Shown: positions 1 through 53,361 of the stretch, piece after piece | Position numbering within the stretch: the stretch's first letter is position 1 | How the letters are laid out: each line of letters starts with the position of its first letter | Virus record (IMG/VR): IMGVR_UViG_3300027887_000002 | From: a virus | Direction: 5' to 3' (one strand) | DNA: 53,361 nucleotides | Notes under the pieces: generated by a model | The model's input: the letters and a program-made list of their open reading frames with translations, nothing else | Database searches by the model: none | What the model was told of the DNA's origin: nothing | Position numbers and translations under genes: made by a program

Positions 1-99
1 TCGTAAAATGAAAATCCTGGGCATGACAATTGAGACAAAAGTGACATTGGGACAGGTTGTGTCGGTAGTAATCTTTGTACTGGGTATTACATACCTGGC
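1..99. repeat. terminal overlap copy 1 (identical to 53263-53361)
   Basis: Bases 1-99 (tcgtaaaatgaaaatcctggg...atacctggc) recur exactly at the 3' end of the window. This implies a closed unit of about 53,262 bp. Confidence 0.95.
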
Positions 100-358
100 C
101 GGGCAGATGTCAACCAAATTGTCAGCCATGGAGACGGACGTCAAGAGTTTAAAGGACTCGTCTGTTACCCAGGAGCAATTGAAAGCAAGTATCGAAAGCA
201 TAGACAAGAACATCAGTGTCATTACTCAATTGGTAATTACCCATGTCGCGAACCTTACAACTCTTGCACCCCAAGCTTCAAGAGTTGGCTCTTCAGTTAA
301 GAGTCGACAGTTTGGGAGCCGGAATACCGATAGTCTTCACACAAACATTCCGCACTAA
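8..358 (+). CDS. small type-II membrane / coiled-coil protein of the lysis cassette (holin- or i-spanin-like)
   Basis: N-terminal hydrophobic helix VVSVVIFVLGITYLAG, then a helical charged region (KLSAMETDVKSLKDSS). Its ATG overlaps the stop of ORF 52746-53273 (ATGA) across the junction. The last 116 nt overlap the endolysin ORF in another frame. Confidence 0.45.
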   Translation: MKILGMTIETKVTLGQVVSVVIFVLGITYLAGQMSTKLSAMETDVKSLKDSSVTQEQLKASIESIDKNISVITQLVITHVANLTTLAPQASRVGSSVKSRQFGSRNTDSLHTNIPH

Positions 359-743
359 AGAGGAGCAGGACGCCCTTTATGACCAAGGACGTACTATTTC
401 TGGTCCACCTTGTTGGCATCATGGCCGGAGTATCGGTGTGGGCAATTGCAAAATACATCCGAAAGGGTGTCGCATTACCAATGCCCGTGGCGGTTATAGT
501 TACCATAATTACGGTCTGGCTTTTGACGTTGCTGTTCTCGACAGAGGCACACTAAGTTGGATTGACGGAGTTGACGTCAACGACAACGACATTTCTGACT
601 ACGAGGAGATAGGCAATCTCGGGGAGCGGCTTGGTCTGGAATGGGGTGGACGGTGGAAGTTTGCAGACATGCCGCATTTTCAACTCAGTTTTGGATTGAC
701 AATCAATGACCTCCTTGCCGGAAAAAAGCCTCCGAGCAGTTGA
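243..743 (+). CDS. endolysin, peptidase M15 (VanY / L-Ala-D-Glu peptidase-like zinc amidase)
   Basis: LHPKLQELA..., TKEEQDALYDQGRT, SYHNYGLAFD and DMPHFQ motifs. The H-x6-D ... H pattern matches the zinc ligands of the M15 cell-wall peptidase family. Confidence 0.85.
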   Translation: MSRTLQLLHPKLQELALQLRVDSLGAGIPIVFTQTFRTKEEQDALYDQGRTISGPPCWHHGRSIGVGNCKIHPKGCRITNARGGYSYHNYGLAFDVAVLDRGTLSWIDGVDVNDNDISDYEEIGNLGERLGLEWGGRWKFADMPHFQLSFGLTINDLLAGKKPPSS

Positions 744-1662
744 ACGTACCGAAATAGATTTCGAAGACGACGCCGACAAAGTAATAGATCGTGTTTTTGC
801 CGATGAGGGCGCCCGTCAGGACACACTTTCTCTCGAGGAGAAGAGAATTGTCATTAAGGAGCTCGCGCTCCAGGCTTCCCAAAAGGAAGTCGTAGGTAAA
901 CTCAATGAATACCGTGGGGCGCGGCTCCTCCCCTTGATCCAAGAGAAGTTCGACATTACGCACTACAAACAGCGATACCCGACACTCATTGACGATGTCG
1001 CATTGCTGTACGCTAAGAATCTCGCAAGGAAGTTCCGCTTCGCAGACCGTCTTTTTAGGGTAGCGAAGCTCTCGGCTCTCTGTGAACACCTCAATACTCG
1101 TATTGAAGCGAGGAAAGAGGCGGCAGAGGACCTCAAGCTGGATCGACACGAAGAGAGAGCCCACAATGACACTATCAAACTCCTCTCCCAGCTTACGGAC
1201 GAGATAGACACTCAGATGGGCAAGATCCGCCTTACCCAGATTGACATTAACGTCAATGACGGCGAGAAAAAGCCCATGATAACCAACGCCAACGACGTTA
1301 AAGAAATGGTGGCGCAGTTTCTAAAGCGTAGCGTCGGTAGTCTGAACTCTATCGTAGATGCGAATTTCTCGGAAGTCACCGATTATGAAAAGTGTGGCTG
1401 GGGAGAAGAGTGGACCTCCACTCATTATTGCCGTTATCATGGTGAAGAATGTAAAGTAAAGACTGGGGCTATTCAACTTTGCCCCTATTTTCTTAATAAG
1501 GGGTGCGTAACCTCGAAAGAATGGCTCCAGAAGGGTTACGTCGACTCGAAACTCTCAGTAAAGGAACTAGCGGAATTAGCTGGTTGCAAAGAGGTATCAC
1601 AAAAGGTCGTAGAGTATGTCAGAGGTAAACTCCACGAGCACGGAGTTGAACGAGCTTCCTGA
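706..1662 (+). CDS. putative small terminase / DNA-recognition subunit
   Basis: Lies directly upstream of terL and overlaps it. Helical charged centre, Cys/His-rich C-terminal segment (CGW..HYCRYHGEEC..C..C) and an HTH-like LSVKELAELAGCKEVSQKVVEYV. Function is inferred from position only. Confidence 0.4.
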   Translation: MTSLPEKSLRAVERTEIDFEDDADKVIDRVFADEGARQDTLSLEEKRIVIKELALQASQKEVVGKLNEYRGARLLPLIQEKFDITHYKQRYPTLIDDVALLYAKNLARKFRFADRLFRVAKLSALCEHLNTRIEARKEAAEDLKLDRHEERAHNDTIKLLSQLTDEIDTQMGKIRLTQIDINVNDGEKKPMITNANDVKEMVAQFLKRSVGSLNSIVDANFSEVTDYEKCGWGEEWTSTHYCRYHGEECKVKTGAIQLCPYFLNKGCVTSKEWLQKGYVDSKLSVKELAELAGCKEVSQKVVEYVRGKLHEHGVERAS

Positions 1663-3265
1663 AGAGGTCTTTCTTCAGTCTTTCGTTCTCTTTTTGCTGG
1701 CTAAATGGAAGATATCCTCTGGGGAGGGGAAGGGTGAGGCGTATCGTTTTGATGAGCGTCCATTCCTCTACACGATAGCGACCGACGACTTTTGGAAGAA
1801 GGTCGTCATTAAGTCCGCCCAGTGCGGCATAACCGAGCTTGAGATAGCTGAGGCCATTTTCTTGGCCCTTTCCCGCAAGGGAAATGTGTTATACGCATTC
1901 CCGGCCCTTCAGCAGTTGAGACAGATGGTAGGGGCAAGAGTAAGGCCCGCTATAGAGGATAATCCTTATCTCTACGCTAAGGTCTCGGGGATGCTTAACC
2001 TCGAAGCCATTCAGATGTCCGGAAATACCCTGTATTTCACCGGGGTTCAGAATCGCCGCCAGATGATCTCCAAAGACGTCTCGGCGCTGTTCATTGACGA
2101 GCTAGACACGGCAGTCCTGGAGGCAAGTGAAAACCACTTTGGAAACGTCGTTTACACGCTGGAAAAGCGCCTTGGGGCCGCGAGTAAACCCATCATTCGC
2201 TATTACTCTACTCCAAGCTATGCAGGGATGGGAATATCAGCAGAATTTGCTGGTGATGACTCGAATCTGGGCTCGGATCAACGAGAGTGGATTGTCAAAT
2301 GCTCGTATTGCTATAAGGAACAGGAAATAACGTGGGAAGAGAACGTAATAGACAGGAATTTTCAACTAGCGGGAGATTCCCGTTACGTGCCCGACGTCCA
2401 TCGGGTATGTACGAAGTGCCGTCGAGACCTTACGGTGGAGGCGATTGTCGGTGGCCGCTACGTGGCCAAGAAGCCGAGTATTTCGCATCTCTGTCATGGA
2501 TACCACGTATCCAAGCTCTTCACGGCAAAGCCGCCGCTAAACCAGATGTGGCTCGATTCCCAAAACCCACTAAGAGAGCAGGAGTTTCGGTGCTCGGATC
2601 TAGGTTCGCCCTTTGAGCCCAAGGGAAGCAAGTTAACGGACGAAATACTCGATATGGCCGTGGCAAATTCTAACCACGCCATGTTGACCCAGTCTTCAGA
2701 TCAAACATACATGGGAGTCGACCTTGGCAAGAACCACAACGTCATTATAGGTCAAGAGACTCCAGAAAAGAAGATAAAGCTTCTTTATGCCGGGGAAGCT
2801 GAAGATCTGAACGCTGTAGACGCTTTGATGAAGAGATTCAATGTGGGGTTCGGTATTATGGACGCCCAGCCTGAGCACTTGAAGGCCAAAGACTTCTGTA
2901 GTGCTCACCCGGGCAGGATGATGGCGGCCTATTACCCCACGTATCTTGAGAACACGAAAGACATAGCCAAAGACAAAGACGACATGATTATCCATGTCAA
3001 TCGTAGTCTGGTTATGAGTATGGTGATTCAAGCATTTTTCAATGGCAAGATCCTTCTCCCTAAAGATATCCGCTCGGTGAAGGATTTTTACAAACAGATG
3101 AAGTCTCCGGTCAAGGCCACCCAGGAAGATACCAATGGGAACCTCCGGACGTTCTTCCCGCCCACTAAGATGGCGGATCACTATTTTCACGCATTTGTTT
3201 ATTTGATGATAGCCCTGGAAAAGCGTCCCCGGAGCGTCATCTTCATCCCGAAAGGTATCTGGTGA
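1616..3265 (+). CDS. terL: terminase large subunit, GpA (lambda)-like
   Basis: Walker A-like VVIKSAQCGITE, Walker B ALFIDELD, internal zinc ribbon CSYCYKE...CTKCRRD, and a C-terminal nuclease-like region with acidic motifs (GVDLG, IMDAQPE). 549 aa. Confidence 0.85.
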   Translation: MSEVNSTSTELNELPEEVFLQSFVLFLLAKWKISSGEGKGEAYRFDERPFLYTIATDDFWKKVVIKSAQCGITELEIAEAIFLALSRKGNVLYAFPALQQLRQMVGARVRPAIEDNPYLYAKVSGMLNLEAIQMSGNTLYFTGVQNRRQMISKDVSALFIDELDTAVLEASENHFGNVVYTLEKRLGAASKPIIRYYSTPSYAGMGISAEFAGDDSNLGSDQREWIVKCSYCYKEQEITWEENVIDRNFQLAGDSRYVPDVHRVCTKCRRDLTVEAIVGGRYVAKKPSISHLCHGYHVSKLFTAKPPLNQMWLDSQNPLREQEFRCSDLGSPFEPKGSKLTDEILDMAVANSNHAMLTQSSDQTYMGVDLGKNHNVIIGQETPEKKIKLLYAGEAEDLNAVDALMKRFNVGFGIMDAQPEHLKAKDFCSAHPGRMMAAYYPTYLENTKDIAKDKDDMIIHVNRSLVMSMVIQAFFNGKILLPKDIRSVKDFYKQMKSPVKATQEDTNGNLRTFFPPTKMADHYFHAFVYLMIALEKRPRSVIFIPKGIW

Positions 3266-4857
3266 TGGACTACAAGACCATCCTCGTCGACATTCAGAGC
3301 TATTACTCCACCCGGAAAATGAACATCCTGAAGCTCTGGGATTTCTATATGGGGGACAACCAGAGATTCTATATTGGGAAGTTCAAAGGCGAGGACCCTA
3401 ACGACTTCACTGAGAGGGTCGGGAACGCCAGCGTAGAAAATCATTGTGCCAAGACCTGTGACACCATCGTCGGATATCTCTACGGGAATCCGGAGAGCTC
3501 TGGTAGAGTCAAGGTGACCATCCGGAACAGGAAAGACAAGAAGATCAACGAGGAGGCTATGGAGTTTCTCTCTGAAAACGTCTGGCGACACAATGCCATT
3601 GACGCATTCAGGGTAAACGTGGGTCTGATGAGTTCTATTACCGGGATAGGGGTGGTCTTTAAGGTCTTTGTTGACTCCAGGACCTCACTTCCTTTTGGCG
3701 TCTTTGCTACGGCTGAGGAAAAGAAGGAATTCGGTACGATCAGGTACGATCTATGGGAATCTGCTGACACGATCGCTGTTCCACTGGTAGATTCTCAGGG
3801 AAATGCGCATTCCGGAGTCCTAGGGGCTATCGTGCGGATCACCCAGCCGGATGCCAAGAGACTTATGGAGTCTCCGGTAGGACGGGTGGTAAACCTGATG
3901 AACACGAAGTATCGGGCAGATTATTTCGATTCCGAACAGTATGTCATAGCTGACGTCGACAGAAGTTCTATTCAGCAAGAGACCATCAAGTCTATTCCGA
4001 ATCCTTACAAGAGTCTCCATATCCCGTTTACCCTCTTCAGGAACTACGGGAATCCCATGGGTCTTGAGGGATATTCGGATATCGACCAGATGGTGAGCCT
4101 CCAGACGGATCTGAACGAGCTCTCTACTGACGATAAGACCTGCATAGACTACCACTCATTCCCACTTCTCAAACTTACAAAAGGGGCCAAACTTCCACCC
4201 AACTTTGTGCGAAAAGCAAATTCGGCATTGGAGATGGACGGGGACCAGGATGCGGACTATTTGACTTGGGACAATGTCTTGGAGGCTTCCCAGAAGAAAC
4301 AGGACTCAATCCGCAAGCAGATGACTGTAGTGTCGGGTGTCTCTCAGCTCTCGCGCGGAAACGCTGATAGTGTTGGACAGGTCAAGGGAGCTACAGCCCT
4401 CAAGACACTCTTCCAGGCTGACATCCTCGAAATCGGGCTAAAAATCCCATTCTTCCGTACCGCAGAGGAAAGACTTGCCGAGTCGACACTCAAGATGTGG
4501 GAAATGGAGACCGGAACCACTTTCGGAGATGTCTACGCGGAATGTGAATTCCCGGCAGATTTCATCGGAATCGACAAACTGTTGGCCGCTCAGACGGATC
4601 AGATCGAAGTAACGTCCGGAATCGCCTCTATTCGCGAAAAGATTGCGGCGAGACATCCCGATATCACTTCAGAAGCAGAACTCGACGCTCTCGTACAGTT
4701 GGTATATGACGAGGCCGCAGAGATGGCCGAGGCTAAGGCCGGACCACAACTTGCGGTTGCCAAGATGCAACAGGATACCATGATAAAGACCACCGAAATG
4801 AACGCTAGTGCAAAACCGCAGAACCCGGCTCAAAAGAGCGCAGAACAAAACAAGTGA
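3262..4857 (+). CDS. portal protein
   Basis: 531 aa. ATG overlaps the terL stop (ATGA). The N-terminal LWDFYMGDNQ pattern resembles SPP1 gp6-type portals. Position is between terminase and scaffold. Confidence 0.7.
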   Translation: MMDYKTILVDIQSYYSTRKMNILKLWDFYMGDNQRFYIGKFKGEDPNDFTERVGNASVENHCAKTCDTIVGYLYGNPESSGRVKVTIRNRKDKKINEEAMEFLSENVWRHNAIDAFRVNVGLMSSITGIGVVFKVFVDSRTSLPFGVFATAEEKKEFGTIRYDLWESADTIAVPLVDSQGNAHSGVLGAIVRITQPDAKRLMESPVGRVVNLMNTKYRADYFDSEQYVIADVDRSSIQQETIKSIPNPYKSLHIPFTLFRNYGNPMGLEGYSDIDQMVSLQTDLNELSTDDKTCIDYHSFPLLKLTKGAKLPPNFVRKANSALEMDGDQDADYLTWDNVLEASQKKQDSIRKQMTVVSGVSQLSRGNADSVGQVKGATALKTLFQADILEIGLKIPFFRTAEERLAESTLKMWEMETGTTFGDVYAECEFPADFIGIDKLLAAQTDQIEVTSGIASIREKIAARHPDITSEAELDALVQLVYDEAAEMAEAKAGPQLAVAKMQQDTMIKTTEMNASAKPQNPAQKSAEQNK

Positions 4858-4889
4858 CACGATTTGCGCACGACTAGCCGATATATTAC
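4855..4889 (+). promoter_or_regulatory. late promoter-like tripartite motif, copy A (TGACAC-N7-GCACGAC-N7-TATATTAC)
   Basis: TGACAC 4855-4860 contains the portal stop codon. GCACGAC is at 4868-4874 and TATATT at 4882-4887. Spacing is the same as in copies at 11392 and 52459. It sits 23 nt upstream of the csp ATG. Confidence 0.55.
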
Positions 4890-4911
4890 CAGCCACTGAA
4901 AAGGATTTTCC

Positions 4912-5184
4912 ATGAGTCAGGAAGTCGCAGGGACATGCAAATGGTTTGACGAGGCTAAGGGCTACGGATTCCTTACCTCGGATTCGGTTATTGATGAAAA
5001 CGGTGTAAGAAAAGACATCTTCATACACTATAAACACATCGTCGCACCCGGCTACCGGAAGCTTGTGCGCGGTGAACTGGTAACATTTAAGCCCGTGAAG
5101 ACCGATAAGGGAGTCATGGCGACGGAAGTAAAAACTGGTGATAAACCACAAGAAGGGGTAATTAGTCATGCCGAAATTCGGTGA
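4912..5184 (+). CDS. cold-shock domain protein (CspA family)
   Basis: GTCKWFDEAKGYGFL (RNP1-like KGYGF) and DIFIHY (RNP2-like). Core size about 70 aa plus a short C-terminal tail. Confidence 0.9.
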   Translation: MSQEVAGTCKWFDEAKGYGFLTSDSVIDENGVRKDIFIHYKHIVAPGYRKLVRGELVTFKPVKTDKGVMATEVKTGDKPQEGVISHAEIR

Positions 5185-5806
5185 CGCAGAAGTATCTGAA
5201 GAAACAATGCTTGATTATTTCCGTTCTCGCGGAAAGCGTGTTGTAACGGAAGAGGACTACGAGAAGAAAGCCTCCGCCGCAAATGACCTTGCCAAGCTTC
5301 GCAATCTGAGCGGGGACAATCGCTCGATGGACGAACTTGCCGGAGTGATAAAAGGTCAAAAAGATCTTGAAGGAAAAGTCGCCGAGAAAGACGCGGCGCT
5401 AGCCAAGTTGACGAAAGAAGTAAAGATCAACCACGTAAATACTTACGTGAAAGCGGCTACGGGGGCCCTGGGCGTGAAGATTGCCGACCAGTTCCTGAGC
5501 CCCCTGTTGAATGAGCTGTACGACATCGACCCAGCAGTTGTGGGTAAAGAAACTTACGACGCCAAGGTGAAAGAAGTTGTCGCCAAGGCAAACGAGGTGC
5601 AGATCAAGACCCTTACCGAACTTGGGTTCGCCCCCGGTAGTGGTCCTGTGACACCTTCGTTTGGTAGTGGAGGCCGTGTGCCGGAGGGTGATACTGGTAA
5701 TGCTATGAACGATATGGCTAAACTTTTACAAAATACCGCCGCCTCCAATAAGGGTCCGGCCATAGGGCCGATAGTTCCCGACTGGATGCGACAGGCAAAG
5801 CAGTAA
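5168..5806 (+). CDS. scaffolding protein (putative)
   Basis: 212 aa, strongly charged and helical (KDLEGKVAEKDAALAKLTKEVK). Located between the portal and capsid genes. Confidence 0.55.
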   Translation: MPKFGDAEVSEETMLDYFRSRGKRVVTEEDYEKKASAANDLAKLRNLSGDNRSMDELAGVIKGQKDLEGKVAEKDAALAKLTKEVKINHVNTYVKAATGALGVKIADQFLSPLLNELYDIDPAVVGKETYDAKVKEVVAKANEVQIKTLTELGFAPGSGPVTPSFGSGGRVPEGDTGNAMNDMAKLLQNTAASNKGPAIGPIVPDWMRQAKQ

Positions 5807-5829
5807 ACCTTCCGAAAAGAGAATAAACA

Positions 5830-6786
5830 ATGGCCTTCCCGTTTGATGGAGGTTATGGCGACGCTTTTGCGGTAAACAAATCGCAAATGGCGGGTCAGAA
5901 CCAAGTTCTGACACAGTGGAGCGGAGAAGTTCTTCGCCTCACGCAGGATTCACTTGTATTCCCCCGGTTCTTTGACCTTGCGCCTCCTGGCATCACGATG
6001 GGACTAGGCAAGGGAGACACCTGGCGCGCACCTATTTTCCTCTGGAATGAGACTACGGCGGCTACCACGGCGCTGACAAGCGGCACCACTATTCCCCTCA
6101 TTACACAGGCAACATTGAACATCTCGGGTACCATCGACGAGTATGGTCGTGGTATCGCCGCAGAGAATGTTCTTGAATACTATGTGAAGTTCGGTGTGCA
6201 GGGCGAACTTCTCCAGACTTTGGCCAACAACAGGGCCCTTGTTCTGAATGAACTCTGCCGTGGAATCATCCACAACACCAAGCACGTTGCAATCCTTGGG
6301 ACCAATGGTACGATTTATCGGCAACTTGGAGCGGCTTCCGCCACCCTTGCCAATGGTACCATCACGACCACGCAAGTCAACCAGCTCTACGACTCGCTGA
6401 AGGCGGCTAGGGTTCCTCGGTGGGGCAACGGGCTCTACGTCTGGATCGGGAATGCGGCACAACTGCGTCCCCTGAAGGACTCTGGTGTGTTCCAGAACTA
6501 TTCGCTGTACAATGCTCCGATGGCGGGTTATGTGTATCAGACCATCGGCAACTTCGGCGGGTTCACGTTCATCGAAACCGAGGAAGGCATGAATGCGACG
6601 ACCTCGTACATTCTTGCCCCCAACGTAGCGGCTCAGGCTTATGCCAAACCCATCAGCCTGTACTACTACCCCGATTTCAACTCGGATGCCGGACGGTTGA
6701 ACGTGTTCAAGTGGCACATGCTGGCTGGGTTCGCCCCCATCTTGCGTGATTATGGAACTCGTGCGATTCGTCTCATCACGACCTAA
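5830..6786 (+). CDS. major capsid protein (putative)
   Basis: 318 aa ORF immediately after the scaffold gene and followed by a GC hairpin. Assigned from order and size only. Confidence 0.65.
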   Translation: MAFPFDGGYGDAFAVNKSQMAGQNQVLTQWSGEVLRLTQDSLVFPRFFDLAPPGITMGLGKGDTWRAPIFLWNETTAATTALTSGTTIPLITQATLNISGTIDEYGRGIAAENVLEYYVKFGVQGELLQTLANNRALVLNELCRGIIHNTKHVAILGTNGTIYRQLGAASATLANGTITTTQVNQLYDSLKAARVPRWGNGLYVWIGNAAQLRPLKDSGVFQNYSLYNAPMAGYVYQTIGNFGGFTFIETEEGMNATTSYILAPNVAAQAYAKPISLYYYPDFNSDAGRLNVFKWHMLAGFAPILRDYGTRAIRLITT

Positions 6787-6806
6787 ATTGAAGTAAGTCA
6801 ACGTAC

Positions 6807-6841
6807 GGGGGCGGGGTGGGTATATCCTATCTCGCGCCCCC
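6807..6841 (+). terminator. GC-rich stem-loop after the capsid gene (possible attenuator; no U-tract)
   Basis: GGGGGCG (6807-6813) pairs with CGCCCCC (6835-6841) around a 21-nt loop. It lies 20 nt after the capsid stop and before the first glycosyltransferase ATG. Confidence 0.3.
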
Positions 6842-6866
6842 TGCGTTGCTAATACGGGAATTACAT

Positions 6867-7484
6867 ATGAAAATCTCACTCGTGTGCGTTTCAGATTGCC
6901 GGAATATGGCTAATCTGGAGCGCATGGTTGTTTCTGCTCGCCCCATCATCTCTGACGCTGTTCTGGTCGCCCAGACCAAAGACGCGAATACTTTTCGCGA
7001 AGCGTCAAAGCTATTTGATTTCTCCATCCAAACCCTCCCAAAGGGAAACGCTGACCCCGACAGAGACTACGCCTATTCGTTAGCCTCTGGAGATTGGATT
7101 CTCTCTCTCGACGACGACGAATATCTCACCGACGAATGCAAAGACTATATCGGCCGCATCGTTCATTCTAAGGCTGACGTCGTATGGTTCGACTTCAAGA
7201 ATCTGGTCGATAAAGTTGACATCAAGGATATTCTCGGTCCCGACCCACATCCCAGGCTCTGGAGGAAAATCCCCGGATTGATTTCCTGGCCTCCGCAGGC
7301 GCATACATTCCCGCAGATTGCCTCCCCTAAACAGGTGTTTACCCGCACACAGATAGTTCACGACAGGGAGTACAAAGACCTCGAAGAGCGTCATAAGATA
7401 AGGGGTGCGTACATTGATCCCCAGATGCAAGAGGTTGAACAGAGATTTTTGGCGGCGGTTAAACAGAGACTAGGGAAACAATGA
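6867..7484 (+). CDS. glycosyltransferase family 2-like (GT-A)
   Basis: MKISLVCVSDC start and a DxD-type motif in SLDDDEYL. I chose ATG 6867 (downstream of the hairpin) over the ORF-track start at 6816. Confidence 0.6.
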   Translation: MKISLVCVSDCRNMANLERMVVSARPIISDAVLVAQTKDANTFREASKLFDFSIQTLPKGNADPDRDYAYSLASGDWILSLDDDEYLTDECKDYIGRIVHSKADVVWFDFKNLVDKVDIKDILGPDPHPRLWRKIPGLISWPPQAHTFPQIASPKQVFTRTQIVHDREYKDLEERHKIRGAYIDPQMQEVEQRFLAAVKQRLGKQ

Positions 7485-8659
7485 AAAAAGCAATCCTTTT
7501 TCGTATGGGAGGAATGGGTGATATCCTCATCTGTACGATAGTTCCTAAACAACTCCGCAAGATGGGGTACGATGTCGTTGACGCCTGTTTTGGCAGTCCC
7601 TCTTGTAACGTGAAAGAACTTCTAAAGGGAGTAAACCCCTTTGACAACGTATTTGAGTATACTCGTTCCTTTACAGGAGTTGACTGTTACAAAACGCCTG
7701 AAGGGGATGACGCCTCGATCGAACTCCTCAAACAGGGTTACGATCTGGTCGTTGATTACAAATACTCTATTGAGCTCAACAGCCACTACAAGGACTTGGC
7801 TAATGCTCCCGGAAGAGAATGGTTCGTTAGTCAGAACTCAAACTTCCAGAATTGGGCAGACGTCATGCTTTCGTGGGCTGGGGTTGACCCAACGACGGTA
7901 TCCGACGAGGAGAAGATCCCCCTTTACGAGGCGACTCCTGATGAGCTTGACTGGGCGGCGAAAGTAGCTGGTGCCTCGGCCACAAGTAAAGAAATCATCA
8001 TATCTATCCAGACCAATGCGTCGTCTTTGGTCAGGACGTTCTATTATCCATTAAGACTTCCGGACGCCATTAAGATGGCGTACCCTGGAAAACCATTCAC
8101 ATTTCTCCTGTTTGACGGAGTCAACTGGTTAAAGATCAAAGATGACAAACGATTTCCGATTCTCTTTCCCGAAGGACTCGATAAAATTAGATACAGTGCC
8201 GCCCTTCTGGGTGTTAGTGACCTGTTTATTGGTGCTGATAGTGGGTTCTCCCATATTGCTGAAACACTTCATCGTAAGTCTATCACGATCTATACGACGG
8301 TTCCTTCGTGGACACGGATGAAGTATTATAAATACTCCACGGCTATTGAGCCAATCGGACATGAGTTCAACGGTGTAAAGTGCCATCCGTGTTTTGTTCT
8401 CGACCGTTGGTGCCCCAGGATTCGGGAGAAAGCCCTCGCCGAAAGGACCGAAAGGGAGGTCAAGCTTGCGGAATGCGTCATTGCTAACCGGAACCCGGTA
8501 GAGGTAGCGGAGGAGTTCGGTACCACTCCACAAGGCATCTTAATGGAGGCAGAGATGGCCGCCAAGCGCATCGAAGCCCTCTTTGAGAGGCAGAGTCCAT
8601 GTTCTGAGACGATCACCCCTGAACGCATCGTAGACAAGGTTAGGAGTATTTTAGGATGA
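7481..8659 (+). CDS. glycosyltransferase family 9-like (heptosyltransferase fold)
   Basis: N-terminal ILFRMGGMGDILICT and C-terminal GADSGFSHIAE resemble ADP-heptose:LPS heptosyltransferase motifs. ATGA-coupled to the upstream gene. Confidence 0.6.
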   Translation: MKKAILFRMGGMGDILICTIVPKQLRKMGYDVVDACFGSPSCNVKELLKGVNPFDNVFEYTRSFTGVDCYKTPEGDDASIELLKQGYDLVVDYKYSIELNSHYKDLANAPGREWFVSQNSNFQNWADVMLSWAGVDPTTVSDEEKIPLYEATPDELDWAAKVAGASATSKEIIISIQTNASSLVRTFYYPLRLPDAIKMAYPGKPFTFLLFDGVNWLKIKDDKRFPILFPEGLDKIRYSAALLGVSDLFIGADSGFSHIAETLHRKSITIYTTVPSWTRMKYYKYSTAIEPIGHEFNGVKCHPCFVLDRWCPRIREKALAERTEREVKLAECVIANRNPVEVAEEFGTTPQGILMEAEMAAKRIEALFERQSPCSETITPERIVDKVRSILG

Positions 8660-9582
8660 AAGTAGTTCTTGACACAACCCACCTAGGTGCAATCGGCGGC
8701 GGCGAGAACTATCTTATGCGGCTCTCACTGGCGCTGAGGGAAGTCTCAGATTTCTATGTAATGGAGAACTTCCACCCGTATTTCCCAGAGTTTAACGGCT
8801 TTGGAGACACATTCGAGGTATACAATGGATTATTCAAACCTGACCTTTACATCCATTCTTCTTACAGTTCTGTCGGGCGTCCTATTGGGCGTAGGAATGC
8901 TTCTGTTGTCTTTTTCCCTAAGAAGAACCTTGTCCCAAACAATTTCGATAGCGTTGTGGCTATCTGCGATTATTCATCTCGTTATATATTGGAATACTGG
9001 GGCAGAGAGGCTTTTGTACTGGAGCCTTGTATCCAGCCTTCTCTTTTTACTCCAGGCAGAAAAGAGGACTTAATCATATCCGTTGGGCATTTTTTCAAAG
9101 AAGCCGATGGCCACAGTAAAAATCAGGACGTACTCATTGAAGCCTTCCAAGACCTCCCGGGATACAAGTTCGAGCTCTACGGGAATGCTCAAACCCTAGA
9201 AGACAAAGTCTACGTACAGTATTGCAAAGAGAAGGCCAGAGGTAAAAATGTCGAGATTCTACTCAACAAACCCCACAAGGATATCAGAAATGCGTTCGCT
9301 CGTGCCAAATATCTTTGGCATGGAAATGGCTACGGTAGATCCGACCCAGCGCAGACCGAGCATTTCGGTATCATCGTTCTGGAGGCGATTGCGAGCGGCT
9401 GTATACCTATTGTCTATAACTCGGGTGGAGCTAGTGAAATTGCTCCATATACTTGGGAAAAGCCCGGAGAGCTCTCAACTGCAGTTAGAACTGGCGGCGA
9501 AGTACCTGGCCTACGAAAACAATTCACTGTCCCCTACTTCAACAAAAAAGTAGCAAAATGGTTAAAAGATGTCTCAATGTAG
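8656..9582 (+). CDS. glycosyltransferase, GT-B fold (family 4 / GT1-type)
   Basis: EHFGIIVLEAIASGCIPIV (E-x7-E region) and a HGNGYG segment. ATGA-coupled. Confidence 0.75.
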   Translation: MKVVLDTTHLGAIGGGENYLMRLSLALREVSDFYVMENFHPYFPEFNGFGDTFEVYNGLFKPDLYIHSSYSSVGRPIGRRNASVVFFPKKNLVPNNFDSVVAICDYSSRYILEYWGREAFVLEPCIQPSLFTPGRKEDLIISVGHFFKEADGHSKNQDVLIEAFQDLPGYKFELYGNAQTLEDKVYVQYCKEKARGKNVEILLNKPHKDIRNAFARAKYLWHGNGYGRSDPAQTEHFGIIVLEAIASGCIPIVYNSGGASEIAPYTWEKPGELSTAVRTGGEVPGLRKQFTVPYFNKKVAKWLKDVSM

Positions 9583-10034
9583 GTTGTGGTAACGACTACC
9601 ACCTATCCGATAAGACCGTAGAGTGGACCAATATCGACATATCCACTACTTGTCACACAGATTTGGTGTGCCATGTCAAAGACATTGACAAGCACTTCGG
9701 AGAAGGATACTTTGATCAATTGGAAGCCGTTCAAGTCTTTGAGCACTTGGAGCGGGACGATTACATACAAACCCTACGCGCCCTCTACTGGGTCTGCGCT
9801 AATGGAGCCACTTGGAACATCGTGGTCCCCCATGGATTCTCAGATAACTTTATCACAGATCCCACCCATAAGCTTCCCTTTTCCCCGCGATCTTTTGACT
9901 TCTTTATTGATGGCAAACAGCTCAGGGAAAATGGAGTGATCTACGGCTGGGAAGACATCAAGCTTGAAGAAGTGAGAACTCCGGAGATTGACGGGAATAG
10001 TTCAATCCATTTTCTTCTTAAAGTGGTAAAATAG
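9558..10034 (+). CDS. class I SAM-dependent methyltransferase
   Basis: CLNVGCGNDY glycine-rich motif I and LEAVQVFEHL (Methyltransf_11-like). Confidence 0.65.
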   Translation: MVKRCLNVGCGNDYHLSDKTVEWTNIDISTTCHTDLVCHVKDIDKHFGEGYFDQLEAVQVFEHLERDDYIQTLRALYWVCANGATWNIVVPHGFSDNFITDPTHKLPFSPRSFDFFIDGKQLRENGVIYGWEDIKLEEVRTPEIDGNSSIHFLLKVVK

Positions 10035-10657
10035 TGGATAAAAAGGGTATTTATGCGATGTTCCCGGATGATTACTGGGAACATTTTTATAAAGAGTTTG
10101 GACATGATTTCGTGGACGCGCATTATGCGAGAACGGCGGTCTACGAGAGTAAGTTTTTCTCTGATCTGCAGGGAAAGAGAGTGATTGAGGCTGGTGGCTA
10201 CCCGGGACTTCTTATAGCGGCGTATATACTAAGTGGGATCGACGTAGTATGCGCCTTCGATCATCCAGACTACAGACCCGCGTATTATCTGTCTTGGATG
10301 AAGGAAATGGGGATACCATCCATAGAACACAACTTCAACTCTGGATATCCCGAAGGACCGATCCCGGAGGCTGACGTCATGGTAATGAGTGACGTCCTTC
10401 TTCATAATGGTGGATTTCCAACGAAGTTCATAGAGTGGGCTCTTAGTCACGTAAAAGAGATCTATCTCATCAACTACGAGGGGAGTGGCCCAGTATTAGA
10501 ATCTCGTGAATTTGATCTAAAAAAGGGCTTTAGGGTCCCAAACTCTACGGCAATCATAGCGCACATGCACACCCTAGGGGCTTCTTGTTCGCGCAGGGAC
10601 TCGTCAGCCGATAGATCTTTGCTCGTATTCAAACCAGGAGAACCATGCGTACCTTAA
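10034..10657 (+). CDS. putative methyltransferase-like Rossmann protein
   Basis: GKRVIEAGGYPGLL glycine loop and DVMVMSDVLLH. The GTG start overlaps the upstream TAG. Assignment is weak. Confidence 0.4.
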   Translation: MDKKGIYAMFPDDYWEHFYKEFGHDFVDAHYARTAVYESKFFSDLQGKRVIEAGGYPGLLIAAYILSGIDVVCAFDHPDYRPAYYLSWMKEMGIPSIEHNFNSGYPEGPIPEADVMVMSDVLLHNGGFPTKFIEWALSHVKEIYLINYEGSGPVLESREFDLKKGFRVPNSTAIIAHMHTLGASCSRRDSSADRSLLVFKPGEPCVP

Positions 10658-11394
10658 TTATTGTCCCACATTACGGCTCAATCGACCATTTGCGAAAACT
10701 TTTCCCATCACTTGGTCTAACCGACAAAGATGTTGACGCTTGCACGGAGAGGGTGTCCATCTTCACCACCTTCTATGGAGCGGTTCTCGTTGTGAACAAC
10801 AACTTGGAGAACTGGGGATTCACCAAAGCCTGTAATATTGGGATGCGGTACGGATTGACGTCTGATTACGACATTCTCTGGCTTCTCAATAATGATACGG
10901 ATGTCCCGGATATACATAAGGCTCTCACTGAACTCGAAAAGGAGTTCGTAGACAACCCTAAAACTGGCGTGGTTGGGTTCAAGATATGTTCCATGGAAGA
11001 CCCGGATTTCATCCATCACGGGGGAACGGGTCAATGTATTCCCACTGGGGTTCACAAGGTTGGATACGTGTCTCAGAAACAGTACGATAAACGTACATTC
11101 GAGCACTGGGTTACGGGGGCTTCTATGGCTATTTCTGCGGGATGTCTTCTGGCTACCGGGGAGATGGACGAGAAGATGGAGAACTACTATTCGGACTCAG
11201 ACTTCTGCTACCGGGCCAGATACTGTGACTACAATGTCGTTTACCTTCCTATCCCAATTCTGCATAAAATAGGTCAATCTGCCAAACCATCCGAAGAGCA
11301 GACCCGGGTGATGCAGAAGGACTTCCTCGTTTTCCAGGCTAAATGGTTGTCTTCTAGGGCCTTTATGGAGTTGTCGGCGGAAGCGTTTGCCTGA
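10645..11394 (+). CDS. glycosyltransferase family 2 (GT-A)
   Basis: LIIVPHYGS start, VVNNN..GFTKACNIG and LLNNDTDV motifs typical of GT2 enzymes. Confidence 0.7.
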   Translation: MRTLIIVPHYGSIDHLRKLFPSLGLTDKDVDACTERVSIFTTFYGAVLVVNNNLENWGFTKACNIGMRYGLTSDYDILWLLNNDTDVPDIHKALTELEKEFVDNPKTGVVGFKICSMEDPDFIHHGGTGQCIPTGVHKVGYVSQKQYDKRTFEHWVTGASMAISAGCLLATGEMDEKMENYYSDSDFCYRARYCDYNVVYLPIPILHKIGQSAKPSEEQTRVMQKDFLVFQAKWLSSRAFMELSAEAFA

Positions 11395-11426
11395 CATCCT
11401 TTAGGCACGACTGCCGGGTATATTAC
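11392..11426 (+). promoter_or_regulatory. late promoter-like tripartite motif, copy B (TGACAT-N7-GCACGAC-N7-TATATTAC)
   Basis: TGACAT 11392-11397 contains the GT2 stop codon. GCACGAC is at 11405-11411 and TATATT at 11419-11424. The next ATG (11435) is 9 nt downstream. Confidence 0.55.
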
Positions 11427-11434
11427 GCCCTGCG

Positions 11435-12226
11435 ATGACAACCTACATCTCCGAAACCGACCTGAACTCTGTCCTCGAAGGGTTTGTCCCTGCTTATTAT
11501 GGGACAGTCTTTTATGGGGACGGGACTGTCACGATTGGCACTCAGTATCCAGCCGATCATGCGCTTTCGTTCCAAAAAGTGAACGAAATGCTTTACGGTA
11601 TAGGACATCTCAAGGCGGTTCCAGTCGGGACCCAGAGGGATGGAAACTACCCTTATGCCGTACGGATGATGCAAGCCAACTTCATGGTGTACCAGAGGCT
11701 TCTTTCCAAACATTATGGAGAGGTCTCCGGGGGAGAAGTTCCTCCCTGGATAAACGTCTACCGTACCCGAGCTATGGAGACGTTGTCTGATATCAAGGGG
11801 CAGGACATCATCTTCCTCGACGATGTGAGTCAGGGCGAACAGGGGATCGGCGTCGGCTCTTGGACTCGGAAGAACGGTACGGTGAACCTGTTCACCAACT
11901 GGGAAAGTGGTACCTATCAGGGTGTCGACTGGGCCCGGGTGTACGTCGTAGAGATTGACGCTACGACCACCGGAACCGCGATCGGCAAAGCAAACTTCAA
12001 GTGGAGTCGCGATGGCGGTGTCTCTTGGGTTGGCACACTCGGAACGACCGGAACAAACTGGAATTACCTTGAGAACGGTCTCTGTGTTCGCTGGGAGCCC
12101 GTCCTTTCGGGGACGTTGGTTTCTGATGTGTGTGGGTTGGGCGACCGATTCGAAGTGACTTGTGTGCCACAGAATATCCCAGTAAAGAGTGGGAATATCA
12201 GATTTGTTACCTGGCGGCGTGGATAA
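11435..12226 (+). CDS. virion structural protein (head-tail adaptor-like N-terminus plus beta-rich C-terminal domain)
   Basis: First gene after late motif B. The N-terminal YISETDLNSVLEGF resembles connector/adaptor proteins. Assignment is positional. Confidence 0.4.
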   Translation: MTTYISETDLNSVLEGFVPAYYGTVFYGDGTVTIGTQYPADHALSFQKVNEMLYGIGHLKAVPVGTQRDGNYPYAVRMMQANFMVYQRLLSKHYGEVSGGEVPPWINVYRTRAMETLSDIKGQDIIFLDDVSQGEQGIGVGSWTRKNGTVNLFTNWESGTYQGVDWARVYVVEIDATTTGTAIGKANFKWSRDGGVSWVGTLGTTGTNWNYLENGLCVRWEPVLSGTLVSDVCGLGDRFEVTCVPQNIPVKSGNIRFVTWRRG

Positions 12227-12696
12227 TGGCGAACTGGGAGACTGTCTCCAAGAATGTTGTGAATGCCCTTCGGGACGACTCTGTCCTCACCTCCTATGCG
12301 AAGGTGGAGTTCATAGATTCGATCTCGGACTACGTCGAGAAGAGTGTAACTCAGACTGTGAACGACGGCTATCTCATCCTCGTATCAACTCCAGAAGGAG
12401 ACATGGTGAGGACGGAGAGCCTTCTTAATGGTATTAAGAGGAAGTTCTTTCTGCTGTCCCTGGCTATTATCGTCAAAAACGAACCAACCAGCAAGGGAAG
12501 GCTCATTGGTGAACGTGGTAAGGGTATTTTCGAAGTACAGGAGGATGTTGAACGCATCCTGGAACACTCAAATCTCTCCGGCACCGTAGACAGTAAGGCC
12601 GGGACGAATTTCGATTCAGGGTGGACGAAGATCCCAGTAGATAGCAGAGCAATCACTATCTACACTACCGTCTACACCGCCGTCAAAACAGAATGA
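12226..12696 (+). CDS. head-tail joining / neck protein (putative)
   Basis: ATG 12226 overlaps the upstream TAA (TAATG). I chose the internal start MANWETVSKN over the ORF-track start at 12130. Confidence 0.45.
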   Translation: MANWETVSKNVVNALRDDSVLTSYAKVEFIDSISDYVEKSVTQTVNDGYLILVSTPEGDMVRTESLLNGIKRKFFLLSLAIIVKNEPTSKGRLIGERGKGIFEVQEDVERILEHSNLSGTVDSKAGTNFDSGWTKIPVDSRAITIYTTVYTAVKTE

Positions 12697-12706
12697 AGGA
12701 CACACA

Positions 12707-13801
12707 ATGAGCAAGGGTTGGGAAAGCTCCATCAGGGTGCAGGAAAACTATCTGGGCTTTGGCTCCACGATTGGAAGCTTGGTCAGGATGGGCAACTTCC
12801 TGTACGTCGATAGTGAATCTATTGCAAGGAATCCGACGATTCGGGAACGCGATAACAAACTCGTGCCTACCCGACTGGTCCCAGCCGAAACAATGGGTCT
12901 GGATCAGTACGCACCGGGAGGCCAAGTCACTTGGCAACCCCGATCTGACGATTCGCTCTCAATGCTTATGGCCTTCTTCCAGACGGCCACACATATGTTT
13001 GGCGGGACTACCCCCGCTTTGAACGCCACTGGGACTTGGCAGTTTGCCTTTGTCCCCAAAAGCCTTCTCTGGACCGGGAAACAGTATTACGGAACAGGAA
13101 ACGGTTACGGCACCGGAACCTCGGTATACTGCGTAAATGCGGATCTTTGCTTCGGTCAGGGTATGACGACCACGCCTAACGGTATCCGTTTTGAGCGTGG
13201 TATTGTCACGAAACTTACGATCCAGCAAGATCCCGCCGCAGACCTTCAGTTTGTTGCGGATATGAAGTTCCTCCAACACGAAGATCAGGCGACGTATACG
13301 TCAGCCTTCAGCTTCCTGCCTGGGGCGGCTGGCTCGCTCTCTTCGAAAAAGCAGTTCGTTGATTGGAATGGTACCTTGACGGTTGGGGGAAACTCGTATA
13401 ATATCGAGAAGCTTTCCCTTGAGGCCGACAATCAGAACGTCGATCGCAGGAAACTGGGTCAGAAGGGCTTTGCGAACTTCCCGTTTGGGCGAGCTATCGT
13501 CAACGGTCAGTTCGATCTTGAGCTCGAAGATCTCACATTGTTCACTCCTGCCGCCTCTGGTGGCACGTTACAGTGTACATGGAGAACTTCTGACGGTGAT
13601 TGGCTCCAGGTGTTCTGCCCGAATATCTATTACAAGAATCCGGACCCGAAGGTTAATGATGCTGGACCGATCATCCTGACGGTGCCTTTTAGGGCGTATC
13701 CAAGTGCTCAGGGACGTAACGACGCTGTTCTCGTCAACGTCTGTCCACTTGGCTCGTACGCTTTGGCTGGGACTGCGGTTCCCCAGCTTATCTGGAATTA
13801 A
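12707..13801 (+). CDS. major tail (tube) protein (putative)
   Basis: 364 aa ORF directly upstream of the chaperone / frameshift / tape-measure set. Confidence 0.5.
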   Translation: MSKGWESSIRVQENYLGFGSTIGSLVRMGNFLYVDSESIARNPTIRERDNKLVPTRLVPAETMGLDQYAPGGQVTWQPRSDDSLSMLMAFFQTATHMFGGTTPALNATGTWQFAFVPKSLLWTGKQYYGTGNGYGTGTSVYCVNADLCFGQGMTTTPNGIRFERGIVTKLTIQQDPAADLQFVADMKFLQHEDQATYTSAFSFLPGAAGSLSSKKQFVDWNGTLTVGGNSYNIEKLSLEADNQNVDRRKLGQKGFANFPFGRAIVNGQFDLELEDLTLFTPAASGGTLQCTWRTSDGDWLQVFCPNIYYKNPDPKVNDAGPIILTVPFRAYPSAQGRNDAVLVNVCPLGSYALAGTAVPQLIWN

Positions 13802-13818
13802 CAAATACCAGGAGTACC

Positions 13819-14169
13819 ATGCTTAAGAAAGCTAGTAACAAAGTCGAAGTTCTGGATCTGGATGGCACAAAGATCCACGCCATTCGTGCGGACAAGGGAA
13901 TCTACGACGACTACGCCGATGTTCTTTTCGATAGGAACGACAAGGGCGAACTCGTTGTGAAGAGTGGCCGGGCAATCCAGGAAGTGTACGCCAAGTGCGT
14001 CAAGAAGATCGAAAACTGCATGATCGACAATGTCGTCGTTGCAGAAATAAACGACACCCAAAAGATTGTCGAATTCTTGACGCACCTTGACGACCCAATC
14101 ACCGGGAAGAAGATTGATAATTGGCTTTTGGGTCTTTCTACCCTTGAGCCCATTGAAATAAAAAATTAG
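13819..14169 (+). CDS. tail assembly chaperone (G-like, zero-frame product)
   Basis: 116 aa with an AGGAG RBS. It ends 1 nt after an A_AAA_AAT slippery heptamer and sits two genes upstream of the tape measure. Confidence 0.65.
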   Translation: MLKKASNKVEVLDLDGTKIHAIRADKGIYDDYADVLFDRNDKGELVVKSGRAIQEVYAKCVKKIENCMIDNVVVAEINDTQKIVEFLTHLDDPITGKKIDNWLLGLSTLEPIEIKN

Positions 14170-14723
14170 CCTGGGCGACAGAGTGTGATCTTCTGGTCTC
14201 TGACGCCCCCAGAGATACCTATAATTGCCAGAAGTGTATTGCCCTTGGGAAGCAGAATAAGGTTAAAGGCCGCGAATGTCTGCTTGATAGGGACTTGAGG
14301 TGGGCGCCTTTACCCTATATGTACAGGGTGCGTGGCAAGGAGCTTCTTGGTGGTACAATTTATTCAGAGAGCGACCTTTTCAAAGTCTTAAGGGACGCTC
14401 AGGCGCTCTACGAGACTGAGGAAGTACAAGTGGCTCTGCGTCGTATAGGGAAGGGTGTATGCCCAAAATCGTTCCCCATAACGAAGCAGAGCCATTACTT
14501 TTTAGAGTTGTTCCGTCTAACCCATGGTGGCGAGTATGGTCTTGAGTTGATGAGACTCCCTCTTTCCGGGGGAGTCCTTGACCAGCCAGCCATATTCTAC
14601 CAAGCGTCTGATATCATTCGTAATGTAAAGTCAAGATTCATCAAAGCAAAACTGGATAAGCCTAGTGAGCGTCAAGATAATCTGCAGGGGTCAGACCGTC
14701 CTACAGGATATATTGGGAGGTAA
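14157..14723 (+). CDS. -1 frame extension of the tail chaperone (T-like part; fusion product 13819..14723)
   Basis: This frame has no stop from 14157. Its only in-frame start is a TTG at 14295. The frame overlaps the slippery site, matching the G/GT arrangement. Confidence 0.55.
   Translation, partial: NKKLAWATECDLLVSDAPRDTYNCQKCIALGKQNKVKGRECLLDRDLRWAPLPYMYRVRGKELLGGTIYSESDLFKVLRDAQALYETEEVQVALRRIGKGVCPKSFPITKQSHYFLELFRLTHGGEYGLELMRLPLSGGVLDQPAIFYQASDIIRNVKSRFIKAKLDKPSERQDNLQGSDRPTGYIGR
14160..14166 (+). promoter_or_regulatory. -1 programmed ribosomal frameshift slippery heptamer A_AAA_AAT
   Basis: Zero-frame codons are ATA AAA AAT TAG. The -1 frame is open from 14157 to 14723. Confidence 0.6.
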
Positions 14724-15333
14724 GAAGAGTCTTCTCAGGATCATCGACGAGATGGCTGTCCCTAGTCCCAAGCTCATGCGGACTATCGGGGAAGAGATGG
14801 TTCTCGGCTACCAAGGTGGACGCAGACTCCTTCTAGGAGATGTGAGCTTTGGACCCAAGGGTGGGATGACTTTCTCTGGAAGAAATGGTAGATATTCGCG
14901 CGGTATCATGCGGCGCGTATCTCCAGATGGCAAACCTTACCCAATCTTGGCAAACGGTAAATATCATGCCCAGTCCACCTTAGATCTGAAGGAACGCAAC
15001 AGCTCCCGATTCGCCGCAGATCAATATGTACTTCGTGATACAGATGACATGATGCAGAAGTTCACCTATCAGATAAGTGCGACCAAGAGAAACTGTTCCG
15101 CAAGAGCTGGGTTCTTCGGGCATCCAGATTTGAATGCGAAAAGTATTCGCCTTGAGAATGGCGGAAACTTTAGGAGTAAAGATCTATCGAATAAGAAAAA
15201 GGGCGGGAATACGGTGATGAGGACAATCCACCTCACCCCTAGACCCCACAGAGCGATGCAACCTGAAACCGAAATGGTTATTCGTGGTCTACTGAGGCGT
15301 TGGGCCCAAAGATTCGCAGGTAAAAGTTTATGA
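14665..15333 (+). CDS. tail-associated protein of unknown function
   Basis: ORF with its stop overlapping the tape-measure ATG (ATGA). Start is uncertain (GTG 14665 or ATG 14752). There is a faint resemblance to virion-morphogenesis/tail-completion proteins. Confidence 0.45.
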   Translation: MSVKIICRGQTVLQDILGGKKSLLRIIDEMAVPSPKLMRTIGEEMVLGYQGGRRLLLGDVSFGPKGGMTFSGRNGRYSRGIMRRVSPDGKPYPILANGKYHAQSTLDLKERNSSRFAADQYVLRDTDDMMQKFTYQISATKRNCSARAGFFGHPDLNAKSIRLENGGNFRSKDLSNKKKGGNTVMRTIHLTPRPHRAMQPETEMVIRGLLRRWAQRFAGKSL

Positions 15334-18300
15334 TTAACTCTACTACTGGCGCCACGATGCAGGTCAACGTCGAGATCACGACGGTTGGCGCCGAACATGC
15401 ACATGCCCTTCTTAAGAAACACATGGCGGATCTTGAGGCTCTCAGACAAACGGAAATGCGTCTGCAGAGTGGTCATCCATTGGCTGTGTGGAGAGCTAAC
15501 CAGGACGTTGCCGGACAGATACAGGCGGCGGCGGCATCTAAGGCCGCTTTTGAATCGTTTGAAAAACAGAGACGCTCTGTTTTGGGAATAACTGCCGCTC
15601 AAAAGGATGCGGCAGAACAAGCTAAACTACTTGCGGCGGTAGATCCTCTTAACCAATGGGATAAAAGTTTTCGCAAAATGGTAACCGTGTTCCAGCGTGT
15701 GCGGGACGCTCTTTTATCTTTTATGGTTATCAATATGGTTAGCCAGGGGATTCAAGAGTTTTTTACAAAGCTAGTGCAGGCCAACGCCCAGATTGAAATG
15801 CTTGATACCAGACTGGCTAGAATGAATATCTCGGCAGAGGGTATAAAAACCCTAAAAGATTCTATAGTTCAGTTGACTTTACAGACCCCGTTTGTCATTA
15901 AAGATTTTACTGATGCGGCTGTTCAGTTAGAAGCTTTTGGCATCTCCGCCGAAAAGAATTTAAAGCCCATATCAGACTGGGCATCGGCTATGGGTAGAGA
16001 TCTTGCCGATATGACTACGGCATTTTCTAAAATTGCCATAGGCAGTCCTAGAACTACACTTTTATTGACGACCAGGGGCATTCGAAAAGAGGAGTTTGAT
16101 GCAGAACTTAAGGTTACACATGATCGTGTCTTAGCTCTGTCTAATGTGATAGAGAAAAAGTTCAGTGAAATGGCAAAGGCCACTTCTAATACATTTCTTG
16201 GAATGATTGCCAACATCCAAGATGCCTGGTTTCTTTTGGCAAAACAGATTGGTGGCCCACTATTCGAAAAAATGAGAAGTGATGTAGGCCGTCTATTTAT
16301 TGGTCTCAAAGATGCTTTGGGTGGAGATGTTGCCGGGAAAGGTTCCTTGCCAATAAAAATTCTAGGAGAGACTATTGGATATCTGTACTCCGTTATCAAG
16401 ATGTCTCTTCCTATGATTACGGCATTCCTTGGAGCTTGGGCCATAAGGGGTACCGCAGTTGGGATAATGTGGCTTGTTGGGCAATTTCAGGGGATGATTA
16501 GGAACGTCTCTACACTTGGAGCCGCTTTTACGGAAGCTGGACAGGCCATTCGAGGATTTGGCCTCATGTCTCAAAGTGCGCGCATCTCTTTGCAGAGCCT
16601 TTATTTAGCTCTTGCTCCCGTTATAGCTATTGCTTCTGTAGCATTTATGGGTATATATTCATTCTTGGGTGATATGGAGCGGGCCGGAGTAGATTCTGCG
16701 GCGGCTATCGCGGCGCTCAACGATGAAATGATTACTACGGATGGAAAAATACAGGCCCTTAAGGTCTCTATTGCTTCCATGGAGAATGCTACTGGCGGAT
16801 TCTTCTCTAAGTTGTGGGCCGGGATTCTGGACATCGCAAGTGCCCGTGGCAGGGCCATGCATGGTGGGTTGCCCGGTCAACTTGAGATGATGGATATACT
16901 TGAGAAAGAACTTGCCAGAGAGAAAGATATTCTTTCTGTTCTTCAGGCTCAAGAGGAAGAGCGTAAGCGTATGCTTAGGCTCACCAGAGAGTCTCTTTCT
17001 ACCGTAGACGCTCTTGCCATTTCTGAGATGGTAAAGAAAAAGCAGGGCGGGGAAGAAGTTCTTGAGGCGGCAAAGAAACAGGTTGCCGCACAGCTCCTGG
17101 ATGCCGACAAAGCTTATACGAATGCCACAAAGCTTGCCAATGAGTCGGATGCTAAATTCAAGCAGAGAAAAGAGGGACTGCTTGATGTCCTGCAGACACT
17201 CCGACATCTCCAAAAAGTTTTTACAGAAGTTTCCCTTGGTCCAGAAGTGCTTAAAGGCAAGGTTGTAACTGAGACATTGTCTAATATGGACACCATTATT
17301 AAGTCGATTTCTCTTGGTAGGGATCAGGCTTTAGGTGCGTGGAAGGAGATCCTTGGGGATCTTCCGGACGAAGAAAAGAACAAGACGAAAGGCAAGGTGG
17401 AGAAAGACATATCGGCGTGGTTTACCAAGATAGCCGAGATGGAGGCTCGTTTTGCGTCACTTTCCGAGGGTGAACCCAGGTATGCGGAGCGCATAAAGGG
17501 CAATCTGGCGAAGATGATGATAGAGCGCGTGAGAGCTTTAAGCACTATAGGTGGCGCCGTGGGGATTAAGGCTTACATGAACTTCATCACGGCCGCAGTA
17601 TCTACGTACGAAGAATTGAATAAATGGCTTGAAGCAATTGCCAGAAATGACGAAAAGCTTCAGAATGCCCAACGACATCGTTATGATGCGGAGCGTGAAG
17701 CTCAGGAAGCCCTTCTTTCTGCGGAAAAGGCCAGAATAGACTATGAATATGAGCGGTCTGGTAGACTAGAGGATGTTAGAGCTGAAAAGCAAATGCAATT
17801 ATTCAAAGTGACAGTTCTTATGAAGCAAGCCGAGATGGAGCTTGCTAAGGCAAAGGACAAAGTAGTGAATGGGGCTATAGCTGAAGCCGAAAAAATGGCT
17901 GCTGTAGCCGAAGTTCAGAAAAGTTTGAATGGACTTACAAAAGATTACTGGGATATTCTCAAAGAGATATACGCTCTACCTTCGACAGACTTTGTTATGG
18001 CTTGGGAAAAAGCCATGAAAAGGTTGCAGGATGACATTAACGCGTTTTATGACACACTTTCAGATTCTCTTGTCTCGGGCCTAAGAGACTTTGCGGTTGG
18101 GGTTATCAAGGATTTTGTCCACCTGTTTTCAGCCACGGATGAACGTACAGCAGACTTGCTCGCCGCCCAAGAGGAACTGTCTCAACTTCAGAATGACAGC
18201 AAACGGAACTATGTTCAGGTTGAAAAACTGCGCCGGAGTGCGACAGAGACGAATGAAGAGTATCTGAGCCGGATGAAGATGCAGGAACAACTCACCAATG

Positions 18301-18641
18301 CCAACGTGATGCAGTATGAGGCGCAGACTAAAGAAGCTGAATTGATGACCAAGATCAACCAGCTTGAGGCCGAGCGCAACAATCTCCTATTGGATAGGCT
18401 CCGTATCCTTGGCGAAAAGATTTTCGATACCGTATTAACGGGTGCCGTAAACGTCTTAATGCATTCTATTGGAATTGGTGGTGGTGGTGAATCTAATGGT
18501 CCATCTCTGCCTGTGCCAGAGCCAGTCCCAGAAAATCCGTTGACGTCTATCAATTTCTATGGTGATGTCTACGGTATGGAAGACTTCTCGCAGAAAGTTG
18601 ATTTGGCTGTTAGGGAGAATTCCCGCAGGAGGAGTGGATAA
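15330..18641 (+). CDS. tape measure protein
   Basis: 1103 aa with long helical/coiled-coil stretches. Central hydrophobic segments: ITAFLGAWAIRGTAVGIMWLVGQF and LALAPVIAIASVAFMGIYSFL. Position is after the chaperones. Confidence 0.85.
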   Translation: MINSTTGATMQVNVEITTVGAEHAHALLKKHMADLEALRQTEMRLQSGHPLAVWRANQDVAGQIQAAAASKAAFESFEKQRRSVLGITAAQKDAAEQAKLLAAVDPLNQWDKSFRKMVTVFQRVRDALLSFMVINMVSQGIQEFFTKLVQANAQIEMLDTRLARMNISAEGIKTLKDSIVQLTLQTPFVIKDFTDAAVQLEAFGISAEKNLKPISDWASAMGRDLADMTTAFSKIAIGSPRTTLLLTTRGIRKEEFDAELKVTHDRVLALSNVIEKKFSEMAKATSNTFLGMIANIQDAWFLLAKQIGGPLFEKMRSDVGRLFIGLKDALGGDVAGKGSLPIKILGETIGYLYSVIKMSLPMITAFLGAWAIRGTAVGIMWLVGQFQGMIRNVSTLGAAFTEAGQAIRGFGLMSQSARISLQSLYLALAPVIAIASVAFMGIYSFLGDMERAGVDSAAAIAALNDEMITTDGKIQALKVSIASMENATGGFFSKLWAGILDIASARGRAMHGGLPGQLEMMDILEKELAREKDILSVLQAQEEERKRMLRLTRESLSTVDALAISEMVKKKQGGEEVLEAAKKQVAAQLLDADKAYTNATKLANESDAKFKQRKEGLLDVLQTLRHLQKVFTEVSLGPEVLKGKVVTETLSNMDTIIKSISLGRDQALGAWKEILGDLPDEEKNKTKGKVEKDISAWFTKIAEMEARFASLSEGEPRYAERIKGNLAKMMIERVRALSTIGGAVGIKAYMNFITAAVSTYEELNKWLEAIARNDEKLQNAQRHRYDAEREAQEALLSAEKARIDYEYERSGRLEDVRAEKQMQLFKVTVLMKQAEMELAKAKDKVVNGAIAEAEKMAAVAEVQKSLNGLTKDYWDILKEIYALPSTDFVMAWEKAMKRLQDDINAFYDTLSDSLVSGLRDFAVGVIKDFVHLFSATDERTADLLAAQEELSQLQNDSKRNYVQVEKLRRSATETNEEYLSRMKMQEQLTNANVMQYEAQTKEAELMTKINQLEAERNNLLLDRLRILGEKIFDTVLTGAVNVLMHSIGIGGGGESNGPSLPVPEPVPENPLTSINFYGDVYGMEDFSQKVDLAVRENSRRRSG
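18413..18426. repeat. CGAAAA-GA-TTTTCG palindrome-arm copy
   Basis: cgaaaagattttcg inside the tape-measure gene. Arms are perfect with a 2-nt spacer. Confidence 0.8.
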
Positions 18642-19090
18642 TGGTTCTTCTGAACTCAAGGATCAGATTCTATGTCTGGTGCGACCTTTCCCAGACTACC
18701 GTGGATTACTGTCCAGACATATCTGATCTTCCGGAATACCCAAGAGACTCAGGAATCGACATATTTGCCGATCGCTATAAGAGTGTCTTTGGGAGCAACT
18801 ACTGGAACTACAGTCGGGGCGTGTCGAGCTACTGGAATATGAGTTGGGAGGATGTGTCGGATAACTGCCAAGCTACGATGGGTATGATTGTCGGGAGTCT
18901 ATCCCAGAGTTCCCCGCACATAGCTATCTGGCAGGGACCCGGGTTGCATAACATCACCCTTGGCTCCCTATTGTCTTTGACTGGAACCGAGTTGTGCGGA
19001 ACGTATTTCTGTGAGAATGACCAGTGGGCCCCAAAAGAACGTATATACGGCAACTGGGGATTTGATACCAAATTTAGGAGAGAGGCATGA
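18641..19090 (+). CDS. distal tail protein (putative)
   Basis: ATG overlaps the tape-measure stop. 149 aa. Assignment is positional. Confidence 0.45.
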   Translation: MVLLNSRIRFYVWCDLSQTTVDYCPDISDLPEYPRDSGIDIFADRYKSVFGSNYWNYSRGVSSYWNMSWEDVSDNCQATMGMIVGSLSQSSPHIAIWQGPGLHNITLGSLLSLTGTELCGTYFCENDQWAPKERIYGNWGFDTKFRREA

Positions 19091-19569
19091 ACAGCATAAT
19101 CAATTTCAACAACCCCATCAAGTACATGGTGGTTAGTCCAACCGGAGAGATTATCCAGAGGGGTCAGGTACAGAATGCTGTGGGTGCCAGACTGAAAGAT
19201 CAACTCTCCAGGGCTATGGGATTTTCCTATGGGACTCCTGCCGGGACGGTCCTTCAGATCACCGGGATGGGCTTCAGGACAGACGGGAGCGCGATTCTGG
19301 GTTCTTTCGCACAATGGTTCGCCGGGGCCACCTGCGCGGGAACGGTGTACAATACCGCTACCTACTCGAACTCCATTATGCTTGCCGGAACCTATACGGC
19401 GACAGCCAACGTGTCGGTGAAGAGTGCGATCTTATACTCCTTGGCGGCGAATCTGACGTCTCCATCTTTGGATGTAGGCTCTTTCTGTTACGCTTATTCG
19501 ACCCAATTCAATATGAGTTGCGGTTCCGGCGGTCTTATGATTATCCAATGGACGGTGAACGTATTATGA
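19087..19569 (+). CDS. tail/baseplate protein, unknown function
   Basis: ATGA-coupled. 160 aa. Confidence 0.45.
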   Translation: MNSIINFNNPIKYMVVSPTGEIIQRGQVQNAVGARLKDQLSRAMGFSYGTPAGTVLQITGMGFRTDGSAILGSFAQWFAGATCAGTVYNTATYSNSIMLAGTYTATANVSVKSAILYSLAANLTSPSLDVGSFCYAYSTQFNMSCGSGGLMIIQWTVNVL

Positions 19570-20423
19570 TTGGGACGGCCTTAGCATATACGTTGGCCTA
19601 TAGATTGGCTGGGAGTAGTTACAGGGGTGGATTTAACCAGGGTGGGCAGGGTTCGCAGAACATATACGGTGGAACGTCTATAGCTTGGGTGGGAGCCAAC
19701 GGGTACAGATTCGGTGGGACATTTTTTGAATATGGGGCTGGCTGGCACAGTGGGTTCGGCAGTCATCTTAGACTCATCCGTGCCACCATTGCTTCTGGAA
19801 CTAGTGCTGGGAGTTTCAATAGTTTCGCATTCTGTAGTGGTACCGATGTTCTGGCTTATTCAACATTTTCAAGTGTCTACTCCCCGTCGGCGACGTTAGT
19901 AGTAGATTGGACGTTATTCATGGGAACGATACGTCCTTTCTCTTGGGATGATTGGAGCGCCTTGGCGTCTGAGTTCATTATGATCTCGGCTCTCCGTCCT
20001 CCAAGTGGAGGATGTGGGTTCGCCTCGTTCACCTGTGCCAGTTTGTATGATGCGTTTAACACCACCCGGAACTTCATGGCGACGAAGGTTTCTGAGACCG
20101 TATTACTCAATACTGCAACCACCATATTCAGGGGGACTTGCCCATATAGTGGGTTTAATCTCGGTATGATCCGGTTGTATGCTCGTACCGCCAAAAACGA
20201 CGTTATGGCTATGGAGAATATGGTCTTCGAACATACCCGCTATTGGGAACAAGAACAGTTAAGAGGGACGTACGAATTTGGCAATATGGATATGATTACC
20301 ATAGAGAACGGGGATATTTGGGCTGGGACATATTACTGGCTCGTAGAGGGAGTGGTTGATAATGTCGACTGGAATGCAACAGTTTATCCGTTGGGTACAA
20401 TAGACCCAGCGGATAGACGGTAG
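19566..20423 (+). CDS. tail/baseplate protein, unknown function
   Basis: Internal ATG 19566 (MIGTALAY...) overlaps the upstream stop (ATGA). The longer ORF-track start at 19314 would overlap the previous gene by 256 nt. Confidence 0.45.
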   Translation: MIGTALAYTLAYRLAGSSYRGGFNQGGQGSQNIYGGTSIAWVGANGYRFGGTFFEYGAGWHSGFGSHLRLIRATIASGTSAGSFNSFAFCSGTDVLAYSTFSSVYSPSATLVVDWTLFMGTIRPFSWDDWSALASEFIMISALRPPSGGCGFASFTCASLYDAFNTTRNFMATKVSETVLLNTATTIFRGTCPYSGFNLGMIRLYARTAKNDVMAMENMVFEHTRYWEQEQLRGTYEFGNMDMITIENGDIWAGTYYWLVEGVVDNVDWNATVYPLGTIDPADRR

Positions 20424-20441
20424 ATATAATCCGGAGAATCA

Positions 20442-20753
20442 ATGGCCTTACTGCAACAATGGTGGAAATTTAGGGTTCCCATATCCGAAAAGTTTTCGGT
20501 TGGAATTATTACTCCATTTACCGATAGTGAGACGGTAAGTGAAACAATGGCGCACGGTATCTTACAGAGTTTTTCCGATTTTCCTTCTGTTGTTTCAGAT
20601 CCGCCATCATTGAATATACTTCAGGAAGAGATCACTCCGTACGACCAACCATTCGGTTTCGTGAGAGGAGCCCTCAAAACTTTGTGGATATCGGATGAAC
20701 GGTATTTCCCAACTCCGAGTATACCTAAAAAAATAGAGTTAGATAGGAGCTGA
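20442..20753 (+). CDS. hypothetical tail-module protein
   Basis: 103 aa ORF in the co-directional block. It contains palindrome copy 20486-20498. Confidence 0.4.
   Translation: MALLQQWWKFRVPISEKFSVGIITPFTDSETVSETMAHGILQSFSDFPSVVSDPPSLNILQEEITPYDQPFGFVRGALKTLWISDERYFPTPSIPKKIELDRS
20486..20498. repeat. CGAAAA-G-TTTTCG palindrome copy
   Basis: ccgaaaagttttcgg. The palindrome extends to 15 nt. Confidence 0.85.
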
Positions 20754-20756
20754 ATA

Positions 20757-21530
20757 ATGGCCTTGGTTCTTCCACCTCAGGCATGGCAAGGAGAAACCGG
20801 AATACAGACTGTATGGACGGAGACTGTCGCCGGGCTATACTTCATCGGAGGGACACTGGCTCCGATAGGGACCGAGGGCGTCCTAATAAACTATGGGCGC
20901 ACATTCACCCAGTTTGACAATATCTATCCTGATATTACCTGTTTCAAGGGGACTAGTAACATAGAGTGTAGGGTTGCTTTTGGTCCATCGAGTGCCATGA
21001 TATATCCAGCCAAACAGGACGCCACACTCTATTATCGAATGGAATGGTACACCGGAGTGTACGACACCACCGTTCATGTCGAGAGAGGATACTCTTATGC
21101 TGGGGTAGACGGGCTCATTGTGCGGTTTAATACGCCATATACTCACGCCGCCAGCCTAACTCTCCAGGCTGTAGGACTTAATAATACGGGAAACGCTGTA
21201 GAGTTGGGGATAAACTACGGCTCAACAGCCGCCACATTCTCTCCTGCGGCCGCCTGTATAGTGTACTGGAGAGCTCTTGATACCTCTGGCACTATAGCTG
21301 GAAGCCATGTTGAGAGAGGGGTTATCCCGAATGTTGGGACTGTTGGGGCTTGGGCAACCTTTGCGTCTACTTTCTCTGCTGGACAGGTATATTTCCCAAG
21401 TGCTCGTTGCCAGTTTGGTACGTCAATCGCCGTTGAAGTTCAAGTGGCCAGCTTCACGCTCGCCAGTTTCTATATAAAGCCCTCTAAGGGCGGAGGAACT
21501 GTTACATGGCTCGCAGAACGCATCTACTGA
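20757..21530 (+). CDS. hypothetical tail-module protein
   Basis: 257 aa, beta-rich composition, co-directional. Confidence 0.45.
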   Translation: MALVLPPQAWQGETGIQTVWTETVAGLYFIGGTLAPIGTEGVLINYGRTFTQFDNIYPDITCFKGTSNIECRVAFGPSSAMIYPAKQDATLYYRMEWYTGVYDTTVHVERGYSYAGVDGLIVRFNTPYTHAASLTLQAVGLNNTGNAVELGINYGSTAATFSPAAACIVYWRALDTSGTIAGSHVERGVIPNVGTVGAWATFASTFSAGQVYFPSARCQFGTSIAVEVQVASFTLASFYIKPSKGGGTVTWLAERIY

Positions 21531-22156
21531 TAAGTCTTCTCCTTCTGGCTGGCACACTTCTAGCTCAGGATAGGGATGTACAAAATATCTACATCCATCA
21601 GAGACAGTTTATGGATTCCATAGCTATCCCAGCAATCCCTCCGGTTTCCGGTTCGGTTTCTGTGTTTAGCCGTGGGAAACTGGGACTCTTTATGATGTTT
21701 CCGGACGCTTCCGTGAAGAGGGTTGACTCTGTGGGGAGTGCCGCTTATGGAGATTCTGCCAGAATTGCCTATGAAGCCATGAGTATAAAGAACTATACCG
21801 TAGTGACTATGTGGCCTATGTTCGGAGGAGAGGCAGACTCAGCCTACATCACTACCAGCATCAAACTGGGAGGTGGAATTCAGCCTAGAAATGTGGTTAT
21901 AGACTCGATTAAGTACAGCGCCTTTGGTGGAAGTTGTAATGTTACCCCAAGTGTCAGGTATGGATATGACAGGTCGGCGTCTGGAACATCGGTGATTACC
22001 AGTCCTTCGGCCGTCACAAGTGTAACTACGCCCACGACTATATCGTCTTTTAATAATGCGACTGTTCCAGCAAATAACAATGTCTGGCTTGTTTTTACTG
22101 ACACAACGACTAAGCCGTGGCATTTGATGTGGACTGTGTACGGACACTACCAGTGA
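21506..22156 (+). CDS. signal-peptide-bearing protein; C-terminal domain paralogous to 24623-25066
   Basis: N-terminus MARRTHLLISLLLLAGTLLAQD. The C-terminal GIQPRNVVIDSIKY...NNNVWLVF...WTVYGHYQ aligns with GVQPTGVVIDSVHF...GNDVWITW...IIWGHLI. Confidence 0.55.
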   Translation: MARRTHLLISLLLLAGTLLAQDRDVQNIYIHQRQFMDSIAIPAIPPVSGSVSVFSRGKLGLFMMFPDASVKRVDSVGSAAYGDSARIAYEAMSIKNYTVVTMWPMFGGEADSAYITTSIKLGGGIQPRNVVIDSIKYSAFGGSCNVTPSVRYGYDRSASGTSVITSPSAVTSVTTPTTISSFNNATVPANNNVWLVFTDTTTKPWHLMWTVYGHYQ

Positions 22157-22881
22157 TACGAAAACTTTTCGTTCTATTACTTATCTGTGTTGGCGCCCAG
22201 GCCCAAGTGATGTACCCTTATGTGACCAAGAAGGCCAGCGCTGGTGGAGGTGGAGGTTCTCCTACCCCGTTCTATCTGGCTAACGCCACCATGGGAACAA
22301 CCGTGTCGGGTGGTACCAGTATGCAGATTACAGTATCTCTACCTTCTGGCTGTAACTATCTAAGGGTGGAGATGGGTGAGGCCAACGAATACTCTCGTTG
22401 TGACTCTGCGTATATCTGTAGCACGACCCCTGACGTTATTGGTGCAAGGATCGGCCTTAAAGACGCTGGGGGGACTAATCTAAACCAAGAGTCTTGGGGC
22501 ATACAGCGCTCGGATACTTCTGCCGCCTCTGTGGTTGTCCGCATACACATGACAGCCTCGATCGACTTCGCCGCAGGGGTAGTCCCGGTGGTGAAAGCAA
22601 ACTCTAGTGCGCCAGCAGGAACCTACAATGGGCAATCAAGTGCCGGGACCACTTCTCCGTCTTTCACTGTGGAGGCCGTTTCCGGAGATACGATTGTAGT
22701 CTCCACCCTTGAAGGGAACGTGACTGGAGGCTCTGTTACAAACATAGGCTCGGTATCAGACCTCAGTGGGTACCGTAGTTTCACAATTCTGAAAAAGGCT
22801 TACGTGGCGAACCCGACAACTGTTTCGTATGCCACATCCAATAGCCCCCTTAATGCCGGGGGAGCGGCGGTGAAACCATGA
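22153..22881 (+). CDS. signal-peptide-bearing protein, unknown function
   Basis: GTG 22153 overlaps the upstream TGA. Leader is (V/M)IRKLFVLLLICVGAQAQ. The leader codons carry palindrome 22159-22171. Confidence 0.5.
   Translation: MIRKLFVLLLICVGAQAQVMYPYVTKKASAGGGGGSPTPFYLANATMGTTVSGGTSMQITVSLPSGCNYLRVEMGEANEYSRCDSAYICSTTPDVIGARIGLKDAGGTNLNQESWGIQRSDTSAASVVVRIHMTASIDFAAGVVPVVKANSSAPAGTYNGQSSAGTTSPSFTVEAVSGDTIVVSTLEGNVTGGSVTNIGSVSDLSGYRSFTILKKAYVANPTTVSYATSNSPLNAGGAAVKP
22159..22171. repeat. CGAAAA-C-TTTTCG palindrome copy
   Basis: cgaaaacttttcg at codons 3-7 of gene 22153, read as RKLF. Confidence 0.85.
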
Positions 22882-24620
22882 TACGAAAACTCTTTGCGCT
22901 ATTCATACTCAGTACAAGTCTCAGTTTTGCTACTGACTATTATGTAAAGACCAACGGAAACGATGCGCTCTCCGGCACAAGTGTGGGGAACGCTTGGGCT
23001 ACCATCTCAAAAGCCAATAACACTCTTGTGGCTGGCGACAGAGTGCTCGTCTTAGGTGGAGAATATAGTGGTCAGATCAATCCGGTCAACAGTGGCTCCG
23101 CCGGAAACTATATCACTTATATAGCTTATGACGCCGCTTGGCGTCCTATTCTCCGTCCCGCTTCGGGCCCCTCGGCAAATCTTTCAGAGGACAGCTATAT
23201 CCGCGTAGAGGGCTTTGGGATGCCTAGGGGATTTGATATTTACAAGGGCAGTCACAACATCTTCCGTAACGACTCCTGTGCCTTCGACACGCAGGGTAAA
23301 ACGATATCGTATGGGGTAGGAGATTTAAACAATACCGCGTTTAATACCATTCGAAGGTGCTTTTTCAACGCGAATGATGGTATGTACGCAGAGTACGGGA
23401 GCCATGCTGGTGTCGCTATGTCCTCTGATGATATTGGCGGTGGGTGTTACGACAACCTCGTCGATAGCTGTATGAGTATCCAGAGTTCCGACATTGGGTA
23501 TTCTACATTCGGATGGCAGGGATTCAACCGTAATGTGTTCCGTGCCGATACCGCCATGTGGTGCCATACGGGATTTATGACTGAAGACGGTGTTAGCGCA
23601 CACAATTTTCTTATTGACCGTTGTGTTATTATCCAGTGTGGCATCAACTCAGCAGATAGACCAGCGTTTCCGGGATATCAGCTTAACGGGCACTCCTACG
23701 AGCTTCTCGGACAGGATCACCTTATCGTCCGATATAATGTCGCGATAAATGACACGAACCTCACGGGCAGTTACATTCCATCCCATATGTACTGGGATGA
23801 AATGGGTATTTCTCCAGATCTTGAGGGTGGGGTCGTCTGGGCGGACGCCACAAATTACTACGTTTACAACAATACGATATGGGGGCGGTGTGGGAACTCT
23901 CAAGAGCATTACATTGTACGTGTGGAAATTCCCGAGGCTGGTCAGGTCACTCAGAACATAAATGTCAAGAATAATATCTTTGCTCGGGAGACCAACTCGC
24001 CCACTATGGTCTACGAAGCCAACAGATACGGGTACGTAAACCAAACCGTAGACTTCGACAACCACTTCACAAACAACATATTCTATCGTACGTCCGGGAC
24101 TGGATCGGATGTTGGTGCGTACGAGGACGCTGGTGGGTATGTTGGGTCGTTCACAATTTCGGAATTGGAGTCATCGTATCCAGCTCGTTGGAGTAGTAAC
24201 ACCCTTGAGAATCCGGTTTTTGCGGACACTACTTCACGGGGTAGATGGATAAACTTGGGGTTACAGGCAAGTTCTCCCGCTATAGATGCTTCTGATCCAT
24301 TGACATATGCCAATGGAGGAGGTTCTGGAACGTCTCTTACTGTAGACGATGCCGGATATTTCTGGGGAGGGAACGAGTTGGTCCCTGCCGACTCCATAAT
24401 GATTGGTTCTGTGAAGCGGCAGATTAGTTCCATTAGTGGCAACGTGATAACCCTGACACAAACCGCCACATGGTCGGACAATACCCCAATATACTACTAT
24501 TCTTGGGATAAGTGGATCGGGAATTACCCAGATATCGGGGCTTTGGAATACGGAACACCCGCACCTCCAGCAGAGGGAGCCGAGCCAAGTATTCCAGGGA
24601 AAATGGTCATTGTGAGGTAA
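22878..24620 (+). CDS. right-handed parallel beta-helix (pectate-lyase fold) protein with signal-peptide-like leader; candidate polysaccharide depolymerase
   Basis: Leader MIRKLFALFILSTSLSFA. It is followed by TDYYVKTNGNDALSGTSVGNAWATISKA, a cap motif common in beta-helix proteins. Asn-ladder-like rungs recur (NIFRND, NTIRRC, NLVDSC, NVFRAD, NNTIWG, NNIFAR, NNIFYR). Confidence 0.65.
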   Translation: MIRKLFALFILSTSLSFATDYYVKTNGNDALSGTSVGNAWATISKANNTLVAGDRVLVLGGEYSGQINPVNSGSAGNYITYIAYDAAWRPILRPASGPSANLSEDSYIRVEGFGMPRGFDIYKGSHNIFRNDSCAFDTQGKTISYGVGDLNNTAFNTIRRCFFNANDGMYAEYGSHAGVAMSSDDIGGGCYDNLVDSCMSIQSSDIGYSTFGWQGFNRNVFRADTAMWCHTGFMTEDGVSAHNFLIDRCVIIQCGINSADRPAFPGYQLNGHSYELLGQDHLIVRYNVAINDTNLTGSYIPSHMYWDEMGISPDLEGGVVWADATNYYVYNNTIWGRCGNSQEHYIVRVEIPEAGQVTQNINVKNNIFARETNSPTMVYEANRYGYVNQTVDFDNHFTNNIFYRTSGTGSDVGAYEDAGGYVGSFTISELESSYPARWSSNTLENPVFADTTSRGRWINLGLQASSPAIDASDPLTYANGGGSGTSLTVDDAGYFWGGNELVPADSIMIGSVKRQISSISGNVITLTQTATWSDNTPIYYYSWDKWIGNYPDIGALEYGTPAPPAEGAEPSIPGKMVIVR

Positions 24621-24622
24621 CT

Positions 24623-25066
24623 ATGTTGCGAAAACTTTTCGTATTGTTGTTTATTCCCGTTCTGGCGATTGGGCAGACCAAGCTTAGTCATTCTACGGCT
24701 GGTCTAGATTCTGCGGCCTTTGGTTCAAAAGCATATTTCGCCTGTGGAGCAGATTCCGCTAACACCACTACTTGGGACAAGTTTCCCATGGGGGTTCAGC
24801 CGACTGGGGTGGTAATTGATAGCGTACATTTCATTTGTCTATATTCTACCACTCCAAACTTTACGCCCACCATTAGCTATGGGACGGACGTCAATGCTAC
24901 GGGAACAAGTCTGGGATCGTTCTCCTCCGTAGCGAGTTCACATGTCACTTCGGCGGTTGGGAAAGGAACAACCATTCCTGCGGGAAATGACGTCTGGATA
25001 ACCTGGGGAAGTATAACGACCCTGCCTCGGAGGTGGGCGGTGATTATCTGGGGACACCTGATATGA
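24623..25066 (+). CDS. signal-peptide-bearing small protein, paralog of the 21506-22156 C-terminal domain
   Basis: GAGG RBS 6 nt upstream of ATG 24623. Leader MLRKLFVLLFIPVLAIGQ carries palindrome 24629-24641. Confidence 0.55.
   Translation: MLRKLFVLLFIPVLAIGQTKLSHSTAGLDSAAFGSKAYFACGADSANTTTWDKFPMGVQPTGVVIDSVHFICLYSTTPNFTPTISYGTDVNATGTSLGSFSSVASSHVTSAVGKGTTIPAGNDVWITWGSITTLPRRWAVIIWGHLI
24629..24641. repeat. CGAAAA-C-TTTTCG palindrome copy
   Basis: cgaaaacttttcg at codons 3-7 of gene 24623, read as RKLF. Confidence 0.85.
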
Positions 25067-26340
25067 GACTACTTTTTTTGATGTTGTTATCTACGTCGGT
25101 TTATGCACAGTCGATATTTTACGGGTCATACCGAATCTCATCAGACCCAAATATTGTGCTTGTCGGCAGAGATAGTGCCAATATATTGTACGTAAACGAT
25201 AAGACCCTCACTACGTCTTTGAGTGGTTCAGACGGGAATAGGTATAGTCTGTTTTTTGTGGGAACCTATACGTCAGGGGCAAATTTTGTAGATTCTGTTA
25301 CTGTAGATAGCGTTGCTGGTGGTTCTATGAAAAAGGCTACACTTGTGGGTCGTACACAATATCCAGCGGGTGGGTTACAGGTTAATATTTACGGCATGAA
25401 GAACCTAAATAACGGGAGTCATACAGTGCACGCTTATGCGCCATCTCAAATGTACGGCGGGATGCTTGCGGCGGTTCATTTAGGCAATGTAGACCAAACA
25501 TTACCAATAGCAGAATATGCAGGGAACTATAATTATAGTGTTGTCCCCACTGTCATTGCTTCAAATCGACATAAACAGTGGCTCTTTGATTGCACGGTTA
25601 ACTCTGGTGGTCAGGGGAACATGGGGACGGCTGGACAAACTCTTGCCGCAAGTATTAGTAACAACGCAGACGGGGAGAACTGTGCGGTTGGGTGGGATTC
25701 AACCGTAGGATATATTTCCACTTGGGCATCCCTGGGTACGGCGAGTTGGGTTCTTGGGGCCGTCACCGTCAACCAGTATATGTCTGGAGATTCTTATGAT
25801 ACAGTATTAACAGAGGTGGACACTCAGTTAAGAGATGCGTATTGCGTTCTAAATTATACCTCAGCCACCGACAATGGTTATTTGCGCTGTGGTTCATATT
25901 TAAGTCAAGCGCGCGAGTGGGGTGCCGAGATGCCTCTGGCAATTCCTAAAGATGCCGATATTATCAATGCTGTTCTTATTTGTACAGTAAATGACAATAG
26001 CGGCTGGGGTGTTACGGATACAATGTCGGTAAGAGCTTTTGCTGTTGATAATGCCTCTGCTTTTGTTCACGGAGCATCAGAGTGGATACATGAACATCAT
26101 ACCCGAGGTACAGACTCAACATACTGGATAAGTCCAGACGGTTGGGCTGGAGATAGGGTTGAGCGCTCTTTTGATGCAAGTGCTCTTGTGCAAGCCGTCG
26201 TAAATCGTTCTGGATGGAGTTCTGGAAACTATATTGGATTTTGTGGAGTAGCGAAGACGTACGTAGACCCAAATTACATGGGGTTCAAGGACTATACTTC
26301 GGGATCGGGTAGGATGAAACTGCGAGTTGTTTACCACTAA
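25063..26340 (+). CDS. signal-peptide-bearing protein, unknown function (425 aa)
   Basis: ATG 25063 overlaps the upstream TGA (ATGA). Leader MRLLFLMLLSTSVYAQS. Confidence 0.5.
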   Translation: MRLLFLMLLSTSVYAQSIFYGSYRISSDPNIVLVGRDSANILYVNDKTLTTSLSGSDGNRYSLFFVGTYTSGANFVDSVTVDSVAGGSMKKATLVGRTQYPAGGLQVNIYGMKNLNNGSHTVHAYAPSQMYGGMLAAVHLGNVDQTLPIAEYAGNYNYSVVPTVIASNRHKQWLFDCTVNSGGQGNMGTAGQTLAASISNNADGENCAVGWDSTVGYISTWASLGTASWVLGAVTVNQYMSGDSYDTVLTEVDTQLRDAYCVLNYTSATDNGYLRCGSYLSQAREWGAEMPLAIPKDADIINAVLICTVNDNSGWGVTDTMSVRAFAVDNASAFVHGASEWIHEHHTRGTDSTYWISPDGWAGDRVERSFDASALVQAVVNRSGWSSGNYIGFCGVAKTYVDPNYMGFKDYTSGSGRMKLRVVYH

Positions 26341-26358
26341 ACATTAAGGAGAAATATC

Positions 26359-26766
26359 ATGGCTATTAAGATGTCAGTCACCGTTCGCAATGCTCGCCTG
26401 GACGCCATCGAAACGGCGATTGGCACCGGGGCAGTTTTGAAGATCCGCACTGGGGCGCCCCCGACAAATATCGCAGACGCCGATTCCGGTACCGTACTGG
26501 CGACGCTTACTCTGGATTCAAACTGGATGGCTGATGCCGCAAGTGGAAGCAAGGCTCTCGCTGGGACATGGCAGGATACGTCTGCAGACGCCGCAGGGAC
26601 AGCCGGACACTTCCGTATCTACGCTTCCAATGGTACCACACAACACATACAGGGTACGGTTGGTGGTACGTCAAGTGGTGAAGATATGGAGTTGGATAAC
26701 ACTAGTATTGCGGCTGGTCAGACAGTAACTATCACAAGCTTCACGCTCACGGACGGGAACGCATAG
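26359..26766 (+). CDS. small conserved-looking phage protein, unknown function
   Basis: AAGGAG RBS. 135 aa, Ala/Gly/Thr-rich. Confidence 0.5.
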   Translation: MAIKMSVTVRNARLDAIETAIGTGAVLKIRTGAPPTNIADADSGTVLATLTLDSNWMADAASGSKALAGTWQDTSADAAGTAGHFRIYASNGTTQHIQGTVGGTSSGEDMELDNTSIAAGQTVTITSFTLTDGNA

Positions 26767-26769
26767 TAA

Positions 26770-28650
26770 ATGGCTTTTAACGTACGCCAAAAGTCTTTCC
26801 GTGGCAGGATAGACAACCAGGTCTTGAATGCCGCATCGTGGGATTACGGGTTGAACACGGTGTGGACATGGACTACTGGTACGTTCTATCGTGTCCGCTT
26901 TTCGCTTCAGGAATACGGGACGACTGCTGGCACCACTACGTGGAGTCTGATGTACCGGAGGAACTCGGGCACGTTTGCTACCGTGTCCAGTTCCTCTCCG
27001 TGGATTCGACTTGCGACAAGTTCACAGTTCGCCAACTTGACGGCCGCCACTGTCAAGTTGTTGGACGGTATAGGAACTTGGCGTAACGGAGCTGGATTAA
27101 CCACTTCTCAGTACACGGCCACTCACCAGATGGCCTCGCTCGGCCACACGGAATTTGAGTTTGGCCTGAAGGCGATTGGCTCGTGGGTGGGTGGCGATAC
27201 CATGAACCTGAGGGTCTACCAGTCCGGTACCAGGGTTGCTCTAACTGGCTACCTTGGTACTGGCACCTGGACGATGGCCCAACCCTGTAACGGAACGACC
27301 AGTGAGACGCTTGGCGATATTACTAGGTCTTCTGCGGGTAAGGTCTACGTGGCGGGAACTTTTAGCCAGACTCTTTCTGCTATAACCCGGTCTATTTCTG
27401 GGACAATAACAAATCCGCCAAGTGGAGCTCTTGTACAATACAGAGCACTTCTTGATGCTTACGGGTCAGTTGTCCTAGATAGTAACAGTGCTACAGTCTA
27501 TACCAGAGAGTGGAATTATCAACTTTCTGATGTAGGAAGGACTTTGACTGGGAAGGTTACGACACACGGAACCTTCAATAAAACTCTTGCCAATATAACA
27601 CGTTCTATTGCTGGGAATATTCAGAACCCAGCCATTCATGGAATCCTGAGTAAGAATCTGGATGCGATTACAAGATCCAGTGCTGGTAAAGTCATAGCGA
27701 AGGGTTCCACCAGTAAGACTTTAGCTACCGTTACCAGAAGTTCTTCCGGTAAAGTTATCGTAAAGGGCTCTACCAGCAAAACACTAGATAGTGTTACGAG
27801 AAATTCTGCTGGAAAGGTTACGGTAAAGGGGTCCACTTCCAAGACGTTATCTACTATTACCAAGACTATCACTGGTAAGGTGGCAGTCAAGGGGAGCCTT
27901 GGAAAGACTCTTGGTGCAATTGCACCTTCTATTTCCGGGATAGTTTTTACTCCGATTCCCGGTATTACTGGTTCTTTAGCTAAGACGCTTTCCGGAATCA
28001 CCTCGGCATCTTCTGGAAAGATTATTGTTAGTGGGACGTTTTCTAAGAGTCTTTCCACGGTTACCAAGACTCTTTCTGGCAGGGTGACTGTAAATGGCTC
28101 CTTCGCCAAGAGTTTGGCGGGTATAGGCAGGTCATCGTCTGGAACCGTAAAAAATGCCATACACGGAACGACAGCAAAAACTCTTGCCAACATTACTCGT
28201 TCCAGTGCTGGTAAAGTTTATGTCAAGGGAAACTCTGCAAAGAGTTTGGCTTCTCTAGGCAGAACGATTTCAGGAAAACTCCCCATAAAGGGGACTGGTC
28301 TAAAGACTTTCTCTTCCCTGACAGGAACAGGCACGGGAAGGGTGTATGTTAAGGGTGGCGCACAAAAGGGCTTGGATGGGATAACCCTATATGGTAGGGC
28401 GCATGTCCCCATGCTGGGTATTAATGGATCTCTCGGTAAGCAACTTGGAGGCGTCGTACTTTACAGTGTTGGTTCACCGATAACTGGCGGCGGAACTCCA
28501 GATAACACTCTTGTCGAAGGCGGGAGATCCAGTATATCCAGAGATATTAGCCCAAATATCCATGGGAACGACAGAGAGATTGTTTTTGGTAATCCTACAT
28601 CTATCGTAAAAGGGAGGGCTCATGCCCCGGTTCGCCGTTCAGAGGGTTAG
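26770..28650 (+). CDS. tail fibre-like protein with about 16 tandem 21-aa repeats
   Basis: 626 aa. From aa 181 the unit ITRS(S/I)(A/S)GKVxVKGxxSKTLxx repeats. Four near-identical core units span aa 300-381. Confidence 0.6.
   Translation: MAFNVRQKSFRGRIDNQVLNAASWDYGLNTVWTWTTGTFYRVRFSLQEYGTTAGTTTWSLMYRRNSGTFATVSSSSPWIRLATSSQFANLTAATVKLLDGIGTWRNGAGLTTSQYTATHQMASLGHTEFEFGLKAIGSWVGGDTMNLRVYQSGTRVALTGYLGTGTWTMAQPCNGTTSETLGDITRSSAGKVYVAGTFSQTLSAITRSISGTITNPPSGALVQYRALLDAYGSVVLDSNSATVYTREWNYQLSDVGRTLTGKVTTHGTFNKTLANITRSIAGNIQNPAIHGILSKNLDAITRSSAGKVIAKGSTSKTLATVTRSSSGKVIVKGSTSKTLDSVTRNSAGKVTVKGSTSKTLSTITKTITGKVAVKGSLGKTLGAIAPSISGIVFTPIPGITGSLAKTLSGITSASSGKIIVSGTFSKSLSTVTKTLSGRVTVNGSFAKSLAGIGRSSSGTVKNAIHGTTAKTLANITRSSAGKVYVKGNSAKSLASLGRTISGKLPIKGTGLKTFSSLTGTGTGRVYVKGGAQKGLDGITLYGRAHVPMLGINGSLGKQLGGVVLYSVGSPITGGGTPDNTLVEGGRSSISRDISPNIHGNDREIVFGNPTSIVKGRAHAPVRRSEG
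27310..28464 (+). repeat. in-frame tandem coding repeats, period about 63 nt
   Basis: Repeats are read from the translation. The core is 27664-27915 and flanking copies are degenerate. Confidence 0.8.
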
Positions 28651-28906
28651 CGAAAGAATTGAACAGGGATTTGACTTCTCTGCTCTGTTTCCTACGGGTG
28701 AGAATGTTACCTACTCGGTGACAATTCTGCCCGTAACCAACCCTACATTTCAGAGTTTCTCAAACGGTACTTCGGGAAGGCTTTTGACACATCTTCTGGG
28801 TGGGGGCGTGGCCGACGAGAAGTATCATGTAACAGCATGGGGTACGGGTGCTACAACGGGGGGAAGAAAGAGTATCGACATATTCATTTCCGTAAGACCC
28901 GATTAG
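28622..28906 (+). CDS. small beta-rich protein next to the fibre gene
   Basis: 94 aa. Overlaps the fibre gene 3' end by 29 nt. Pattern GFDFSALFPTGENVTYSVT. Confidence 0.4.
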   Translation: MPRFAVQRVSERIEQGFDFSALFPTGENVTYSVTILPVTNPTFQSFSNGTSGRLLTHLLGGGVADEKYHVTAWGTGATTGGRKSIDIFISVRPD

Positions 28907-28913
28907 GAGACCT

Positions 28914-29627
28914 ATGAAACGAATTCTTGCATTACTTCTGTTGCTACCGTGCATACTTTTCGCACAGCCAAAGCGCTATGCAAAACTTGCACTGTACGAG
29001 GAATACTACACCCCGCAGAAGGCCGCCATTGTCTGGGAAAACTCTTGGGAAACCTCAATGCCAGACACGGTGTACAATATGTACATCGGGAACGTGATTT
29101 GGTTTAAAGACACGACTTGCTACAATCCCGAAATATCTTTTCGCTTAGATTCTCTTAGGGGGAGAGGAGATAAACGAGAGGCGCGTATTACGGCAGTACG
29201 GAAATCTCCAGTCAAAGCCGATTGGATCTGGCTCTATACGCCAAGTATTTACGAAATGAAGATGAATCCTCAAAAGTATCCCGTTACCGTTACTCCTACC
29301 GGGGGTTATCTTCGTAAGTGGCAAGACACCCTGATGGCCGTGACTCCAGATTCAACATATCGTGAAAGCCAATGGTTCTCGTACACGCGAAAAGACTATT
29401 GGAACCAGATTGTGGGGGCTGACGGACAGGGGATGGCGACTTGGATGTTCCAGTCATTCATTCCCAAGGATACCACACAAAATAGGCGGACACTGAAATG
29501 CTGGATGGAAAAAGTCATCGGAGATCCCACCGTAAACAACGGATGGAATCAACTCATTCGATTCCGCATGGTTTACTATGCAGAACAGCCAAAGCAATTT
29601 TACGATGCATCAAACAATGCATTCTAA
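28914..29627 (+). CDS. signal-peptide-bearing protein, unknown function
   Basis: AGGAG RBS. Leader MKRILALLLLLPCILFAQPK. 237 aa, Trp/Tyr-rich. Confidence 0.55.
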   Translation: MKRILALLLLLPCILFAQPKRYAKLALYEEYYTPQKAAIVWENSWETSMPDTVYNMYIGNVIWFKDTTCYNPEISFRLDSLRGRGDKREARITAVRKSPVKADWIWLYTPSIYEMKMNPQKYPVTVTPTGGYLRKWQDTLMAVTPDSTYRESQWFSYTRKDYWNQIVGADGQGMATWMFQSFIPKDTTQNRRTLKCWMEKVIGDPTVNNGWNQLIRFRMVYYAEQPKQFYDASNNAF

Positions 29628-29658
29628 ATCGGTTCCTATATTATGAAGTAAGGCCATG

Positions 29659-29671
29659 CGAAAACTTTTCG
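29659..29671. repeat. CGAAAA-C-TTTTCG palindrome copy (intergenic)
   Basis: cgaaaacttttcg directly after an orphan ATG (29656). The 15-codon mini-ORF reads MRKLFGSISYTHKGY*. Confidence 0.85.
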
Positions 29672-29704
29672 GTAGTATTTCATACACACATAAAGGATAC
29701 TAAT

Positions 29705-30001
29705 ATGGAGCGTTATCGGTTCTCGTGGAATCCCTCTCCCTCGGCGTTTGTTGAGAAGATCCAGGTTGTAGGAAAGATTGATGGTGGCGCAGAAGCCGTT
29801 CTTGTGGACAGTCTCCCGTCCAGTGCTTTTGAAGCCTTCTATGATTTCGAGACTGGCGCCGTGGTTGAGGCGTGGGGCCGTGTTGTTGGTGACAATGCTA
29901 CCGTTGCGGATACGGCACATCTCTCGTTCACCGCAAAGAACGAGGAGCAGGTCGCTCCCGTTGAGGATTTTGGAGTAGCGTGGGTTCAACACATAGCCTA
30001 A
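29705..30001 (+). CDS. small Ig/FN3-like protein (putative)
   Basis: Internal ATG 29705 (MERYRFSWNPSPSAFVEKIQVVG...). The ORF-track start at 29498 would overlap the previous gene. Confidence 0.4.
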   Translation: MERYRFSWNPSPSAFVEKIQVVGKIDGGAEAVLVDSLPSSAFEAFYDFETGAVVEAWGRVVGDNATVADTAHLSFTAKNEEQVAPVEDFGVAWVQHIA

Positions 30002-30005
30002 AGTT

Positions 30006-32051
30006 ATGAGCGGAGAGTCAAAGAACTTTAATCCAGATGTTCTTTTCCTCTACCGTACTACTAGGAAAACGGTTGGGAGCGTCATAGTCCCGGCTTTCGA
30101 TCTGGGTAAAACTGATTGGAACCGAAGACTTACCGATGCTCCCACTGTTTCTAAAGAGTCGGTTGATTGGACTGGGAAACCTACGTCCGGCGAGATAGTT
30201 TTCACTATCGCAGATACGGATGGAAGTGTAACCCTGACCGTAGGGCAGAGATTGGGTGATCCCGTAGCTATGTTCTTTAAAGCTAGCGAGAATCCCCTTA
30301 CTTGGTGGCCTGTCTTTGAGGGTAATATCACGAAGACGATGCGCTCCCAGGGTCTCTACACTATTACTGTTACTGATGCCGTGAAAAACATCTATAACAG
30401 TCAGTTCATTTCCGACTACGTTAATCTTGGCACTACCATAGGAAATAATATCTATGGTACTGTGAAAGATGTTATTGGGACCAACGTCTATCTTGATGAC
30501 ATGGGGGACGTCCAGTGGATCAGGAGAAGGATACCTGGAGACGATTCTTGGTGGGCTAGTATTACCGGGGCGGCTCTCGGTGCTTTAGCTGGCGCAGTTT
30601 CCGGTGGATTTGCACTTCTTCCCGCGCTCATTGGGGCTGGAGGGGGGTTCTTACAGGGAATCCCAAAGGGTGGAGCTTATGATCGGTTCTCCGTACGGGT
30701 CAATGACCAGAATATAATCTCTGACGACGAGGTTCTTGGCGGTCAGATGCTTAAGTTCTACGCTGGAAGTATCAGTGGATGGGCGCAGAACACGGAAAGC
30801 CCACTATTTCCTCTCGTCGCCCAGCATACCCGTGGTGGAACATTCATGCTTGGACTCCATGGAACGATCTACATGGAGGATATGCTCCACGGCGTACAGA
30901 AGGGCGATTACATCTACAGTGAGCTTCCTCTCTATTTCAGGGGAAGTCCTGACGATGTTATCGTCAATATGCTCACCGGAAAGAATACTACCGTAAAATA
31001 TACCTTCCCGGACGATTTTAGCTGGGACTGGAGTTACCAGACGGCTCCCTTAAGACACATTGATTGCTGGGGACTAGTGAGTAACTTCGAGTCTGGCGCC
31101 GTAGCCGACATCATCAATAAACTCTCGGAAGAGTTTGGGTTCTCGTTCTATGTTGACGAAAGCAATAGATTTGCCATTAGGACTCTCAGGTCAAAGAGCA
31201 TAGGTACCGACGTCCTAGGTACGTTTACAGAAGACTACAATATCATCGGAGATACTGAGTACGAGTACGACCTGCAGACCAGTTATACCGATCTCGTGAT
31301 AAACTACAGAGACACCTTCATTGGGGATATGTATGGCATGAAGGTGCAGGCCACCTTAAATAGTGCTTCTTTCTATGGTGGTGTAAGGCGCGTCAAGGAG
31401 ATCAATTCGGAATGGATTCACGATAAGCTTACTGGTGAGTACATGATTGAGAGGTACAAGAGGCGGTTCGCGACTCCTGTGCCCGTACTGAAGTTTACGG
31501 CTCCACTCTACTCGGCGCCTATTCATATAGGGGAAATCATTAGGGTCTCCGGATATGCCTGCGGCTCAATGGTTCCCTACGAAATCAGCAAGTATCAGAA
31601 AGACTTTGCCCGTTCTTCGGTTGACATTGAAGCAGAATGTGTCGGATCTTACTACGGCGCCTACAAATACGGATATCTTGACGGGTCTTGCTATTGTTCC
31701 ACCTTTGCTCCGATGGACTATCCGGGGCAATATGGAGCAATCCCATACGCCATAGACGATATCCAGACTTCTATCACTGTTTCCGGACCCGTCTATATTC
31801 AGGCCCTATCTGTTGGGATGAGTTTTACGTTCAACACCGCGACAAAGTGCGAGATGATACAGATACTTGCCGTAGAGGGTCAGAAGTATTCCACGGATCT
31901 TGCTGGTCAGGCTTGGTTCACCTACAAGGTCAAACGTGGCGCACTTAATTCGCAACCCCAGGCTTATCCTGCTGGAGCGGCTGTTCGTCAGTGCGTCTAC
32001 GGAAGACACAAGACAAATAACGACGATTCGATTCCCTATATCTGGTACTAA
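30006..32051 (+). CDS. large distal-tail / baseplate protein
   Basis: 681 aa. Contains a Gly-rich hydrophobic insert (AALGALAGAVSGGFALLPALIGAGGGFLQG). Assignment is positional. Confidence 0.5.
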   Translation: MSGESKNFNPDVLFLYRTTRKTVGSVIVPAFDLGKTDWNRRLTDAPTVSKESVDWTGKPTSGEIVFTIADTDGSVTLTVGQRLGDPVAMFFKASENPLTWWPVFEGNITKTMRSQGLYTITVTDAVKNIYNSQFISDYVNLGTTIGNNIYGTVKDVIGTNVYLDDMGDVQWIRRRIPGDDSWWASITGAALGALAGAVSGGFALLPALIGAGGGFLQGIPKGGAYDRFSVRVNDQNIISDDEVLGGQMLKFYAGSISGWAQNTESPLFPLVAQHTRGGTFMLGLHGTIYMEDMLHGVQKGDYIYSELPLYFRGSPDDVIVNMLTGKNTTVKYTFPDDFSWDWSYQTAPLRHIDCWGLVSNFESGAVADIINKLSEEFGFSFYVDESNRFAIRTLRSKSIGTDVLGTFTEDYNIIGDTEYEYDLQTSYTDLVINYRDTFIGDMYGMKVQATLNSASFYGGVRRVKEINSEWIHDKLTGEYMIERYKRRFATPVPVLKFTAPLYSAPIHIGEIIRVSGYACGSMVPYEISKYQKDFARSSVDIEAECVGSYYGAYKYGYLDGSCYCSTFAPMDYPGQYGAIPYAIDDIQTSITVSGPVYIQALSVGMSFTFNTATKCEMIQILAVEGQKYSTDLAGQAWFTYKVKRGALNSQPQAYPAGAAVRQCVYGRHKTNNDDSIPYIWY

Positions 32052-32053
32052 CC

Positions 32054-32500
32054 ATGGCTTTTTCTGACATAGGCACATTTAACTTTGGTACTTGGCATAG
32101 GAGTATCGCTCCCGTACCAGGGGACCCTGTTACAGTCTACTGGATGGGATTTGTAGCCGACAATATCGCAAGAGTTAGCCGACCTCTCTCGTGGATACGA
32201 GATGTTTCTATCCCTGTGGGCGGCAGTCTGCAATTTAATCTTGCTACTATGCCCTGCTCTGGATTCCCATTTGCAAAGATGTACGTCAAGCTTGTAGATG
32301 GATGGACAGACCGTTACTCTTCCGGAGAGGAAAGTTCTTGGGTAGGTCGTGGCGACGTTACTAGTTATAACCTACGGTTTATCAGTACCGGAAGCGCCGA
32401 GGCTACCTTGGCTACTCTCGAAGCAGGTGAAGCCTGTCTTATGGCTTTTGGTGGCAACACTACTATTCTGAAAACAGCAGCAATTTTCTGGGGAAAATAA
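32054..32500 (+). CDS. hypothetical tail-module protein
   Basis: 148 aa. Starts 2 nt after the upstream stop. Confidence 0.45.
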   Translation: MAFSDIGTFNFGTWHRSIAPVPGDPVTVYWMGFVADNIARVSRPLSWIRDVSIPVGGSLQFNLATMPCSGFPFAKMYVKLVDGWTDRYSSGEESSWVGRGDVTSYNLRFISTGSAEATLATLEAGEACLMAFGGNTTILKTAAIFWGK

Positions 32501-33210
32501 TGCGCCCGACAAATGGGTTCACGAAGTTCTATACTAACGATTTGATTGTCGAAGATAGTGACCTTTCAAACGCTCTCTGGGGATACCATCTTGCCAACAA
32601 CATGGAACATCTCCTTGGGTTGGACGGCTATCTTTACTTTGGCGCTACTGGTGACGGTGCTCTAGGGTATGAGGGTCCAAGGAGTGCTCAGGTCAGTCTT
32701 TCAAAGCTTGAGCTTACCCACGCCCCAGTCATAGAGATGTATGCAAAACCAGACTGTATTGTACAATTTGGTACTACCCGTGTCATAAAGGAATGGGATG
32801 GCTTCGGCTGGGTAGTTTACGACGTCGAAGACAGATACATAGACATAGATATTCAGTATAACGGTCTACTTACCTCGTTTGTCGGTCAAGATATACGTAT
32901 AGGTCATAACCAAGATGAGATCATGCATGTTCTTGGATACTATCCCATGGGGAACATAGGGGAAGACCTGTACGCTCAGAGACTTCGTGTAGCGAGAGCT
33001 ATCACCCCGTCAACGGGTGCCGACTTCTATTCTGCTGGCGAGAGAATCTATATCGTAGGCTCGTACAATGCGACAACGCTGGCTATACCGAATGTCACTT
33101 TTAGCCTCAATCCTGTCTGGATGGAAGCGATAGCGAATCGTGACTATGCGAGGTTTACATGGATGCACTCTTCTCCTGGTACGTTATACTACAAGATATT
33201 TGGGGTATAA
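32500..33210 (+). CDS. hypothetical tail-module protein
   Basis: 236 aa. ATG overlaps the upstream stop (TAATG). Confidence 0.45.
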   Translation: MRPTNGFTKFYTNDLIVEDSDLSNALWGYHLANNMEHLLGLDGYLYFGATGDGALGYEGPRSAQVSLSKLELTHAPVIEMYAKPDCIVQFGTTRVIKEWDGFGWVVYDVEDRYIDIDIQYNGLLTSFVGQDIRIGHNQDEIMHVLGYYPMGNIGEDLYAQRLRVARAITPSTGADFYSAGERIYIVGSYNATTLAIPNVTFSLNPVWMEAIANRDYARFTWMHSSPGTLYYKIFGV

Positions 33211-33816
33211 ATGGATGCTACACTTAATGCCGCACATCTGTCCGTAGATAGGACTGGTCTTGTTCCAGACGTTTTTGCTACTCTTACCCCTGCTTGGGGA
33301 AGAAAGGTCTCAGAGCAGACCGTAAGGGCTTCCGGACTTCATGGAAGTGCCATTATTCCGTTTGTCGGTCTGAAGAGACCTGACATATGGGGATGTAGTT
33401 ATGTCTACTCCACGACGGTTATCCTTCCTTATGGATACTTTGGTTCTACTGTACCACCCATGATATATGTCATGCCTCAGTATGGGAGCATGGTTATTTA
33501 CAAGCACATCATGGATGTACAGCAGAAGATTGTAGAACCCTACACTATGGGAAACTCAGCCGCTATCGGCGATAGAGAACGCTTCACTACTACGGTCGAG
33601 AAACTCAACTGGGCTGGAGGTATCTGGACATTCTCAATCGTCCATGCTGTGTCTGACTGGGTTCTCGCTGGTGTTAATTCTGGCGCAAACATCAAAAAGC
33701 CATACGGGGATATGCGTTATGGCTGGTGGCCCAACATAGCCGCCGCTACTGACCCCGCACGTATGAATGGTATCGTACTACACTGGGTTGCTTTCGGTGG
33801 GGACCCCAATGCTTGA
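33211..33816 (+). CDS. hypothetical tail-module protein (last rightward gene)
   Basis: 201 aa. Abuts the upstream stop. Its own stop abuts the stop of the convergent leftward gene. Confidence 0.45.
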   Translation: MDATLNAAHLSVDRTGLVPDVFATLTPAWGRKVSEQTVRASGLHGSAIIPFVGLKRPDIWGCSYVYSTTVILPYGYFGSTVPPMIYVMPQYGSMVIYKHIMDVQQKIVEPYTMGNSAAIGDRERFTTTVEKLNWAGGIWTFSIVHAVSDWVLAGVNSGANIKKPYGDMRYGWWPNIAAATDPARMNGIVLHWVAFGGDPNA

Positions 33817-34086
33817 CTACTGGACAGTCGTACTGCCCTGCGCTGGATAAGGGACGCTATTCTCCATCATCGCCTTATTGAGACGCCTCATCGCCTCATT
33901 CCTCCAGTCTGGCGTGGGGATCATCAGAAACAACTGGACGATGACGTCTACGATCCTATCCTCAGTTACTTCCTTCAGACTCAGTTCCAACTCTTCGTTT
34001 GACTTGTCTGCATCGTGAAAAATAGCATACATATGCGGGTGTTTGACATCCGACATCTGAATTTTCTCTTTCCCTCTTGAAAACAT
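33817..34086 (-). CDS. hypothetical protein
   Basis: 89 aa. Last gene of the leftward arm. Confidence 0.4.
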   Translation of the reverse strand: MFSRGKEKIQMSDVKHPHMYAIFHDADKSNEELELSLKEVTEDRIVDVIVQLFLMIPTPDWRNEAMRRLNKAMMENSVPYPAQGSTTVQ

Positions 34087-34093
34087 AGCTTCC

Positions 34094-34411
34094 CTACTCC
34101 TCTTTTTTCAGTAAGATAATGCGCTTTTTGGGGAATGGGTCTACTGCCCCATCCTTGCGCCGTATTCGCCAGTCTACTGGCTTATCGGGTACGATTTGCA
34201 CCGTTCCGAACTCTGTGGGGATTACTTCTGTTGTCCCCGCTAATTCAATAGCCTGCTTCCTTAAGGCTTTGAACTCTTTTTCTGTAAGACCGAGAGCCGT
34301 CAGCATCGCTTCTCTCGCTTCCGCTAGGCGTTTCTCCACCATCGCCCAGTGCAAAAGCGAATCCGGCGAGGTTGATTGCGTCTGCTTCGTCGTCTTTGAC
34401 TCGTTTTCCAT
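34094..34411 (-). CDS. hypothetical protein
   Basis: 105 aa, charged and helical. Its 5' 167 nt overlap the 3' tail of the RuvC-like ORF in another frame. Confidence 0.4.
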   Translation of the reverse strand: MENESKTTKQTQSTSPDSLLHWAMVEKRLAEAREAMLTALGLTEKEFKALRKQAIELAGTTEVIPTEFGTVQIVPDKPVDWRIRRKDGAVDPFPKKRIILLKKEE

Positions 34412-34859
34412 ACTTCTTCCTTACCAGCCTTTTAGACAGTCTTTTCAGATTGTCACTTTTCCTGGATTCTCCCTTTTTGAATGTGAGCATAGAACTCTGC
34501 CATTGACTGGCATTTACTACTAGAAAATCTACCCTCAACCCAAAAAGAGATCGGACAAGAGACTCTACCATACCAATAAGAGTCGACAACTTGATTGCTA
34601 CTTGGATATTTAGTTTGACGAATGGACGTTCTATTGCCACCGTGAAGTGGTCTGTTCCAACAAGAACATCGGCATCTCTAGCCCTGGTATACTGCCAGAA
34701 AATAGCGTCCGATATAGCGCAAGCCGTATCGTACAGATCTTTCTTTGGTGGCACATTTGCGGTCTTGAAGAGAGAATGACCATCCTTTGAGGCTACTACG
34801 CTAGCTACCCAGATGGGCTTTGCGTAGGCAATGTCTACTCCTATACAAAGACGGTTCAT
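34245..34859 (-). CDS. RuvC-like Holliday junction resolvase
   Basis: LCIGVDIAYAK (first acidic motif), VAIERPFV (Glu) and KDDEADAINLAGFA (C-terminal Asp pair) match the RuvC/RNase H-fold resolvase pattern. Confidence 0.65.
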   Translation of the reverse strand: MNRLCIGVDIAYAKPIWVASVVASKDGHSLFKTANVPPKKDLYDTACAISDAIFWQYTRARDADVLVGTDHFTVAIERPFVKLNIQVAIKLSTLIGMVESLVRSLFGLRVDFLVVNASQWQSSMLTFKKGESRKSDNLKRLSKRLVRKKYGKRVKDDEADAINLAGFAFALGDGGETPSGSERSDADGSRSYRKRVQSLKEAGY

Positions 34860-35491
34860 TTTATCTCCGCGAATACTTGTCCGTTGACGGTGAAAATACT
34901 AACTGATCCGGATAACTTGGTTCGTTCCGACTCATCAGGCGCCCTTTCGACTGCCACCAGTTCGTAAAATCCCGATGGGGCAGGGCTTTCTGCTGTTGTT
35001 CCTCCAAGAGTTCGCTTAAAGTCGGACGCAGTAAACTTGCCACCGTACCGTTGCTCGATTGCATATTCGATTGCTTCCTTCGGATTCTCACACCTTGAGG
35101 CAATTTGATAGAAATGTGCTGGAAGTATGCACTCAAAGTCTGGGTCGTTTTTGATGAATGTGTCGTACACACGGATATCTATTTCTGCCATCCGTATCCC
35201 GATGCCAAAGGACTTTGCTAAGTCCTTGACAGTACCATCTCCTCGGGAACTCCTACCATGAGCCGTACCAAGGATGATACATCTGACTACCCAGGAAACC
35301 TGCCCGATTAACTTTGCCTCTTCGTATAGTGCTATCAGGGCATCATCGGACATCCCTTCGATTCTCTTGCGAATACCTTTGAAATCTTCACGAAATCTTT
35401 GAAGCCCGTAGATCAGTTCCCCTGAGTGCCTTTCGTCTTCATTACTAGGGTTGCTGAGTGCGAGTTCACTTGATATATCCTGTGGTCCCAT
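34856..35491 (-). CDS. hypothetical protein
   Basis: 211 aa. ATGA-coupled to the RuvC-like gene. Confidence 0.45.
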   Translation of the reverse strand: MGPQDISSELALSNPSNEDERHSGELIYGLQRFREDFKGIRKRIEGMSDDALIALYEEAKLIGQVSWVVRCIILGTAHGRSSRGDGTVKDLAKSFGIGIRMAEIDIRVYDTFIKNDPDFECILPAHFYQIASRCENPKEAIEYAIEQRYGGKFTASDFKRTLGGTTAESPAPSGFYELVAVERAPDESERTKLSGSVSIFTVNGQVFAEIK

Positions 35492-35643
35492 CCCTTCCCC
35501 TTCTTTACCAGTTTGTCTACAAAAATATCACCATTTTCAGTGAAACTTATTACTTTTCCGTATACTACTCCGTCTTTTTCATGGTAAAATGTTACATATG
35601 CGTTGAAATCAAACGCTGTTCCATTCTTATCGTGTGGCATCAA
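35413..35643 (-). CDS. hypothetical protein
   Basis: 76 aa ORF in the leftward operon. Overlaps its neighbours. Confidence 0.35.
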   Translation of the reverse strand: MMPHDKNGTAFDFNAYVTFYHEKDGVVYGKVISFTENGDIFVDKLVKKGKGWDHRIYQVNSHSATLVMKTKGTQGN

Positions 35644-35842
35644 AATGCTCCCAGAATGCTGTACTGTCAGCAGGCGGGGTCACTAGTCGGGTCTCCAGGA
35701 GTTCGCCCTTCCTAGAGGCATTTGCGCTCGAATAAATGGCAATTACAACGGGTCTCTGACTACCCCTACCCACTAGATATCCAACATACCCTGCCAGATA
35801 TAGGAATATAAGCAAAAGACCCACGGAAAGCAAATATCCCAT
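35627..35842 (-). CDS. small membrane protein
   Basis: N-terminal hydrophobic segment GYLLSVGLLLIFLYLAGYVGYLVG. Confidence 0.4.
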   Translation of the reverse strand: MGYLLSVGLLLIFLYLAGYVGYLVGRGSQRPVVIAIYSSANASRKGELLETRLVTPPADSTAFWEHFDATR

Positions 35843-35868
35843 GGGTTCATGTGCTGGTCTATGCCTCT

Positions 35869-37110
35869 TTAGCGAGGCGACTTGCTTTGAAAGAGTGTCA
35901 ACCTTTGATTGAAGATTACGGGTATCCCTTCGTGATGTACTGGACCATTCCTGTGTTTTGCTACAATGAGCGATTTGTCGTCTATTGGACCATGCACGAA
36001 GATGATGACGTCTGCGTCTTGCTCTATTGCTCCAGAACCTCTTAAATCTGAGAATTTTGGTCTCCCTTCCGCCCTGCGTTCAACGTCCCTGTTGAACTGG
36101 GACAACATAATAACAGGGATATTTAGTTCCTTTGCTATATGTTTCGTCATGTGAGAGACAGATGCTACGTCACTATCCGACCCATCTCCACCCTGGATGC
36201 CTGGTATTAACTGTAAGTAATCTATGATGAGAAAGTCTATCTTCTGCTCCATTTTAAGTTTTCGGGCACGGGCTTTCATGTCGATGAAGTTAATAGGCGA
36301 ATCGTCTATGAACATCGGCATACTGCTTAGTTCGTTGAGGGCGAGAAAGATTCTACGCTCTTCATCGGCGTCTGTTTTCCCATGCTGGGCACGGAAGCTA
36401 TCTACACCCGATAGGGCTGAGGCTAACCCTATGACTATCTGCCTATTACTCATCTCGACAGAGAAAAACCCGCCCCGAAAACCTGCTTTTACCGCATTCA
36501 GAAGAATAGTCTTTGCTAGTGCTGTCTTGCCTTGAGATGGGCGACCTGCTATGATAACCATGTCGCCATCCTTGAACCCGCCTAGTACGTTGTCGAGGTC
36601 TATCAGACCAGACGGTACTGCGTGTATCTCTCCAGCTTTAGCCCTTCTCATGCTTTCTATGACTTCTGGGGCTATCTGAGCTGGAGATTGATACTGCCTT
36701 TTGAGAGAGAATGAAGATATAGCGAAAAGTTTTCGCTGTGCTTCCTCTAATACTGCCTCCGTGGCTCTAGTATCTTCTACTATGAGGTTCTGCCCGAGAC
36801 GCCTTAGCTCGTCTCGCATATTGATATCAACTAAAACCCTTGCGTACTGTGGTGCTCTGTAGCCTAATGTATCCGCTATGGGCAGGTTGAGGACTTCAGC
36901 CGAAGCCTTCCCTTTGCCCACTTCTTTCGCCAGACACATTATGTCAAACTCTTCACCTGCCGTGTAGAGTTTTACCAGCGCATCCCAGATTTTTTGGTAG
37001 ACTCCCGTAAAGACTTTTCGCCCCGCGATAATATCCGATACGTCTCCCATCGTATCAGAGTTATTGACAAGAGCGGCGAGTAAAACCTTTTGAATATCAT
37101 TACTTTCCAT
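35869..37110 (-). CDS. dnaB: replicative DNA helicase, DnaB family
   Basis: 413 aa. Walker A IIAGRPSQGKTALA, Walker B FLIIDYLQL, and the SQFNRDVE / GSGAIEQDAD motifs of DnaB/RecA-fold helicases. Confidence 0.9.
   Translation of the reverse strand: MESNDIQKVLLAALVNNSDTMGDVSDIIAGRKVFTGVYQKIWDALVKLYTAGEEFDIMCLAKEVGKGKASAEVLNLPIADTLGYRAPQYARVLVDINMRDELRRLGQNLIVEDTRATEAVLEEAQRKLFAISSFSLKRQYQSPAQIAPEVIESMRRAKAGEIHAVPSGLIDLDNVLGGFKDGDMVIIAGRPSQGKTALAKTILLNAVKAGFRGGFFSVEMSNRQIVIGLASALSGVDSFRAQHGKTDADEERRIFLALNELSSMPMFIDDSPINFIDMKARARKLKMEQKIDFLIIDYLQLIPGIQGGDGSDSDVASVSHMTKHIAKELNIPVIMLSQFNRDVERRAEGRPKFSDLRGSGAIEQDADVIIFVHGPIDDKSLIVAKHRNGPVHHEGIPVIFNQRLTLFQSKSPR
36723..36735. repeat. CGAAAA-G-TTTTCG palindrome copy
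   Basis: gcgaaaagttttcgc inside dnaB, read as QRKLFA on the minus strand. Confidence 0.85.
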
Positions 37111-37276
37111 TAGCCCCTGAATGTTTTCGAGAGATTGCAGGACGAATGAGCGTTTTCCCTTGCTTTACCAGCGTACAGCCTGTCTTTTGGTGGATCTTCT
37201 TGATGTCCCGTATCTCATCCTTACTGGTCGAGAATACTGTATGACCACAAGTATTACAGCGGAAGCTGTATGTCAT
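37100..37276 (-). CDS. small zinc-ribbon-like protein (58 aa, below the ORF-track cutoff)
   Basis: Hand translation: MTYSFRCNTCGHTVFSTSKDEIRDIKKIHQKTGCTLVKQGK.... Its stop overlaps the dnaB start. Confidence 0.35.
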   Translation of the reverse strand: MTYSFRCNTCGHTVFSTSKDEIRDIKKIHQKTGCTLVKQGKTLIRPAISRKHSGANGK

Positions 37277-37460
37277 CGACGGCTTTCCATGGGATTGTGG
37301 CTGTATAAATAAGGTTTACATCATCTCCGTACCGCATCTCCCTCTGCATCCGAATCTCTTTCCTGGTGAAATCTATAGAAAGTAAGTTCCAAATTCTACC
37401 GTCAAAACTTACTTTACTATCGGATGTAAATTTTGTATTTTTGACTTCTTCGTCTGTCAT
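37254..37460 (-). CDS. hypothetical protein
   Basis: 68 aa. ATGA-coupled to the upstream gene. Confidence 0.4.
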   Translation of the reverse strand: MTDEEVKNTKFTSDSKVSFDGRIWNLLSIDFTRKEIRMQREMRYGDDVNLIYTATIPWKAVDDIQLPL

Positions 37461-37699
37461 ACTTTCCTTTCCAAGACTTCTTCCAGTCTTTCCATTGCAT
37501 CCAGGAATGCTTCTTCGGTCTTTTCATCGCAAATCCGCGTACCCCAGTCATACTGGAAGACTACTTCTTGGGCTAGTTCTTCGACTTTTGTGAGATACTT
37601 CAGGATTTGGTCAACATCAGACCTGCAATAGAAGAATCCGTCGTCATCCCAGACGAATCCCTTGGTCTTAGACCATGAGACTGGATGCAATTTATCCAT
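37457..37699 (-). CDS. hypothetical protein
   Basis: Start taken at internal ATG 37699 (MDKLHPVSW...), which overlaps the upstream stop by 8 nt. Confidence 0.4.
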   Translation of the reverse strand: MDKLHPVSWSKTKGFVWDDDGFFYCRSDVDQILKYLTKVEELAQEVVFQYDWGTRICDEKTEEAFLDAMERLEEVLERKV

Positions 37700-37874
37700 T
37701 TTGCTTGTCCCACTCAACAGAACGAAGTGCCAGATGCAGTTTCTCTGTTGTCCAATCAAGCAAGAGTTTAGCCTTTCTATACTCCTCTACATTGGAGTTT
37801 TTAAGACCTGCCATGACTTCTCTTGCCTTGACCCATTTGAGTCCAGTAATAATTACTTTTTCTTCTGGTGTCAT
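37692..37874 (-). CDS. hypothetical protein
   Basis: 60 aa. ATG overlaps the ERF stop (ATGA). Confidence 0.4.
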   Translation of the reverse strand: MTPEEKVIITGLKWVKAREVMAGLKNSNVEEYRKAKLLLDWTTEKLHLALRSVEWDKQNG

Positions 37875-38707
37875 ACGAATGGAATGATTTTATCGAGTGT
37901 TTTCATTACGTCAGAGCGAGTGTCTTCCGATAAGTCTGCGAACTTTTCGGCACCCTTGCTCTGGATGATTGTGCTTGCAGTACCTATAAACTCCTCTACT
38001 CCTGCCAAAAAGTCAGCCTGAGCAGAAGCTCCTTTTATGTCCATTGGGTCTTTCACGTGATAATTTTCTACGAATTGATCGTAGTATTTCGTGAATTTTC
38101 CAAAGACATTGTAGTATTTTACCTTGATTTCAGGCAAGATATTGGCAAAACTGACAGATTTTGGCTCCTCAGTCTTTCTGAAGTTAAACTTGCTCTTCGG
38201 GGGCGGTTTCAAGATATCTGTCGGTTCTTTGGCGACTGGAACACTCTTGAAATCATCGTATGGCTTTGGACCAACAGAAACTACTTCATAGTCTTCGTTC
38301 TCTGTATCGACTTTCTCGTTCGTCGCGATGCAGAAAGCCTGGACAAGTGCGTACTTGTGAGCCGCTGACATTGCTTTGTTGCATCCCTTGTCGCCAGAAT
38401 CCATAGCTTCTCCCTCTGTCGTTGCAACAACGAAGCTTCCATCGGTAGCCATGAAGGTGTAGGCGACACGCAGGAGGGTTGTGAAGATTGCCGTACCACG
38501 GTCATTTTTCCTTTCTTCTCGTATCATTTCCTTGACGTCAGGGATGCAGATGATCTCGTGCTTTCCCAAAAGGGAATGCAGTTCGTTGTAGATGTCATCT
38601 ATCCCTCTGAATTTGTACTTCAGGTTGACGTTTTGCTGGTTCTTACCAATGGGACTCATTTCCCGCATGATAAGAGCCATTTGTTTGACTATCAGCATTT
38701 CTGCCAT
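37871..38707 (-). CDS. erf: ERF-family single-strand annealing recombinase
   Basis: IGKNQQNVNLKYKFRGIDDIYNEL..., GEAMDSGDKGCNKAMSAAHKYALVQAFCI matches the conserved ERF core pattern. Confidence 0.8.
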   Translation of the reverse strand: MAEMLIVKQMALIMREMSPIGKNQQNVNLKYKFRGIDDIYNELHSLLGKHEIICIPDVKEMIREERKNDRGTAIFTTLLRVAYTFMATDGSFVVATTEGEAMDSGDKGCNKAMSAAHKYALVQAFCIATNEKVDTENEDYEVVSVGPKPYDDFKSVPVAKEPTDILKPPPKSKFNFRKTEEPKSVSFANILPEIKVKYYNVFGKFTKYYDQFVENYHVKDPMDIKGASAQADFLAGVEEFIGTASTIIQSKGAEKFADLSEDTRSDVMKTLDKIIPFV

Positions 38708-38708
38708 A

Positions 38709-38915
38709 CTAGTTCCCTTTCACACCATCATCGAATCCTTCCGCCCTTACGACGGACAGGCATTGCTTACAAGGTTCTACTGTGATATATACCACTTCCT
38801 GATACTGTTTTGCAACTGAGATTTCTTCCCCTAGTTCTGTTTGAGTTTGGAGGAAGATTACAGATACTGGTTCGCCACAATGCGTACATCGTGCGTTTAC
38901 TCTGATATCGTCCAT
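38709..38915 (-). CDS. small zinc-ribbon protein
   Basis: CTHCGEP ... CKQC pairs. 68 aa. Confidence 0.4.
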   Translation of the reverse strand: MDDIRVNARCTHCGEPVSVIFLQTQTELGEEISVAKQYQEVVYITVEPCKQCLSVVRAEGFDDGVKGN

Positions 38916-39694
38916 TATGCTTTCAGAGCCATCATAGCTCCGTCCCGAATCTTTGATTCATTGATTGTGTCTACGATGTAGTTTGCCTTCCAGTGTGGCT
39001 GATCGCCACTCAGGAACTTGTTTACTGCCGCTTCCAGAGAGACATACATCGAACGGGAAGCGTTCTGCAGAAGAAACCCTGCGTCTGGAGTCCGGTACTC
39101 GACAATACCTTTGTCGTCTTTCCACCTGAAAGCTCCAGCTTTCCCGTATATCTGCCGTCTTATTTTGCTCCATTCGTCTCCATAGGCGAGAGAGAGAAGT
39201 CCTACTGTTGAATCCAGATACCTAACAAATTTGCATACTTCCTCGAACTTTGTCAGCTCCGGAATCTGCACAGTCATATGTCCACCAGCAAAGCGGAAAG
39301 GATAGACTTCTGCGTCAACGTCTACCTTGTTTGTTTCCTGTGTATAGGCGTTGAAGTCTGGCATACAGCCCATCTCATACAGGTCTATCGTCTTATCCTC
39401 TTCTGGGATACTGGATATGTCCATCCCGACCTTCCGATGCACTCTGAGACCGATACCTTGAAGGATTCTAGCCCCATCATTCATCAGATTCTCCAGGTTG
39501 TGGGATACTTCAATAGCATCTCCTGGGGTTGGATTCAGCTCCAGAGCCAGCCCATCTCGGTTAAACCCACCACATTTCGAGTGTGCTGTTACAATCTTCG
39601 GAAAAGGCAGGAAATCTGTTGGAGGACAAGCTAAACCTGAACTAACCTTTTCACAGAGAAGTTCAGGATCACCACCCATCAAACGGTAATTCAT
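38915..39694 (-). CDS. COOH-NH2 ligase (amidoligase, gamma-glutamyl-cysteine synthetase/GCS2 superfamily; phiEco32-like type 2)
   Basis: N-terminal GGDPELL, GLALELNPTPG and RFAGGHMTV resemble the phage amidoligase pattern (acidic start strand, LE-x-RP/NP strand, GxH strand). Needs an HMM check. Confidence 0.55.
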   Translation of the reverse strand: MNYRLMGGDPELLCEKVSSGLACPPTDFLPFPKIVTAHSKCGGFNRDGLALELNPTPGDAIEVSHNLENLMNDGARILQGIGLRVHRKVGMDISSIPEEDKTIDLYEMGCMPDFNAYTQETNKVDVDAEVYPFRFAGGHMTVQIPELTKFEEVCKFVRYLDSTVGLLSLAYGDEWSKIRRQIYGKAGAFRWKDDKGIVEYRTPDAGFLLQNASRSMYVSLEAAVNKFLSGDQPHWKANYIVDTINESKIRDGAMMALKA

Positions 39695-39695
39695 T

Positions 39696-40190
39696 CTAAT
39701 ACAGAGGCTCGTTTAATTTGATTGGATACCCAAGATCTTTTGACTTTTGTGTAAGTTCTTTTGTCCATTCCTTGATTTTTTCTCCGTGAAACCATGCCCT
39801 GCTCCATTTCATCCCAGGATGTTCTTTTGCCCAGTCTACATATTCCTCTTTAGTCGGAGCCGGATGCAATAGTGCGATGCAGTCATACTGATCTGAACTG
39901 TTTGACTTCCCAAGCGGAAGTTTGCACCATCCGAAATCCGTCAGAGCTTTAATGAGTTTCCCGTATGGTTTATTTGACGGGAAGTACGCTACCATGGTTT
40001 TGTGCCCCGCAGTAAGCGCCGGATATGTCATTGCTCTGACAAGTTCATCATAGTTTTCATCGCAGATGAAAGAAAGAAACTTTGAATATCCGCCTACTTC
40101 TATGATATGGCAACAGCTTTGGGAGTTATAATACCCCATATTGCGAGTAAACCATTCGATCGGATAGAGATTTTTACTAGTTGATGGCAT
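39696..40190 (-). CDS. hypothetical protein of the amidoligase module
   Basis: 164 aa. Sits between an amidoligase and the amidotransferase with overlapping or abutting ends. Confidence 0.45.
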   Translation of the reverse strand: MPSTSKNLYPIEWFTRNMGYYNSQSCCHIIEVGGYSKFLSFICDENYDELVRAMTYPALTAGHKTMVAYFPSNKPYGKLIKALTDFGWCKLPLGKSNSSDQYDCIALLHPAPTKEEYVDWAKEHPGMKWSRAWFHGEKIKEWTKELTQKSKDLGYPIKLNEPLY

Positions 40191-41154
40191 ACTGTATTCC
40201 TTGTGAGGTTAGTTGAAAGTGTAAGTCTGCAAGATCAATTCCATATGCTGGGTTGCTTCTTTGTTGCACCGGATATTGTTGACCTCCACCTCTGCCTCCA
40301 CGATTGAAAAAAGATTGCTGTCCATCTCCGTAAACCCCATACTCTGAACCATAAACCTTTGTCTCTTGGATTGGTTCCAATCTTTCGAACCGTGGATCTC
40401 TCTTTGCCTTTGTCTCATAAACGTGCTTCGTTCTGACGAATACCAAGTTATCCTTGACTACCTCTAACCCATTGTCAACAGTCACTTTACAGAGTTTGTT
40501 CTCTGCCATATTCCACCATGTACCAACAGAGAGGCTCTTGATGTTATGGTTTGTTTCTTCCCATGCAAGAGGGTCTGTGATTTCCGTAGTGGAACCGAAT
40601 ACCAGACTATCAGAAACTCTCTCGTATCCGTACACGATTGGGTTATGGTGCCTGATAAGGTAGAGATCGCCAGTCGGTTTATGTACAAATGCTAGAGCAA
40701 ATCCATCGTCGTCGCACAACATTTCCAGTCCGTCAAGTCCAAATTCCTGCAAATATGATACTGCGATCTCGGAATCACATTTGCTGTTGTACTTGTAATC
40801 CTTGATGATAGGAGAGTCGTGAAGGATGCCATTGTGAATAAGAATCCAGTCTTTCGACTCGTGAGGATGGTTATTTTCGTTATCCTTTGCAGGAGCGAAG
40901 AATCTTCCCGATGCCGCCTTTCTGTTGTGAATGATGCAGAACCTATCTTTTACTGCTATTGCCAGCTCTTTTTCGTGATCGCTACAGAATTTTATTGCAG
41001 TCTGTGGTTCTTTTACTATTCCGATACTTGGACTGTATATACCTACAGCATCTCCGCCTCTGGAGTGTGTAGATATAATACAATCAGCGAGCTGTTCCGA
41101 CGAAAATCCTTTGCCTTTCTTTGAAAATCTGTAGAATCCAGCTATTCCACACAT
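40177..41154 (-). CDS. stand-alone class-II (Ntn) glutamine amidotransferase domain protein
   Basis: Canonical MCGIAG N-terminus (catalytic Cys2), HNRKASGR.. and HNGIL motifs. Low-complexity Gly/Gln C-terminal tail (GGRGGGQQYPVQQR). No fused synthetase domain is visible. Confidence 0.75.
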   Translation of the reverse strand: MCGIAGFYRFSKKGKGFSSEQLADCIISTHSRGGDAVGIYSPSIGIVKEPQTAIKFCSDHEKELAIAVKDRFCIIHNRKAASGRFFAPAKDNENNHPHESKDWILIHNGILHDSPIIKDYKYNSKCDSEIAVSYLQEFGLDGLEMLCDDDGFALAFVHKPTGDLYLIRHHNPIVYGYERVSDSLVFGSTTEITDPLAWEETNHNIKSLSVGTWWNMAENKLCKVTVDNGLEVVKDNLVFVRTKHVYETKAKRDPRFERLEPIQETKVYGSEYGVYGDGQQSFFNRGGRGGGQQYPVQQRSNPAYGIDLADLHFQLTSQGIQYAIN

Positions 41155-41170
41155 TATGTGTTTGCCCCTT

Positions 41171-42856
41171 TCACATATTTTTGATTAGGTCTTGAACAAA
41201 CATCTTGACTCTATTGCGTGATCCCCTACTAGCACGTAACAGCTCGTTCAGTAGTTGCCTGCTTATTCCAAAGTATAGAACTGGTCTTTTTAGTGCTGAT
41301 TCGTTGTATCCTAGCACTTTACTAATTCTCACGGCTACTTCTGCACGATTTTCAATGAACTCCTTAACAGAGTTTGGTATTCCTTCTGGATTGGTTGTTG
41401 ATAGACATACCATCCTGTCCCTGTCTCCAGTATATACAAGAACAGTTTTGAAGAGCTTCTGTGGATGATATATCTTGAATGGACTAATCTCCAGTCCGGA
41501 TTCATTTGCGAAATGTACTTCGATATCACATTCGAAGTCCTTTTCGAATGGTCTATTGAACCACGTTCTCAAGATGGGAACGTCTAGGCGTTGCTTGCCT
41601 TGTATGAAGTTGACAACATACTGAATACTATCGGCGTATTTGTCAAAGTCTTCAAGTCCTTCGTACCACTTGATTGAGAAGTTTGTTTCATCGAAGGCAT
41701 ACGGCTTGGTTGCTACTGTGGCTGTTTTGACGATACACCATGCAATCGCAAACACTCCAAGAGTCATATCTCTGTCAATACAGGTGGTGGGTGGTCTACG
41801 CCACTCCCATCCATTATGACCAAACTCTCCATGGTTTACCTTGCTTCTCCAGTCTCCGGGTTGTCCATATCCACCATCACTACTCCTTGCCCCACCAGGA
41901 AGATTGACGAGCACATTTCCGAGTAGATTGTCAAGCCAAACCACATACTGATCCGGCTGTAATCCATGCTGATTTGAGTCAGCCCTTGTATTTGAGAAGT
42001 GTATGTGAAGCCCTGTCGATCTCCTCAGGGAACGGCTACCACCACCCAGCAAATCATGTCCAGGGGGCATCTTCTTGCTCAACTCGAAGAGAATGTCCTC
42101 AACATTCTTTGTGAGTGCTTCTGGTGATCTTGCCGCTTTTGGACGGATTTCCAATGTTGCTACGTTCCCATCTGTTCCGATTGCACCATCAAGACTATCA
42201 TCGACAAAGCAGGTTGCATCGAAGAATGAGCCAGATGGATCGAATACACTAAATTCAATATCTGTCCCAATTCTAAGGTTGTCAGCCGAAAACTTTTCGT
42301 CTTTCTTTGCTGGAGTAAAAGTTTCAACAAATTCAACCAACATCTTCAGACGATCATTGACTTTCGCTAAATCTTCTGCTATTTCTGATTTACTACCTTG
42401 TATTTTTTGGTAGTAATAGAATATTAGAAGATTTCTTTCTACAAAGTAGGCTCCAGTTATATAGCCAGAGGAATTGACAAATGCAATCACACTACCCTTG
42501 AGTGTCCCACCGCCTGCTATCTTCTTAATCAGTCCAGTGGTAAGTGGACCATGACGACGCAACTCGTCCTCTGGCGGGTAGGATTCCCCAATAGTGACTG
42601 CCCTCTGAGGAAATGTGCCACTCATCCTTGGCATATGATACTTGAGATCGTCGAACGGGGCAAACTGTATAGTGTCCGACAGCAATAGCCTGAATTCTCT
42701 CTGTGTCAGACTGGTAAAGTCAGACCAAAACTGATTTCTTCCGTTTTGCGTAGGAGCTGTCATTTCCAAAGGAAACAATATATCTACTCCTTCGAACCAG
42801 TCTCTCGTATTATACGAGTACCCCGACTTCTTATCTGTGAGAATTGGAAGATTCAA
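41171..42856 (-). CDS. large protein with central COOH-NH2 ligase (amidoligase) domain
   Basis: RIGTDIEFSVFDPSG, GTDGNVATLEIRPKAARSPE and STGLHIHFS reproduce the amidoligase pattern seen in 38915-39694. The roughly 200-aa N-terminal region is unassigned. Confidence 0.55.
   Translation of the reverse strand: MNLPILTDKKSGYSYNTRDWFEGVDILFPLEMTAPTQNGRNQFWSDFTSLTQREFRLLLSDTIQFAPFDDLKYHMPRMSGTFPQRAVTIGESYPPEDELRRHGPLTTGLIKKIAGGGTLKGSVIAFVNSSGYITGAYFVERNLLIFYYYQKIQGSKSEIAEDLAKVNDRLKMLVEFVETFTPAKKDEKFSADNLRIGTDIEFSVFDPSGSFFDATCFVDDSLDGAIGTDGNVATLEIRPKAARSPEALTKNVEDILFELSKKMPPGHDLLGGGSRSLRRSTGLHIHFSNTRADSNQHGLQPDQYVVWLDNLLGNVLVNLPGGARSSDGGYGQPGDWRSKVNHGEFGHNGWEWRRPPTTCIDRDMTLGVFAIAWCIVKTATVATKPYAFDETNFSIKWYEGLEDFDKYADSIQYVVNFIQGKQRLDVPILRTWFNRPFEKDFECDIEVHFANESGLEISPFKIYHPQKLFKTVLVYTGDRDRMVCLSTTNPEGIPNSVKEFIENRAEVAVRISKVLGYNESALKRPVLYFGISRQLLNELLRASRGSRNRVKMFVQDLIKNM
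42287..42299. repeat. CGAAAA-C-TTTTCG palindrome copy
   Basis: cgaaaacttttcg inside gene 41171-42856, read as DEKFSA on the minus strand. Confidence 0.85.
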
Positions 42857-43251
42857 TGTAATGCCTCATACAATAACGAAGTTGCCAAGAATGTATAGTC
42901 TGGTGCCTGAAGATATACTATCCCCTTGTCTCCACGAGCGGAACTATCTCTGTAGAACTTTCTGACTGGTGTGACTACGTAGACAGATTTTCTTTGTCCG
43001 TCTATAGTCACTTTCTTTGCGTAGTTTTGTATCGTTCCTCCATACTCAAACAGAGAACCTCCGGTGGCTACGTAGGTATGTTCTCCATCTGCTACTACGT
43101 CTCCTGGTGATACTTGTTTATATTTCATGTTGTCATTCTCTTCTCCTGTTTCTTCTGGTGGAATCTCAAAAATTCTTGTAGTTGAAGTACCAGCGACCCA
43201 ATTAGCAAATGCTTGTGGATCGATGGTTATACTACTGTTTGATCCCGGCAT
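42853..43251 (-). CDS. hypothetical protein of the amidoligase module
   Basis: 132 aa. ATGA-coupled. Confidence 0.45.
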   Translation of the reverse strand: MPGSNSSITIDPQAFANWVAGTSTTRIFEIPPEETGEENDNMKYKQVSPGDVVADGEHTYVATGGSLFEYGGTIQNYAKKVTIDGQRKSVYVVTPVRKFYRDSSARGDKGIVYLQAPDYTFLATSLLYEALH

Positions 43252-43678
43252 CGTCTAGCTCCTTCCGACGTTTCACCTCTCCAGAAGCTATGATATACTG
43301 TATCTTTTCCAGCTCCTCGATATGATCCATCCTTTTCATGTATAGTTCTTGTCCCTTGACGAAATATGGGATTATCTCTTTTACTGCAGGATCTTCTCGA
43401 ATTGCCCTGTCTGCACCCATGGTTCCATTTTTTGAGACCGAATACATGACACTACCGACCTTGATATAATCTTTCACTGGTGGTACTATTACTCTGTTTC
43501 TGTCGATGGTATCGCAGTATCCTACCTGATCCCTCCAAGTCTGATCTGTCGCGGATTCCGGAGCATAAATATGCGACTTGAATGGTCTCATTATGCAGAA
43601 AATCTTCACAATATCTGCAACAGAGAAGTTGCCCTTGACAAGCCTTTTAGTTAGCTTTTTCAAACTCTTCGATGTCAT
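43232..43678 (-). CDS. hypothetical protein of the amidoligase module
   Basis: 148 aa. Ends overlap the neighbouring genes. Confidence 0.45.
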   Translation of the reverse strand: MTSKSLKKLTKRLVKGNFSVADIVKIFCIMRPFKSHIYAPESATDQTWRDQVGYCDTIDRNRVIVPPVKDYIKVGSVMYSVSKNGTMGADRAIREDPAVKEIIPYFVKGQELYMKRMDHIEELEKIQYIIASGEVKRRKELDDAGIKQ

Positions 43679-44372
43679 GTGACTCTCTGATTATGAGTTC
43701 TTCGACTAATCTTGCCCTTTCGAATAGCTTTTCTGTTTTCTCGTACAAAGCAATCAATGGTTGCATAGCTTCCATTGGAACTTTGTCTGAGTAGGTGACT
43801 GTTTGCCGTGGCGCTACTTGCATATTCATAATTGACTGCGCCAGAGAATACTTGATCTTGTCTACTGTAACCGTTTTGTAATCGGTAAGGCTACACCCCC
43901 AAAATCTAGCAAATTCATGCATCAGTTTTGCCATATCCAAGGTAGTGTAATATCCTACCGTTTCTTTTTCCTTTGGCTCCTCTGATGTTGTTATTCCAAG
44001 GATTTTATTGACTTCCTTTTCTGATTCTTTAGGGTCTACTTTCCTCAAGAATCCAGACTCATTGACAAGATGATGGTGTCCATCTCCATTCCTACATTCC
44101 TCACAGCACTCCGCAAATGCGTATGTGTATATGCCTACATGGTTCTGATCCGATGCGAAAACAGTATTCGATAAAGTTTCTTTTAGAGACACACTTACTA
44201 CGTGAAGCAATGTACCCAAGGGAAATATACGCCCGTCCGGTGTCCTGAGAGGACGCTTCAGCGAATCCGTGACAATGACTAGATCGCCTGGTTCAAAGCT
44301 AGCGGCTCGTACCGTCATCCTTCGCCTCCGAAATCGTACCAGAGCCAGAATTTTCGATAGTGCCTTTTCCAT
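43647..44372 (-). CDS. hypothetical protein of the amidoligase module
   Basis: 241 aa. Contains a Cys/His patch (ECCEECRNGDGHHH). Confidence 0.45.
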   Translation of the reverse strand: MEKALSKILALVRFRRRRMTVRAASFEPGDLVIVTDSLKRPLRTPDGRIFPLGTLLHVVSVSLKETLSNTVFASDQNHVGIYTYAFAECCEECRNGDGHHHLVNESGFLRKVDPKESEKEVNKILGITTSEEPKEKETVGYYTTLDMAKLMHEFARFWGCSLTDYKTVTVDKIKYSLAQSIMNMQVAPRQTVTYSDKVPMEAMQPLIALYEKTEKLFERARLVEELIIRESHDIEEFEKAN

Positions 44373-44382
44373 CGTTTTTTAC

Positions 44383-45243
44383 TCAACGTCTCCTCCATCT
44401 GTGATTGATGATTGCTCGTGCATATGCTTCGAGTCCACGTTCTGTGTCGATGGCTGGAGCTGTATTGACTTCCCATACTATGGATTTTCGTTTCCCATTC
44501 CTATCCCTTTCATCGAGACTGCTAATATCCACAGCCCCAAAATCAAGTCCTAGAGCTTCGATTGCTTCGAGAGAGTTCTTGATTACGCTTGGCGGTACTG
44601 CCCTTTGATGGTTGTTTACAGAGATAAACTTGTACCCATGGGAGTAATTCCTGACCATTTCCCGTGTTTCTTCGAGTATATCTCTGTCTGCGTTTGAGAT
44701 ACTGCGCTCGTCACATATCCTGTTGAATAACTCTGGATCAAACACCTTCTTTTGGACGAATAGCACTTTACCGTCAAAGACATGGACTCGATACTCTTTG
44801 TGGGTAGGGACATACTCTACTGCGTAGTTCCACTTCATTCGCGACCAGTGATCCAGCCCATTGACTATCCTGATATCTTCCCCTCTGGTATGATGGAACT
44901 TTCTCAGGAAGAATATCTGGTTGGTTATTGCCCCACGATGTCTTGCTTCGTCTACGTGCTCTCTTGGATAGAATGGTGGTACTGGAATGCTCTCACCATC
45001 TAAGACGCACAGTGTTTCGTACTTGTTTTGAGCCATTTGCATGGAGTGTAGGGGCTGGAGAATATCCCCCTCATCGAATACTCCAGGGATAATACCGCTG
45101 TATCCCCATCTGATAACTGGGCTGTATGCTGATGCCCTTTCTGGGCTAATCCCGTAGTGTACGCCGTGGGGACGTAATTCGATGAGCTTACCACCTAGCT
45201 TTCTGCCTGTTGGCTTGCAACTGGAGTGATATAGGAGAAACAC
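44383..45243 (-). CDS. ATP-grasp ligase (RimK-like)
   Basis: KEYRVHVFDGKVLFVQKKV, GYKF and LGLDFGAVDIS...IVWEVNTAPAI match the ATP-grasp C-terminal half. GTG start. Confidence 0.75.
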   Translation of the reverse strand: MFLLYHSSCKPTGRKLGGKLIELRPHGVHYGISPERASAYSPVIRWGYSGIIPGVFDEGDILQPLHSMQMAQNKYETLCVLDGESIPVPPFYPREHVDEARHRGAITNQIFFLRKFHHTRGEDIRIVNGLDHWSRMKWNYAVEYVPTHKEYRVHVFDGKVLFVQKKVFDPELFNRICDERSISNADRDILEETREMVRNYSHGYKFISVNNHQRAVPPSVIKNSLEAIEALGLDFGAVDISSLDERDRNGKRKSIVWEVNTAPAIDTERGLEAYARAIINHRWRRR

Positions 45244-45307
45244 TACCTTCCCCTTTCTTTTGCTGATATGATGATTACTATGATAATCAGGAGGGCTATC
45301 CAGTATC

Positions 45308-45568
45308 CTAGGTACATATATACCCTAGCATTTCTGTAGCCTTCTCGAATCGGGCTACTCCATCCTGTCTAGAGATGGGCTTCATTTGCCAGTTACACTT
45401 GGCATATCCCTTGCCTACTGCGCTGGTTTCAACCATCACGCCTTTATCCCACTGGTACAATTCCACATAGTACACATAGTACCTGCTGATCTCCGTAATA
45501 TAGCGTACTAGGCTCTTTTTACGGTTATCCTGGTACCACTGACCTGGCTTAAACGGGAATTCCTTCAT
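45308..45568 (-). CDS. hypothetical protein
   Basis: 86 aa. ATGA-coupled. Confidence 0.4.
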   Translation of the reverse strand: MKEFPFKPGQWYQDNRKKSLVRYITEISRYYVYYVELYQWDKGVMVETSAVGKGYAKCNWQMKPISRQDGVARFEKATEMLGYICT

Positions 45569-45723
45569 AGATCATACTTTTGGGCGATATTGACTATGAG
45601 TGAGAGAGTCCACAGAAGAGCCATGCCTATGAATAGGACAGAGATATACTTGTCCTTGTCGCTCCAGAGGAGCTTGGCGATAGAAAGGCTGGCTACTATA
45701 CCAATAAAGGGAACTGTTATCAT
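45565..45723 (-). CDS. small two-TM membrane protein
   Basis: Internal ATG 45723 overlaps the upstream TGA (ATGA). Translation: MITVPFIGIVASLSIAKLLW...ISVLFIGMALLWTLSLIVNI. Confidence 0.4.
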   Translation of the reverse strand: MITVPFIGIVASLSIAKLLWSDKDKYISVLFIGMALLWTLSLIVNIAQKYDL

Positions 45724-46190
45724 GCCGTGACTGCCTCGGTGTTGCCTACTTCGAGAATCAGGCATTGCTTGGGATGAAATACTACCTTGACCCCTTGAAT
45801 AACGTGCTTGCCGATCTCTCGGGCACATTCCTGGATTGCCATACCGCGCTCAATCTCTCGCTGGACTTCGCGGGTGAATGTACTCTGAGCCTTGGTAGCA
45901 CCCTTGGAGCGATGCAGTACCATGGTAGCGATCTCTGGGGGAATCACGATCTCCTTCTTGAACTTCATGCTGTAGGAGATGGTACATGAGACCTTTGCAT
46001 TGGCTCGCTTATTAGGCTTGATTTCGACGCTCTCCAAGCCTACTAAGAGATTCTTGAGCCTGAAAATATGCGCATTGACAGGCATAAGATGAGACTTCGC
46101 TGTCTCACCTATGGCAATCTTCTGCGCCTTGATAGGCTTCGCAACCGAAACCTCTTCGGTTACTGGTCCTACTGCCAGCATATCTTTCAT
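45720..46190 (-). CDS. hypothetical protein
   Basis: 156 aa. Preceded by palindrome 46219-46231. Confidence 0.45.
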   Translation of the reverse strand: MKDMLAVGPVTEEVSVAKPIKAQKIAIGETAKSHLMPVNAHIFRLKNLLVGLESVEIKPNKRANAKVSCTISYSMKFKKEIVIPPEIATMVLHRSKGATKAQSTFTREVQREIERGMAIQECAREIGKHVIQGVKVVFHPKQCLILEVGNTEAVTA

Positions 46191-46218
46191 GTTATCCTTT
46201 CATTGGTGGTGAAATAGG

Positions 46219-46231
46219 CGAAAACTTTTCG
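46219..46231. repeat. CGAAAA-C-TTTTCG palindrome copy (intergenic)
   Basis: ggcgaaaacttttcgcc, a 17-nt extended palindrome, 29 nt upstream of ATG 46190 (minus strand). Confidence 0.85.
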
Positions 46232-46395
46232 CCTTAGTACCGTACCCACACCTAGCGCGTGGTGACTGGCACTCGCGGTAAAGCCAAGGCTAATTTACCC
46301 ATTACTCGGACTAGTCCTGGTACCTTGGCGTTGTTTTGCCGTCCTCCCAGTGTACGGTACGAGATCAGGCGTAATGCCTTACTCGGGGGTACTAC
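46232..46395 (-). ncRNA. about 165-nt element with nested long-range inverted repeats (structured RNA or DNA element)
   Basis: GTACCGTAC (46237-46245) / GTACGGTAC (46352-46360). GCCAAGG (46283-46289) / CCTTGGC (46323-46329). AGGC-gtaat-GCCT (46367-46379). GGACTAGTCC palindrome (46308-46317). The element begins at the stop of ORF 46392-46658. Confidence 0.3.
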
Positions 46396-46658
46396 ATTGT
46401 AGCTACTGCTTGCTTCGACTGCTTCTCAGCTTTCTCGGCGAGCTTCTGTTCGGTGGTTTTTGGAGTAATCAGCGTATGGTACAGGCTGAGTTGCCCCTTC
46501 TCTCCATTGAGCCACGGTGCTTTACCACACACCATGACCATTGGCTTGTGGCTCGAAGTGCTAAAGCGAGTCTCACCTACCAATGTAAATGGACGACCAC
46601 CGTTAATACGAAGTTCGACCGTTACTGGCTTGCCTTCTACGAAGGTAAAGTCTGACAA
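46392..46658 (-). CDS. hypothetical protein
   Basis: 88 aa ORF co-oriented with its neighbours. Confidence 0.4.
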   Translation of the reverse strand: MSDFTFVEGKPVTVELRINGGRPFTLVGETRFSTSSHKPMVMVCGKAPWLNGEKGQLSLYHTLITPKTTEQKLAEKAEKQSKQAVATM

Positions 46659-46726
46659 GGGTATTGGTCTCCTTGGTACAACGTACAGATTCCCACCGAT
46701 ACTGCTGGTTTGGGCATGAATTACTA

Positions 46727-46842
46727 GGGCTACAGGGGGAATCCAACCCCCATCCCGTTACTTACCGCAAGCCGGGGGGACTCAATGAGTCACAAGGCTA
46801 ACTCGGTAGATTCCAAGCGGGACGCCTTGCATGACTATAGCC
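46727..46842 (-). ncRNA. GC-rich structured element with acceptor-like closing stem and T-arm-like hairpin
   Basis: Minus strand: GGCTATA...TGTAGCC closing stem, GGGGG-TTGGATT-CCCCC hairpin, GACTC-ATT-GAGTC hairpin. It starts 16 nt after the stop of ORF 46859-47056. It is not a canonical tRNA. Confidence 0.3.
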
Positions 46843-46858
46843 TGACCACCACCAATGG

Positions 46859-47056
46859 TCAAAGTGCTCTGGCAAGCTCCAAGAGAGACTCTGCACCGTC
46901 TATCACGGTCTGCTTGCGTCGAGCAAGTTTCTCGCCAGTAATACCTGCTTTAAGTGCTGTAAAGTAGGCACCAAGGTCATTGCGGAGGGTAAACTGCATC
47001 TCTGCAATAGGTGTACCTTGTCCTGGTCTGGGAGGTCGTTCTGCTCTTTCAGCCAC
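46859..47056 (-). CDS. hypothetical protein
   Basis: 65 aa ORF, co-oriented. Confidence 0.35.
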   Translation of the reverse strand: MAERAERPPRPGQGTPIAEMQFTLRNDLGAYFTALKAGITGEKLARRKQTVIDGAESLLELARAL

Positions 47057-47212
47057 GGTATTTTGTGTTTGTTGGACAATGCCAGCCTATGTGCTGGACA
47101 ACAGTCCGGGCTGGGGGTGCTCCCCTGTATTTTTGTCCGTACGGTTCCTACCCGTGTTTAGGGGATAGGTCAGCCCGAATTTGGATGCCCTAAATCCAGT
47201 TACAGGGCATAG

Positions 47213-47278
47213 GGGGCAGAGTAGGGATTGAACCTACATTGACCGATTTTCTCGGGGTCTTACTTAGACGATCTGCCC
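47213..47278 (-). ncRNA. tRNA-like element with truncated anticodon arm
   Basis: Minus strand: acceptor GGGCAGA/TCTGCCC (7 bp), D-arm GTCT-AAGTA-AGAC, T-arm GTAGG-TTCAATC-CCTAC. The anticodon arm is only CCGA-GAAAA-TCGG (13 nt instead of 17). It starts 6 nt after the stop of gene 47285-47521. Confidence 0.5.
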
Positions 47279-47284
47279 AAAGGA

Positions 47285-47521
47285 CTAGAGTAATACTACT
47301 GCTTTCTCGACTTGGTCGAATAGGGCTTTACTAGCCTCTTTCCGCATAGTTCCAATATAGGACACGCAGGAAGCAAAGCTAAAGCCTACAGTGGCAGTAA
47401 TACTACCGTCCTCTTCTTCGGCTATCTTCCTAAGAACCACGCCCTTACTGATTGTAGCTGACTTCCTATCGGTAAGGGTGCGATAATAGGGAGACCGCCT
47501 AGAAATGCTGACGGTTTCCAT
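47285..47521 (-). CDS. hypothetical protein (first gene of a leftward unit)
   Basis: 78 aa. Lies downstream of the divergent promoter region. Confidence 0.45.
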   Translation of the reverse strand: METVSISRRSPYYRTLTDRKSATISKGVVLRKIAEEEDGSITATVGFSFASCVSYIGTMRKEASKALFDQVEKAVVLL

Positions 47522-47611
47522 GATTTTGTACCATTGGTGGTTACTATGGGTTAGATCGAAAGGGCGAATTTAGGGCTAGAGAGACATATGACATATCTGT
47601 CGTATAGCGAA

Positions 47612-47641
47612 AAGCTATTCGTCAAAAATGTCATACGTCAA
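47612..47641 (-). promoter_or_regulatory. candidate leftward sigma70-type promoter (TTGACG-18-TAGCTT)
   Basis: Read on the minus strand. The -10 lies inside the near-palindrome CGAATAGCTTTTCG (47608-47621). Confidence 0.3.
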
Positions 47642-47766
47642 ATATGTCACATGACAAATATGGCATATCTGATAACTCATTTTTTCTCTTCCCTTTTTTA
47701 TTCTCCCCCTCATAGGTTATCAGATGCCAGCAAGAAAAGTCAAGCATATTTTTCTTCTTTTTTTTC

Positions 47767-47795
47767 TTGACATTGATATGAGATAAATGTATAAT
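47767..47795 (+). promoter_or_regulatory. consensus sigma70 promoter (TTGACA-17 nt-TATAAT)
   Basis: TTGACA 47767-47772, 17-nt spacer, TATAAT 47790-47795. Both hexamers match the consensus perfectly. Confidence 0.7.
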
Positions 47796-47859
47796 AACAT
47801 ACCTTTTGGCATGACCCTTTTTTGCGTTTCATTAGGAAAACATAACAAAACCCATGCCA

Positions 47860-47873
47860 CGAAAAGCTTTTCG
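47860..47873. repeat. CGAAAA-GC-TTTTCG perfect 14-nt palindrome (intergenic)
   Basis: cgaaaagcttttcg, located between the two rightward promoters. Confidence 0.85.
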
Positions 47874-47922
47874 TTTTATTAGTGGAACATTGAAAATAAA
47901 GTCAAAAAAGACCTTGACAGGA

Positions 47923-47951
47923 TTGACAGAACGAAAATTTTTCGCTATTGT
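47923..47951 (+). promoter_or_regulatory. sigma70-type promoter (TTGACA-17 nt-TATTGT) with the palindrome in its spacer
   Basis: TTGACA 47923-47928 (a second TTGACA is at 47914-47919). The 17-nt spacer contains CGAAAATTTTTCG (47932-47944). TATTGT is at 47946-47951. Confidence 0.55.
47932..47944. repeat. CGAAAA-T-TTTTCG palindrome copy (operator-like position)
   Basis: cgaaaatttttcg inside the promoter spacer, 60 nt upstream of ATG 48004. Confidence 0.85.
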
Positions 47952-48003
47952 ATAGAAGCAAGACGGAGAATCCGCCTGCATCACATAGCGAAAGGGTTAA
48001 GCA

Positions 48004-49089
48004 ATGGAAAAACGAACCGCAATCGAAAAGACGGAAATTGATTTTTCCGCATATATGAAAACCGAACCGATGGACGAAGCAAGAAGGTTATTAAAAAGAA
48101 AGGGGATGGAATCAAAGCAGAAAGCCTGCGACATCATAGGGGAAGCTTTGACAGGGAACCCGATGAGCTATCGAACATATATGAGGCACAAGAAAACCGG
48201 AAAAGCTGTGCAATCAATCACAAGGGTTATTTTTGTCAAGAAGGCAAACAAAGCAGATTTTTCAAAGCTTGTTTCAACCTATTTCTTTGAAGAGAAAGTG
48301 ATGCCAAAAGTCACAAAGCTAAACGAGATTGACAGCGTATGTGAGGAAAAGCTAGGCGAAACAAAAAAAGCATATGTAGAAATAAACGAAGAAGTCAAAA
48401 AGCTTTTCGCGAAAGAAATGAGCGAAGCAATCAAAAAAGACAAAGGGGAAACAATCACAAAGAAAAGCAAGTTAAGCAGAAAAGCTTTTCGCAATGAACA
48501 AGGTGAATATATAACCCCTTTATATGAAGTAGTAACAAAGCCACAAAGCATAACAAGCAAGGAATCAATCATAGAAAAATATGATGCAATGGAGAAGGAT
48601 AGAAAGAGAGAAGCAAAAAAGGAAAATAAGGCGATTGAGCATATCAAGGTAGAAGTCAAGCGGAATGTGGACATTGAACGCATAACAAAAACAGTAACAA
48701 ACTATATATATTCCCTATATTATCAAATGCGTGATGACATAGGAAGCAGATTTTCAACAAAAAGCTTTTCGCATATGGCTAGGTTCTCTCCTCAAGATAT
48801 TATTTCAGCAACATTAGAACAAGCATGGCTCGAATATATGGAGAAAGGGGAATTGCCTAGCATTCAATGGCTAATGTTAACAGCAAAGAATATGTTTATG
48901 AGGGAATATACAGTCAATAGAAAATTCTCCCCCTTAGAAATTCAAGCATTTGATGTTGACAGTTTAGAACAAGGCGATATGTGGAGCGAAGAAAGGGAAG
49001 TAGAAAGTAGTGAGCTTATATCAGATTACGGTATCAATGAAAGGGCTATTATATTTAGTGCATTGCAATGTATGCCGTGGAATAGATAA
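48004..49089 (+). CDS. Lys/Glu-rich 361-aa protein; possible DNA-binding / sigma-like regulator
   Basis: AT-rich gene with its own promoters and terminator. The C-terminal DIISATLEQAWLEY....IQWLMLTAKNMFMREY loosely resembles sigma-70/ECF region 2. The gene contains three half or near copies of the palindrome (48397, 48478, 48759). Confidence 0.5.
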   Translation: MEKRTAIEKTEIDFSAYMKTEPMDEARRLLKRKGMESKQKACDIIGEALTGNPMSYRTYMRHKKTGKAVQSITRVIFVKKANKADFSKLVSTYFFEEKVMPKVTKLNEIDSVCEEKLGETKKAYVEINEEVKKLFAKEMSEAIKKDKGETITKKSKLSRKAFRNEQGEYITPLYEVVTKPQSITSKESIIEKYDAMEKDRKREAKKENKAIEHIKVEVKRNVDIERITKTVTNYIYSLYYQMRDDIGSRFSTKSFSHMARFSPQDIISATLEQAWLEYMEKGELPSIQWLMLTAKNMFMREYTVNRKFSPLEIQAFDVDSLEQGDMWSEEREVESSELISDYGINERAIIFSALQCMPWNR

Positions 49090-49101
49090 ATAACTTTTCA
49101 A

Positions 49102-49130
49102 CCCCTTGTCGATACGGCAAGGGGTTTTTT
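49102..49130 (+). terminator. rho-independent terminator
   Basis: CCCCTTG (49102-49108), 9-nt loop, CAAGGGG (49118-49124), then TTTTTT (49125-49130). It lies 12 nt after the stop of gene 48004-49089. Confidence 0.8.
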
Positions 49131-49268
49131 ATGTGCGTCAGGCTGGGGTTACTCCCCCTTTTTGCCACACCCTGATTTTCTCGTATACGAAGAACCTTTT
49201 CGTAATTATCCGAAAATCCCGGGAAAACACTTTTAGGAAAGGACCCATCCTCAAAAAATACGAAAAAT

Positions 49269-49484
49269 TTACGTATTACGTACGAGGGATCTTACCAGGT
49301 CTTTGCGTTCTCTTAGGAAGTCATTTACGGTGTCTGTGTGGGTGCGCCAGTGTTCGTCGATGATGCCCCAGTCCTGAAGGTAGTCATTGTAGGCGTTCAG
49401 GAGGGCTCTCGCAGTCAAGATATCCTGGGATTTCGACGTATCTATAACATCTTGGGCATATGTCGAGGATTCGCTTCTTTCCAT
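49269..49484 (-). CDS. hypothetical protein
   Basis: 71 aa ORF downstream of the tRNA on the minus strand. Confidence 0.4.
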   Translation of the reverse strand: MERSESSTYAQDVIDTSKSQDILTARALLNAYNDYLQDWGIIDEHWRTHTDTVNDFLRERKDLVRSLVRNT

Positions 49485-49561
49485 GGATTTCGTGTCTAAG
49501 ATGGGAGTAAGAGAAGAATTTGTGGCATTTGTCGCATATGTAGCCCGAGAGCTTTCTCATG

Positions 49562-49633
49562 TAGCGGGGGTGGGATTCGAACCCACGACCTCCTGGTTAT
49601 GAGCCAGACGAGATACCACTTCTCCACCCCGCA
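49562..49633 (-). tRNA. tRNA-Met (anticodon CAT), initiator-type
   Basis: Full cloverleaf. Acceptor GCGGGG/CCCCGC with an unpaired U1xU72. D-arm GAGA-AGTGGTA-TCTC (A11:U24). Anticodon arm TCTGG-CTCATAA-CCAGG. Variable loop AGGTC. T-arm GTGGG-TTCGAAT-CCCAC. Discriminator A. No encoded CCA. Close to the E. coli tRNA-fMet sequence as I recall it. Confidence 0.85.
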
Positions 49634-49689
49634 TCTTTTCGCGGGCCTAACCCCGCATAAGATCTTACACCTAAATACCCTTTAGAAGG

Positions 49690-49830
49690 TCATTTGGGTG
49701 TCTTTTTCTTTTTGAGGATCTTGAGCTTTACAAGGGCTTTTCTGAGGCAGTCACCACACATGGGGGTCTGGTTCATACCAAACCATATCAACGCCTCCTC
49801 TTTGCATTTATAGCACTTCACCTTCTTCAT
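49690..49830 (-). CDS. 46-aa zinc-ribbon protein (below the ORF-track cutoff)
   Basis: Hand translation: MKKVKCYKCKEEALIWFGMNQTPMCGDCLRKALVKLKILKKKKTPK. ATG overlaps the upstream TGA (ATGA). Confidence 0.45.
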   Translation of the reverse strand: MKKVKCYKCKEEALIWFGMNQTPMCGDCLRKALVKLKILKKKKTPK

Positions 49831-50033
49831 TTCGTCTCCTCAGTAGCGACCATAATGGTATAGTCCGGCTGTTTTGTTCCCTCTTCCTTCTTCTCGTTCG
49901 CAAACATCAGAAAAGAGAACTTCCCGTCTTTCTCGCTCGCGAAAGTCTCTAGTTTCACTACGTCCATGGAAAGACTCACGAACTGCCCCTTTTTTCCTTC
50001 CCTTATCCAACCTGCCCCTACCTGCTTTAACAT
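49827..50033 (-). CDS. small protein, unknown function
   Basis: ATG 50033 is preceded by AAAGGAGA. The ORF-track start at 50054 is a GTG. Translation: MLKQVGAGWIREGKKGQFVSLSMD...KQPDYTIMV. Confidence 0.5.
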   Translation of the reverse strand: MLKQVGAGWIREGKKGQFVSLSMDVVKLETFASEKDGKFSFLMFANEKKEEGTKQPDYTIMVATEETK

Positions 50034-50941
50034 ACCGTCTCCTTTTTTTGACACACTCTATGCAACTGTAGTCCGGGTGAGCTCCCGACAACCCCAGGTG
50101 GTCGCCCCGGTTACGCCACCTGTGCTTCCAAAACTCCGTCTCGTACTTGTATCTCCTGCAGGTCGAGCATTGGTACAGCATGAGACCCTGAGAATCCCTC
50201 TTTACCTTCCTGTATTTCTTGCGCGCGACTCGCCTTCCGAGCGAACCATTCCTGTCGCTGACGCAATCGAGACAACTTGCGCTGTACCTCCCGTCCTTCC
50301 GCAGTTTGAAATTTTCTATAGGGATGTATATTCCACAGCTCGCACACAGCTTTGAGACTATCAACCCCCGTCGCATTTTTAATATCGTCGAAGACCTTGG
50401 AATCCGGGGGATATACCTTCCGAGCGTATCGTACAGACCGCCACTTAAAGCCTCTAAGGTTGAAACATGGCCTGCAGACCCTGAGAATGGCCCGCTTTCC
50501 ACTCTTGAGGTGGGATTGGACGCACTCCCTGACGGGAATATCTTTGTGACAGTCTGTGCATTCAAGTGCCTTGACTCCTCCTACTCGCTTTATCATCATT
50601 TCTATGGTCTGACGGGGCTTCTTACCAGAGGCTCGACGCTTCTGCTCCATTCTCTCAGCCTGAAATTCACAGTGACAGTGCTTGCAAAGCCTGGAAAAGC
50701 CTAAAATGAGCGTCTTTCCGTCTTTTTTGAACTCCCCAACTTCCCTCAGCCGCTCAAAACTGGTAGTGTCTCGGTATTTTGGGTGAAAAAGGGCGATTTC
50801 TTTCCATGTCTGACACTTTGTACAGAATCGGAAGGTCACAATCCCGTTCCGGATACGTATATTGTCGTTCCTGCCCTTATCCGAAGACAACCAGGCGTAC
50901 CTACCATCACTACAGGGAAAGATCTCACCCTTTGCACTCAT
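50030..50941 (-). pseudogene. four-repeat CxxC...CxxC zinc-ribbon protein split across two reading frames
   Basis: Frame A (50941 -> about 50350) carries CTKC..CKHC and CTDC..CRPC units. Frame B (about 50400 -> 50030) carries CASC..CLDC and CSTC..CIEC units of the same C-x2-C-x(8-12)-F...C-x2-C type. The junction needs a +1 shift. Confidence 0.5.
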
Positions 50942-50949
50942 AAGTATCC

Positions 50950-51126
50950 TTAAAATACCATTTTCCAGAGAAAGTATACCATGTTAATCGCGATTGGGGA
51001 AGAAATAGCCGCTACAAACCCAATACTTGGCTTTTTGTCGTCCGGAAGAACCGCTCTCCCAATCTGGAAGAAAACAAATAACAAAAGATTGAGAACAAAC
51101 AACGCTAGATTTGCGGATATATACAT
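50950..51126 (-). CDS. 58-aa two-TM membrane protein (below the ORF-track cutoff)
   Basis: Strong AAGGAGG RBS 4 nt upstream of ATG 51126. Translation: MYISANLALFVLNLLLFVFFQIG...IGFVAAISSPIAINMVYFLW. Confidence 0.45.
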   Translation of the reverse strand: MYISANLALFVLNLLLFVFFQIGRAVLPDDKKPSIGFVAAISSPIAINMVYFLWKMVF

Positions 51127-51135
51127 TCGTCCTCC

Positions 51136-51513
51136 TTAGATTGGTTCCAGTTGTGAAGGGCTTCTATCATCAGATCTGCCCGATATACTGAGGAAGTCCC
51201 GAAATATCCTGTCGCAGTCGGATAAGGTGGGTACTGGATAGTTCCTAAAACGGTAGGAGTCTCTGTGGTATTCCCAGATCCAGTGGTGGATGGGACACAT
51301 CGGGACCGCCATCCAATCATGTCCTTTAAGACCGTGATAAGATCGTCCAATATGGCTCGCCGTGATTGGCTCCCGCCCAAAACCCCCTCTATGACATACA
51401 AAGCATTGTTGTTTTCGAAGATACGCAAGGTACGCCTCGTTCCTGTATGCGGAGGAGAGCTTGGAGATGAGCCCAACTCTCCCCCGCTTTGACGGTTTAG
51501 GTACTTCTGTCAC
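51136..51513 (-). CDS. HNH-fold nuclease-like protein (Ref/DUF968-like pattern)
   Basis: CFVCH...ASHIG....GLKGHDWMAVPMCPIHH resembles CxxC...H...KxxD..vPlCxxHH zinc/HNH proteins. Preferred over the overlapping frame 51105-51476. Confidence 0.5.
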   Translation of the reverse strand: MTEVPKPSKRGRVGLISKLSSAYRNEAYLAYLRKQQCFVCHRGGFGREPITASHIGRSYHGLKGHDWMAVPMCPIHHWIWEYHRDSYRFRNYPVPTLSDCDRIFRDFLSISGRSDDRSPSQLEPI

Positions 51514-52067
51514 TGAGCCGAACCCCTATTGTCGATTCTCTCGATGAGGGGCCTCATCTTGTCGTATACCTGCATTAGGCTCTTCACATCGCAGTCACAG
51601 TGATAGACTATCGTGGAAAGAGCCTTCGAATCACCATTGTATGCGGCCCTGAGCCAAAGCCTCTGGTCTATCTTCGTCTTCTGAATGGAACAGTCGAGGA
51701 AGTAGATGAGTGCGTTCAGGCCGTTCGAACCAAGTTTCAGATTCCTGCGCGAAAGCCTCACAGGATCTACAAACTTGGTATACCGGAGTTGCTGTGGAAT
51801 CCCGTACTTGATGCACTTAGCCAAAAGCCAGGCTTTATCAAAGAACTGCCCGTTATGCGCAACAAGTATGTCGAACTGCATCAGATAATCGACGATTGCC
51901 TTTACGATATGCCTATCATCGGCACGGTTCGTCTTCCATGTCGAATAATCGTCTGCTCTGAATCTCTTAATACCTTTCTTCCCGTACTCGGCGACGCTAC
52001 AACATAAGATGATCCCCCAGTCAGCGTCTCTTGAACTGGTTTCTAGGTCGAAGATTCCTACCCTCAT
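51510..52067 (-). CDS. DEDD-type 3'-5' exonuclease (RNase H-like fold)
   Basis: VGIFDLETS (Exo I D-x-E), ILVAHNGQFFD (Exo II), and YHCDCDV (candidate Exo III). Confidence 0.7.
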   Translation of the reverse strand: MRVGIFDLETSSRDADWGIILCCSVAEYGKKGIKRFRADDYSTWKTNRADDRHIVKAIVDYLMQFDILVAHNGQFFDKAWLLAKCIKYGIPQQLRYTKFVDPVRLSRRNLKLGSNGLNALIYFLDCSIQKTKIDQRLWLRAAYNGDSKALSTIVYHCDCDVKSLMQVYDKMRPLIERIDNRGSAQ

Positions 52068-52129
52068 GTAGCTCCTGGTAGTTGTAAGTTACAACTTCGC
52101 CCTTAATATACGAAATTTAAAGGCAAAAG

Positions 52130-52303
52130 TCAAGCTCTTTCTTTGTTTTTATTGAAAAGTTCAGGATGTCTGTATCCAGACGCGATCTCCTTCCAAACAT
52201 CCCTCTCGGTCCTCGCCTTCTTGAGGTAAACCAACAAATCTTCTCTTGAAGCGTTTTCAATGTCTGGATTCAACGGTCTGTAGTCTTCGGGGAATGTGTT
52301 CAT
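52130..52303 (-). CDS. 57-aa hypothetical protein, first leftward gene (below the ORF-track cutoff)
   Basis: Hand translation: MNTFPEDYRPLNPDIENASREDLLVYLKKARTERDVWKEIASGYRHPELFNKNKERA. Confidence 0.35.
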   Translation of the reverse strand: MNTFPEDYRPLNPDIENASREDLLVYLKKARTERDVWKEIASGYRHPELFNKNKERA

Positions 52304-52458
52304 AGTAGAATGTTTTAGTTAAGAGAAAAAGAAGCCCCCCAGAAGAAATACTCTTCATTATTTATTTGCTCGAACCAAGCGTCTTGTGAACGCAAGTCTG
52401 GCGCAGAGCGCAGTAAGATCATAATACACACTAAGCGATAGTTGTACCCCGAGTCATC

Positions 52459-52493
52459 TGACACCCCTTGGGCACGACCGTCCGGTATAATAC
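52459..52493 (+). promoter_or_regulatory. late promoter-like tripartite motif, copy C (TGACAC-N7-GCACGAC-N7-TATAATAC)
   Basis: TGACAC 52459-52464, GCACGAC 52472-52478, TATAAT 52486-52491. It lies 31 nt upstream of ATG 52525 in the divergent intergenic region. Confidence 0.55.
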
Positions 52494-52524
52494 GCTCTGC
52501 AGTTCGACCAGATCGAAGAAAACA

Positions 52525-52749
52525 ATGAAAATTCTCGAGTTTTTGCAGGAATCCAACGGCCAGCTCTCTTCGTCAAGACTTTTTGCGTTGATCGTGACCT
52601 TGTGTTTCTGCGCCGACTGGGTTGTTCACATCATCAATCAGCAGATGTACGATCCGACTCTGACCATCGTTGGAATCGTTATTGGTATTAACGGCCTGAA
52701 AGTGGCCCAGAAACCCTTCGAGGAAAAACCCTTAGAGGCGGCGAAGTGA
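52525..52749 (+). CDS. holin-like two-TM protein
   Basis: Internal ATG 52525. Translation: MKILEFLQESNGQLSSSRLFALIVTLCFCADWVVHII...LTIVGIVIGINGL, with a charged C-terminus. First gene of the lysis cassette. Confidence 0.5.
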   Translation: MKILEFLQESNGQLSSSRLFALIVTLCFCADWVVHIINQQMYDPTLTIVGIVIGINGLKVAQKPFEEKPLEAAK

Positions 52750-53273
52750 AAGAGTTGTTATACGCACTACTTTTCGTTTTCGCTGGTTTTGCCCTGTGTT
52801 ATTTCCTTTTTCCGCAGGACAGGGAAGTAATCGTCGAAAAACCTGTTATTGTCGACCTTACTCAGCATCAGATCGACTCACTCGAACTTGCTTTTCGTAT
52901 AAAGGTCAAGGGAGAGATGAAAACGAAAATTTTTCGCTATGAGGATTCAGCGACAGTATCCAGGCTTAAAAAGACGTTGGACTCCCTCAAAGAAGAGCTC
53001 TTCTGGAGTTTGAAACCCGGAGAGTTGCCGAGCGAGATGCAACTAGAGTATCATACGGATTCCCTTGGTTTTTATCGTGACACCTTGGATGTGATAGCTA
53101 GCTTCGTAACCGACACTATTTCGGTGCATTTTCAACCCAGAAATAGACAGTGGGAGCAAACACACGTTGATACGGTAGCCATTGTTGCCAGTAGAGGCGC
53201 ATTCGAATTCGATTTCAAGGATGTTGCTGAAATCGTTTTGACTGCCGTATTAGTAGGAGTGATCGTAAAATGA
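52746..53273 (+). CDS. membrane protein with N- and C-terminal hydrophobic segments (candidate unimolecular spanin)
   Basis: N-terminal LLYALLFVFAGFALCYFLF (contains a Cys) and C-terminal IVLTAVLVGVIV. ATGA/GTGA coupling on both sides. Contains palindrome 52924-52936. Confidence 0.45.
   Translation: MKELLYALLFVFAGFALCYFLFPQDREVIVEKPVIVDLTQHQIDSLELAFRIKVKGEMKTKIFRYEDSATVSRLKKTLDSLKEELFWSLKPGELPSEMQLEYHTDSLGFYRDTLDVIASFVTDTISVHFQPRNRQWEQTHVDTVAIVASRGAFEFDFKDVAEIVLTAVLVGVIVK
52924..52936. repeat. CGAAAA-T-TTTTCG palindrome copy
   Basis: cgaaaatttttcg inside gene 52746-53273, read as TKIFRY. Confidence 0.85.
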
Positions 53274-53361
53274 AAATCCTGGGCATGACAATTGAGACAA
53301 AAGTGACATTGGGACAGGTTGTGTCGGTAGTAATCTTTGTACTGGGTATTACATACCTGGC
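53263..53361. repeat. terminal overlap copy 2 (identical to 1-99)
   Basis: Direct comparison with the window start. Confidence 0.95.

Follow-up and report, generated by a model that had tools for sequence, protein, structure and literature searches.

Genome organization and the three motif copies

The window, by which we mean the whole stretch of 53,361 nucleotides analysed here, is a 53.4-kb phage genome. Its late genes lie on the + strand, from position 52525 across the window ends to about 33816, and the - strand between 33817 and 46190 carries DnaB, Erf and an amidoligase cassette; the largest open reading frames (ORFs) encode the tape measure, tail proteins, the amidoligase and DnaB. No close DNA relative was found among GenBank phages and no portal relative in IMG/VR or among GenBank phages, and the capsid search returned only a remote match to a Bacteroides phage. 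Scans of about 45 ORFs against Pfam and PHROG detected neither a phage RNA polymerase nor a sigma factor, nor any other protein recognisable as a transcription factor. Given that no phage RNA polymerase was found, the host polymerase must transcribe the late genes; promoters of the T7 type were rejected because the large ORFs include no phage-encoded RNA polymerase.

A pattern scan of the whole window for TGACAY-N7-GCACGAC-N7-TATAWTAC identified 3 exact matches, all on the + strand, and no further match at up to 3 mismatches on either strand. The full pattern did not occur in any of 100 dinucleotide-preserving shuffles, and none is expected by chance; the shorter pattern GCACGAC-N7-TATAWT, with up to two mismatches allowed, yielded only two extra matches, which is the chance level. 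No exact match to the motif was found in IMG/VR or JGI metagenome contigs. Copy 1 (4855-4889, + strand; TGACAC at 4855-4860, GCACGAC at 4868-4874, TATATT at 4882-4887) is located between the portal gene and csp. Copy 2 (11392-11426, + strand; TGACAT at 11392-11397, GCACGAC at 11405-11411, TATATT at 11419-11424) is located at the end of the glycosyltransferase cassette and the head of the tail block, and copy 3 (52459-52493, + strand; TGACAC at 52459-52464, GCACGAC at 52472-52478, TATAAT at 52486-52491) at the head of the lysis/terminase/portal block. All three are predicted late promoters. The distance to the hexamer is the same in each copy, 22 nt from the end of TGACA and 7 nt from the end of GCACGAC. 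The TGA of the first element is the stop codon of ORF 3262-4857 (portal) in copy 1 and of ORF 10645-11394 in copy 2. Downstream of copy 1, the ATG of csp is at 4912, with the Shine-Dalgarno (SD) sequence AAAAGGA ahead of it; the next ATG after copy 2 is at 11435, 10 nt past the hexamer, and the first ATG after copy 3 is at 52525, 33 nt past the hexamer.

The genes downstream of each copy, all on the + strand, form recognisable modules. Copy 3 is followed first by a small gene that starts at 52525, and its block includes an M15/VanY endolysin (243-743), the large terminase (1616-3265) and the portal (3262-4857). The copy 1 block comprises Csp, a cold-shock protein (4912-5184), the capsid (5830-6786), and the GT9 and GT1 glycosyltransferases, and the copy 2 block includes the tail tube (12707-13801) and the tape measure (15330-18641). 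The earlier note had described a tripartite 35-nt motif in three copies with identical spacing, two of them beginning in the stop codon of the preceding gene, that heads three late blocks (lysis/terminase/portal, csp/capsid/glycosyltransferase and tail); the scan, the two ORF ends and the gene content bear out each of these points.

The same junctions in related lineages

Searches with the portal protein identified 28 metagenomic relatives (36-71% identity), and the portal-flanking DNA of nine relatives was compared and found to have the same gene order as the window. The contigs of the relatives derive from SRR25083377, ERR14794636, SRR33452760, SRR32006845, SRR22452315 and SRR13958302. Eight lineages were compared at the three junctions, namely, the window and L001, L002, L003, L006, L008, L009 and L010, whose portals are 47-52% identical to that of the window. 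At the equivalent junctions (the lysis cassette head, the boundary of portal and csp, and the glycosyltransferase cassette end), each lineage has its own motif, which ends in TAnnnT, and the gap between the upstream box and the hexamer is 6-8 bp in all 8 lineages. The motifs are AACG-N8-TAGCGR-N7-TATATT in L001, yTGGT-N8-TATAWT in L002, ACTATACGTCCTCA-N6-TATTTA/AATTAT in L003, TGTAGGCGCA-N6-TAKATT in L006, GTGAGCAA-N7-TAMRTT in L008, CTAGCGCA-N6-TATACT in L009 and AGCGCA-N6-TAKATT in L010. Regular-expression scans of both strands returned precisely three late-strand matches to the motif of each lineage, one per junction, with one inverted extra copy in L003 as the sole exception to the three-copy count; a further 12 kb of the L002 genome contained no additional copy. 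For the closest relative, L005 (70-71% portal identity; 71% by BLASTP, 70% in the matrix), the 3.3-kb contig spans only the portal-csp junction, where it reads TGACGA...GCGAAAC-N7-TATATT. The search of related phages for the motif at equivalent operon heads, which the earlier note had proposed as a check, shows that each of the eight lineages keeps a motif at the three junctions. The resulting rule, a box followed by N6-8-TAnnnT at three junctions, is usable for annotation of late operons in related metagenomic contigs.

Alignment of the 24 sites (8 lineages with 3 copies each) on the hexamer shows that, within each of the 8 lineages, the three copies agree at all of positions -12 to -9 before the hexamer, which differ between lineages. 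Positions -13 and -8 are identical across the three copies in 6 of the 8 lineages, and a second conserved patch is present at -26 to -22. The first T, the A and the last T of the hexamer are common to 7-8 lineages. The clade of L001, L006, L009 and L010 (58-63% portal identity) has a common (T)AGCG core, whereas the boxes of L002 and L003 (66% portal identity) are unrelated, and the GCACGAC of the window is unlike the box of every other lineage. Three copies that change together while staying in place are the signature of a site that is read by a co-evolving trans-acting factor. Because there are only three copies per genome, the position-specific requirements within the motif are poorly defined.

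The early promoters of the same genomes serve as an internal control. In the divergent region, 40-350 bp from the lysis-head motif, a sigma70-type scan detects a canonical leftward early promoter, TTGACT-17-TATATT (52105-52133, - strand, in the window), which is present in 6 of the 8 lineages (the window, L001, L003, L006, L008 and L010). The presence of canonical TTGACT/TTGACA-17 promoters in these genomes indicates that the hosts use standard promoters and that the late motifs are a separate class. Furthermore, the early promoters keep their -35 across lineages whereas the late motifs do not, which argues against recognition of the late motifs by a host sigma factor or a host activator. The motifs may show promoter-factor co-evolution at work, in that the three copies of each genome vary in concert against a constant -10 and constant host-type early promoters.

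Probable late promoters with a phage-specific box

We propose that the three motifs are probably late promoters that are transcribed by the host RNA polymerase and combine a normal -10 with a phage-specific box read by a co-evolving phage factor, a reading that is based on sequence comparison. The earlier note had suggested that the motif marks late promoters of a class specific to this phage, which may need an activator or an alternative sigma-like factor, and the shared hexamer, the concerted boxes and the constant early promoters, compared over 8 lineages, strongly support that suggestion. Under this model, TATAWT would act as an ordinary -10 in late gene transcription by the host RNA polymerase, and transcription would be expected to start about 5-9 nt past the hexamer, late in infection and in dependence on the phage factor. 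A box of 7-9 bp, 6-8 bp above the hexamer at about -26 to -20 (GCACGAC in the window), would set strength and timing, which would also be governed by a distal element at about -39 to -34 (TGACAY in the window). Both upstream elements would be read by an early, fast-evolving phage protein that substitutes for -35 recognition, acting either as an adaptor on the host sigma factor, comparable to the one that reads the MotA box of T4 middle promoters, or as a sigma-like subunit that has diverged strongly. The lysis-head promoter would open a transcription unit, and the other two would serve as internal boosters, each set immediately behind the stop codon of the gene before it.

The lysis-head copy is the only conserved candidate for + strand initiation in the divergent intergenic region, and no sigma70-type + strand site was detected between 52303 and 52525. 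The + strand unit must begin at the lysis head, where there is no other promoter-like site, and this fits a promoter. At the portal-csp junction, 7 of the 8 lineages have 18-34 nt between the hexamer and the start codon, with a Shine-Dalgarno sequence, and L009 has about 100 nt. The corresponding distance at the lysis head ranges from 7 to 50 nt across lineages; the 7 nt between the hexamer and the first ATG of L006 would allow a leaderless start. At the third junction, the relatives carry a conserved, uncalled ORF for a membrane protein of about 60 aa, whose start codon is -2 to +10 nt from the hexamer. The TTG start of L001 overlaps the hexamer, with the SD sequence within the motif spacer, and the ATG is 3 nt past the hexamer in L009 and 2 nt past it in L010. 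With the start codon on or next to the hexamer in these three lineages, this ORF is not expressible from that promoter, and read-through transcripts are needed. Such read-through implies that copy 2 would be an internal promoter for genes further downstream and that there is no strict unit boundary at this junction.

Alternative explanations

An alternative to initiation is that the motif is a post-initiation element, which acts on or through the transcript as a loading site for a Q-like antiterminator, as an RNA processing site or by stabilising a cleaved 5' end. Such an element would agree with the location of two copies inside a continuous same-strand gene array with no terminator ahead, with the need for the mRNA at the third junction to include part of the motif in some lineages, and with a faint match of one member of an early-operon zinc-ribbon family to Antitermination protein Q (E = 0.12, not significant). 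However, no RNA fold common to the three window copies was found (z = +1.1, -2.4 and +1.4), and the conserved TAnnnT, together with the position of the lysis-head copy at the start of a unit, fits a promoter. In Q systems, such as that of lambda PR', the Q-binding element lies inside a complete, functional sigma70 promoter, and the motifs lack the -35 that this requires; on this ground, and with the above match as the only one to an antiterminator, a lambdoid Q site was rejected. We consider action after initiation to be improbable. Inspection of the motifs revealed no dyad symmetry and no hairpin plus T run; a MerR-type site was discarded for the lack of a dyad, and a hairpin or terminator for the lack of a hairpin with a T run and of a common fold.

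Under another alternative, the motifs would be constitutive promoters served by the host housekeeping sigma factor alone; in this case, TGACA would be a shifted -35, and the box either fortuitous or an effect of the spacer. The hexamers (TATATT, TATATT and TATAAT) are indeed near the TATAAT consensus and qualify as sigma70 -10 elements, and TGACA resembles TTGACA. However, the spacer is 22 nt compared to the range of 16-18 nt, the position expected for a -35 (16-18 bp upstream of the -10) reads ACGATT, ATCCTT or ACCCCT instead of TTGACA, and a sigma70 scanner with 16-18 nt spacers flagged none of the three motif sites, in line with the statement in the earlier note that the geometry differs from that of sigma70 -35/-10 promoters. 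The TG of an extended -10 is absent from all three window copies, and the late motifs of the relatives contain no -35 or TTGACA-like element at any fixed distance. The box is invariant in 3 of the 3 copies within every genome, and the early genes of the same genomes do have canonical TTGACT/TTGACA-17 promoters. Recognition by the housekeeping sigma factor alone thus appears very unlikely.

Equally hard to sustain is the idea that the host supplies the reader, be it an alternative sigma factor or an activator, and that the boxes differ because the hosts do; we assign it a very low likelihood. GGCACGA in two copies resembles the -24 element of sigma54 promoters, and copy 1 contains GCCGATAT, which resembles the -10 of sigma28 promoters. 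However, sigma54 promoters have GG at -24 and GC at -12, ten bases apart, whereas copy 1 reads CGCACG and lacks the GG, the -12 GC is missing at that spacing from all copies, and there is no TGC four bases after GGCACG; these features and the unrelated boxes of the relatives led us to reject a sigma54 promoter. There is no TAAA 15 nt upstream as in sigma28 promoters, and a sigma28 promoter was rejected as well. The specificities of host sigma factors are conserved across phyla, whereas the boxes differ completely between L002 and L003, and all these phages have similar early promoters.

A role outside transcription, for example as a recombination sequence at module boundaries or as a packaging or replication signal, would agree with the location of the copies exactly at module junctions but is extremely unlikely, given that boundary sequences should be common across phages whereas the motifs agree within a genome and differ between genomes, that all copies are oriented as the downstream genes, and that each closes with a -10-like hexamer whose distance to the start codon resembles that of a promoter.

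A candidate for the late factor

If the motifs are late promoters that depend on a phage protein, this protein would be expected among the early genes. The product of 48004-49089 (+ strand; 361 aa, denoted p361) is the best candidate for the specificity factor, an assignment that we make only tentatively. Two promoters precede its gene on the + strand, a perfect sigma70-type promoter, TTGACA-17-TATAAT (47767-47795), and a second one, TTGACA-17-TATTGT (47923-47951), and a strong intrinsic terminator with a 12-bp stem and a T run (49100-49126, + strand) directly follows it. The locus is a self-contained early island of promoter, gene and terminator with counterparts in at least four lineages, including positional counterparts at 1497-2351 in L001 and 597-1532 in L006. 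In the L002 lineage, the counterpart (L011 16495-18282, 595 aa) is located 10.7 kb from the lysis head and has the same promoter and terminator layout, with the promoter TTGACA-17-TATATT. Together, the three predicted late promoters, the early promoters and this single early regulatory island provide a transcription map for a phage group without relatives in culture or in deposited records.

The proteins of the p361 family are hardly alignable (18-27% identity, BLAST E about 1) and have in common an N-terminal helix-turn-helix (HTH)-like stretch and a C-terminal block, RFSxQD(I/V)..(D)L.L..W...A(K/R)N.F, with a weak resemblance to region 2 of ECF sigma factors. An exhaustive profile search retrieved only four members or clusters among 1.8 billion representatives, and a word-based search retrieved nothing beyond the protein itself. 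The family alignment is too divergent for back-translated scans, and no family member was detected in the 6.9 kb upstream of the L008 lysis head. There was no Pfam match and no significant family match for p361. The member from the L002 lineage matched SigM models at E = 0.0014-0.039, far below the cut-offs, and the family profile gave non-significant matches to SigL sigma2 (E = 0.16) and to the sigma factor of 5uxx (E = 1.1). Alignment of the family to E. coli RpoE with hhalign lent no support (probability 0.2%), a phmmer search of the C-terminus of the L002-lineage member against the PDB returned no match, and the AlphaFold model of p361, built from 3 sequences, is unusable (pLDDT 43). The top matches of the shared-block profile, designer PPR proteins, were dismissed as repeat artefacts (4 bits per repeat). 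No match to RinA or ArpU in NCBIfam was obtained for five candidate-family proteins.

The earlier note had named the product of 48004-49089 as a possible sigma-like factor. The protein is encoded by an early island that recurs in at least 4 lineages, its likeness to sigma region 2 is weak, and it remains only a lead. We regard as doubtful, and less likely than the assignment of p361 itself, the more specific reading that the p361 family is a new, extremely divergent sigma-like subunit that reads the hexamer and the box 6-8 bp upstream. In that case, the RNA polymerase-binding, sigma2-like block would be C-terminal and the DNA-reading HTH N-terminal, the reverse of the normal sigma order, and a hexamer with a nearby box would be a promoter geometry used by no known sigma factor; the promoters and the factor of each lineage would then form a pair that is orthogonal by nature. 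The 11 copies of the palindrome CGAAAA-N1-2-TTTTCG are associated with the early promoters and those of p361 but not with the late motifs, so that p361 could be a binder of this palindrome rather than the late factor. Whichever protein reads the late promoters, the eight lineages would, if it is found, supply short, mutually orthogonal promoter/factor pairs for synthetic biology.

Four other families are present in the early operon of every lineage and appear to be DNA-metabolism proteins, namely, an RNase H-fold exonuclease, DUF968, CxxC zinc-ribbon proteins (two paralogues, with endonuclease VII/HNH/Lar-like matches) and a 75-aa protein that is weakly SSB-like. A zinc-ribbon family member is the source of the faint Antitermination protein Q match given above; the zinc-ribbon model (pLDDT 75) had no significant structural neighbour.

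Comparison with known phage promoter classes

The features that are particular to these motifs are their geometry, the concerted evolution over eight lineages and the absence of a recognisable factor. The distance of 6-8 bp between box and hexamer is matched by none of the phage promoter classes compared here, and the reading protein may accordingly contact RNA polymerase and DNA in a new way.

In the T4 middle promoters, an excellent sigma70 -10 is combined with a MotA box that stands in for the -35 and is centred at -30, at a distance of 12 ± 1 bp from the -10 (PMC2988021), and the action of AsiA and MotA at these promoters is termed 'sigma appropriation' (PMC2988021, PMC6755090). The motifs described here resemble them in the use of the host polymerase, in the retention of a sigma70-type -10 and in a phage box that replaces the -35, as well as in the early-made factor proposed here. 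The differences are that the box, at about -26 to -20, is 6-8 bp from the hexamer and is joined by another element around -39 to -34, that each genome has three copies compared to about 60 in T4, and that the box changes by lineage. Neither a MotA nor an AsiA homologue was detected among the roughly 45 ORFs scanned against Pfam and PHROG.

Promoter classes of phage sigma-family proteins include the T4 late promoters recognised through gp55 (TATAAATA) and those of SPO1 gp28 and gp33/34. Here, too, a small phage-specific promoter set heads middle or late genes, and the candidate p361 has a faint sigma-region-2-like block. Unlike in those classes, the upstream box would be required, at a spacing used by no sigma family, and no significant sigma homology was found. 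The -10 of the present motifs equals the host consensus, whereas promoters of the phiEco32 gp36 type, with AATGTA at -11.5 (PMC12276001), alter the -10 itself.

Members of the RinA/ArpU/Ltr superfamily are late-operon activators of temperate Gram-positive siphophages (PMC3152322). The likeness is that a phage activator, proposed in our case, turns on a packaging, lysis and virion operon from a dedicated promoter; the difference is that there is one late promoter upstream of terS in those phages, compared to three dispersed copies of fixed geometry here. Finally, gp39 of Thermus phage P23-45 reportedly uses no DNA box and favours extended -10 promoters. The late promoters of that phage and the motifs analysed here are alike in the lack of a -35, in the reliance on the -10 and in a phage protein that retargets the host holoenzyme, as is proposed for the window, but the motifs differ in having a conserved, sequence-specific box and no TG extension.

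Lineage-specific forms of the late-promoter candidate

In L003, one of the related metagenomic phage lineages, the upstream box of the late-promoter candidate, ACTATACGTCCTCA, has an additional, inverted copy just 3′ of the first lysis gene, so that this gene is flanked by the two copies (1527-1540 and 1809-1822), which together form an inverted repeat. Possible roles for this recurrence are an antisense promoter, an invertible element or a structural one. In L005, the closest relative of the window, the region equivalent to the box (2545-2565) holds a perfect GC hairpin, GGGGGCG-CGAAA-CGCCCCC, located directly 5′ of TATATT; this arrangement resembles a terminator and a promoter in one.

Directly 3′ of the third motif, the copy that heads the tail block, the relatives encode a conserved membrane protein of approximately 60 aa, with the pattern M-13/14 aa-R[IV]HK[ST]Y.F...FY followed by a TM helix, in a stretch that gene callers left empty. 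The gene spans 18694-18850 in L001 and starts at 20139 in L002, 16637 in L003, 18230 in L006, 19705 in L008, 17971 in L009 and 16737 in L010. The window lacks this protein and carries a 263-aa ORF (11435-12226) in its place.

Size and possible domain rearrangement in the candidate-factor family

Members of the candidate-factor family, the proposed readers of the box, vary widely in size, from 284 to 595 aa (L011, a contig of the L002 lineage, 16495-18282, vs. window 48004-49089). The 595-aa member (L011 16495-18282) has an HTH-like match, faint and not significant, C-terminal to the shared block, and in shorter members the HTH-like match is N-terminal. This difference in position may reflect a domain rearrangement, the underlying match being not significant.

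The early operon and tRNA calls

The only tRNA called in the window is a tRNA-Met (49561-49633, minus strand); neither ARAGORN nor Rfam at the gathering threshold called the tRNA-like element at 47213-47278.

A 75-aa protein (window 49827-50054, minus strand; pattern GAGW..E.K.G...S.S.D...PDY) is retained in 7 of 7 lineages. Pfam assigns faint DUF736 labels to the relatives' versions, and its PHROG match, to SSB, is weak. This small early-operon product probably binds DNA. The same operon contains two long minus-strand frames (window 49840-50941) that overlap by approximately 455 nt and encode CxxC-rich zinc-ribbon proteins of 276 aa (frame A, 50111-50941) and 241 aa (frame B, 49840-50565), which are paralogues of each other. 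Both have protein-level matches in other lineages (up to E = 1e-11 for A and E = 1e-28 for B), and the PHROG matches of B are endonuclease VII/HNH/Lar-like. The overlap may reflect true dual coding or, alternatively, programmed frameshifting.

What the first reader, a model, noticed from the sequence alone, without database searches (positions are those of the whole stretch)
6867..11394. Six-gene glycosyltransferase/methyltransferase cassette embedded in the capsid operon
Immediately after the major capsid gene and a GC hairpin (6807-6841) come six co-directional, mostly ATGA-coupled genes. In order they are GT2-like, GT9 (heptosyltransferase-like), GT4/GT-B, a SAM methyltransferase, a second Rossmann/MTase-like protein, and GT2.

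The cassette sits between late motif A (4855) and late motif B (11392). It would therefore be transcribed with scaffold and capsid, at the time virions are built.

Four distinct GT folds plus methylation suggest synthesis of a methylated oligosaccharide. Its position suggests virion (capsid or tail) glycosylation rather than host serotype conversion. Virion glycosylation by capsid-adjacent GTs has been reported for some mycobacteriophages, as I recall. A GT9 + GT4 + two GT2 + two MTase set is considerably more elaborate than that.
Basis: partly seen in the sequence, partly recalled or inferred. Interest (0 to 1): 0.72.

Follow-up and report, generated by a model that had tools for sequence, protein, structure and literature searches.

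The report
Sugar-adding gene cassette beside phage capsid gene
An uncultured bacteriophage carries, right after its capsid gene, six enzymes that probably build a methylated, heptose-containing sugar chain on its own particle proteins; the layout recurs in about 20 distantly related metagenomic phages, but the target is only inferred.

Summary
Six overlapping + strand genes (6867-11394) follow the major capsid gene and a strong hairpin. They encode GT2, GT9, GT4, a SAM methyltransferase, a second methyltransferase-like Rossmann protein, and GT2.

The window is a complete circular 53.3-kb phage genome with no close cultured relative. In 29 related metagenomic loci the order capsid -> GT2 -> GT9 -> (GT4, methyltransferases) -> GT2 -> neck protein -> tail tube holds down to 23-30% identity. 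It also holds in a phage with an unrelated head module. The GT core is as conserved as the structural proteins.

In three phages, phage-specific promoter-like repeats bracket the unit [cold-shock protein, scaffold, capsid, hairpin, cassette]. One relative encodes both halves of HldE (ADP-heptose synthesis) in its head module. All six proteins are soluble. No integrase, flippase or DNA hydroxymethylation gene was found.

Best reading: a late, cytoplasmic virion-protein glycosylation pathway. It is analogous to mycobacteriophage Corndog genes 35-38 but not homologous to them. The target (capsid or tail tube) and the glycan are inferred, not shown.

The GT9 enzyme carries four invariant cysteines around a non-basic LuxR-like helical insert, which is unexplained.

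Verdict: a new variant of a known kind.

The parts
4854..4889 (+). Promoter-like motif copy A (cTGACAy..TT.GGCACGACT-N6-TATATTAC), between portal and the cold-shock gene. Proposed start of the transcription unit that contains the cassette.
   Evidence: Exact core match. Relatives L006 and L009 have their own 3-copy repeats at the same three slots.
4912..5184 (+). Cold-shock-domain protein (90 aa), first gene of the unit. Possibly an RNA chaperone or antiterminator for the hairpin after the capsid gene (inference).
   Evidence: PF00313, E 2.4e-16. RNP motifs KGYGFL and DIFIHY are present. Conserved at this slot in relatives.
5168..5806 (+). Putative scaffolding protein.
   Evidence: Assigned by position and by 31% identity to the equivalent gene in relatives. 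No family hit.
5830..6786 (+). Major capsid protein, a candidate glycan acceptor. It has T/S-rich segments at about residues 72-90 and a hypervariable T/S/G-rich loop at about residues 155-185.
   Evidence: phrog_1357 major head protein, 2.9e-10. Alignment of 9 homologues.
6793..6855 (+). Stem-loop after the capsid stop codon (G+C-rich core 6807-6840). Probably a leaky terminator, attenuator or mRNA 3' stabiliser that sets a high capsid-to-enzyme expression ratio.
   Evidence: -38 kcal/mol, z = -4.4. A strong stem-loop sits at the same place in 7 relatives, with U-tracts in L007 and L011.
6867..7484 (+). g1: small soluble GT2 (GT-A, DDDE motif). Proposed initiating protein glycosyltransferase. 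Part of the conserved core.
   Evidence: Homologues carry PF00535. Model pLDDT 93.3. Best structural matches are the SunS/ThuS peptide S-glycosyltransferases, 6.8e-8, TM-score 0.64 normalised to the query. Best PDB sequence hit is GmaR, E 0.034.
7481..8659 (+). g2: GT9 (heptosyltransferase-like GT-B). It has four invariant cysteines (C301, C304, C311, C374) bracketing a ~60-aa LuxR/GerE-like helical insert. Part of the conserved core.
   Evidence: PF01075. Invariant D14 and D253-S-G-x-x-H258. Model pLDDT 92.5. Foldseek matches 3tov, TibC, WaaF and WaaC at about 1e-8. NarL C-terminal domain, 1.4e-4. The insert is not basic.
8656..9582 (+). g3: GT4-type GT-B glycosyltransferase (EX7E motif EHFGIIVLE). 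Accessory: absent from some relatives.
   Evidence: PF00534, 2.7e-15. Presence and absence across loci.
9558..10034 (+). g4: class I SAM methyltransferase (GCGND motif I). Proposed sugar O-methyltransferase. Accessory.
   Evidence: phrog_6636, 1e-8. PF08241 below threshold, 0.0033. Profile matches PDB 3dli methyltransferase, 4.2e-5.
10034..10657 (+). g5: fast-evolving Rossmann protein that resembles a SAM methyltransferase (motif I VIEAGGYPG, motif IV-like DVMVMSDVLLH). Accessory.
   Evidence: Profile matches METTL21C, 0.0026, plus several weaker methyltransferases. Only 2 database homologues by word search. 33-44% identity to homologues in relatives.
10645..11394 (+). g6: GT2 (rhamnosyltransferase-like GT-A, NNDTD motif). 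Part of the conserved core. Its type is found fused to the GT9 domain in one relative (P0109).
   Evidence: TIGR01556, 4.5e-9. Homologues hit PF13641 and PF00535. Fusion protein P0109.
11391..11426 (+). Promoter-like motif copy B, directly after the last cassette gene. Proposed start of the neck/tail unit.
   Evidence: Equivalent repeats in L006 (15917) and L009 (16506).
11435..12226 (+). d1: conserved 263-aa protein that follows the cassette in every locus reaching that far, either directly or after inserted genes. Probably a neck or head-completion protein, with an Asp-box-like SRDGGVSW. An alternative candidate acceptor.
   Evidence: Synteny. Alignment. No PDB, Pfam or PHROG match.
12707..13801 (+). 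Tail tube protein. An alternative candidate acceptor, since the tube is glycosylated in mycobacteriophages.
   Evidence: PF18906, 2.2e-10. Co-inherited with the cassette even in L007, where the head module differs.
52458..52493 (+). Promoter-like motif copy C (2 mismatches in the core), at the start of the late region.

Best explanation
The cassette is a phage-encoded, late-expressed, cytoplasmic pathway that glycosylates the phage's own virion proteins.

Proposed sequence of events:
1. A late promoter-like element at 4854-4889 drives one transcript: cold-shock protein, scaffold, capsid, cassette.
2. The strong hairpin after the capsid gene lets only part of the transcription through, or stabilises the upstream mRNA. 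Capsid is therefore made in bulk and the enzymes in catalytic amounts.
3. g1, a small GT-A enzyme whose closest structures are peptide glycosyltransferases, puts the first sugar on Ser/Thr (or Cys) of an assembled or assembling virion protein.
4. g2 (GT9) adds heptose from host ADP-heptose.
5. g3 (GT4) and g6 (GT2, rhamnosyltransferase-like) extend the chain.
6. g4 and g5 O-methylate sugars.

The acceptor is most likely the major capsid protein. The tail tube and the neck protein d1 are alternatives.

What is shown: the gene identities, their coupling, and the conserved position and unit structure. What is inferred: the order of reactions, the sugars, the acceptor and the biological benefit (shielding, stability or adhesion).
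For: 1. Enzyme classes are confirmed.

2. In all 29 related loci that reach far enough, the order is capsid -> g1 -> g2 -> ... -> g6 -> d1 -> tube, down to 23-30% identity.

3. g1, g2 and g6 are as conserved as TerL, portal, capsid and tube, or more so. In L013, for example, they are 39/34/31% identical against 28/26/26/24%. That indicates long co-inheritance with the virion module rather than a mobile moron.

4. L007 has an unrelated head module (PF04860 portal, S78 protease, PF05065 capsid) yet keeps capsid -> g1 -> g2 -> GT2 -> g6 -> d1 -> tube.

5. In the window, L006 and L009, phage-specific promoter-like repeats sit at the same three slots and bracket [CSD ... cassette]. A strong hairpin follows the capsid gene in every relative tested.

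6. All six proteins lack membrane segments. No flippase, polymerase or ligase is present, which fits a cytoplasmic acceptor such as assembling virions.

7. Relative L013 encodes heptose-7-P kinase (TIGR02198, 2.9e-68) and heptose-1-P adenylyltransferase (TIGR02199, 1.9e-26) between terminase and portal. It also encodes an FkbM methyltransferase.

8. P0109 fuses the GT9 domain to a g6-like GT2.

9. g1's best structural neighbours are the peptide glycosyltransferases SunS and ThuS. Its best PDB sequence hit is the flagellin glycosyltransferase GmaR.

10. There is an experimental precedent. Corndog genes 35-38 (O-methyltransferase plus 3 GTs) lie between portal and capsid genes and modify capsid and tail tube (PMC11600133, PMC12363180).
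Against: - No direct evidence of any glycan on any protein.
- GT9, GT4, GT2 and sugar methyltransferases are equally typical of LPS and polysaccharide synthesis.
- The SunS/GmaR resemblance of g1 is only marginally better than its resemblance to teichoic-acid GT2s (6.8e-8 against about 2-4e-6; GmaR E 0.034).
- g2 is equally close to LPS heptosyltransferases and to TibC.
- In L007 the cassette travels with the neck/tail genes, not with the capsid gene, so the capsid may not be the acceptor.
- The host is unknown, so availability of ADP-heptose is assumed.
- The window itself has no sugar-nucleotide genes.
- The hairpin lacks a U-tract, so its role as an attenuator is a guess.
Confidence: 0.6

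Rival explanations
1. Host envelope remodelling. The enzymes modify host LPS core or O-antigen, capsule or another cell-surface glycan during infection. Possible purposes are blocking superinfection or stopping progeny from sticking to debris.
For: GT9 is the LPS heptosyltransferase family. g2 matches WaaF and WaaC structurally at about 1e-8 to 1e-7 and by profile. GT4, GT2 and O-methyltransferases are common in O-antigen clusters. Weak hits to RfbT-like, FkbM and rhamnosyl O-methyltransferases occur in relatives.
Against: - There are no membrane-associated components of Gtr, Wzx, Wzy or WaaL type, and no TM segments.
- No integrase or lysogeny module was found in a complete genome.
- Late expression leaves little time for export.
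- Acceptor-specific surface-modifying genes normally turn over quickly. These are conserved in one fixed slot of the virion module across phages only 25-30% identical, which surely infect different hosts.
Confidence: 0.17
2. DNA hypermodification. The GTs glycosylate hydroxymethylated bases of phage DNA before packaging. Heptose on 5hmC has been reported for other phage clusters.
For: A phage cluster with a cytidylyltransferase plus a GT-B enzyme makes mono- and di-heptosyl-5hmC (bioRxiv 10.1101/2023.12.21.572611). g2 carries a LuxR/GerE-like helix-turn-helix insert. Late-expressed DNA modification is not impossible.
Against: - No C5-methyltransferase, TET/5mYOX or ThyA-like hydroxymethylase was found in any ORF of 100 aa or more scanned in this complete genome.
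- The cassette lies in the head module, not beside replication genes.
- g2's top structural matches are GT9 enzymes, and T4 beta-GT is not among the top 50.
- The HTH-like insert has mean net charge +0.4, the 'recognition helix' +0.2 and the whole protein -4. That is unlike a DNA-binding domain.
Confidence: 0.06
3. Some other glycoconjugate. The cassette makes a soluble or secreted glycoside or oligosaccharide, or glycosylates a non-virion (host or phage) protein, and its place in the head operon is only a convenient late-expression slot.
For: The slot between capsid and neck genes is plastic. Relatives insert small ORFs, an AP2-domain gene, extra methyltransferases, a SPASM-like protein and lectin-like proteins there.
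Against: The core g1+g2+g6 is retained at this slot in every relative examined and evolves at the pace of the structural genes. That is not expected for an optional auxiliary function.
Confidence: 0.12

Closest known systems
Mycobacteriophage virion glycosylation (Corndog genes 35-38; Che8 gp110; Freeman et al. 2023, as cited in PMC11600133, PMC12363180 and PMC11256854)
   Same: Both are phage-encoded clusters of an O-methyltransferase plus several tandem glycosyltransferases. In Corndog the cluster sits inside the head-gene module, between portal gp34 and protease gp39 / capsid gp41. The enzymes are soluble and presumably use host sugar nucleotides. The demonstrated targets there are capsid and tail tube.
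   Different: There is no detectable sequence similarity to g1-g6 (blastp and hmmsearch E > 0.1). The slot differs: after the capsid gene here, before it in Corndog, and at the genome end in Che8. The mycobacteriophage sets are not described as GT9 or heptose-linked in the papers read here. The hosts are Actinobacteria there and unknown here. Glycans are shown by experiment there and only inferred here.
Bacterial autotransporter heptosyltransferases (BAHT: TibC, AAH; PMC4358343)
   Same: Both have a GT9-like GT-B catalytic domain. TibC is among the top Foldseek hits (1.8e-8). Both have four conserved cysteines in an insertion in the C-lobe just before the last helix. BAHTs are cytoplasmic enzymes that O-heptosylate a protein with ADP-heptose.
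   Different: g2 lacks TibC's N-terminal beta-barrel (residues 1-97). Its cysteine spacing is C-x2-C-x6-C-x62-C, against C-x2-C-x15-C-x11-C in TibC, and it encloses a 60-aa four-helix LuxR-like insert. g2 is no closer to TibC than to WaaF, WaaC or 3tov.
LPS core heptosyltransferases WaaC/WaaF (GT9)
   Same: g2 passes the Pfam PF01075 gathering score. It has the N-terminal G-D motif and the C-lobe D-S-G-x-x-H motif and a GT-B fold.
   Different: Identity is only about 12-15%. g2 has an extra Cys4 plus helical insert and sits in a phage head operon. It scores far below the equivalog cut-offs (TIGR02193: 25.7 bits against 185).
Glycocin/flagellin GT2 protein glycosyltransferases (SunS, ThuS, GmaR)
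   Same: These are g1's best structural (SunS/ThuS) and sequence (GmaR) matches. All are GT-A enzymes with a DxD motif that act on peptide or protein acceptors in the cytoplasm.
   Different: g1 is only 205 aa and lacks their C-terminal substrate-binding or TPR domains. Identity is 13-15%, and the margin over teichoic-acid GT2s is small.
Chlorovirus PBCV-1 capsid glycosylation (e.g. A064R, with two GT domains plus a methyltransferase domain; from my own knowledge and the reviews PMC9614988 and PMC5408694, listed but not read in detail)
   Same: Virus-encoded cytoplasmic GTs plus a sugar methyltransferase decorate the major capsid protein independently of host secretory machinery.
   Different: That is a eukaryotic giant virus with an unrelated capsid fold and unrelated enzymes, and its genes are not arranged as a capsid-adjacent operon.

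Membership tests
Phage virion glycosylation systems (mycobacteriophage Corndog/Che8 type) | Phage-encoded cluster of glycosyltransferase(s) with an O-methyltransferase | tested here: met
   Four GTs plus 1-2 methyltransferases.
Phage virion glycosylation systems (mycobacteriophage Corndog/Che8 type) | Homology to the characterised enzymes (Corndog gp35-38) | tested here: not met
   blastp and family-profile hmmsearch against Corndog gp34-38 and gp41 all give E > 0.1. Che8 gp110 was not compared.
Phage virion glycosylation systems (mycobacteriophage Corndog/Che8 type) | Glycans covalently attached to capsid or tail tube proteins | not testable with these tools
   Needs MS or glycostaining of virions.
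CAZy GT9 / Pfam PF01075 heptosyltransferase family (g2) | Profile match above the curated threshold | tested here: met
   29.3 bits against a cut-off of 22. 43 of 43 family members match, best 1.2e-14.
CAZy GT9 / Pfam PF01075 heptosyltransferase family (g2) | GT-B fold with conserved N-terminal Asp and the C-lobe D-S/T-G-x-x-H nucleotide-sugar motif | tested here: met
   Invariant G13-D14 and D253, S254, G255, H258. Aligned to WaaF DSGLMHVAAAL. Top Foldseek hits are all GT9.
CAZy GT9 / Pfam PF01075 heptosyltransferase family (g2) | Use of ADP-heptose as donor | not testable with these tools
   Indirect support only: relative L013 encodes both HldE halves in its head module.
BAHT protein heptosyltransferases (TibC/AAH) | N-terminal beta-barrel domain preceding the catalytic domain (PMC4358343) | tested here: not met
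   The g2 model starts directly with Rossmann strand 3-9 and helix 12-27, which carry the G-D motif.
BAHT protein heptosyltransferases (TibC/AAH) | Iron-finger Cys4 (TibC C339, C342, C358, C370) inserted in the C-lobe | tested here: inconclusive
   g2 has four invariant cysteines at a topologically similar place. Their spacing differs (301, 304, 311, 374) and they enclose a helical insert. TibC was not aligned residue by residue.
BAHT protein heptosyltransferases (TibC/AAH) | Closer to TibC than to LPS heptosyltransferases | tested here: not met
   3tov 1.4e-8, TibC 1.8e-8, WaaF 2.2e-8. No TibC hit by sequence profile.
GT2 peptide/protein glycosyltransferases (SunS/ThuS/GmaR) (g1) | GT-A fold with a DxD motif; these enzymes as nearest structures | tested here: met
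   Invariant D82, D84, E85 with D83 nearly invariant. SunS/ThuS rank 1-6, with TM-score 0.59-0.66 normalised to the query. GmaR is the best PDB sequence hit, E 0.034. The margin over other GT2s is small.
GT2 peptide/protein glycosylttransferases (SunS/ThuS/GmaR) (g1) | C-terminal substrate-recognition (TPR/helical) domain | tested here: not met
   g1 is 205 aa, with only two short C-terminal helices. The targets are 333-421 aa.
Phage DNA glycosylation gene clusters (5hmC/5hmU-dependent) | C5-methyltransferase plus 5mYOX/TET, or a ThyA-like hydroxymethylase, in the genome | tested here: not met
   None found by Pfam or PHROGs in the ORFs of 100 aa or more scanned in a complete genome. Very divergent enzymes could be missed.
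Phage DNA glycosylation gene clusters (5hmC/5hmU-dependent) | GT resembling T4 beta-GT or the TarP/JGT-like DNA GTs, next to DNA-metabolism genes | tested here: not met
   g2's top hits are GT9. The cassette lies between capsid and neck genes.
Prophage serotype-conversion modules (Gtr type, O-acetylases) | Membrane-embedded components, linkage to integrase/att, expression in lysogeny | tested here: not met
   No TM segments. No integrase detected. The position is that of a late operon.
LuxR/GerE helix-turn-helix DNA-binding domain (insert in g2) | Profile match and a basic recognition helix | tested here: inconclusive
   The family profile matches the NarL C-terminal domain at 1.4e-4, plus many weaker LuxR-type chains. 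PF00196 is hit in only 4 of 43 members, best 9.7e-4, and not in g2 itself. The helix is not basic.

The most novel reading that the evidence does not exclude
This cassette defines a previously unrecognised, widespread virion glycosylation system in tailed phages that appear to lie outside the Actinobacteria-infecting phages (the hosts are not known). In it a new type of GT9 enzyme, with a Cys4 knuckle and a repurposed LuxR-like helical module, recognises the assembled capsid or tube lattice and O-heptosylates it. A methylated heptose-containing glycan coat would then be a core, vertically inherited part of virion morphogenesis, functionally replacing decoration proteins, rather than an accessory trait.
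Probability: 0.3. Interest if true: 0.8.

Novelty: new variant of a known kind. Interest (0 to 1): 0.62.

Why it matters
Self-glycosylation of phage particles has so far been shown by experiment essentially only in mycobacteriophages, where it blunts antibody recognition. The evidence here indicates that an unrelated set of enzymes has been built into the head module of a whole uncultured phage lineage: about 20 distinct genomes from sediment and freshwater-type metagenomes.

That would make virion glycosylation a recurrent, independently evolved strategy. It also gives concrete, testable candidates:
- a 205-aa GT2 and a GT9 with an unusual Cys4 plus helical insert, as possible new protein glycosyltransferases;
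- a possible heptosylated capsid.

Such enzymes could be useful for glyco-engineering phage or virus-like particles. The operon also offers a compact model of how expression of structural protein and enzyme is balanced: promoter, cold-shock protein, hairpin.

Tried and rejected
1. Looked for close or cultured relatives. Megablast of 4800-12300 against 50,697 phage records gave no match. tblastn with g1 and g2 gave no match. The capsid protein gave only a faint hit to Bacteroides phage BS162P1, which has no cassette.

2. Tried host assignment through genome contigs. The capsid query found nothing. The g2 profile found two MAG contigs (Gemmatimonadales, Heimdallarchaeota) that look like binned phage contigs, so I rejected them as host evidence. 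The M15 endolysin only says 'bacterium'.

3. Tested whether g2 is a BAHT. Single-sequence PDB search gave noise. Foldseek could not separate TibC from WaaC/WaaF. I tried to fetch tibC from ETEC H10407 to align the cysteines, but the region I guessed held only an unrelated disrupted GT9 pseudogene, and I did not pursue it.

4. I first took the 591-aa fusion P0109 for g1+g2. Comparison shows it is GT9 plus a g6-like GT2.

5. Considered the LuxR-like insert as evidence for a DNA substrate. I rejected this as the main reading because the insert and the enzyme are not basic and no base-hydroxymethylation genes exist.

6. The sigma-70 promoter and intrinsic-terminator scan of 1-16000 was not above shuffled expectation and did not flag the real repeated motif or the hairpin.

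7. A homologue search for g5 returned only two proteins, so no structure was predicted for it.

8. d1 gave no hit in PDB, Pfam, PHROGs or NCBIfam.

9. The Freeman et al. 2023 paper itself is not held. Its content is cited only through papers that summarise it.

Full report
**What is there**

The window is a complete, circularly closed phage assembly. Its first 99 nt equal its last 99 nt, giving 53,262 unique bp. The same contig is on record at JGI.

The left arm is a + strand late region:
- M15 endolysin, 243-743
- large terminase, 1616-3265
- SPP1-type portal, 3262-4857
- cold-shock-domain protein, 4912-5184
- putative scaffold, 5168-5806
- major capsid protein, 5830-6786
- the six genes of the finding
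- conserved protein d1, 11435-12226
- tail tube, 12707-13801
- tape measure, 15330-18641

The right arm, on the - strand, holds DnaB, ERF, a resolvase-like protein and an amidoligase cluster.

No cultured phage is similar at the DNA level. None has homologues of g1 or g2.

**The six genes**

All six ORFs are real and tightly coupled: two ATGA junctions, then overlaps of 25, 1 and 13 nt.

- **g1** (6867-7484) is a 205-aa GT-A enzyme. It has no Pfam hit of its own, but many of its 49 database homologues carry PF00535. The family has an invariant D-D-D-E type motif. The AlphaFold model (pLDDT 93.3) is closest to the glycocin S-glycosyltransferases SunS and ThuS (E 6.8e-8, TM-score 0.64 normalised to the query). 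AvpGT, TarS and SpsA come next. The best PDB sequence hit is the flagellin glycosyltransferase GmaR (E 0.034).
- **g2** (7481-8659) is GT9. PF01075 is above threshold and hits 43 of 43 family members. The N-terminal G-D and the D-S-G-x-x-H motif are invariant. The model has pLDDT 92.5. Foldseek's top hits are all GT9: 3tov, TibC, WaaF and WaaC at 1e-8 to 1e-7.
- **g3** (8656-9582) is GT4-type (PF00534, 2.7e-15).
- **g4** (9558-10034) is a SAM methyltransferase (phrog_6636, 1e-8; profile matches PDB 3dli at 4.2e-5).
- **g5** (10034-10657) evolves fast. Only two homologues were found by word search, and it is 33-44% identical to its homologues in relatives. It is methyltransferase-like only at profile level (METTL21C, 0.0026), with a recognisable motif I.
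- **g6** (10645-11394) is GT2 (TIGR01556 rhamnosyltransferase subfamily, 4.5e-9).

None of the six has a membrane-spanning segment.

**An unexpected feature of g2**

The family profile also matches LuxR/FixJ/NarL (GerE-type) helix-turn-helix domains over residues ~315-372. The NarL C-terminal domain scores 1.4e-4, with about fifteen weaker LuxR-type chains. GerE is hit in 4 of 43 members. JGI named two members 'CsgD family regulator'.

This four-helix insert is bracketed by four invariant cysteines: C301, C304, C311 and C374. It sits in the C-lobe before the final helix. That is topologically where TibC has its iron finger (Cys339/342/358/370, PMC4358343).

The insert is not basic. Mean net charge is +0.4, the 'recognition helix' is +0.2 and the whole protein is -4. 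I therefore read it as a protein-recognition or oligomerisation module rather than a DNA-binding one. This is unproven.

The full architecture is rare. Among 1.84 billion representatives, 12,301 match the GT9 part, only 86 reach E <= 1e-30, and about 45 are full length.

**Comparative evidence**

I collected 29 related loci using capsid, g1 and g2 queries in IMG/VR, JGI metagenomes, Logan/ENA assemblies and GTDB genomes. A tblastn synteny table shows that every locus reaching far enough has capsid -> g1 -> g2 -> (g3, g4, g5) -> g6 -> d1 -> tube.

This holds from 64% down to about 25% capsid identity. g1, g2 and g6 stay at 30-40% identity where TerL, portal, capsid and tube are at 22-33%.

- The core is g1+g2+g6, always followed by d1.
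- g3, g4 and g5 are accessory.
- Relatives add extra methyltransferases (L002, L006), further GT2s (L014), a SPASM-like protein (L012), small ORFs and an AP2 gene (L009), and ConA-like lectin-domain proteins just after the cassette (L006, L014).

Three further observations bear on function:
- L007 has an unrelated head module (PF04860 portal, S78 protease, PF05065 capsid) but the same capsid -> g1 -> g2 -> GT2 -> g6 -> d1 -> tube order.
- P0109 fuses GT9 to a g6-like GT2.
- L013 encodes both halves of HldE between terminase and portal, plus an FkbM methyltransferase. The halves are heptose-7-P kinase (2.9e-68) and heptose-1-P adenylyltransferase (1.9e-26). This is the best available hint that the GT9 enzyme uses ADP-heptose.

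**Transcription context**

L006 and L009 each have their own three-copy intergenic repeat at the same three slots: start of the late region, portal|CSD, and directly after g6. So [CSD, scaffold, capsid, hairpin, cassette] looks like one conserved unit.

A strong stem-loop follows the capsid stop codon in the window (-38 kcal/mol, z = -4.4) and in all seven relatives tested. L007 and L011 have U-tracts there. This is the usual way to give much capsid and little of what lies downstream.

A generic sigma-70 and terminator scan was uninformative.

**Interpretation**

The best explanation is a late, cytoplasmic virion-protein glycosylation pathway. It would build a methylated, probably heptose-containing oligosaccharide (confidence about 0.6).

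The acceptor is unresolved:
- The capsid gene is the invariable upstream neighbour and shares the transcription unit. The capsid protein has T/S-rich, partly hypervariable segments.
- In L007, however, the cassette stayed with d1 and the tube when the head module was exchanged. In mycobacteriophages both capsid and tube are glycosylated.

**Rivals**

- **Host envelope modification (about 0.17).** It fits the enzyme families. It does not fit the absence of membrane components and of lysogeny genes, or the structural-gene-like conservation.
- **DNA glycosylation (about 0.06).** It has a heptose precedent and the HTH-like insert in its favour. No hydroxymethylation enzymes were found, and the insert is not basic.
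- **Another glycoconjugate (about 0.12).** It cannot be excluded.

**Comparison with known systems**

The closest functional analogue is Corndog genes 35-38. This is an O-methyltransferase plus three GTs, lying between portal gp34 and protease gp39 / capsid gp41. They are reported to modify capsid and tail tube (PMC11600133, PMC12363180). Che8/F1 GTs lie near the genome's 3' end (PMC11256854).

I found no sequence similarity between Corndog gp35-38 and g1-g6. The two systems are therefore analogous and were recruited independently.

g2 is a GT9 member. It is not a BAHT by architecture, because it has no N-terminal beta-barrel and a different Cys4 module. g1 resembles peptide GT2s but lacks their substrate-binding domain.

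**Verdict**

This is a new variant of a known kind: phage self-glycosylation with non-homologous enzymes, a GT9/heptose component and a fixed place in the head-neck junction of an uncultured lineage. Interest is moderate to high, and the function remains an inference that simple co-expression and MS experiments could settle.

Noticed in passing
window 4912-5184 (+); same slot in L001, L003, L006, L009-L013, L018-L024: A cold-shock-domain protein (PF00313, 2.4e-16, with RNP1/RNP2 motifs) is encoded between portal and scaffold as the first gene after the late promoter-like motif, and is conserved there in relatives. Since bacterial Csp proteins can act as RNA chaperones or antiterminators (my own knowledge), it might control read-through of the hairpin after the capsid gene.
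   Followed up: partly
window 38915-45243 (-): An amidoligase cluster sits in the early region. It has a RimK-like ATP-grasp (phrog_2599 'S6 glutaminyl transferase', 1e-25; 44383-45243), two phiEco32-like COOH-NH2 ligases (41171-42856, 38915-39694), a class-II glutamine amidotransferase (40177-41154) and several unknown ORFs. It suggests a peptide or amide modification system of unknown target.
   Followed up: no
window 7481-8659, residues ~296-375 of g2: Four invariant cysteines (C301, C304, C311, C374) bracket a LuxR/GerE-like four-helix insert inside a GT9 glycosyltransferase. The insert is not basic. This domain combination was not found described in the papers searched.
   Followed up: partly
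window 1-99 and 53263-53361: An exact 99-bp terminal overlap, so the contig is a closed circular assembly of 53,262 bp. A Logan assembly holds a 53,292-bp contig that encodes an identical g5 protein (P0116).
   Followed up: yes
window 4854-4889, 11391-11426, 52458-52493 (+): A three-copy ~36-nt promoter-like motif (cTGACAy..TT.GGCACGACy-N6-TATAWTAC). Its TGACA-to-TATATT spacing is too long for a standard sigma-70 promoter. L006 and L009 have different three-copy repeats at the same slots. This may be a phage-specific late promoter or activator site.
   Followed up: partly
L013 933-2418 and 3961-4629: A distant relative encodes split HldE (heptose-1-P adenylyltransferase and heptose-7-P kinase) between terminase and portal. 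It also encodes an FkbM-family methyltransferase between portal and scaffold. These are sugar-nucleotide supply genes inside a head module.
   Followed up: partly
L006 16831-19086; L014 13038-14093: Proteins with a ConA-like lectin/glucanase domain (Laminin_G_3; 3.9e-7 and 2.7e-4) are encoded directly after the cassette in two relatives, but not in the window. They could be glycan-binding head or neck fibres.
   Followed up: no
L009 11006-11778 and 14209-14584; L006 13074-13390: Small ORFs and an AP2-domain gene are inserted between cassette genes in some relatives, so this slot tolerates insertions (possibly homing-endonuclease-like elements).
   Followed up: no
window 48004-49089 (+), within 48001-49000: A 361-aa ORF on the opposite strand to its neighbours lies in a low-GC island (GC 0.37 against 0.47 genome-wide, with strong positive AT and GC skew). 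It has no family hit and may be a recently acquired moron. A tRNA-Met lies nearby at 49561-49633 (-).
   Followed up: no
window 11435-12226 (+): d1 is a 263-aa protein found downstream of the cassette in every locus that reaches that far (directly after it in the window). It has an Asp-box-like SRDGGVSW motif in a C-terminal beta-rich part and matches nothing in PDB, Pfam, PHROGs or NCBIfam. It is much larger than typical siphophage adaptor proteins.
   Followed up: partly
L017 (E. coli H10407 NC_017633.1 2251535-2257668): While looking for tibC I saw a GT9 gene broken into three pseudogene pieces by IS3 and IS1 insertions, next to an inverse-autotransporter gene. It is unrelated to this finding.
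   Followed up: no

Follow-up and report, generated by a model that had tools for sequence, protein, structure and literature searches.

A stretch of 53,361 nucleotides of viral DNA (the 53-kb window, from an uncultivated phage) carries a palindrome, CGAAAA-N(1-2)-TTTTCG, that is extremely enriched, occurs as independent copies, is selected at the nucleotide level, is conserved in a phage clade and overlaps a promoter in two phages. We tentatively regard it as the putative site of a two-fold symmetric, sequence-specific regulator, probably encoded by the phage, which would control phage transcription. The eleven perfect copies lie exactly where a preliminary description had placed them, nine with a one-base spacer (20486, 22159, 24629, 29659, 36723, 42287, 46219, 47932 and 52924) and two with a two-base spacer (18413 and 47860). 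The over-representation that it claimed is confirmed, as about 0.01 copies are expected by chance, Markov models of order 1–5 predict 0.005–0.023 palindromes per spacer class, and 100 dinucleotide-preserving shuffles gave no perfect palindrome. All 5- and 6-nt inverted repeats with spacers of 0–6 were scanned over the whole window; the CGAAAA palindrome is the sole enriched one, and the runner-up has 2 copies. The signal is sharp: for the same N1 or N2 spacers there are 11 perfect copies, and just 8 that have one mismatch.

The perfect sites are as follows.

18413..18426, CGAAAA-GA-TTTTCG (14 bp), 3' part of the tape-measure gene 15330-18641 (EKIF); TATTAA 6 nt downstream
20486..20498, perfect 13-bp site, 44 nt inside ORF 20442-20753 (EKFS); TATTAC 8 nt downstream
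22159..22171, perfect site, codons 3-7 (RKLF) of the signal-peptide gene 22153-22881; TATTAC 3 nt downstream
24629..24641, perfect site, codons 3-7 (RKLF) of the signal-peptide gene 24623-25066; TATTGT adjoining
29659..29671, perfect intergenic site, then N4-TATTTCA-N10-AAAGGAT-N7-ATG, start near 29705
36723..36735, perfect site, 375 nt inside the DnaB-like helicase gene 35869-37110 (-); TATATC 1 nt downstream on the sense (-) strand
42287..42299, perfect site, 557 nt inside the COOH-NH2 ligase gene 41171-42856 (-)
46219..46231, perfect intergenic site, followed on the sense strand by N2-TATTTCA-N10-AAAGGAT-N4-ATG
47860..47873, CGAAAA-GC-TTTTCG (14 bp), ~58 nt downstream of the P1 start, in front of P2; flanks ATGCCA and N3-TATTAG
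47932..47944, perfect site filling the 17-nt spacer of promoter-like P2, an operator position
52924..52936, perfect site, 178 nt inside gene 52746-53273 (KIFR); TATGAG 1 nt downstream

Seven of these copies are intragenic and four intergenic; those in coding sequence occupy three reading frames and both strands, and the peptides given previously (RKLF, EKFS, EKIF, KIFR) are correct. The copies are independent sites rather than duplicated segments because their flanks are unrelated: over 60 nt, identity between sites is at most 43% (mean 30%), so that the simple paralogy considered in the preliminary description is not borne out. Its placement of sites over codons 3-7 of leader-bearing tail genes holds only for 22159, 24629 and the near copy 22884. 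It fails for 29659, since the ATG at 29656 opens only a 15-codon ORF before a stop; this site lies 32 nt past the stop of 28914-29627 and ~46 nt ahead of the likely start 29705. Site 46219 does lie 29 nt upstream of ATG 46190 (-). All the near copies listed earlier exist, although two were placed one base off (48397 and 48759 for 48396 and 48758). One mismatch is found at 10693, 47608, 48396, 48478, 48758 and 49261, and two at 22884.

750..763, relaxed form CGAAAT-AG-ATTTCG, 44 nt inside the TerS-like gene 706-1662
10693..10705, one-mismatch CGAAAACTTTTCC (RKLFP), 48 nt inside the GT2-like gene 10645-11394
22884..22896, degenerate copy CGAAAACTCTTTG, codons 3-7 (RKLF) of gene 22878-24620
47608..47621, one-mismatch CGAAAAGCTATTCG, amid ATGTCA/TGACAT repeats upstream of the leftward gene 47285-47521; CTATACG follows on the (-) sense strand
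48396..48771, three AAAAGCTTTTCGC near copies (48396, 48478, 48758) inside the + strand gene 48004-49089
49261..49273, one-mismatch CGAAAA-A-TTTACG, past the terminator of gene 48004-49089 (+); TATTAC adjoining

Selection on nucleotides and distribution in the clade

Codon choice agrees with the earlier claim that conservation acts at the DNA level. RKLF occurs 5 times in the window proteome and is encoded by CGA-AAA-CTT-TTC in 4/5 cases, for which the expected chance is 0.007 per RKLF peptide; among Arg codons CGA is the least used, at only 10%. The palindrome likewise encodes the two xE[KN]FS peptides and the one [STPA]KxFR peptide. In four relatives (L006, L008, L036 and L117), the site in the GT9 gene retains the same synonymous codons amid varying neighbours.

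That the motif has no function of its own and simply arises from the coding of paralogous signal peptides or K-x-F-R-type peptides is contradicted by the codon analysis and the unrelated flanks. M-x-RKLF does open three adjacent genes, and in relatives a conserved AKKFR peptide of a TerS-like protein accounts for some copies as codon by-products, the motif appearing only with certain codon choices. However, four sites are intergenic, the coding ones use three frames and both strands, codon choice is far from usage, and the fivefold RKLF peptide is itself over-represented; we consider this origin extremely improbable. Near copy 22884 encodes the same peptide as 22159 with differing Leu and Phe codons.

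Symmetry extends beyond the arms. Positions 6 and 8 are complementary in 9/9 window 13-mers and in 9/15 independent sites of relatives (P=0.004), and the flanks are R at -1 in 24/25 and Y at +1 in 21/25 sites. This two-fold symmetry, reaching positions 6/8 and the R/Y flanks, fits a symmetric dimer on duplex DNA. The consensus is R-CGAAA-WNW-TTTCG-Y, which in the window phage becomes CGAAAA-N-TTTTCG. The spacers that are one base longer (18413, 47860, 750 and L006:7752) are awkward, being hard to fit to a rigid dimer.

The relaxed form CGAAA-N3/4-TTTCG marks the whole clade. Conservation in related phages, which the preliminary description proposed to check, is found in 10 of 11 close relatives (61–68% TerL identity), where CGAAA-N3-TTTCG has 18 copies in 147.5 kb and the next palindrome has 4; none occurs in 1.16 Mb from 97 distant relatives. 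Among IMG/VR loci chosen for having one copy (1.0 Mb), 114/119 lack a second. Density is strongly variable among equally distant relatives, and no motif was found in the 9–16 kb searched in each of L147, L150 and L007. Individual sites turn over: in the L006 homologue of the GT2 gene, a perfect site stands 8 codons from the position of the window near copy and is read in another frame, and a 175-aa gene shows turnover between the window and L005. The preferred inner bases are A-N-T in the window and T-N-A in the relatives.

The early regions of motif-sharing phages are otherwise almost unrelated. This would be expected if the site were bound by a global regulator or nucleoid protein of a shared host genus, recruited by the phage clade, and the lack of a recognised phage DNA-binding protein points the same way. 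Against such a host factor, which we consider improbable, the differing inner bases look more like co-evolution with a phage-specific factor, and density differs widely among relatives; moreover, no close relative was found in 185,579 species genomes.

The early promoters and gene 48004-49089

Three features mark the divergent early region.

47767..47795 (+), P1, promoter-like, perfect TTGACA-17-TATAAT
47923..47951 (+), P2, promoter-like, TTGACA-17-TATTGT, spacer holding site 47932
48004..49089 (+), divergent early gene, 361 aa, ORFan

Site 47932 lies within TTGACA-17-TATTGT and site 47860 between the two promoters, both as first described. The arrangement at 47932 recurs in L006, in which site L006:2643 overlaps TTGCGA-16-TATTGT ahead of the positional homologue of the + gene; no site was found in the promoter of the L117 + gene. 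The gene has fast-evolving positional homologues in L006, L117 and L038 and is followed by a strong terminator (49100-49126). Half-sites and near sites are concentrated at 47.6–49.3 kb: the 48–50 kb bin holds 8 isolated half-sites (48024-49261) versus ~1 expected, including 48396, 48478 and 48758, which stand in three different frames (KKLFA, RKAFR, TKSFS).

To judge from these positions, the putative regulator would repress the strongly promoted gene 48004-49089 by occupying 47932, inside the -35/-10 spacer of P2, with a second site (47860) in the transcribed P1 leader; the cluster of eight half-sites or weaker sites in the gene and its surroundings may belong to the same repression. A -35 hexamer is found at 47932, weakly at 47860 and at no other perfect site; most dispersed sites thus lie outside recognisable sigma70 promoters.

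Orientation and position of the dispersed sites

On the sense strand, TATT follows 0–8 nt downstream of 8/11 window sites versus 0/11 on the opposite side (P=3e-9), and 15/17 independent intragenic sites lie within the first 35% of the gene. A plain symmetric operator does not predict the co-oriented TATT and the bias to gene 5' ends; the sense-oriented TATT suggests that the site is directly tied to promoter or pause elements. Sites 29659 and 46219 share the layout palindrome-N2-4-TATTTCA-N10-AAAGGAT-N4-7-ATG, a plausible promoter with a short leader.

The palindrome with its downstream TATTNN could accordingly be a positive promoter element, defining a class of -35-less middle or late promoters that would be activated by a palindrome-binding activator or read by RNA polymerase with the phage's own sigma-like early protein, 48004-49089. 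The family of the latter has a C-terminal block weakly like sigma70 region 2, and the sole PDB match of its profile A2 is region 2 of the ECF sigma SigL (E=0.048); adding a fifth homologue weakened this similarity (E=1.5), and hhalign gave a probability of 23%. The spacing from palindrome to TATT, 0 to 11 nt, is unlike a fixed promoter geometry, and the sixth '-10' position is T in only 2/8 TATTNN hexamers. The implied starts at 22159 and 24629 fall inside the gene, past the start codon, and intragenic sites are 5'-proximal, whereas promoters for the next gene should be 3'-proximal. At P2 the site takes up the spacer of a good sigma70 promoter, where a repressor would sit, and neither L006 nor L117 shows the TATT orientation. 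We therefore rate a promoter element as rather unlikely.

The same 5'-proximal, co-oriented placement, with two sites over codons 3-7, would suit an RNA-level site, that is, a 5-bp stem with a 3–4 nt loop bound by a phage protein (a cold-shock-domain protein or translational repressor, for example) and acting near gene starts on translation or on mRNA processing. Protein-recognised stems of 5–7 bp with loops of 3–5 nt occur in the hairpin promoters of the phage N4 virion RNA polymerase and in small hairpins of the lambda boxB type, and the arm and loop sizes of the palindrome match. The clade consensus is exactly a 5-bp arm with N3 or N4, loop length and sequence vary, and a hairpin tolerates spacer variants. 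But for the 13-mer the free hairpin reaches just -0.7 kcal/mol, a marginal value that does not improve on shuffled sequences, in line with the doubt first voiced about an RNA role, and unlike the N4 and boxB hairpins it is very weak, with symmetry running into the would-be loop: window positions 6/8 are always complementary, yet unable to pair in a triloop. Many sites lie 150–560 nt inside genes, beyond the reach of initiation. All clade members carry a cold-shock-domain gene, even relatives with few or no sites, and neither an N4-like RNA polymerase gene nor an N-like protein was seen in the window. An RNA-level role is accordingly unlikely.

Candidate binders and likeness to known systems

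The proposal of a dimeric-regulator site is supported by symmetry, nucleotide-level conservation and the promoter placement of 47932, but no binding protein was identified in the window. Among ~60 ORFs, searches of Pfam, PHROGs and NCBIfam gave no recognisable DNA-binding domain, and the binders suggested earlier (48004-49089, 706-1662 and the zinc-ribbon proteins) have none detectable. We infer dimer binding, the phage origin of the protein and repression from the features above. One speculative candidate binder has a basic ERxPRPGxGT arm and a confident helical hairpin.

46859..47056 (-), 65-aa protein, common only to the window and L006

The phage also encodes Erf-like, DUF968 (HNH-like) and exonuclease-like proteins, and several sites lie at boundaries of variable tail genes. 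The palindrome might then be the target of a nickase or nuclease such as DUF968, or of a methyltransferase, or an Erf-like annealing homology that shuffles modules; its very sharp specificity would agree. However, phage genomes normally avoid enzyme targets rather than enriching them, a dimeric nuclease would make 11 cuts in the genome, no methyltransferase turned up in the window, and 13 bp is short for recombination. With L001 and L002 100% identical to the window, breakpoints could not be mapped, and promoter overlap in two phages is left unexplained. Nothing supports the nicking, methylation, recombination and module-boundary ideas of the preliminary description, and an enzyme target or hotspot is very unlikely.

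The regulator reading has three precedents. Like operators of lambda, P22 and 434 cI-Cro, the palindrome occurs in a divergent regulatory region (47932, 47860, 47608), inside the core of an early sigma70 promoter, and by analogy its A/T-rich central bases may be without contacts. Those operators are restricted to the immunity region, whereas the window copies are mostly dispersed in structural and replication genes, and no HTH protein was found.

Cluster A mycobacteriophage stoperators (L5 gp71-type) are similar in being a 13-bp site repeated many times over a ~50-kb siphophage genome, at an early promoter and far from promoters, and directional with respect to transcription; in L5, the proposal is that the sites halt elongation as well as initiation (PMC9283540). 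A monomer with two domains binds the stoperators, which are asymmetric and occupy short intergenic spaces of temperate phages, whereas here the site is palindromic, 7/11 copies are inside genes, and directionality resides in the flanking TATT, not in the site itself. A stoperator-like lysogeny function is unlikely because no integrase or immunity repressor was seen in the window.

In the ~60-kb IncP-1 plasmid RK2 there are roughly twelve OB sites, of which some lie at promoters. These operators of KorB, a ParB-family protein, are also 13-bp 6-1-6 palindromes dispersed across a replicon of similar size; their core is TTTAGCGGCTAAA, and some are distal from target promoters, from where KorB acts long-range (PMC11790492). 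The sequence differs, one replicon is a plasmid and the other a phage, and in the window nothing like ParB/KorB or KorA, and no partition protein, was detected.

By their location just upstream of genes or in the first third of genes, in both genome arms, the dispersed sites of the putative regulator may be secondary operators or roadblocks, which in the window phage would act jointly with the co-oriented, -10-like TATT element. They would thereby tune or time transcription, much as mycobacteriophage stoperators or plasmid KorB operators do.

Genome organization and copy number of the palindrome

The window is the complete genome of an uncultivated siphophage-like virus. Bases 1-99 are the same as bases 53263-53361, and the identical contigs L001 and L002, from two other samples, bridge the ends; the genome is therefore circular (circularly permuted) or terminally redundant, with a length of ~53,262 bp. 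INPHARED holds no nucleotide match to it among cultured phages, and its TerL is only ~24% identical to cultured-phage (Bacillus phage) proteins. Scans of IMG/VR with single proteins (TerL and the 361-aa product of 48004-49089) returned no matches, and a host search of species genomes returned just distant TerL relatives in assorted MAGs. The genes are arranged as follows.

~52.5 kb through the origin to 33.8 kb, + strand: packaging, head, glycosyltransferase and tail genes (family scans)
33.8-47.5 kb, leftward: early and replication arm, with a DnaB-like helicase, an Erf-like protein, three COOH-NH2 ligases and a glutamine amidotransferase
48004-49089, + strand: single rightward gene with two sigma70-type promoters and a strong terminator
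49.3-52.3 kb, - strand: second leftward block (gene layout)

The early operon (38915-45243, - strand) carries three COOH-NH2 ligase/ATP-grasp genes (38915-39694, 41171-42856 and the RimK-like 44383-45243), accompanied by a class-II glutamine amidotransferase gene (40177-41154); this phiEco32-like cassette is common to the related loci L115 and L116 and to one 56.7-kb JGI contig. Every clade member keeps a cold-shock-domain gene (4912-5184) directly after the portal gene and a block of GT9, GT1 and GT2 glycosyltransferases (7481-11394) within the head module, which methyltransferases join in relatives. Four consecutive tail-region proteins (22153-26340; starts 22153, 22878, 24623 and ~25063) open with Sec-type signal peptides, which comprise M-x-RKLF/RLLF, a hydrophobic stretch and an AQ end and are unusual among virion proteins. 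A homologue search with the tail protein 19314-20423 was empty. A tRNA-like gene at 47213-47278 (- strand) scores 37.1 bits against the Rfam tRNA model (gathering threshold 29; permissive filters) and is missed by ARAGORN, which reports a tRNA-Met at 49561-49633 only. This tRNA-like gene lies within a 1.1-kb stretch at 46.23-47.29 kb that is G+C-rich, structured-looking and ORF-poor. HindIII sites (AAGCTT) number 25 in the window against ~13 expected.

The palindrome CGAAAA-N(1-2)-TTTTCG occurs in eleven perfect copies, at 18413, 20486, 22159, 24629, 29659, 36723, 42287, 46219, 47860, 47932 and 52924, exactly where the preliminary description had placed them. Dinucleotide shuffles contain none, and Markov models (orders 1-5) give expectations of 0.005-0.023 for each spacer class, which upholds the claimed over-representation. 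Among all inverted repeats with 5- or 6-nt arms and spacers of 0-6, it alone is enriched. The 60-nt flanks are at most 43% identical between sites, so the copies are independent and do not belong to longer duplicated segments, the possibility raised against them at the outset. The near copies described earlier are also present, and the tally for the window comes to 11 perfect copies, 1 relaxed copy (CGAAA-N3/4-TTTCG) and 9 listed near copies, 7 of which carry one mismatch. One placement had to be corrected: site 29659 does not cover codons of a gene and is intergenic, because the MRKLFG ORF ends at a stop after 15 codons. The motif observation itself is robust. Isolated half-sites, CGAAAA and TTTTCG, occur across the window at ~2x the expected number (50 versus ~26).

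Constraint on the nucleotide sequence and conservation in relatives

The preliminary description held that conservation acts on the nucleotide sequence, and codon choice, reading in different frames and synonymous codons in relatives bear this out. Coding sites are read in three frames and on both strands, and the three AAAAGCTTTTCGC near copies in gene 48004-49089 each lie in another frame. RKLF peptides occur five times in the window proteome and are spelled CGA-AAA-CTT-TTC in four of the five (chance ~0.007 per peptide), with CGA being the rarest Arg codon in the window (10%). At the site 148 nt into the GT9 gene, the synonymous codons xCG AAA TTA TTT CGy are the same in four relatives, and the neighbouring codons are free to vary in the same four phages. 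The case for DNA-level selection on the motif is thus strong, and a by-product of coding is less likely. In favor of a by-product, among relatives a TerS-like gene contains the motif only where the codons chosen for a conserved AKKFR peptide chance to spell it, which indicates that some copies are not selected.

Relatives were compared through TerL-flanking loci gathered from metagenomes. Eleven relatives at 61-68% TerL identity (147.5 kb) contain 18 copies of the relaxed form CGAAA-N3-TTTCG, against 4 for the runner-up palindrome; 97 more distant relatives (1.16 Mb) contain none. The strict motif is found in L006 (3 copies in 21 kb), L117 and L148. The inner bases differ: the window favors CGAAAA-N-TTTTCG, and the relatives favor CGAAAT-N-ATTTCG. 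Motif density is 12 per 53 kb in the window, 7 per 21 kb in L006 and 4 per 20 kb in L117; there are no copies in L007, L147 and L150, nor in L115 and L116, which are related through the replication module. Presence of the gene homologous to 48004-49089 was considered as a correlate of density and set aside, as the pattern is unclean (L038 has the gene and one site in 10 kb). In two genes the site occupies a different codon and frame between phages, namely the GT2-like gene (window 10693 versus L006:19241) and a 175-aa gene (window 52924 versus L005:8134), which, in this sample of two genes, looks like binding-site turnover.

As a negative control only, IMG/VR was scanned for GCGAAAANTTTTCGC, which returned at least 119 loci, each chosen for one copy. 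Among the matches listed, 114 have a single copy and 5 have one more relaxed copy; there is no further enrichment and no motif-rich locus among them. The palindromes of L095, a distant TerL relative, were rejected as an analogue, being a local 230-bp array and not dispersed: TGTTAACA-N-TGTTAACA occurs six times within 230 bp at L095:7630-7870, as a local operator or iteron array.

Site anatomy and the putative early-gene control region

Positions 6 and 8 of the 13-mer are complementary in 9/9 window sites and in 9/15 independent sites of relatives (P=0.004), and the flanks carry a purine at -1 in 24/25 and a pyrimidine at +1 in 21/25. As an RNA, the isolated hairpin reaches only -0.7 (to -1.5) kcal/mol and shuffles are equally good, in keeping with the earlier view that an RNA role is unlikely. 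The motif lacks the G+C-rich stem and U tract of intrinsic terminators and stable hairpins, and the terminator at 49100-49126 is very different; an RNA-level element is less likely. Together, the symmetry beyond the 5-bp stem and the weak RNA hairpin favor a two-fold symmetric protein that recognizes duplex DNA, and the 14-bp variants, whose center is one base longer, suggest some flexibility in the putative binding protein.

An enzyme target or recombination hotspot is also less likely. With regard to a restriction-modification or nicking target, the site is enriched and not avoided, and the window yielded neither a methyltransferase nor a restriction enzyme; it does encode a DUF968 HNH-like protein.

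Upstream of 48004-49089, site 47932 fills the 17-nt spacer of the TTGACA-17-TATTGT promoter (P2), and site 47860 lies between P2 and a perfect TTGACA-17-TATAAT promoter (P1) farther upstream, both as first described. A perfect site in L006 (L006:2643) overlaps TTGCGA-16-TATTGT ahead of the positional homologue of this gene; L117 has the homologue and no site at that place. Near and half sites cluster at 47.6-49.3 kb, with 8 isolated half-sites in one 2-kb bin versus ~1 expected. Between the divergent early units, 47588-47770 contains ATGTCA/TGACAT repeats, including the inverted pair TGTCA-CA-TGACA, which adjoin a pyrimidine- and AT-rich tract and could serve as another set of operators or as an origin of replication.

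The sites are best read as operators of a dimeric, probably phage-encoded transcription regulator. For the mechanism, we infer that the regulator would switch off early gene 48004-49089, which has strong promoters, because in two phages a site occupies the spacer of the promoter; secondary sites, dispersed and close to the 5´ ends of genes, would also belong to it. Clade-wide, 15 of 17 independent intragenic cases fall within the first 35% of the gene (P ~9e-6, with the threshold picked post hoc).

A plain symmetric operator leaves one feature unexplained. At 8/11 window sites a TATT follows the palindrome after 0-8 nt, read on the sense strand of the neighbouring genes, against 0/11 on the opposite side (background rate 4.7%, P=3e-9, for a pattern noticed post hoc), an asymmetry that connects the sites with transcriptional direction. 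Both intergenic sites 29659 and 46219 read palindrome-N2-4-TATTTCA-N10-AAAGGAT-N4-7-ATG. In L006 and L117, the TATT asymmetry is not clear and the TA flanks are symmetric. The main rival, which we regard as unlikely, takes palindrome and TATT together as pause modules or as promoters without a -35 element, perhaps read with the help of a sigma2-like early protein. Against it, the spacing varies, the intragenic sites are 5´-proximal and two sites lie just past start codons. A -35 hexamer matching the TATT is found only at 47932 and, weakly, at 47860, and a scan of the tail region for promoters and terminators gave background-level counts, with none coincident with sites.

It is quite improbable, in our estimate, that the palindrome with a co-oriented, -10-like TATT is a new modular signal for transcription that recurs at the 5´ ends of genes and captures RNA polymerase, at the neighbouring -10-like element, via a palindrome-bound phage factor. 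Such a signal would act either as a promoter lacking a -35 element, recognized with the ORFan sigma2-like early protein, or as a place where the polymerase pauses in a sigma-dependent manner and an elongation modifier is loaded; if so, the late and replication operons would be programmed via about a dozen modules embedded in coding sequence.

Candidate binding proteins and known dispersed operators

Searches of ~60 ORFs against Pfam, PHROGs and NCBIfam found no DNA-binding domain and no HTH protein, repressor or integrase, although remote homologues could escape such searches. Three proteins are each candidates for binding the motif, and sites for a host factor are less likely than operators of a phage regulator. 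The 361-aa product of 48004-49089 is an ORFan with fast-evolving positional homologues in L006, L117 and L038 and no Pfam match. Its C-terminal block is weakly like sigma70 region 2 (profile A2 to SigL region 2, the sole PDB match, E=0.048), a likeness for which E rises to 1.5 with L038 added as fifth sequence and hhalign gives 23% probability; region 4 was not found, and the AF2 model is poor (pLDDT 47) and unusable for structure search. The 65-aa protein (46859-47056, - strand) is found elsewhere only in L006 and has a basic ERxPRPGxGT arm; its AF2 model is a confident helical hairpin with generic and no significant fold matches, and an Arc-like RHH fold was not supported (hhalign 0.25%). 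Neither its gene nor the other small gene beside the control region (47285-47521) has a family match. The basic 276-aa protein (50111-50941, - strand) contains two CxxC...CxxC zinc-ribbon units and is conserved in L005, L007, L031 and L038, likewise with no family match.

A literature search on dispersed phage palindromes found nothing specific. By analogy, the sites appear nearest to Cluster A mycobacteriophage stoperators in logic and to KorB OB operators in geometry. Stoperators are 13-mers at promoters and elsewhere that stop initiation and elongation in an orientation-dependent manner (PMC9283540), and OB is a 13-bp palindrome that acts from dispersed sites (PMC11790492). In contrast to the asymmetric, monomer-bound 13-bp stoperators, the window site is perfectly palindromic, and its R/Y flanks are symmetric too. 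Stoperators exceed 20 copies, at the early promoter and elsewhere; the window has 11 perfect copies, 1 relaxed copy and 9 listed near copies, with one site in a promoter spacer. Stoperators occupy short intergenic spaces, whereas 7/11 perfect copies of the window site are within ORFs. The orientation of stoperators follows transcription; the palindrome is orientation-free, and its flanking TATT is co-oriented at 8/11 sites, though not clearly so in L006 or L117. Stoperators also serve an HTH immunity repressor in a temperate lifestyle, whereas family scans found no repressor or integrase in the window. The 6-1-6 palindrome of 13 bp dispersed over the replicon is shared with KorB/ParB-type operators, which however depend on a replicon-encoded ParB-family CTPase; no ParBc or KorB domain was found in the scanned window ORFs. 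The arrangement of a classical cI/Cro-type operator, a palindrome over the -35/-10 of an early promoter, is seen at 47932 and L006:2643. With defining features of both families missing, the sites would be a distinct form of dispersed operator that belongs to neither.

The phenomenon is clear-cut, clade-conserved and directly testable, and its general kind is already known. If the sites are dispersed operators, genome-wide control through operators would have a second, independent origin in tailed phages, the first being that in the Cluster A mycobacteriophages; the present case differs from theirs in the palindromic site, in having most copies in coding sequence at the cost of rare codons and in showing no visible lysogeny module. 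The operator reading makes a clear prediction for control of the divergent early gene. The 13-mer is also a sharp tool for a clade of environmental phages that otherwise defies annotation, and whose early proteins without known relatives can be screened against it.

Follow-up and report, generated by a model that had tools for sequence, protein, structure and literature searches.

Export-type leaders on six tail-operon proteins of an uncultured tailed phage suggest that part of the host-recognition kit matures outside the cytoplasm

Introduction

In the textbook account the cytoplasm is where all components of a tailed virion fold and come together. The window analysed here (53,361 nucleotides, IMG/VR record IMGVR_UViG_3300027887_000002) is the complete, circular 53-kb genome of an uncultured and apparently lytic tailed phage, and six proteins in its fibre region, here called A to F, start with leaders of the Sec type. 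What are proteins with such leaders doing amid fibre genes? A preliminary description of the window considered them unexpected there, a premise that our analysis upholds, and offered three options: secreted accessory factors including a depolymerase, a shared element for baseplate docking or membrane-assisted assembly, and cassettes captured from a host. Glutamine at the first mature position (the "Q-rule"), the enrichment of O-glycosylation sequons and the size of the knob family were absent from that description.

Results

Six Sec-type leaders lie within 8.1 kb

All six open reading frames and their N-termini were found exactly where the preliminary description had placed them (Table 1), and the anatomy claimed for them, a basic n-region, a hydrophobic core and an AxA-like end, fitted each of the six by heuristic scan and inspection. 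K or R occurs among the first 2-5 residues, the h-region comprises 11-14 residues without charge, position -1 is A or G, and position -3 is A, S, V or L. Because h-regions of this length are too short for it, a role as membrane anchor is unlikely, and there is no canonical lipobox among the six.

Table 1. Leader-bearing genes and neighbouring features of the tail region; a slash marks the predicted cut.
Feature	Length	Coordinates	Strand	Leader / next residues, or sequence	Predicted features and remarks
A	216 aa	21506..22156	+	MARRTHLLISLLLLAGTLLA / QD	Signal peptide 1-20 (LLA/Q), ~70-residue N-part, C-terminal jelly-roll knob ~94-215
B	242 aa	22153..22881	+	(M)IRKLFVLLLICVGAQA / QV	GTG start overlapping A stop (GTGA); signal peptide 1-17 (AQA/Q); orphan
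C	580 aa	22878..24620	+	MIRKLFALFILSTSLSFA / TD	Signal peptide 1-18 (SFA/T), right-handed beta-helix, conserved small C-terminal domain
D	147 aa	24623..25066	+	MLRKLFVLLFIPVLAIG / QT	Signal peptide 1-17 (AIG/Q), short linker, jelly-roll knob 36-147
E	425 aa	25063..26340	+	MRLLFLMLLSTSVYA / QS	Start overlapping D stop (ATGA); signal peptide 1-15 (VYA/Q); orphan
Three interleaved genes		26359..28906	+		No signal peptides; look of classical virion fibre parts
F	237 aa	28914..29627	+	MKRILALLLLLPCILFA / QP	Signal peptide 1-17 (LFA/Q); orphan
Orphan stub	15 codons	29656..29703	+	MRKLFGSISYTHKGY*	Opens with the RKLF-coding palindrome CGAAAACTTTTCG, as in B and D
Further fibre candidates		30006-32051			No signal peptides

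When all candidate starts across the six reading frames of the genome were given a home-made score, the six leaders scored 4.4-5.9. The other matches of at least 4.4 were all antisense open reading frames or internal starts (for example in a tape-measure TM segment), which leaves A-F as the only true gene starts with such a leader, all within 8.1 kb. The signal-peptide call combines this heuristic with the Q-rule and the sequon signature.

The first residue after the predicted cut is glutamine in five of the six proteins and threonine in C. Since glutamine makes up only about 3-4% of residues, this lies far beyond chance. Glutamine at +1 is found on average in 71% of the signal peptidase I (SPI) substrates of Bacteroidetes, and in 77% in Ignavibacterium, and the six proteins share the leader anatomy of these Q-rule substrates (Bochtler et al. 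2018, PMC5837995). Judged by these features, the leaders look like genuine Sec/SPI signals of a Bacteroidota-type host.

O-glycosylation sequons are enriched in the leader-bearing proteins

The O-glycosylation motif of Bacteroidota is D-(S/T)-(A/I/L/V/M/T), that is D[ST][AILVMT] (PMC8550257). The mature parts of A-F contain 27 such sequons against 6.5 +/- 2.4 expected, a count reached in none of 1000 shuffles, whereas the remaining 31 late proteins are at chance level (28 seen, 26.2 expected); control motifs exhibited no enrichment in the same comparison. Taken singly, the excess is significant for A (six sequons), D, E (seven against 1.8 expected) and F (six against 0.5), and not for B or C. 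The pattern recurred in four unrelated phage contigs, where proteins with signal peptide and knob held 65 sequons against 18.5 expected and proteins without signal peptide 41 against 50.7. Knob-family members without a signal peptide also exhibit an excess (216 against 63 expected), and the signal could therefore be partly structural and not related to glycosylation. The Q-rule and the sequon excess are two independent host-specific signatures and as such favour real export; by their sequons at least A, D, E and F are candidate substrates of a general O-glycosylation system of the host.

Protein C resembles a secreted beta-helix enzyme

The preliminary description had read C as a beta-helix protein, and homologues bear this out. 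C on its own falls beneath the Pfam thresholds; its homologues carry PF22842, PF13229 and PF07602, and the profile of the C family matches solved beta-helix lyases with E = 2e-22 to 3.5e-8 (3vst, 2e-22; 5olq, 9e-15; 7dmk; 1ofl; 1ru4, 3.5e-8). On these matches C is a putative enzyme with a Pel9A-like fold, a polysaccharide lyase/hydrolase of PL6/PL9 type.

C's nearest relatives, at 51% and 47% identity, have signal peptides as well and reside on phage-like fragments, adjoining a gene of the A/D kind. Cellular relatives, in cellular contexts, combine a signal peptide with the C-terminal domain of type IX secretion (T9SS) cargo, to which C is 28-30% identical across its whole length. Mature C starts at the helix cap (TDYYVKTNGND…), in alignment with about position +1 of the secreted cellular homologues, and has neither a particle-binding N-terminal domain before the beta-helix nor a T9SS C-terminal domain. 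Its architecture is that of a cellular secreted enzyme minus the FN3 and T9SS C-terminal domains. P0118 is a fusion of a C-like helix with a knob that shares 63% identity with D, and since relatives of the two exist as one fused protein, D is probably the partner of C.

A and D belong to a large family of fibre-tip-type knobs

D is a paralogue of the C-terminal domain of A, whose N-part carries the motif FMDSIAIP at residues 35-42. The family of this domain has 1,429 representatives, in all of which it forms the very end of the chain. Of the 148 top representatives, 106 have a signal peptide after which come a small residue and glutamine; counted on the signal-peptide-like N-termini, this is 106 of 108. 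About 20 residues past the cut, 65 of 108 family members have a conserved motif that looks like a docking element.

The AF2 model of the knob (pLDDT 87.7) is an 8-strand jelly-roll with 93 structural matches in BFVD at E <= 1e-3. Among the 50 matches listed, those with names are collagen-repeat, Mtd-N-domain, tail-fibre and minor-tail proteins, and many are unnamed; the best ones are to C-terminal parts of phage fibre proteins. Matches in the PDB, to tail fibres of phage 7-7-1 and to a trimeric cement protein, were weak. Family members match tail-fibre and tail-spike PHROGs, and the gene contexts examined were all phage, with the family lying where fibres are encoded in sipho-, myo-, podo- and crAss-like contigs. 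The arrangement recurs in many phages; some knob proteins lack a signal peptide and begin like classical fibres. A search of the genomes of 185,579 species with one subfamily profile and two short patterns did not find the family. Going by the modelled fold and these relatives, A and D are fibre-tip-type knobs and probably bind glycans or receptors.

Formally, T9SS cargo has this layout too, with a signal peptide at the N-terminus and a conserved domain closing the chain. The folds do not match, however, the knob being a jelly-roll like fibre tips and the T9SS C-terminal domain Ig-like. PF18962, PF13585 and the TIGR C-terminal-domain models did not match any of the six, and NCBIfam models gave no match of any kind to A and D.

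The six genes are embedded in the late tail operon

The six genes are part of the late tail operon and translationally coupled by GTGA/ATGA overlaps. No convincing promoters or terminators were found between the genes, the site counts being about those of shuffled sequence, and the GC3 of the six genes is like that of the rest of the genome. Independent morons were considered and rejected given the coupling within the tail operon. B gave no match to Pfam, PHROG or NCBIfam. The interleaved genes before F encode a 135-aa virion structural protein (phrog_3758), a 626-aa repeat protein and a 94-aa protein with weak likeness to the GP4 fibre-tail adaptor gp77. The stub downstream of F is, from its sequence, probably the relic of a leader-bearing cassette.

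A cultured Cellulophaga phage has a similar layout

Cellulophaga phage phi10:1 (GenBank KC821618) is a cultured siphophage of a Bacteroidota host. As in the window, consecutive genes at the distal end of its tail module, gp091-gp094, encode proteins with leaders that all follow the Q-rule (…SLSA/Q, …LSFG/Q, …GVSA/Q, …GLNA/Q). These four are annotated "structural protein, experimental MS/MS proteomics", whereas the six of the window are known from their genes alone. The virion MS/MS of the Cellulophaga phages reportedly stems from Holmfeldt et al. 2013. One protein of this run is pectate-lyase-like with a beta-helix, and the pectate lyase gp095 of phi10:1 has a signal peptide as well. In 33 records of Cellulophaga phages, relatives of gp093 go by the name "structural protein" or "pectate lyase".

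The likeness is one of layout and leader type only: BLASTP and the knob HMM revealed no homology of the Cellulophaga proteins to the six and no A/D knob, and the phi10:1 proteins exhibit no sequon excess. Their detection by mass spectrometry could reflect co-purifying material. We found no comment in the literature on the signal peptides of these structural proteins.

Discussion

Export, cleavage, glycosylation and above all attachment to the virion at lysis are what we infer from these observations. A-F would be true Sec/SPI substrates of a Bacteroidota-type (Q-rule) host, each threaded unfolded through SecYEG and cut by signal peptidase I after the A or G at -1. The N-terminal glutamine of five of them would be converted to pyroglutamate by a host glutaminyl cyclase, and at least A, D, E and F would be O-glycosylated at their sequons by the general glycosylation system of the host periplasm. 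Together the six would make up an envelope-directed toolkit, with C as enzyme, A and D as knobs, and B, E and F of unknown fold. When the holin breaches the inner membrane, the periplasm-matured proteins would meet the particle built in the cytoplasm and become its distal tail appendages. We hold this reading tentatively, at a little short of an even chance; distal tail appendages appear slightly more likely as the fate of the six, in line with what the virion proteomics of leader-bearing tail-end proteins in Cellulophaga phages suggests. We know of no mechanism for attaching periplasmic proteins to virions. The attachment step is also disfavoured by the missing particle-binding domain of C and by D being little more than a knob, and the phage's fibre candidates without signal peptides mean that the six may be dispensable for adsorption.

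The six may instead be exported and never enter the virion, acting as free late accessory factors in the periplasm or after release, a substantial possibility though below even. Acting from the inside, C with the help of the knobs A and D would break down or shield capsule, EPS or O-glycan, so that progeny are freed, re-adsorption to debris is stopped by destroying or masking receptors, or lysis is aided; B, E and F would add further modifications of the envelope. Every piece of evidence for export applies here too, C is built like a soluble secreted beta-helix enzyme, D consists of a knob and little else, and fibre genes without signal peptides exist separately in this phage. Signal-peptide clusters of other contigs lie directly upstream of lysis genes, and gp095 of phi10:1 carries no MS-detection flag. 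The first option of the preliminary description, secreted accessory factors including a depolymerase, thus stays viable. T5 Llp, lambda Lom and Bor and phi80/N15 Cor offer precedent, being exported, encoded next to receptor-binding genes, and engaged in receptor masking and progeny protection. Each of these is a lone small lipoprotein or outer-membrane protein that often has expression signals of its own, whereas the window has six SPI substrates, among them proteins of 425 and 580 aa, with fibre and enzyme folds and neither lipobox nor autonomous promoter or terminator. Free factors are opposed by the stoichiometric coupling of the genes to structural genes, in place of an autonomous moron, and by the docking-like motif past the cut in the knob family. 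In several contigs no receptor-binding-protein candidate is visible at the fibre locus other than the signal-peptide knob proteins, and all four signal-peptide tail-end proteins of phi10:1 appear, by annotation, among the proteins detected in virions. Lacking a T9SS C-terminal domain or lipobox, the proteins would moreover remain periplasmic until lysis.

It is improbable that the six are not exported at all and that their N-termini are uncleaved trimerisation or baseplate-docking helices, or a transient tether to the cytoplasmic side of the inner membrane, with an incidental likeness to signal peptides. The proteins do lie among tail genes, fibre-family members without signal peptide occur, and three leaders have RKLF in common and are alike in their DNA, as would be expected of a conserved module; this similarity, however, stems from a 13-nt palindrome dispersed genome-wide, and the leader has no confident structure in AF2. 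The h-regions, the AxA-like sites and glutamine at +1 are the SPI signature of the host, the small residue and glutamine follow nearly every signal-peptide-like N-terminus of the knob family, and within the window the sequon excess is restricted to these proteins. A docking helix has no reason to follow the Q-rule or to carry a four-fold excess of O-glycosylation sequons, which disfavours the second option of the preliminary description; the idea of virion-relatedness behind it gains from the fibre-tip knob, the family at fibre positions and the phi10:1 MS/MS annotation. Recent capture of host genes for secreted proteins, which would occupy a hypervariable slot as cargo and play no adapted part in the phage, is very improbable, since the full-length likeness of C to cellular T9SS cargo, the cassette turnover suggested by the stub and the orphan status of B, E and F are opposed by GC3 and composition matching the genome, by tight translational coupling, by an A/D family seen in phage contexts and not found, with one subfamily profile and two short patterns, among the 185,579 species searched, and by the closest C relatives lying on phage-like fragments; of the captured-cassette option, only the secreted cellular kinship of C stands.

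Among other known systems, Porphyromonas gingivalis phages carry five genes whose function is unknown, with Q-rule leaders, for which use of the host secretion system has been inferred (Matrishin et al. 2023, PMC10367356). Those are unassigned prophage cargo, whereas the genes of the window are of knob and depolymerase type and coupled into a tail operon; the sequon excess and the knob family are absent from PMC5837995 and PMC10367356. Tailspikes of the P22 gp9 type and gp22-gp26 of crAss001 resemble C in having a beta-helix polysaccharide-acting fold among tail genes. Classical tailspikes have no signal peptide (checked for crAss001 gp22-26) and an N-terminal particle-binding domain; C is the opposite on both counts. 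The fibres of the cultured Bacteroides phages crAss001 and B40-8 are likewise without signal peptides, a point against the proposed route. Our literature search found only a passing mention of the phenomenon.

Our results suggest that part of the host-recognition kit of this phage matures outside the cytoplasm. That the distal fibres, knobs and depolymerases of many, mostly uncultured phages of Bacteroidota-type hosts are Sec-exported, trimmed by SPI, capped with pyroglutamate, decorated with O-glycans by host machinery of the periplasm and joined to the particle only when the holin opens the membrane is a more doubtful generalisation, for which we see roughly a one-in-three chance. A GT9/GT4 cassette that the phage itself carries may in addition re-programme the glycan of the exported apparatus.

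If fibre- and depolymerase-type proteins of an entire phage group do pass through the periplasm, virion assembly would gain a last step that crosses compartments, making it a two-compartment route for tailed phages. Receptor-binding proteins could then bear host-type O-glycans and pyroglutamate caps, which would matter for stability, antigenicity and host range, and producing such proteins or depolymerases in the cytoplasm of E. coli may yield inactive protein. If the six are free factors, they would represent a new and abundant class of phage effectors, secreted late and directed at the host envelope. With the Q-rule and the sequon excess together, such phages can be assigned to Bacteroidota-type hosts from sequence alone, and exported phage proteins can be flagged as well; the knob family is a handle for a systematic survey, and with the Cellulophaga phages there is a system in culture that would allow the question to be decided.

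Genome and operon setting

The window is a siphovirus-type phage that encodes TerL, a portal, a major capsid protein and a 1103-aa tape measure, with a replication arm (DnaB-like helicase and Erf-like protein) on the minus strand. Since both of its ends share the same 99 bases, it is a complete genome, assembled as a circle, of about 53.26 kb. No close cultured relative was found, TerL being <25% identical to any phage record. Neither IMG/VR nor the representative genomes held a close relative of TerL, and IMG/VR held none of the 681-aa tail protein.

Features of the window, with O-glycosylation sequons in proteins A-F (found, and expected from shuffles)
Feature	Position	Strand	Sequons found	Sequons expected
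Identical 99-bp direct repeat	1-99, 53263-53361			
Glycosyltransferase cassette	6867-11394			
GT9 heptosyltransferase-like gene	7481-8659			
GT4 gene	8656-9582			
285-aa tail-region protein	19566-20423			
A, knob protein	21506-22156	+	6	0.9
B, orphan	22153-22881	+	2	0.7
C, beta-helix depolymerase candidate	22878-24620	+	3	2.0
D, knob protein	24623-25066	+	3	0.7
E, orphan	25063-26340	+	7	1.8
F, orphan	28914-29627	+	6	0.5
Leaderless fibre genes	26359-28906, 30006-32051			
135-aa phrog_3758 protein	26359-26766			
94-aa protein upstream of F	28622-28906			
Palindrome, exact copies	22159, 24629, 29659, 20486, 36723, 42287, 46219			
Palindrome, one-mismatch copies	47932, 52924, 6985, 10693, 15137			

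Among the genes of the six leader-bearing proteins (A-F), there is a GTGA overlap at A/B, ATGA overlaps at B/C and D/E, and a 2-nt gap at C/D. No convincing intergenic promoter or terminator was detected among them (site counts were close to those of shuffled sequence), and their GC3 resembles that of the remaining genome. The six are ordinary members of a late tail operon and not autonomous morons. Lysogeny-expressed morons were ruled out, since the genes are coupled, lack signals of their own, and no integrase was seen.

The 285-aa tail-region protein weakly matched patatin-like phospholipases (E = 6.5e-4, short of the cut-off), and the 94-aa protein just upstream of F weakly resembled the fibre-tail adaptor gp77 of podophage GP4 (PF23148; E = 2e-5, likewise short of the cut-off). 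The phrog_3758 "virion structural protein" shares 64% identity with a protein of Pseudanabaena phage Pan4. Caulobacter, Microcystis, Vibrio and Mycobacterium phages have it too, downstream of their central fibre genes, an unusually wide distribution for a fibre-module gene.

A 13-nt palindrome, CGAAAA(C/G)TTTTCG, had 30 strand-hits with up to 2 mismatches where 1.7 were expected, and could function as an operator or in recombination. It codes for RKLF in the leaders of B and D and in an orphan stub, and also lies within other genes and in intergenic DNA. The shared RKLF was ruled out as a cassette signal specific to leaders, because the palindrome that encodes it is scattered genome-wide.

Leaders and predicted export

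The six N-termini are exactly as written in the preliminary description, and the basic n-region and hydrophobic core claimed there were recovered in every case: all six leaders have K or R within the first 2-5 residues, an uncharged core of 11-14 residues, shorter than a membrane anchor would need, and A or G at -1. In a simple home-made scan of every possible start in all six frames the leaders scored 4.4-5.9, all other matches at that level being antisense ORFs or internal starts. Among roughly 70 real genes exactly six have signal-peptide-like starts, all within 21.5-29.6 kb.

In five of the six, Gln follows the predicted cut (slash: LLA/Q, AQA/Q, AIG/Q, VYA/Q and LFA/Q), i.e. they obey the Q-rule, Gln at +1 after signal-peptidase-I cleavage. 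On average 71% of the signal-peptidase-I substrates of Bacteroidetes have this Gln, which is cyclised to pyroglutamate; it is far rarer in most other phyla, and Ignavibacterium reaches 77% (PMC5837995). The sole mention of Q-rule phage genes found in the literature searched concerns Porphyromonas gingivalis phages, in which Matrishin et al. (PMC10367356) noted five, all of unknown function.

Export of A-F is well supported, and we regard it as highly probable. Lipoproteins were ruled out, a proper lipobox being absent, and a cysteine excess was dropped as a mark of export (1.26% versus 1.06%, not distinctive).

Pfam, PHROGs and NCBIfam gave nothing usable for any of the six proteins. E had no relatives among 5.8 billion proteins or in IMG/VR, F none among the 5.8 billion proteins, and B none in IMG/VR. 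A single-sequence AF2 model of E reached a pLDDT of only 31.5 and had no usable fold.

The knob family of A and D

A and D are paralogues (32% identity across 158 aa) with a common C-terminal domain, the knob. A profile search of 1.84 billion representatives gave 1,429 knob proteins of 106-1701 aa (301 at E ≤ 1e-10), always with the knob at the extreme C-terminus. Among the best 148 of the family, 106 begin with a signal peptide and then a small residue and Gln, about 7 more have starts miscalled inside the leader, and about 25 have classical leaderless fibre N-termini. Family members match tail-fibre, tail-spike and minor-tail PHROGs, as well as the GDSL-esterase, beta-helix and BNR-sialidase families of Pfam.

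The AF2 model of D, from a 40-sequence alignment, is a confident 8-stranded jelly-roll (pLDDT 87.7), and the structures it matched best are C-terminal parts of fibre proteins from uncultured phages. In the PDB it matched weakly the tail fibres of phage 7-7-1 and a trimeric cement protein, and no T9SS C-terminal domain was among the 50 PDB matches listed. The knob was ruled out as a new T9SS sorting domain, since it matched no C-terminal-domain family, folds as a fibre-tip jelly-roll, and also occurs in leaderless proteins.

Two representative knob sequences and the family member P0177 found nothing in cultured phages by tblastn, and a knob profile (one subfamily, two short patterns) had no match in the genomes of 185,579 species. 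Every family context that was fetched is a phage. In an SU10-like podophage (L007) a signal-peptide-bearing knob protein directly follows the adaptor, and in a siphophage (L010) such a knob protein comes after Phage_tail_2, with another signal-peptide protein behind it. In a myo-like contig (L009) it adjoins a gp9/10-like baseplate protein, and next come three additional Q-rule proteins, then lysis genes; in a crAss-like contig (L011) it occurs with four further signal-peptide proteins. Four IMG/VR loci (L014-L017) exhibit the same pattern of neighbouring signal-peptide proteins; the knob protein of L015 is leaderless, and L017 is a knob fragment only.

Protein C and its pairing with D

C (580 aa) has 114 relatives, and the two closest (51% and 47% identity) likewise begin with signal peptides. 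Its more remote full-length relatives (28-30% identity) are cellular, in ordinary chromosomal contexts, and combine a Pel9A-like beta-helix and FN3 with a signal peptide and a T9SS C-terminal domain of the NYPNPFNPST type. The C-family profile matched the solved beta-helix enzymes 3vst (2e-22), PL9 rhamnogalacturonan lyase 5olq (9e-15) and Pel9A 1ru4 (3.5e-8), and also PL6 lyases and chondroitinase B. Mature C has neither a particle-binding domain (the helix cap comes first) nor a T9SS C-terminal domain, and tblastn gave no match to C in cultured phages. One relative of its cap, in an SU10-like podophage, has no signal peptide, nor has any other gene on that contig.

In a phage-like fragment (JGI contig Ga0453684_0102305, 3-3503) the closest homologue of C (51%, with signal peptide) is preceded by an A/D-type knob gene, so the knob-helix pairing recurs; two small holin-like membrane proteins and a final Q-rule protein (leader MRALLLILLFLASDVYA, cut before Gln) follow. 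In the family member P0118 a C-like helix with the same cap and C-terminal motifs is fused to a knob 63% identical to D. Such a Rosetta-stone fusion suggests a joint function for C and D.

O-glycosylation sequons

Exported Bacteroidota proteins are glycosylated at D-(S/T)-(A/I/L/V/M/T) (PMC8550257). The six mature proteins together hold 27 such sequons (1.55 per 100 aa) against 6.5 +/- 2.4 from shuffles, with none of 1000 shuffles reaching 27, whereas the other 31 plus-strand late proteins hold 28 (0.31 per 100 aa) against 26.2. The excess sits in A, D, E and F and is absent from B and C. Five control motifs (E or N for D, the reversed motif, D[ST] plus a non-permitted residue, D[AG] for D[ST]) were not enriched; a sixth, G[ST][AILVMT], was not enriched in A-F (13 versus 12.3) but was in the other late proteins (71 versus 45.8).

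The excess is not general to fibres or beta-helices, as judged from the beta-helix family of C (270 versus 228 expected), crAss001 gp22-26 (16 versus 13) and the B40-8 fibres (16 versus 11). In L007, L009, L010 and L011, proteins with both signal peptide and knob have 65 sequons against 18.5 expected, and proteins lacking a signal peptide have 41 against 50.7. However, knob proteins without a signal peptide show an equal excess (216 versus 63), and the signal may therefore be partly structural. D-(S/T) is the most conserved knob position (139 of 150 members).

The first sequon lies ≤30 residues past the cut in 65 of 108 signal-peptide-bearing knob members (shuffle mean 15.9), often within a recurring motif, phi-D-S-phi-phi-x-phi-P, some 20 residues past the predicted cut in many of them (family members P0116-P0265 considered). 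Examples are MFDSALYVP, RVDSLLLFP and RIDSVLSIP, and FMDSIAIP in A (residues 35-42). The motif could serve docking, or it could be a conserved glycosylation site close to the N-terminus.

A host in Bacteroidota or an allied Q-rule lineage is indicated both by the Q-rule and by the excess of sequons. Shine-Dalgarno-like motifs precede 15 of 37 late genes, more than expected for a classical Bacteroidota host, and the host may thus be another Q-rule FCB lineage. Together with the NYPNPFNPST-type domain this share would presumably suit an Ignavibacteria-like host no less well than classical Bacteroidia.

Possible destinations of the proteins predicted to be exported

In Cellulophaga phage phi10:1 (KC821618), gp091-gp094 are annotated as "structural protein" on the basis of experimental MS/MS proteomics, and all four have Q-rule signal peptides. 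The adjacent pectate lyase, gp095, has one too but is not flagged as MS-detected. Relatives of gp093 are present in 33 Cellulophaga phage records under the name "structural protein" or "pectate lyase". The phi10:1 proteins differ from A-F in that they have no sequence relationship to them and no sequon excess. Leaderless fibres are found, in contrast, in the Bacteroides phages crAss001 and B40-8.

We tentatively favour attachment of A-F to the virion at lysis. The genes of the leader-bearing proteins are coupled to structural ones, the knob folds like a fibre tip, the cut is followed by a conserved motif, and on several contigs signal-peptide knob proteins are the sole visible receptor-binding-protein candidates; by analogy, the Cellulophaga proteomics puts similar proteins in particles. 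That A-F are instead free factors and not virion parts is only slightly less likely: C is built like a soluble enzyme, D is a knob and little else, leaderless fibre genes are present in the phage as well, and virion attachment poses a topological problem. It is improbable that A-F are not exported; nothing would require a docking helix to end according to the Q-rule. Passive host cargo is very improbable.

The sequon-rich exported proteins could carry a glycan built by the phage's own GT9/GT4 cassette. The cassette might supply a lipid-linked donor to a periplasmic O-glycosylation system of the host, or heptosylation might take place in the cytoplasm ahead of Sec export, as with autotransporter heptosyltransferases. 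What this work adds is the sequon enrichment, the fused C-D protein, the extent of the A/D knob family together with its fold and the share of members with signal peptides, and the possible tie to this cassette.
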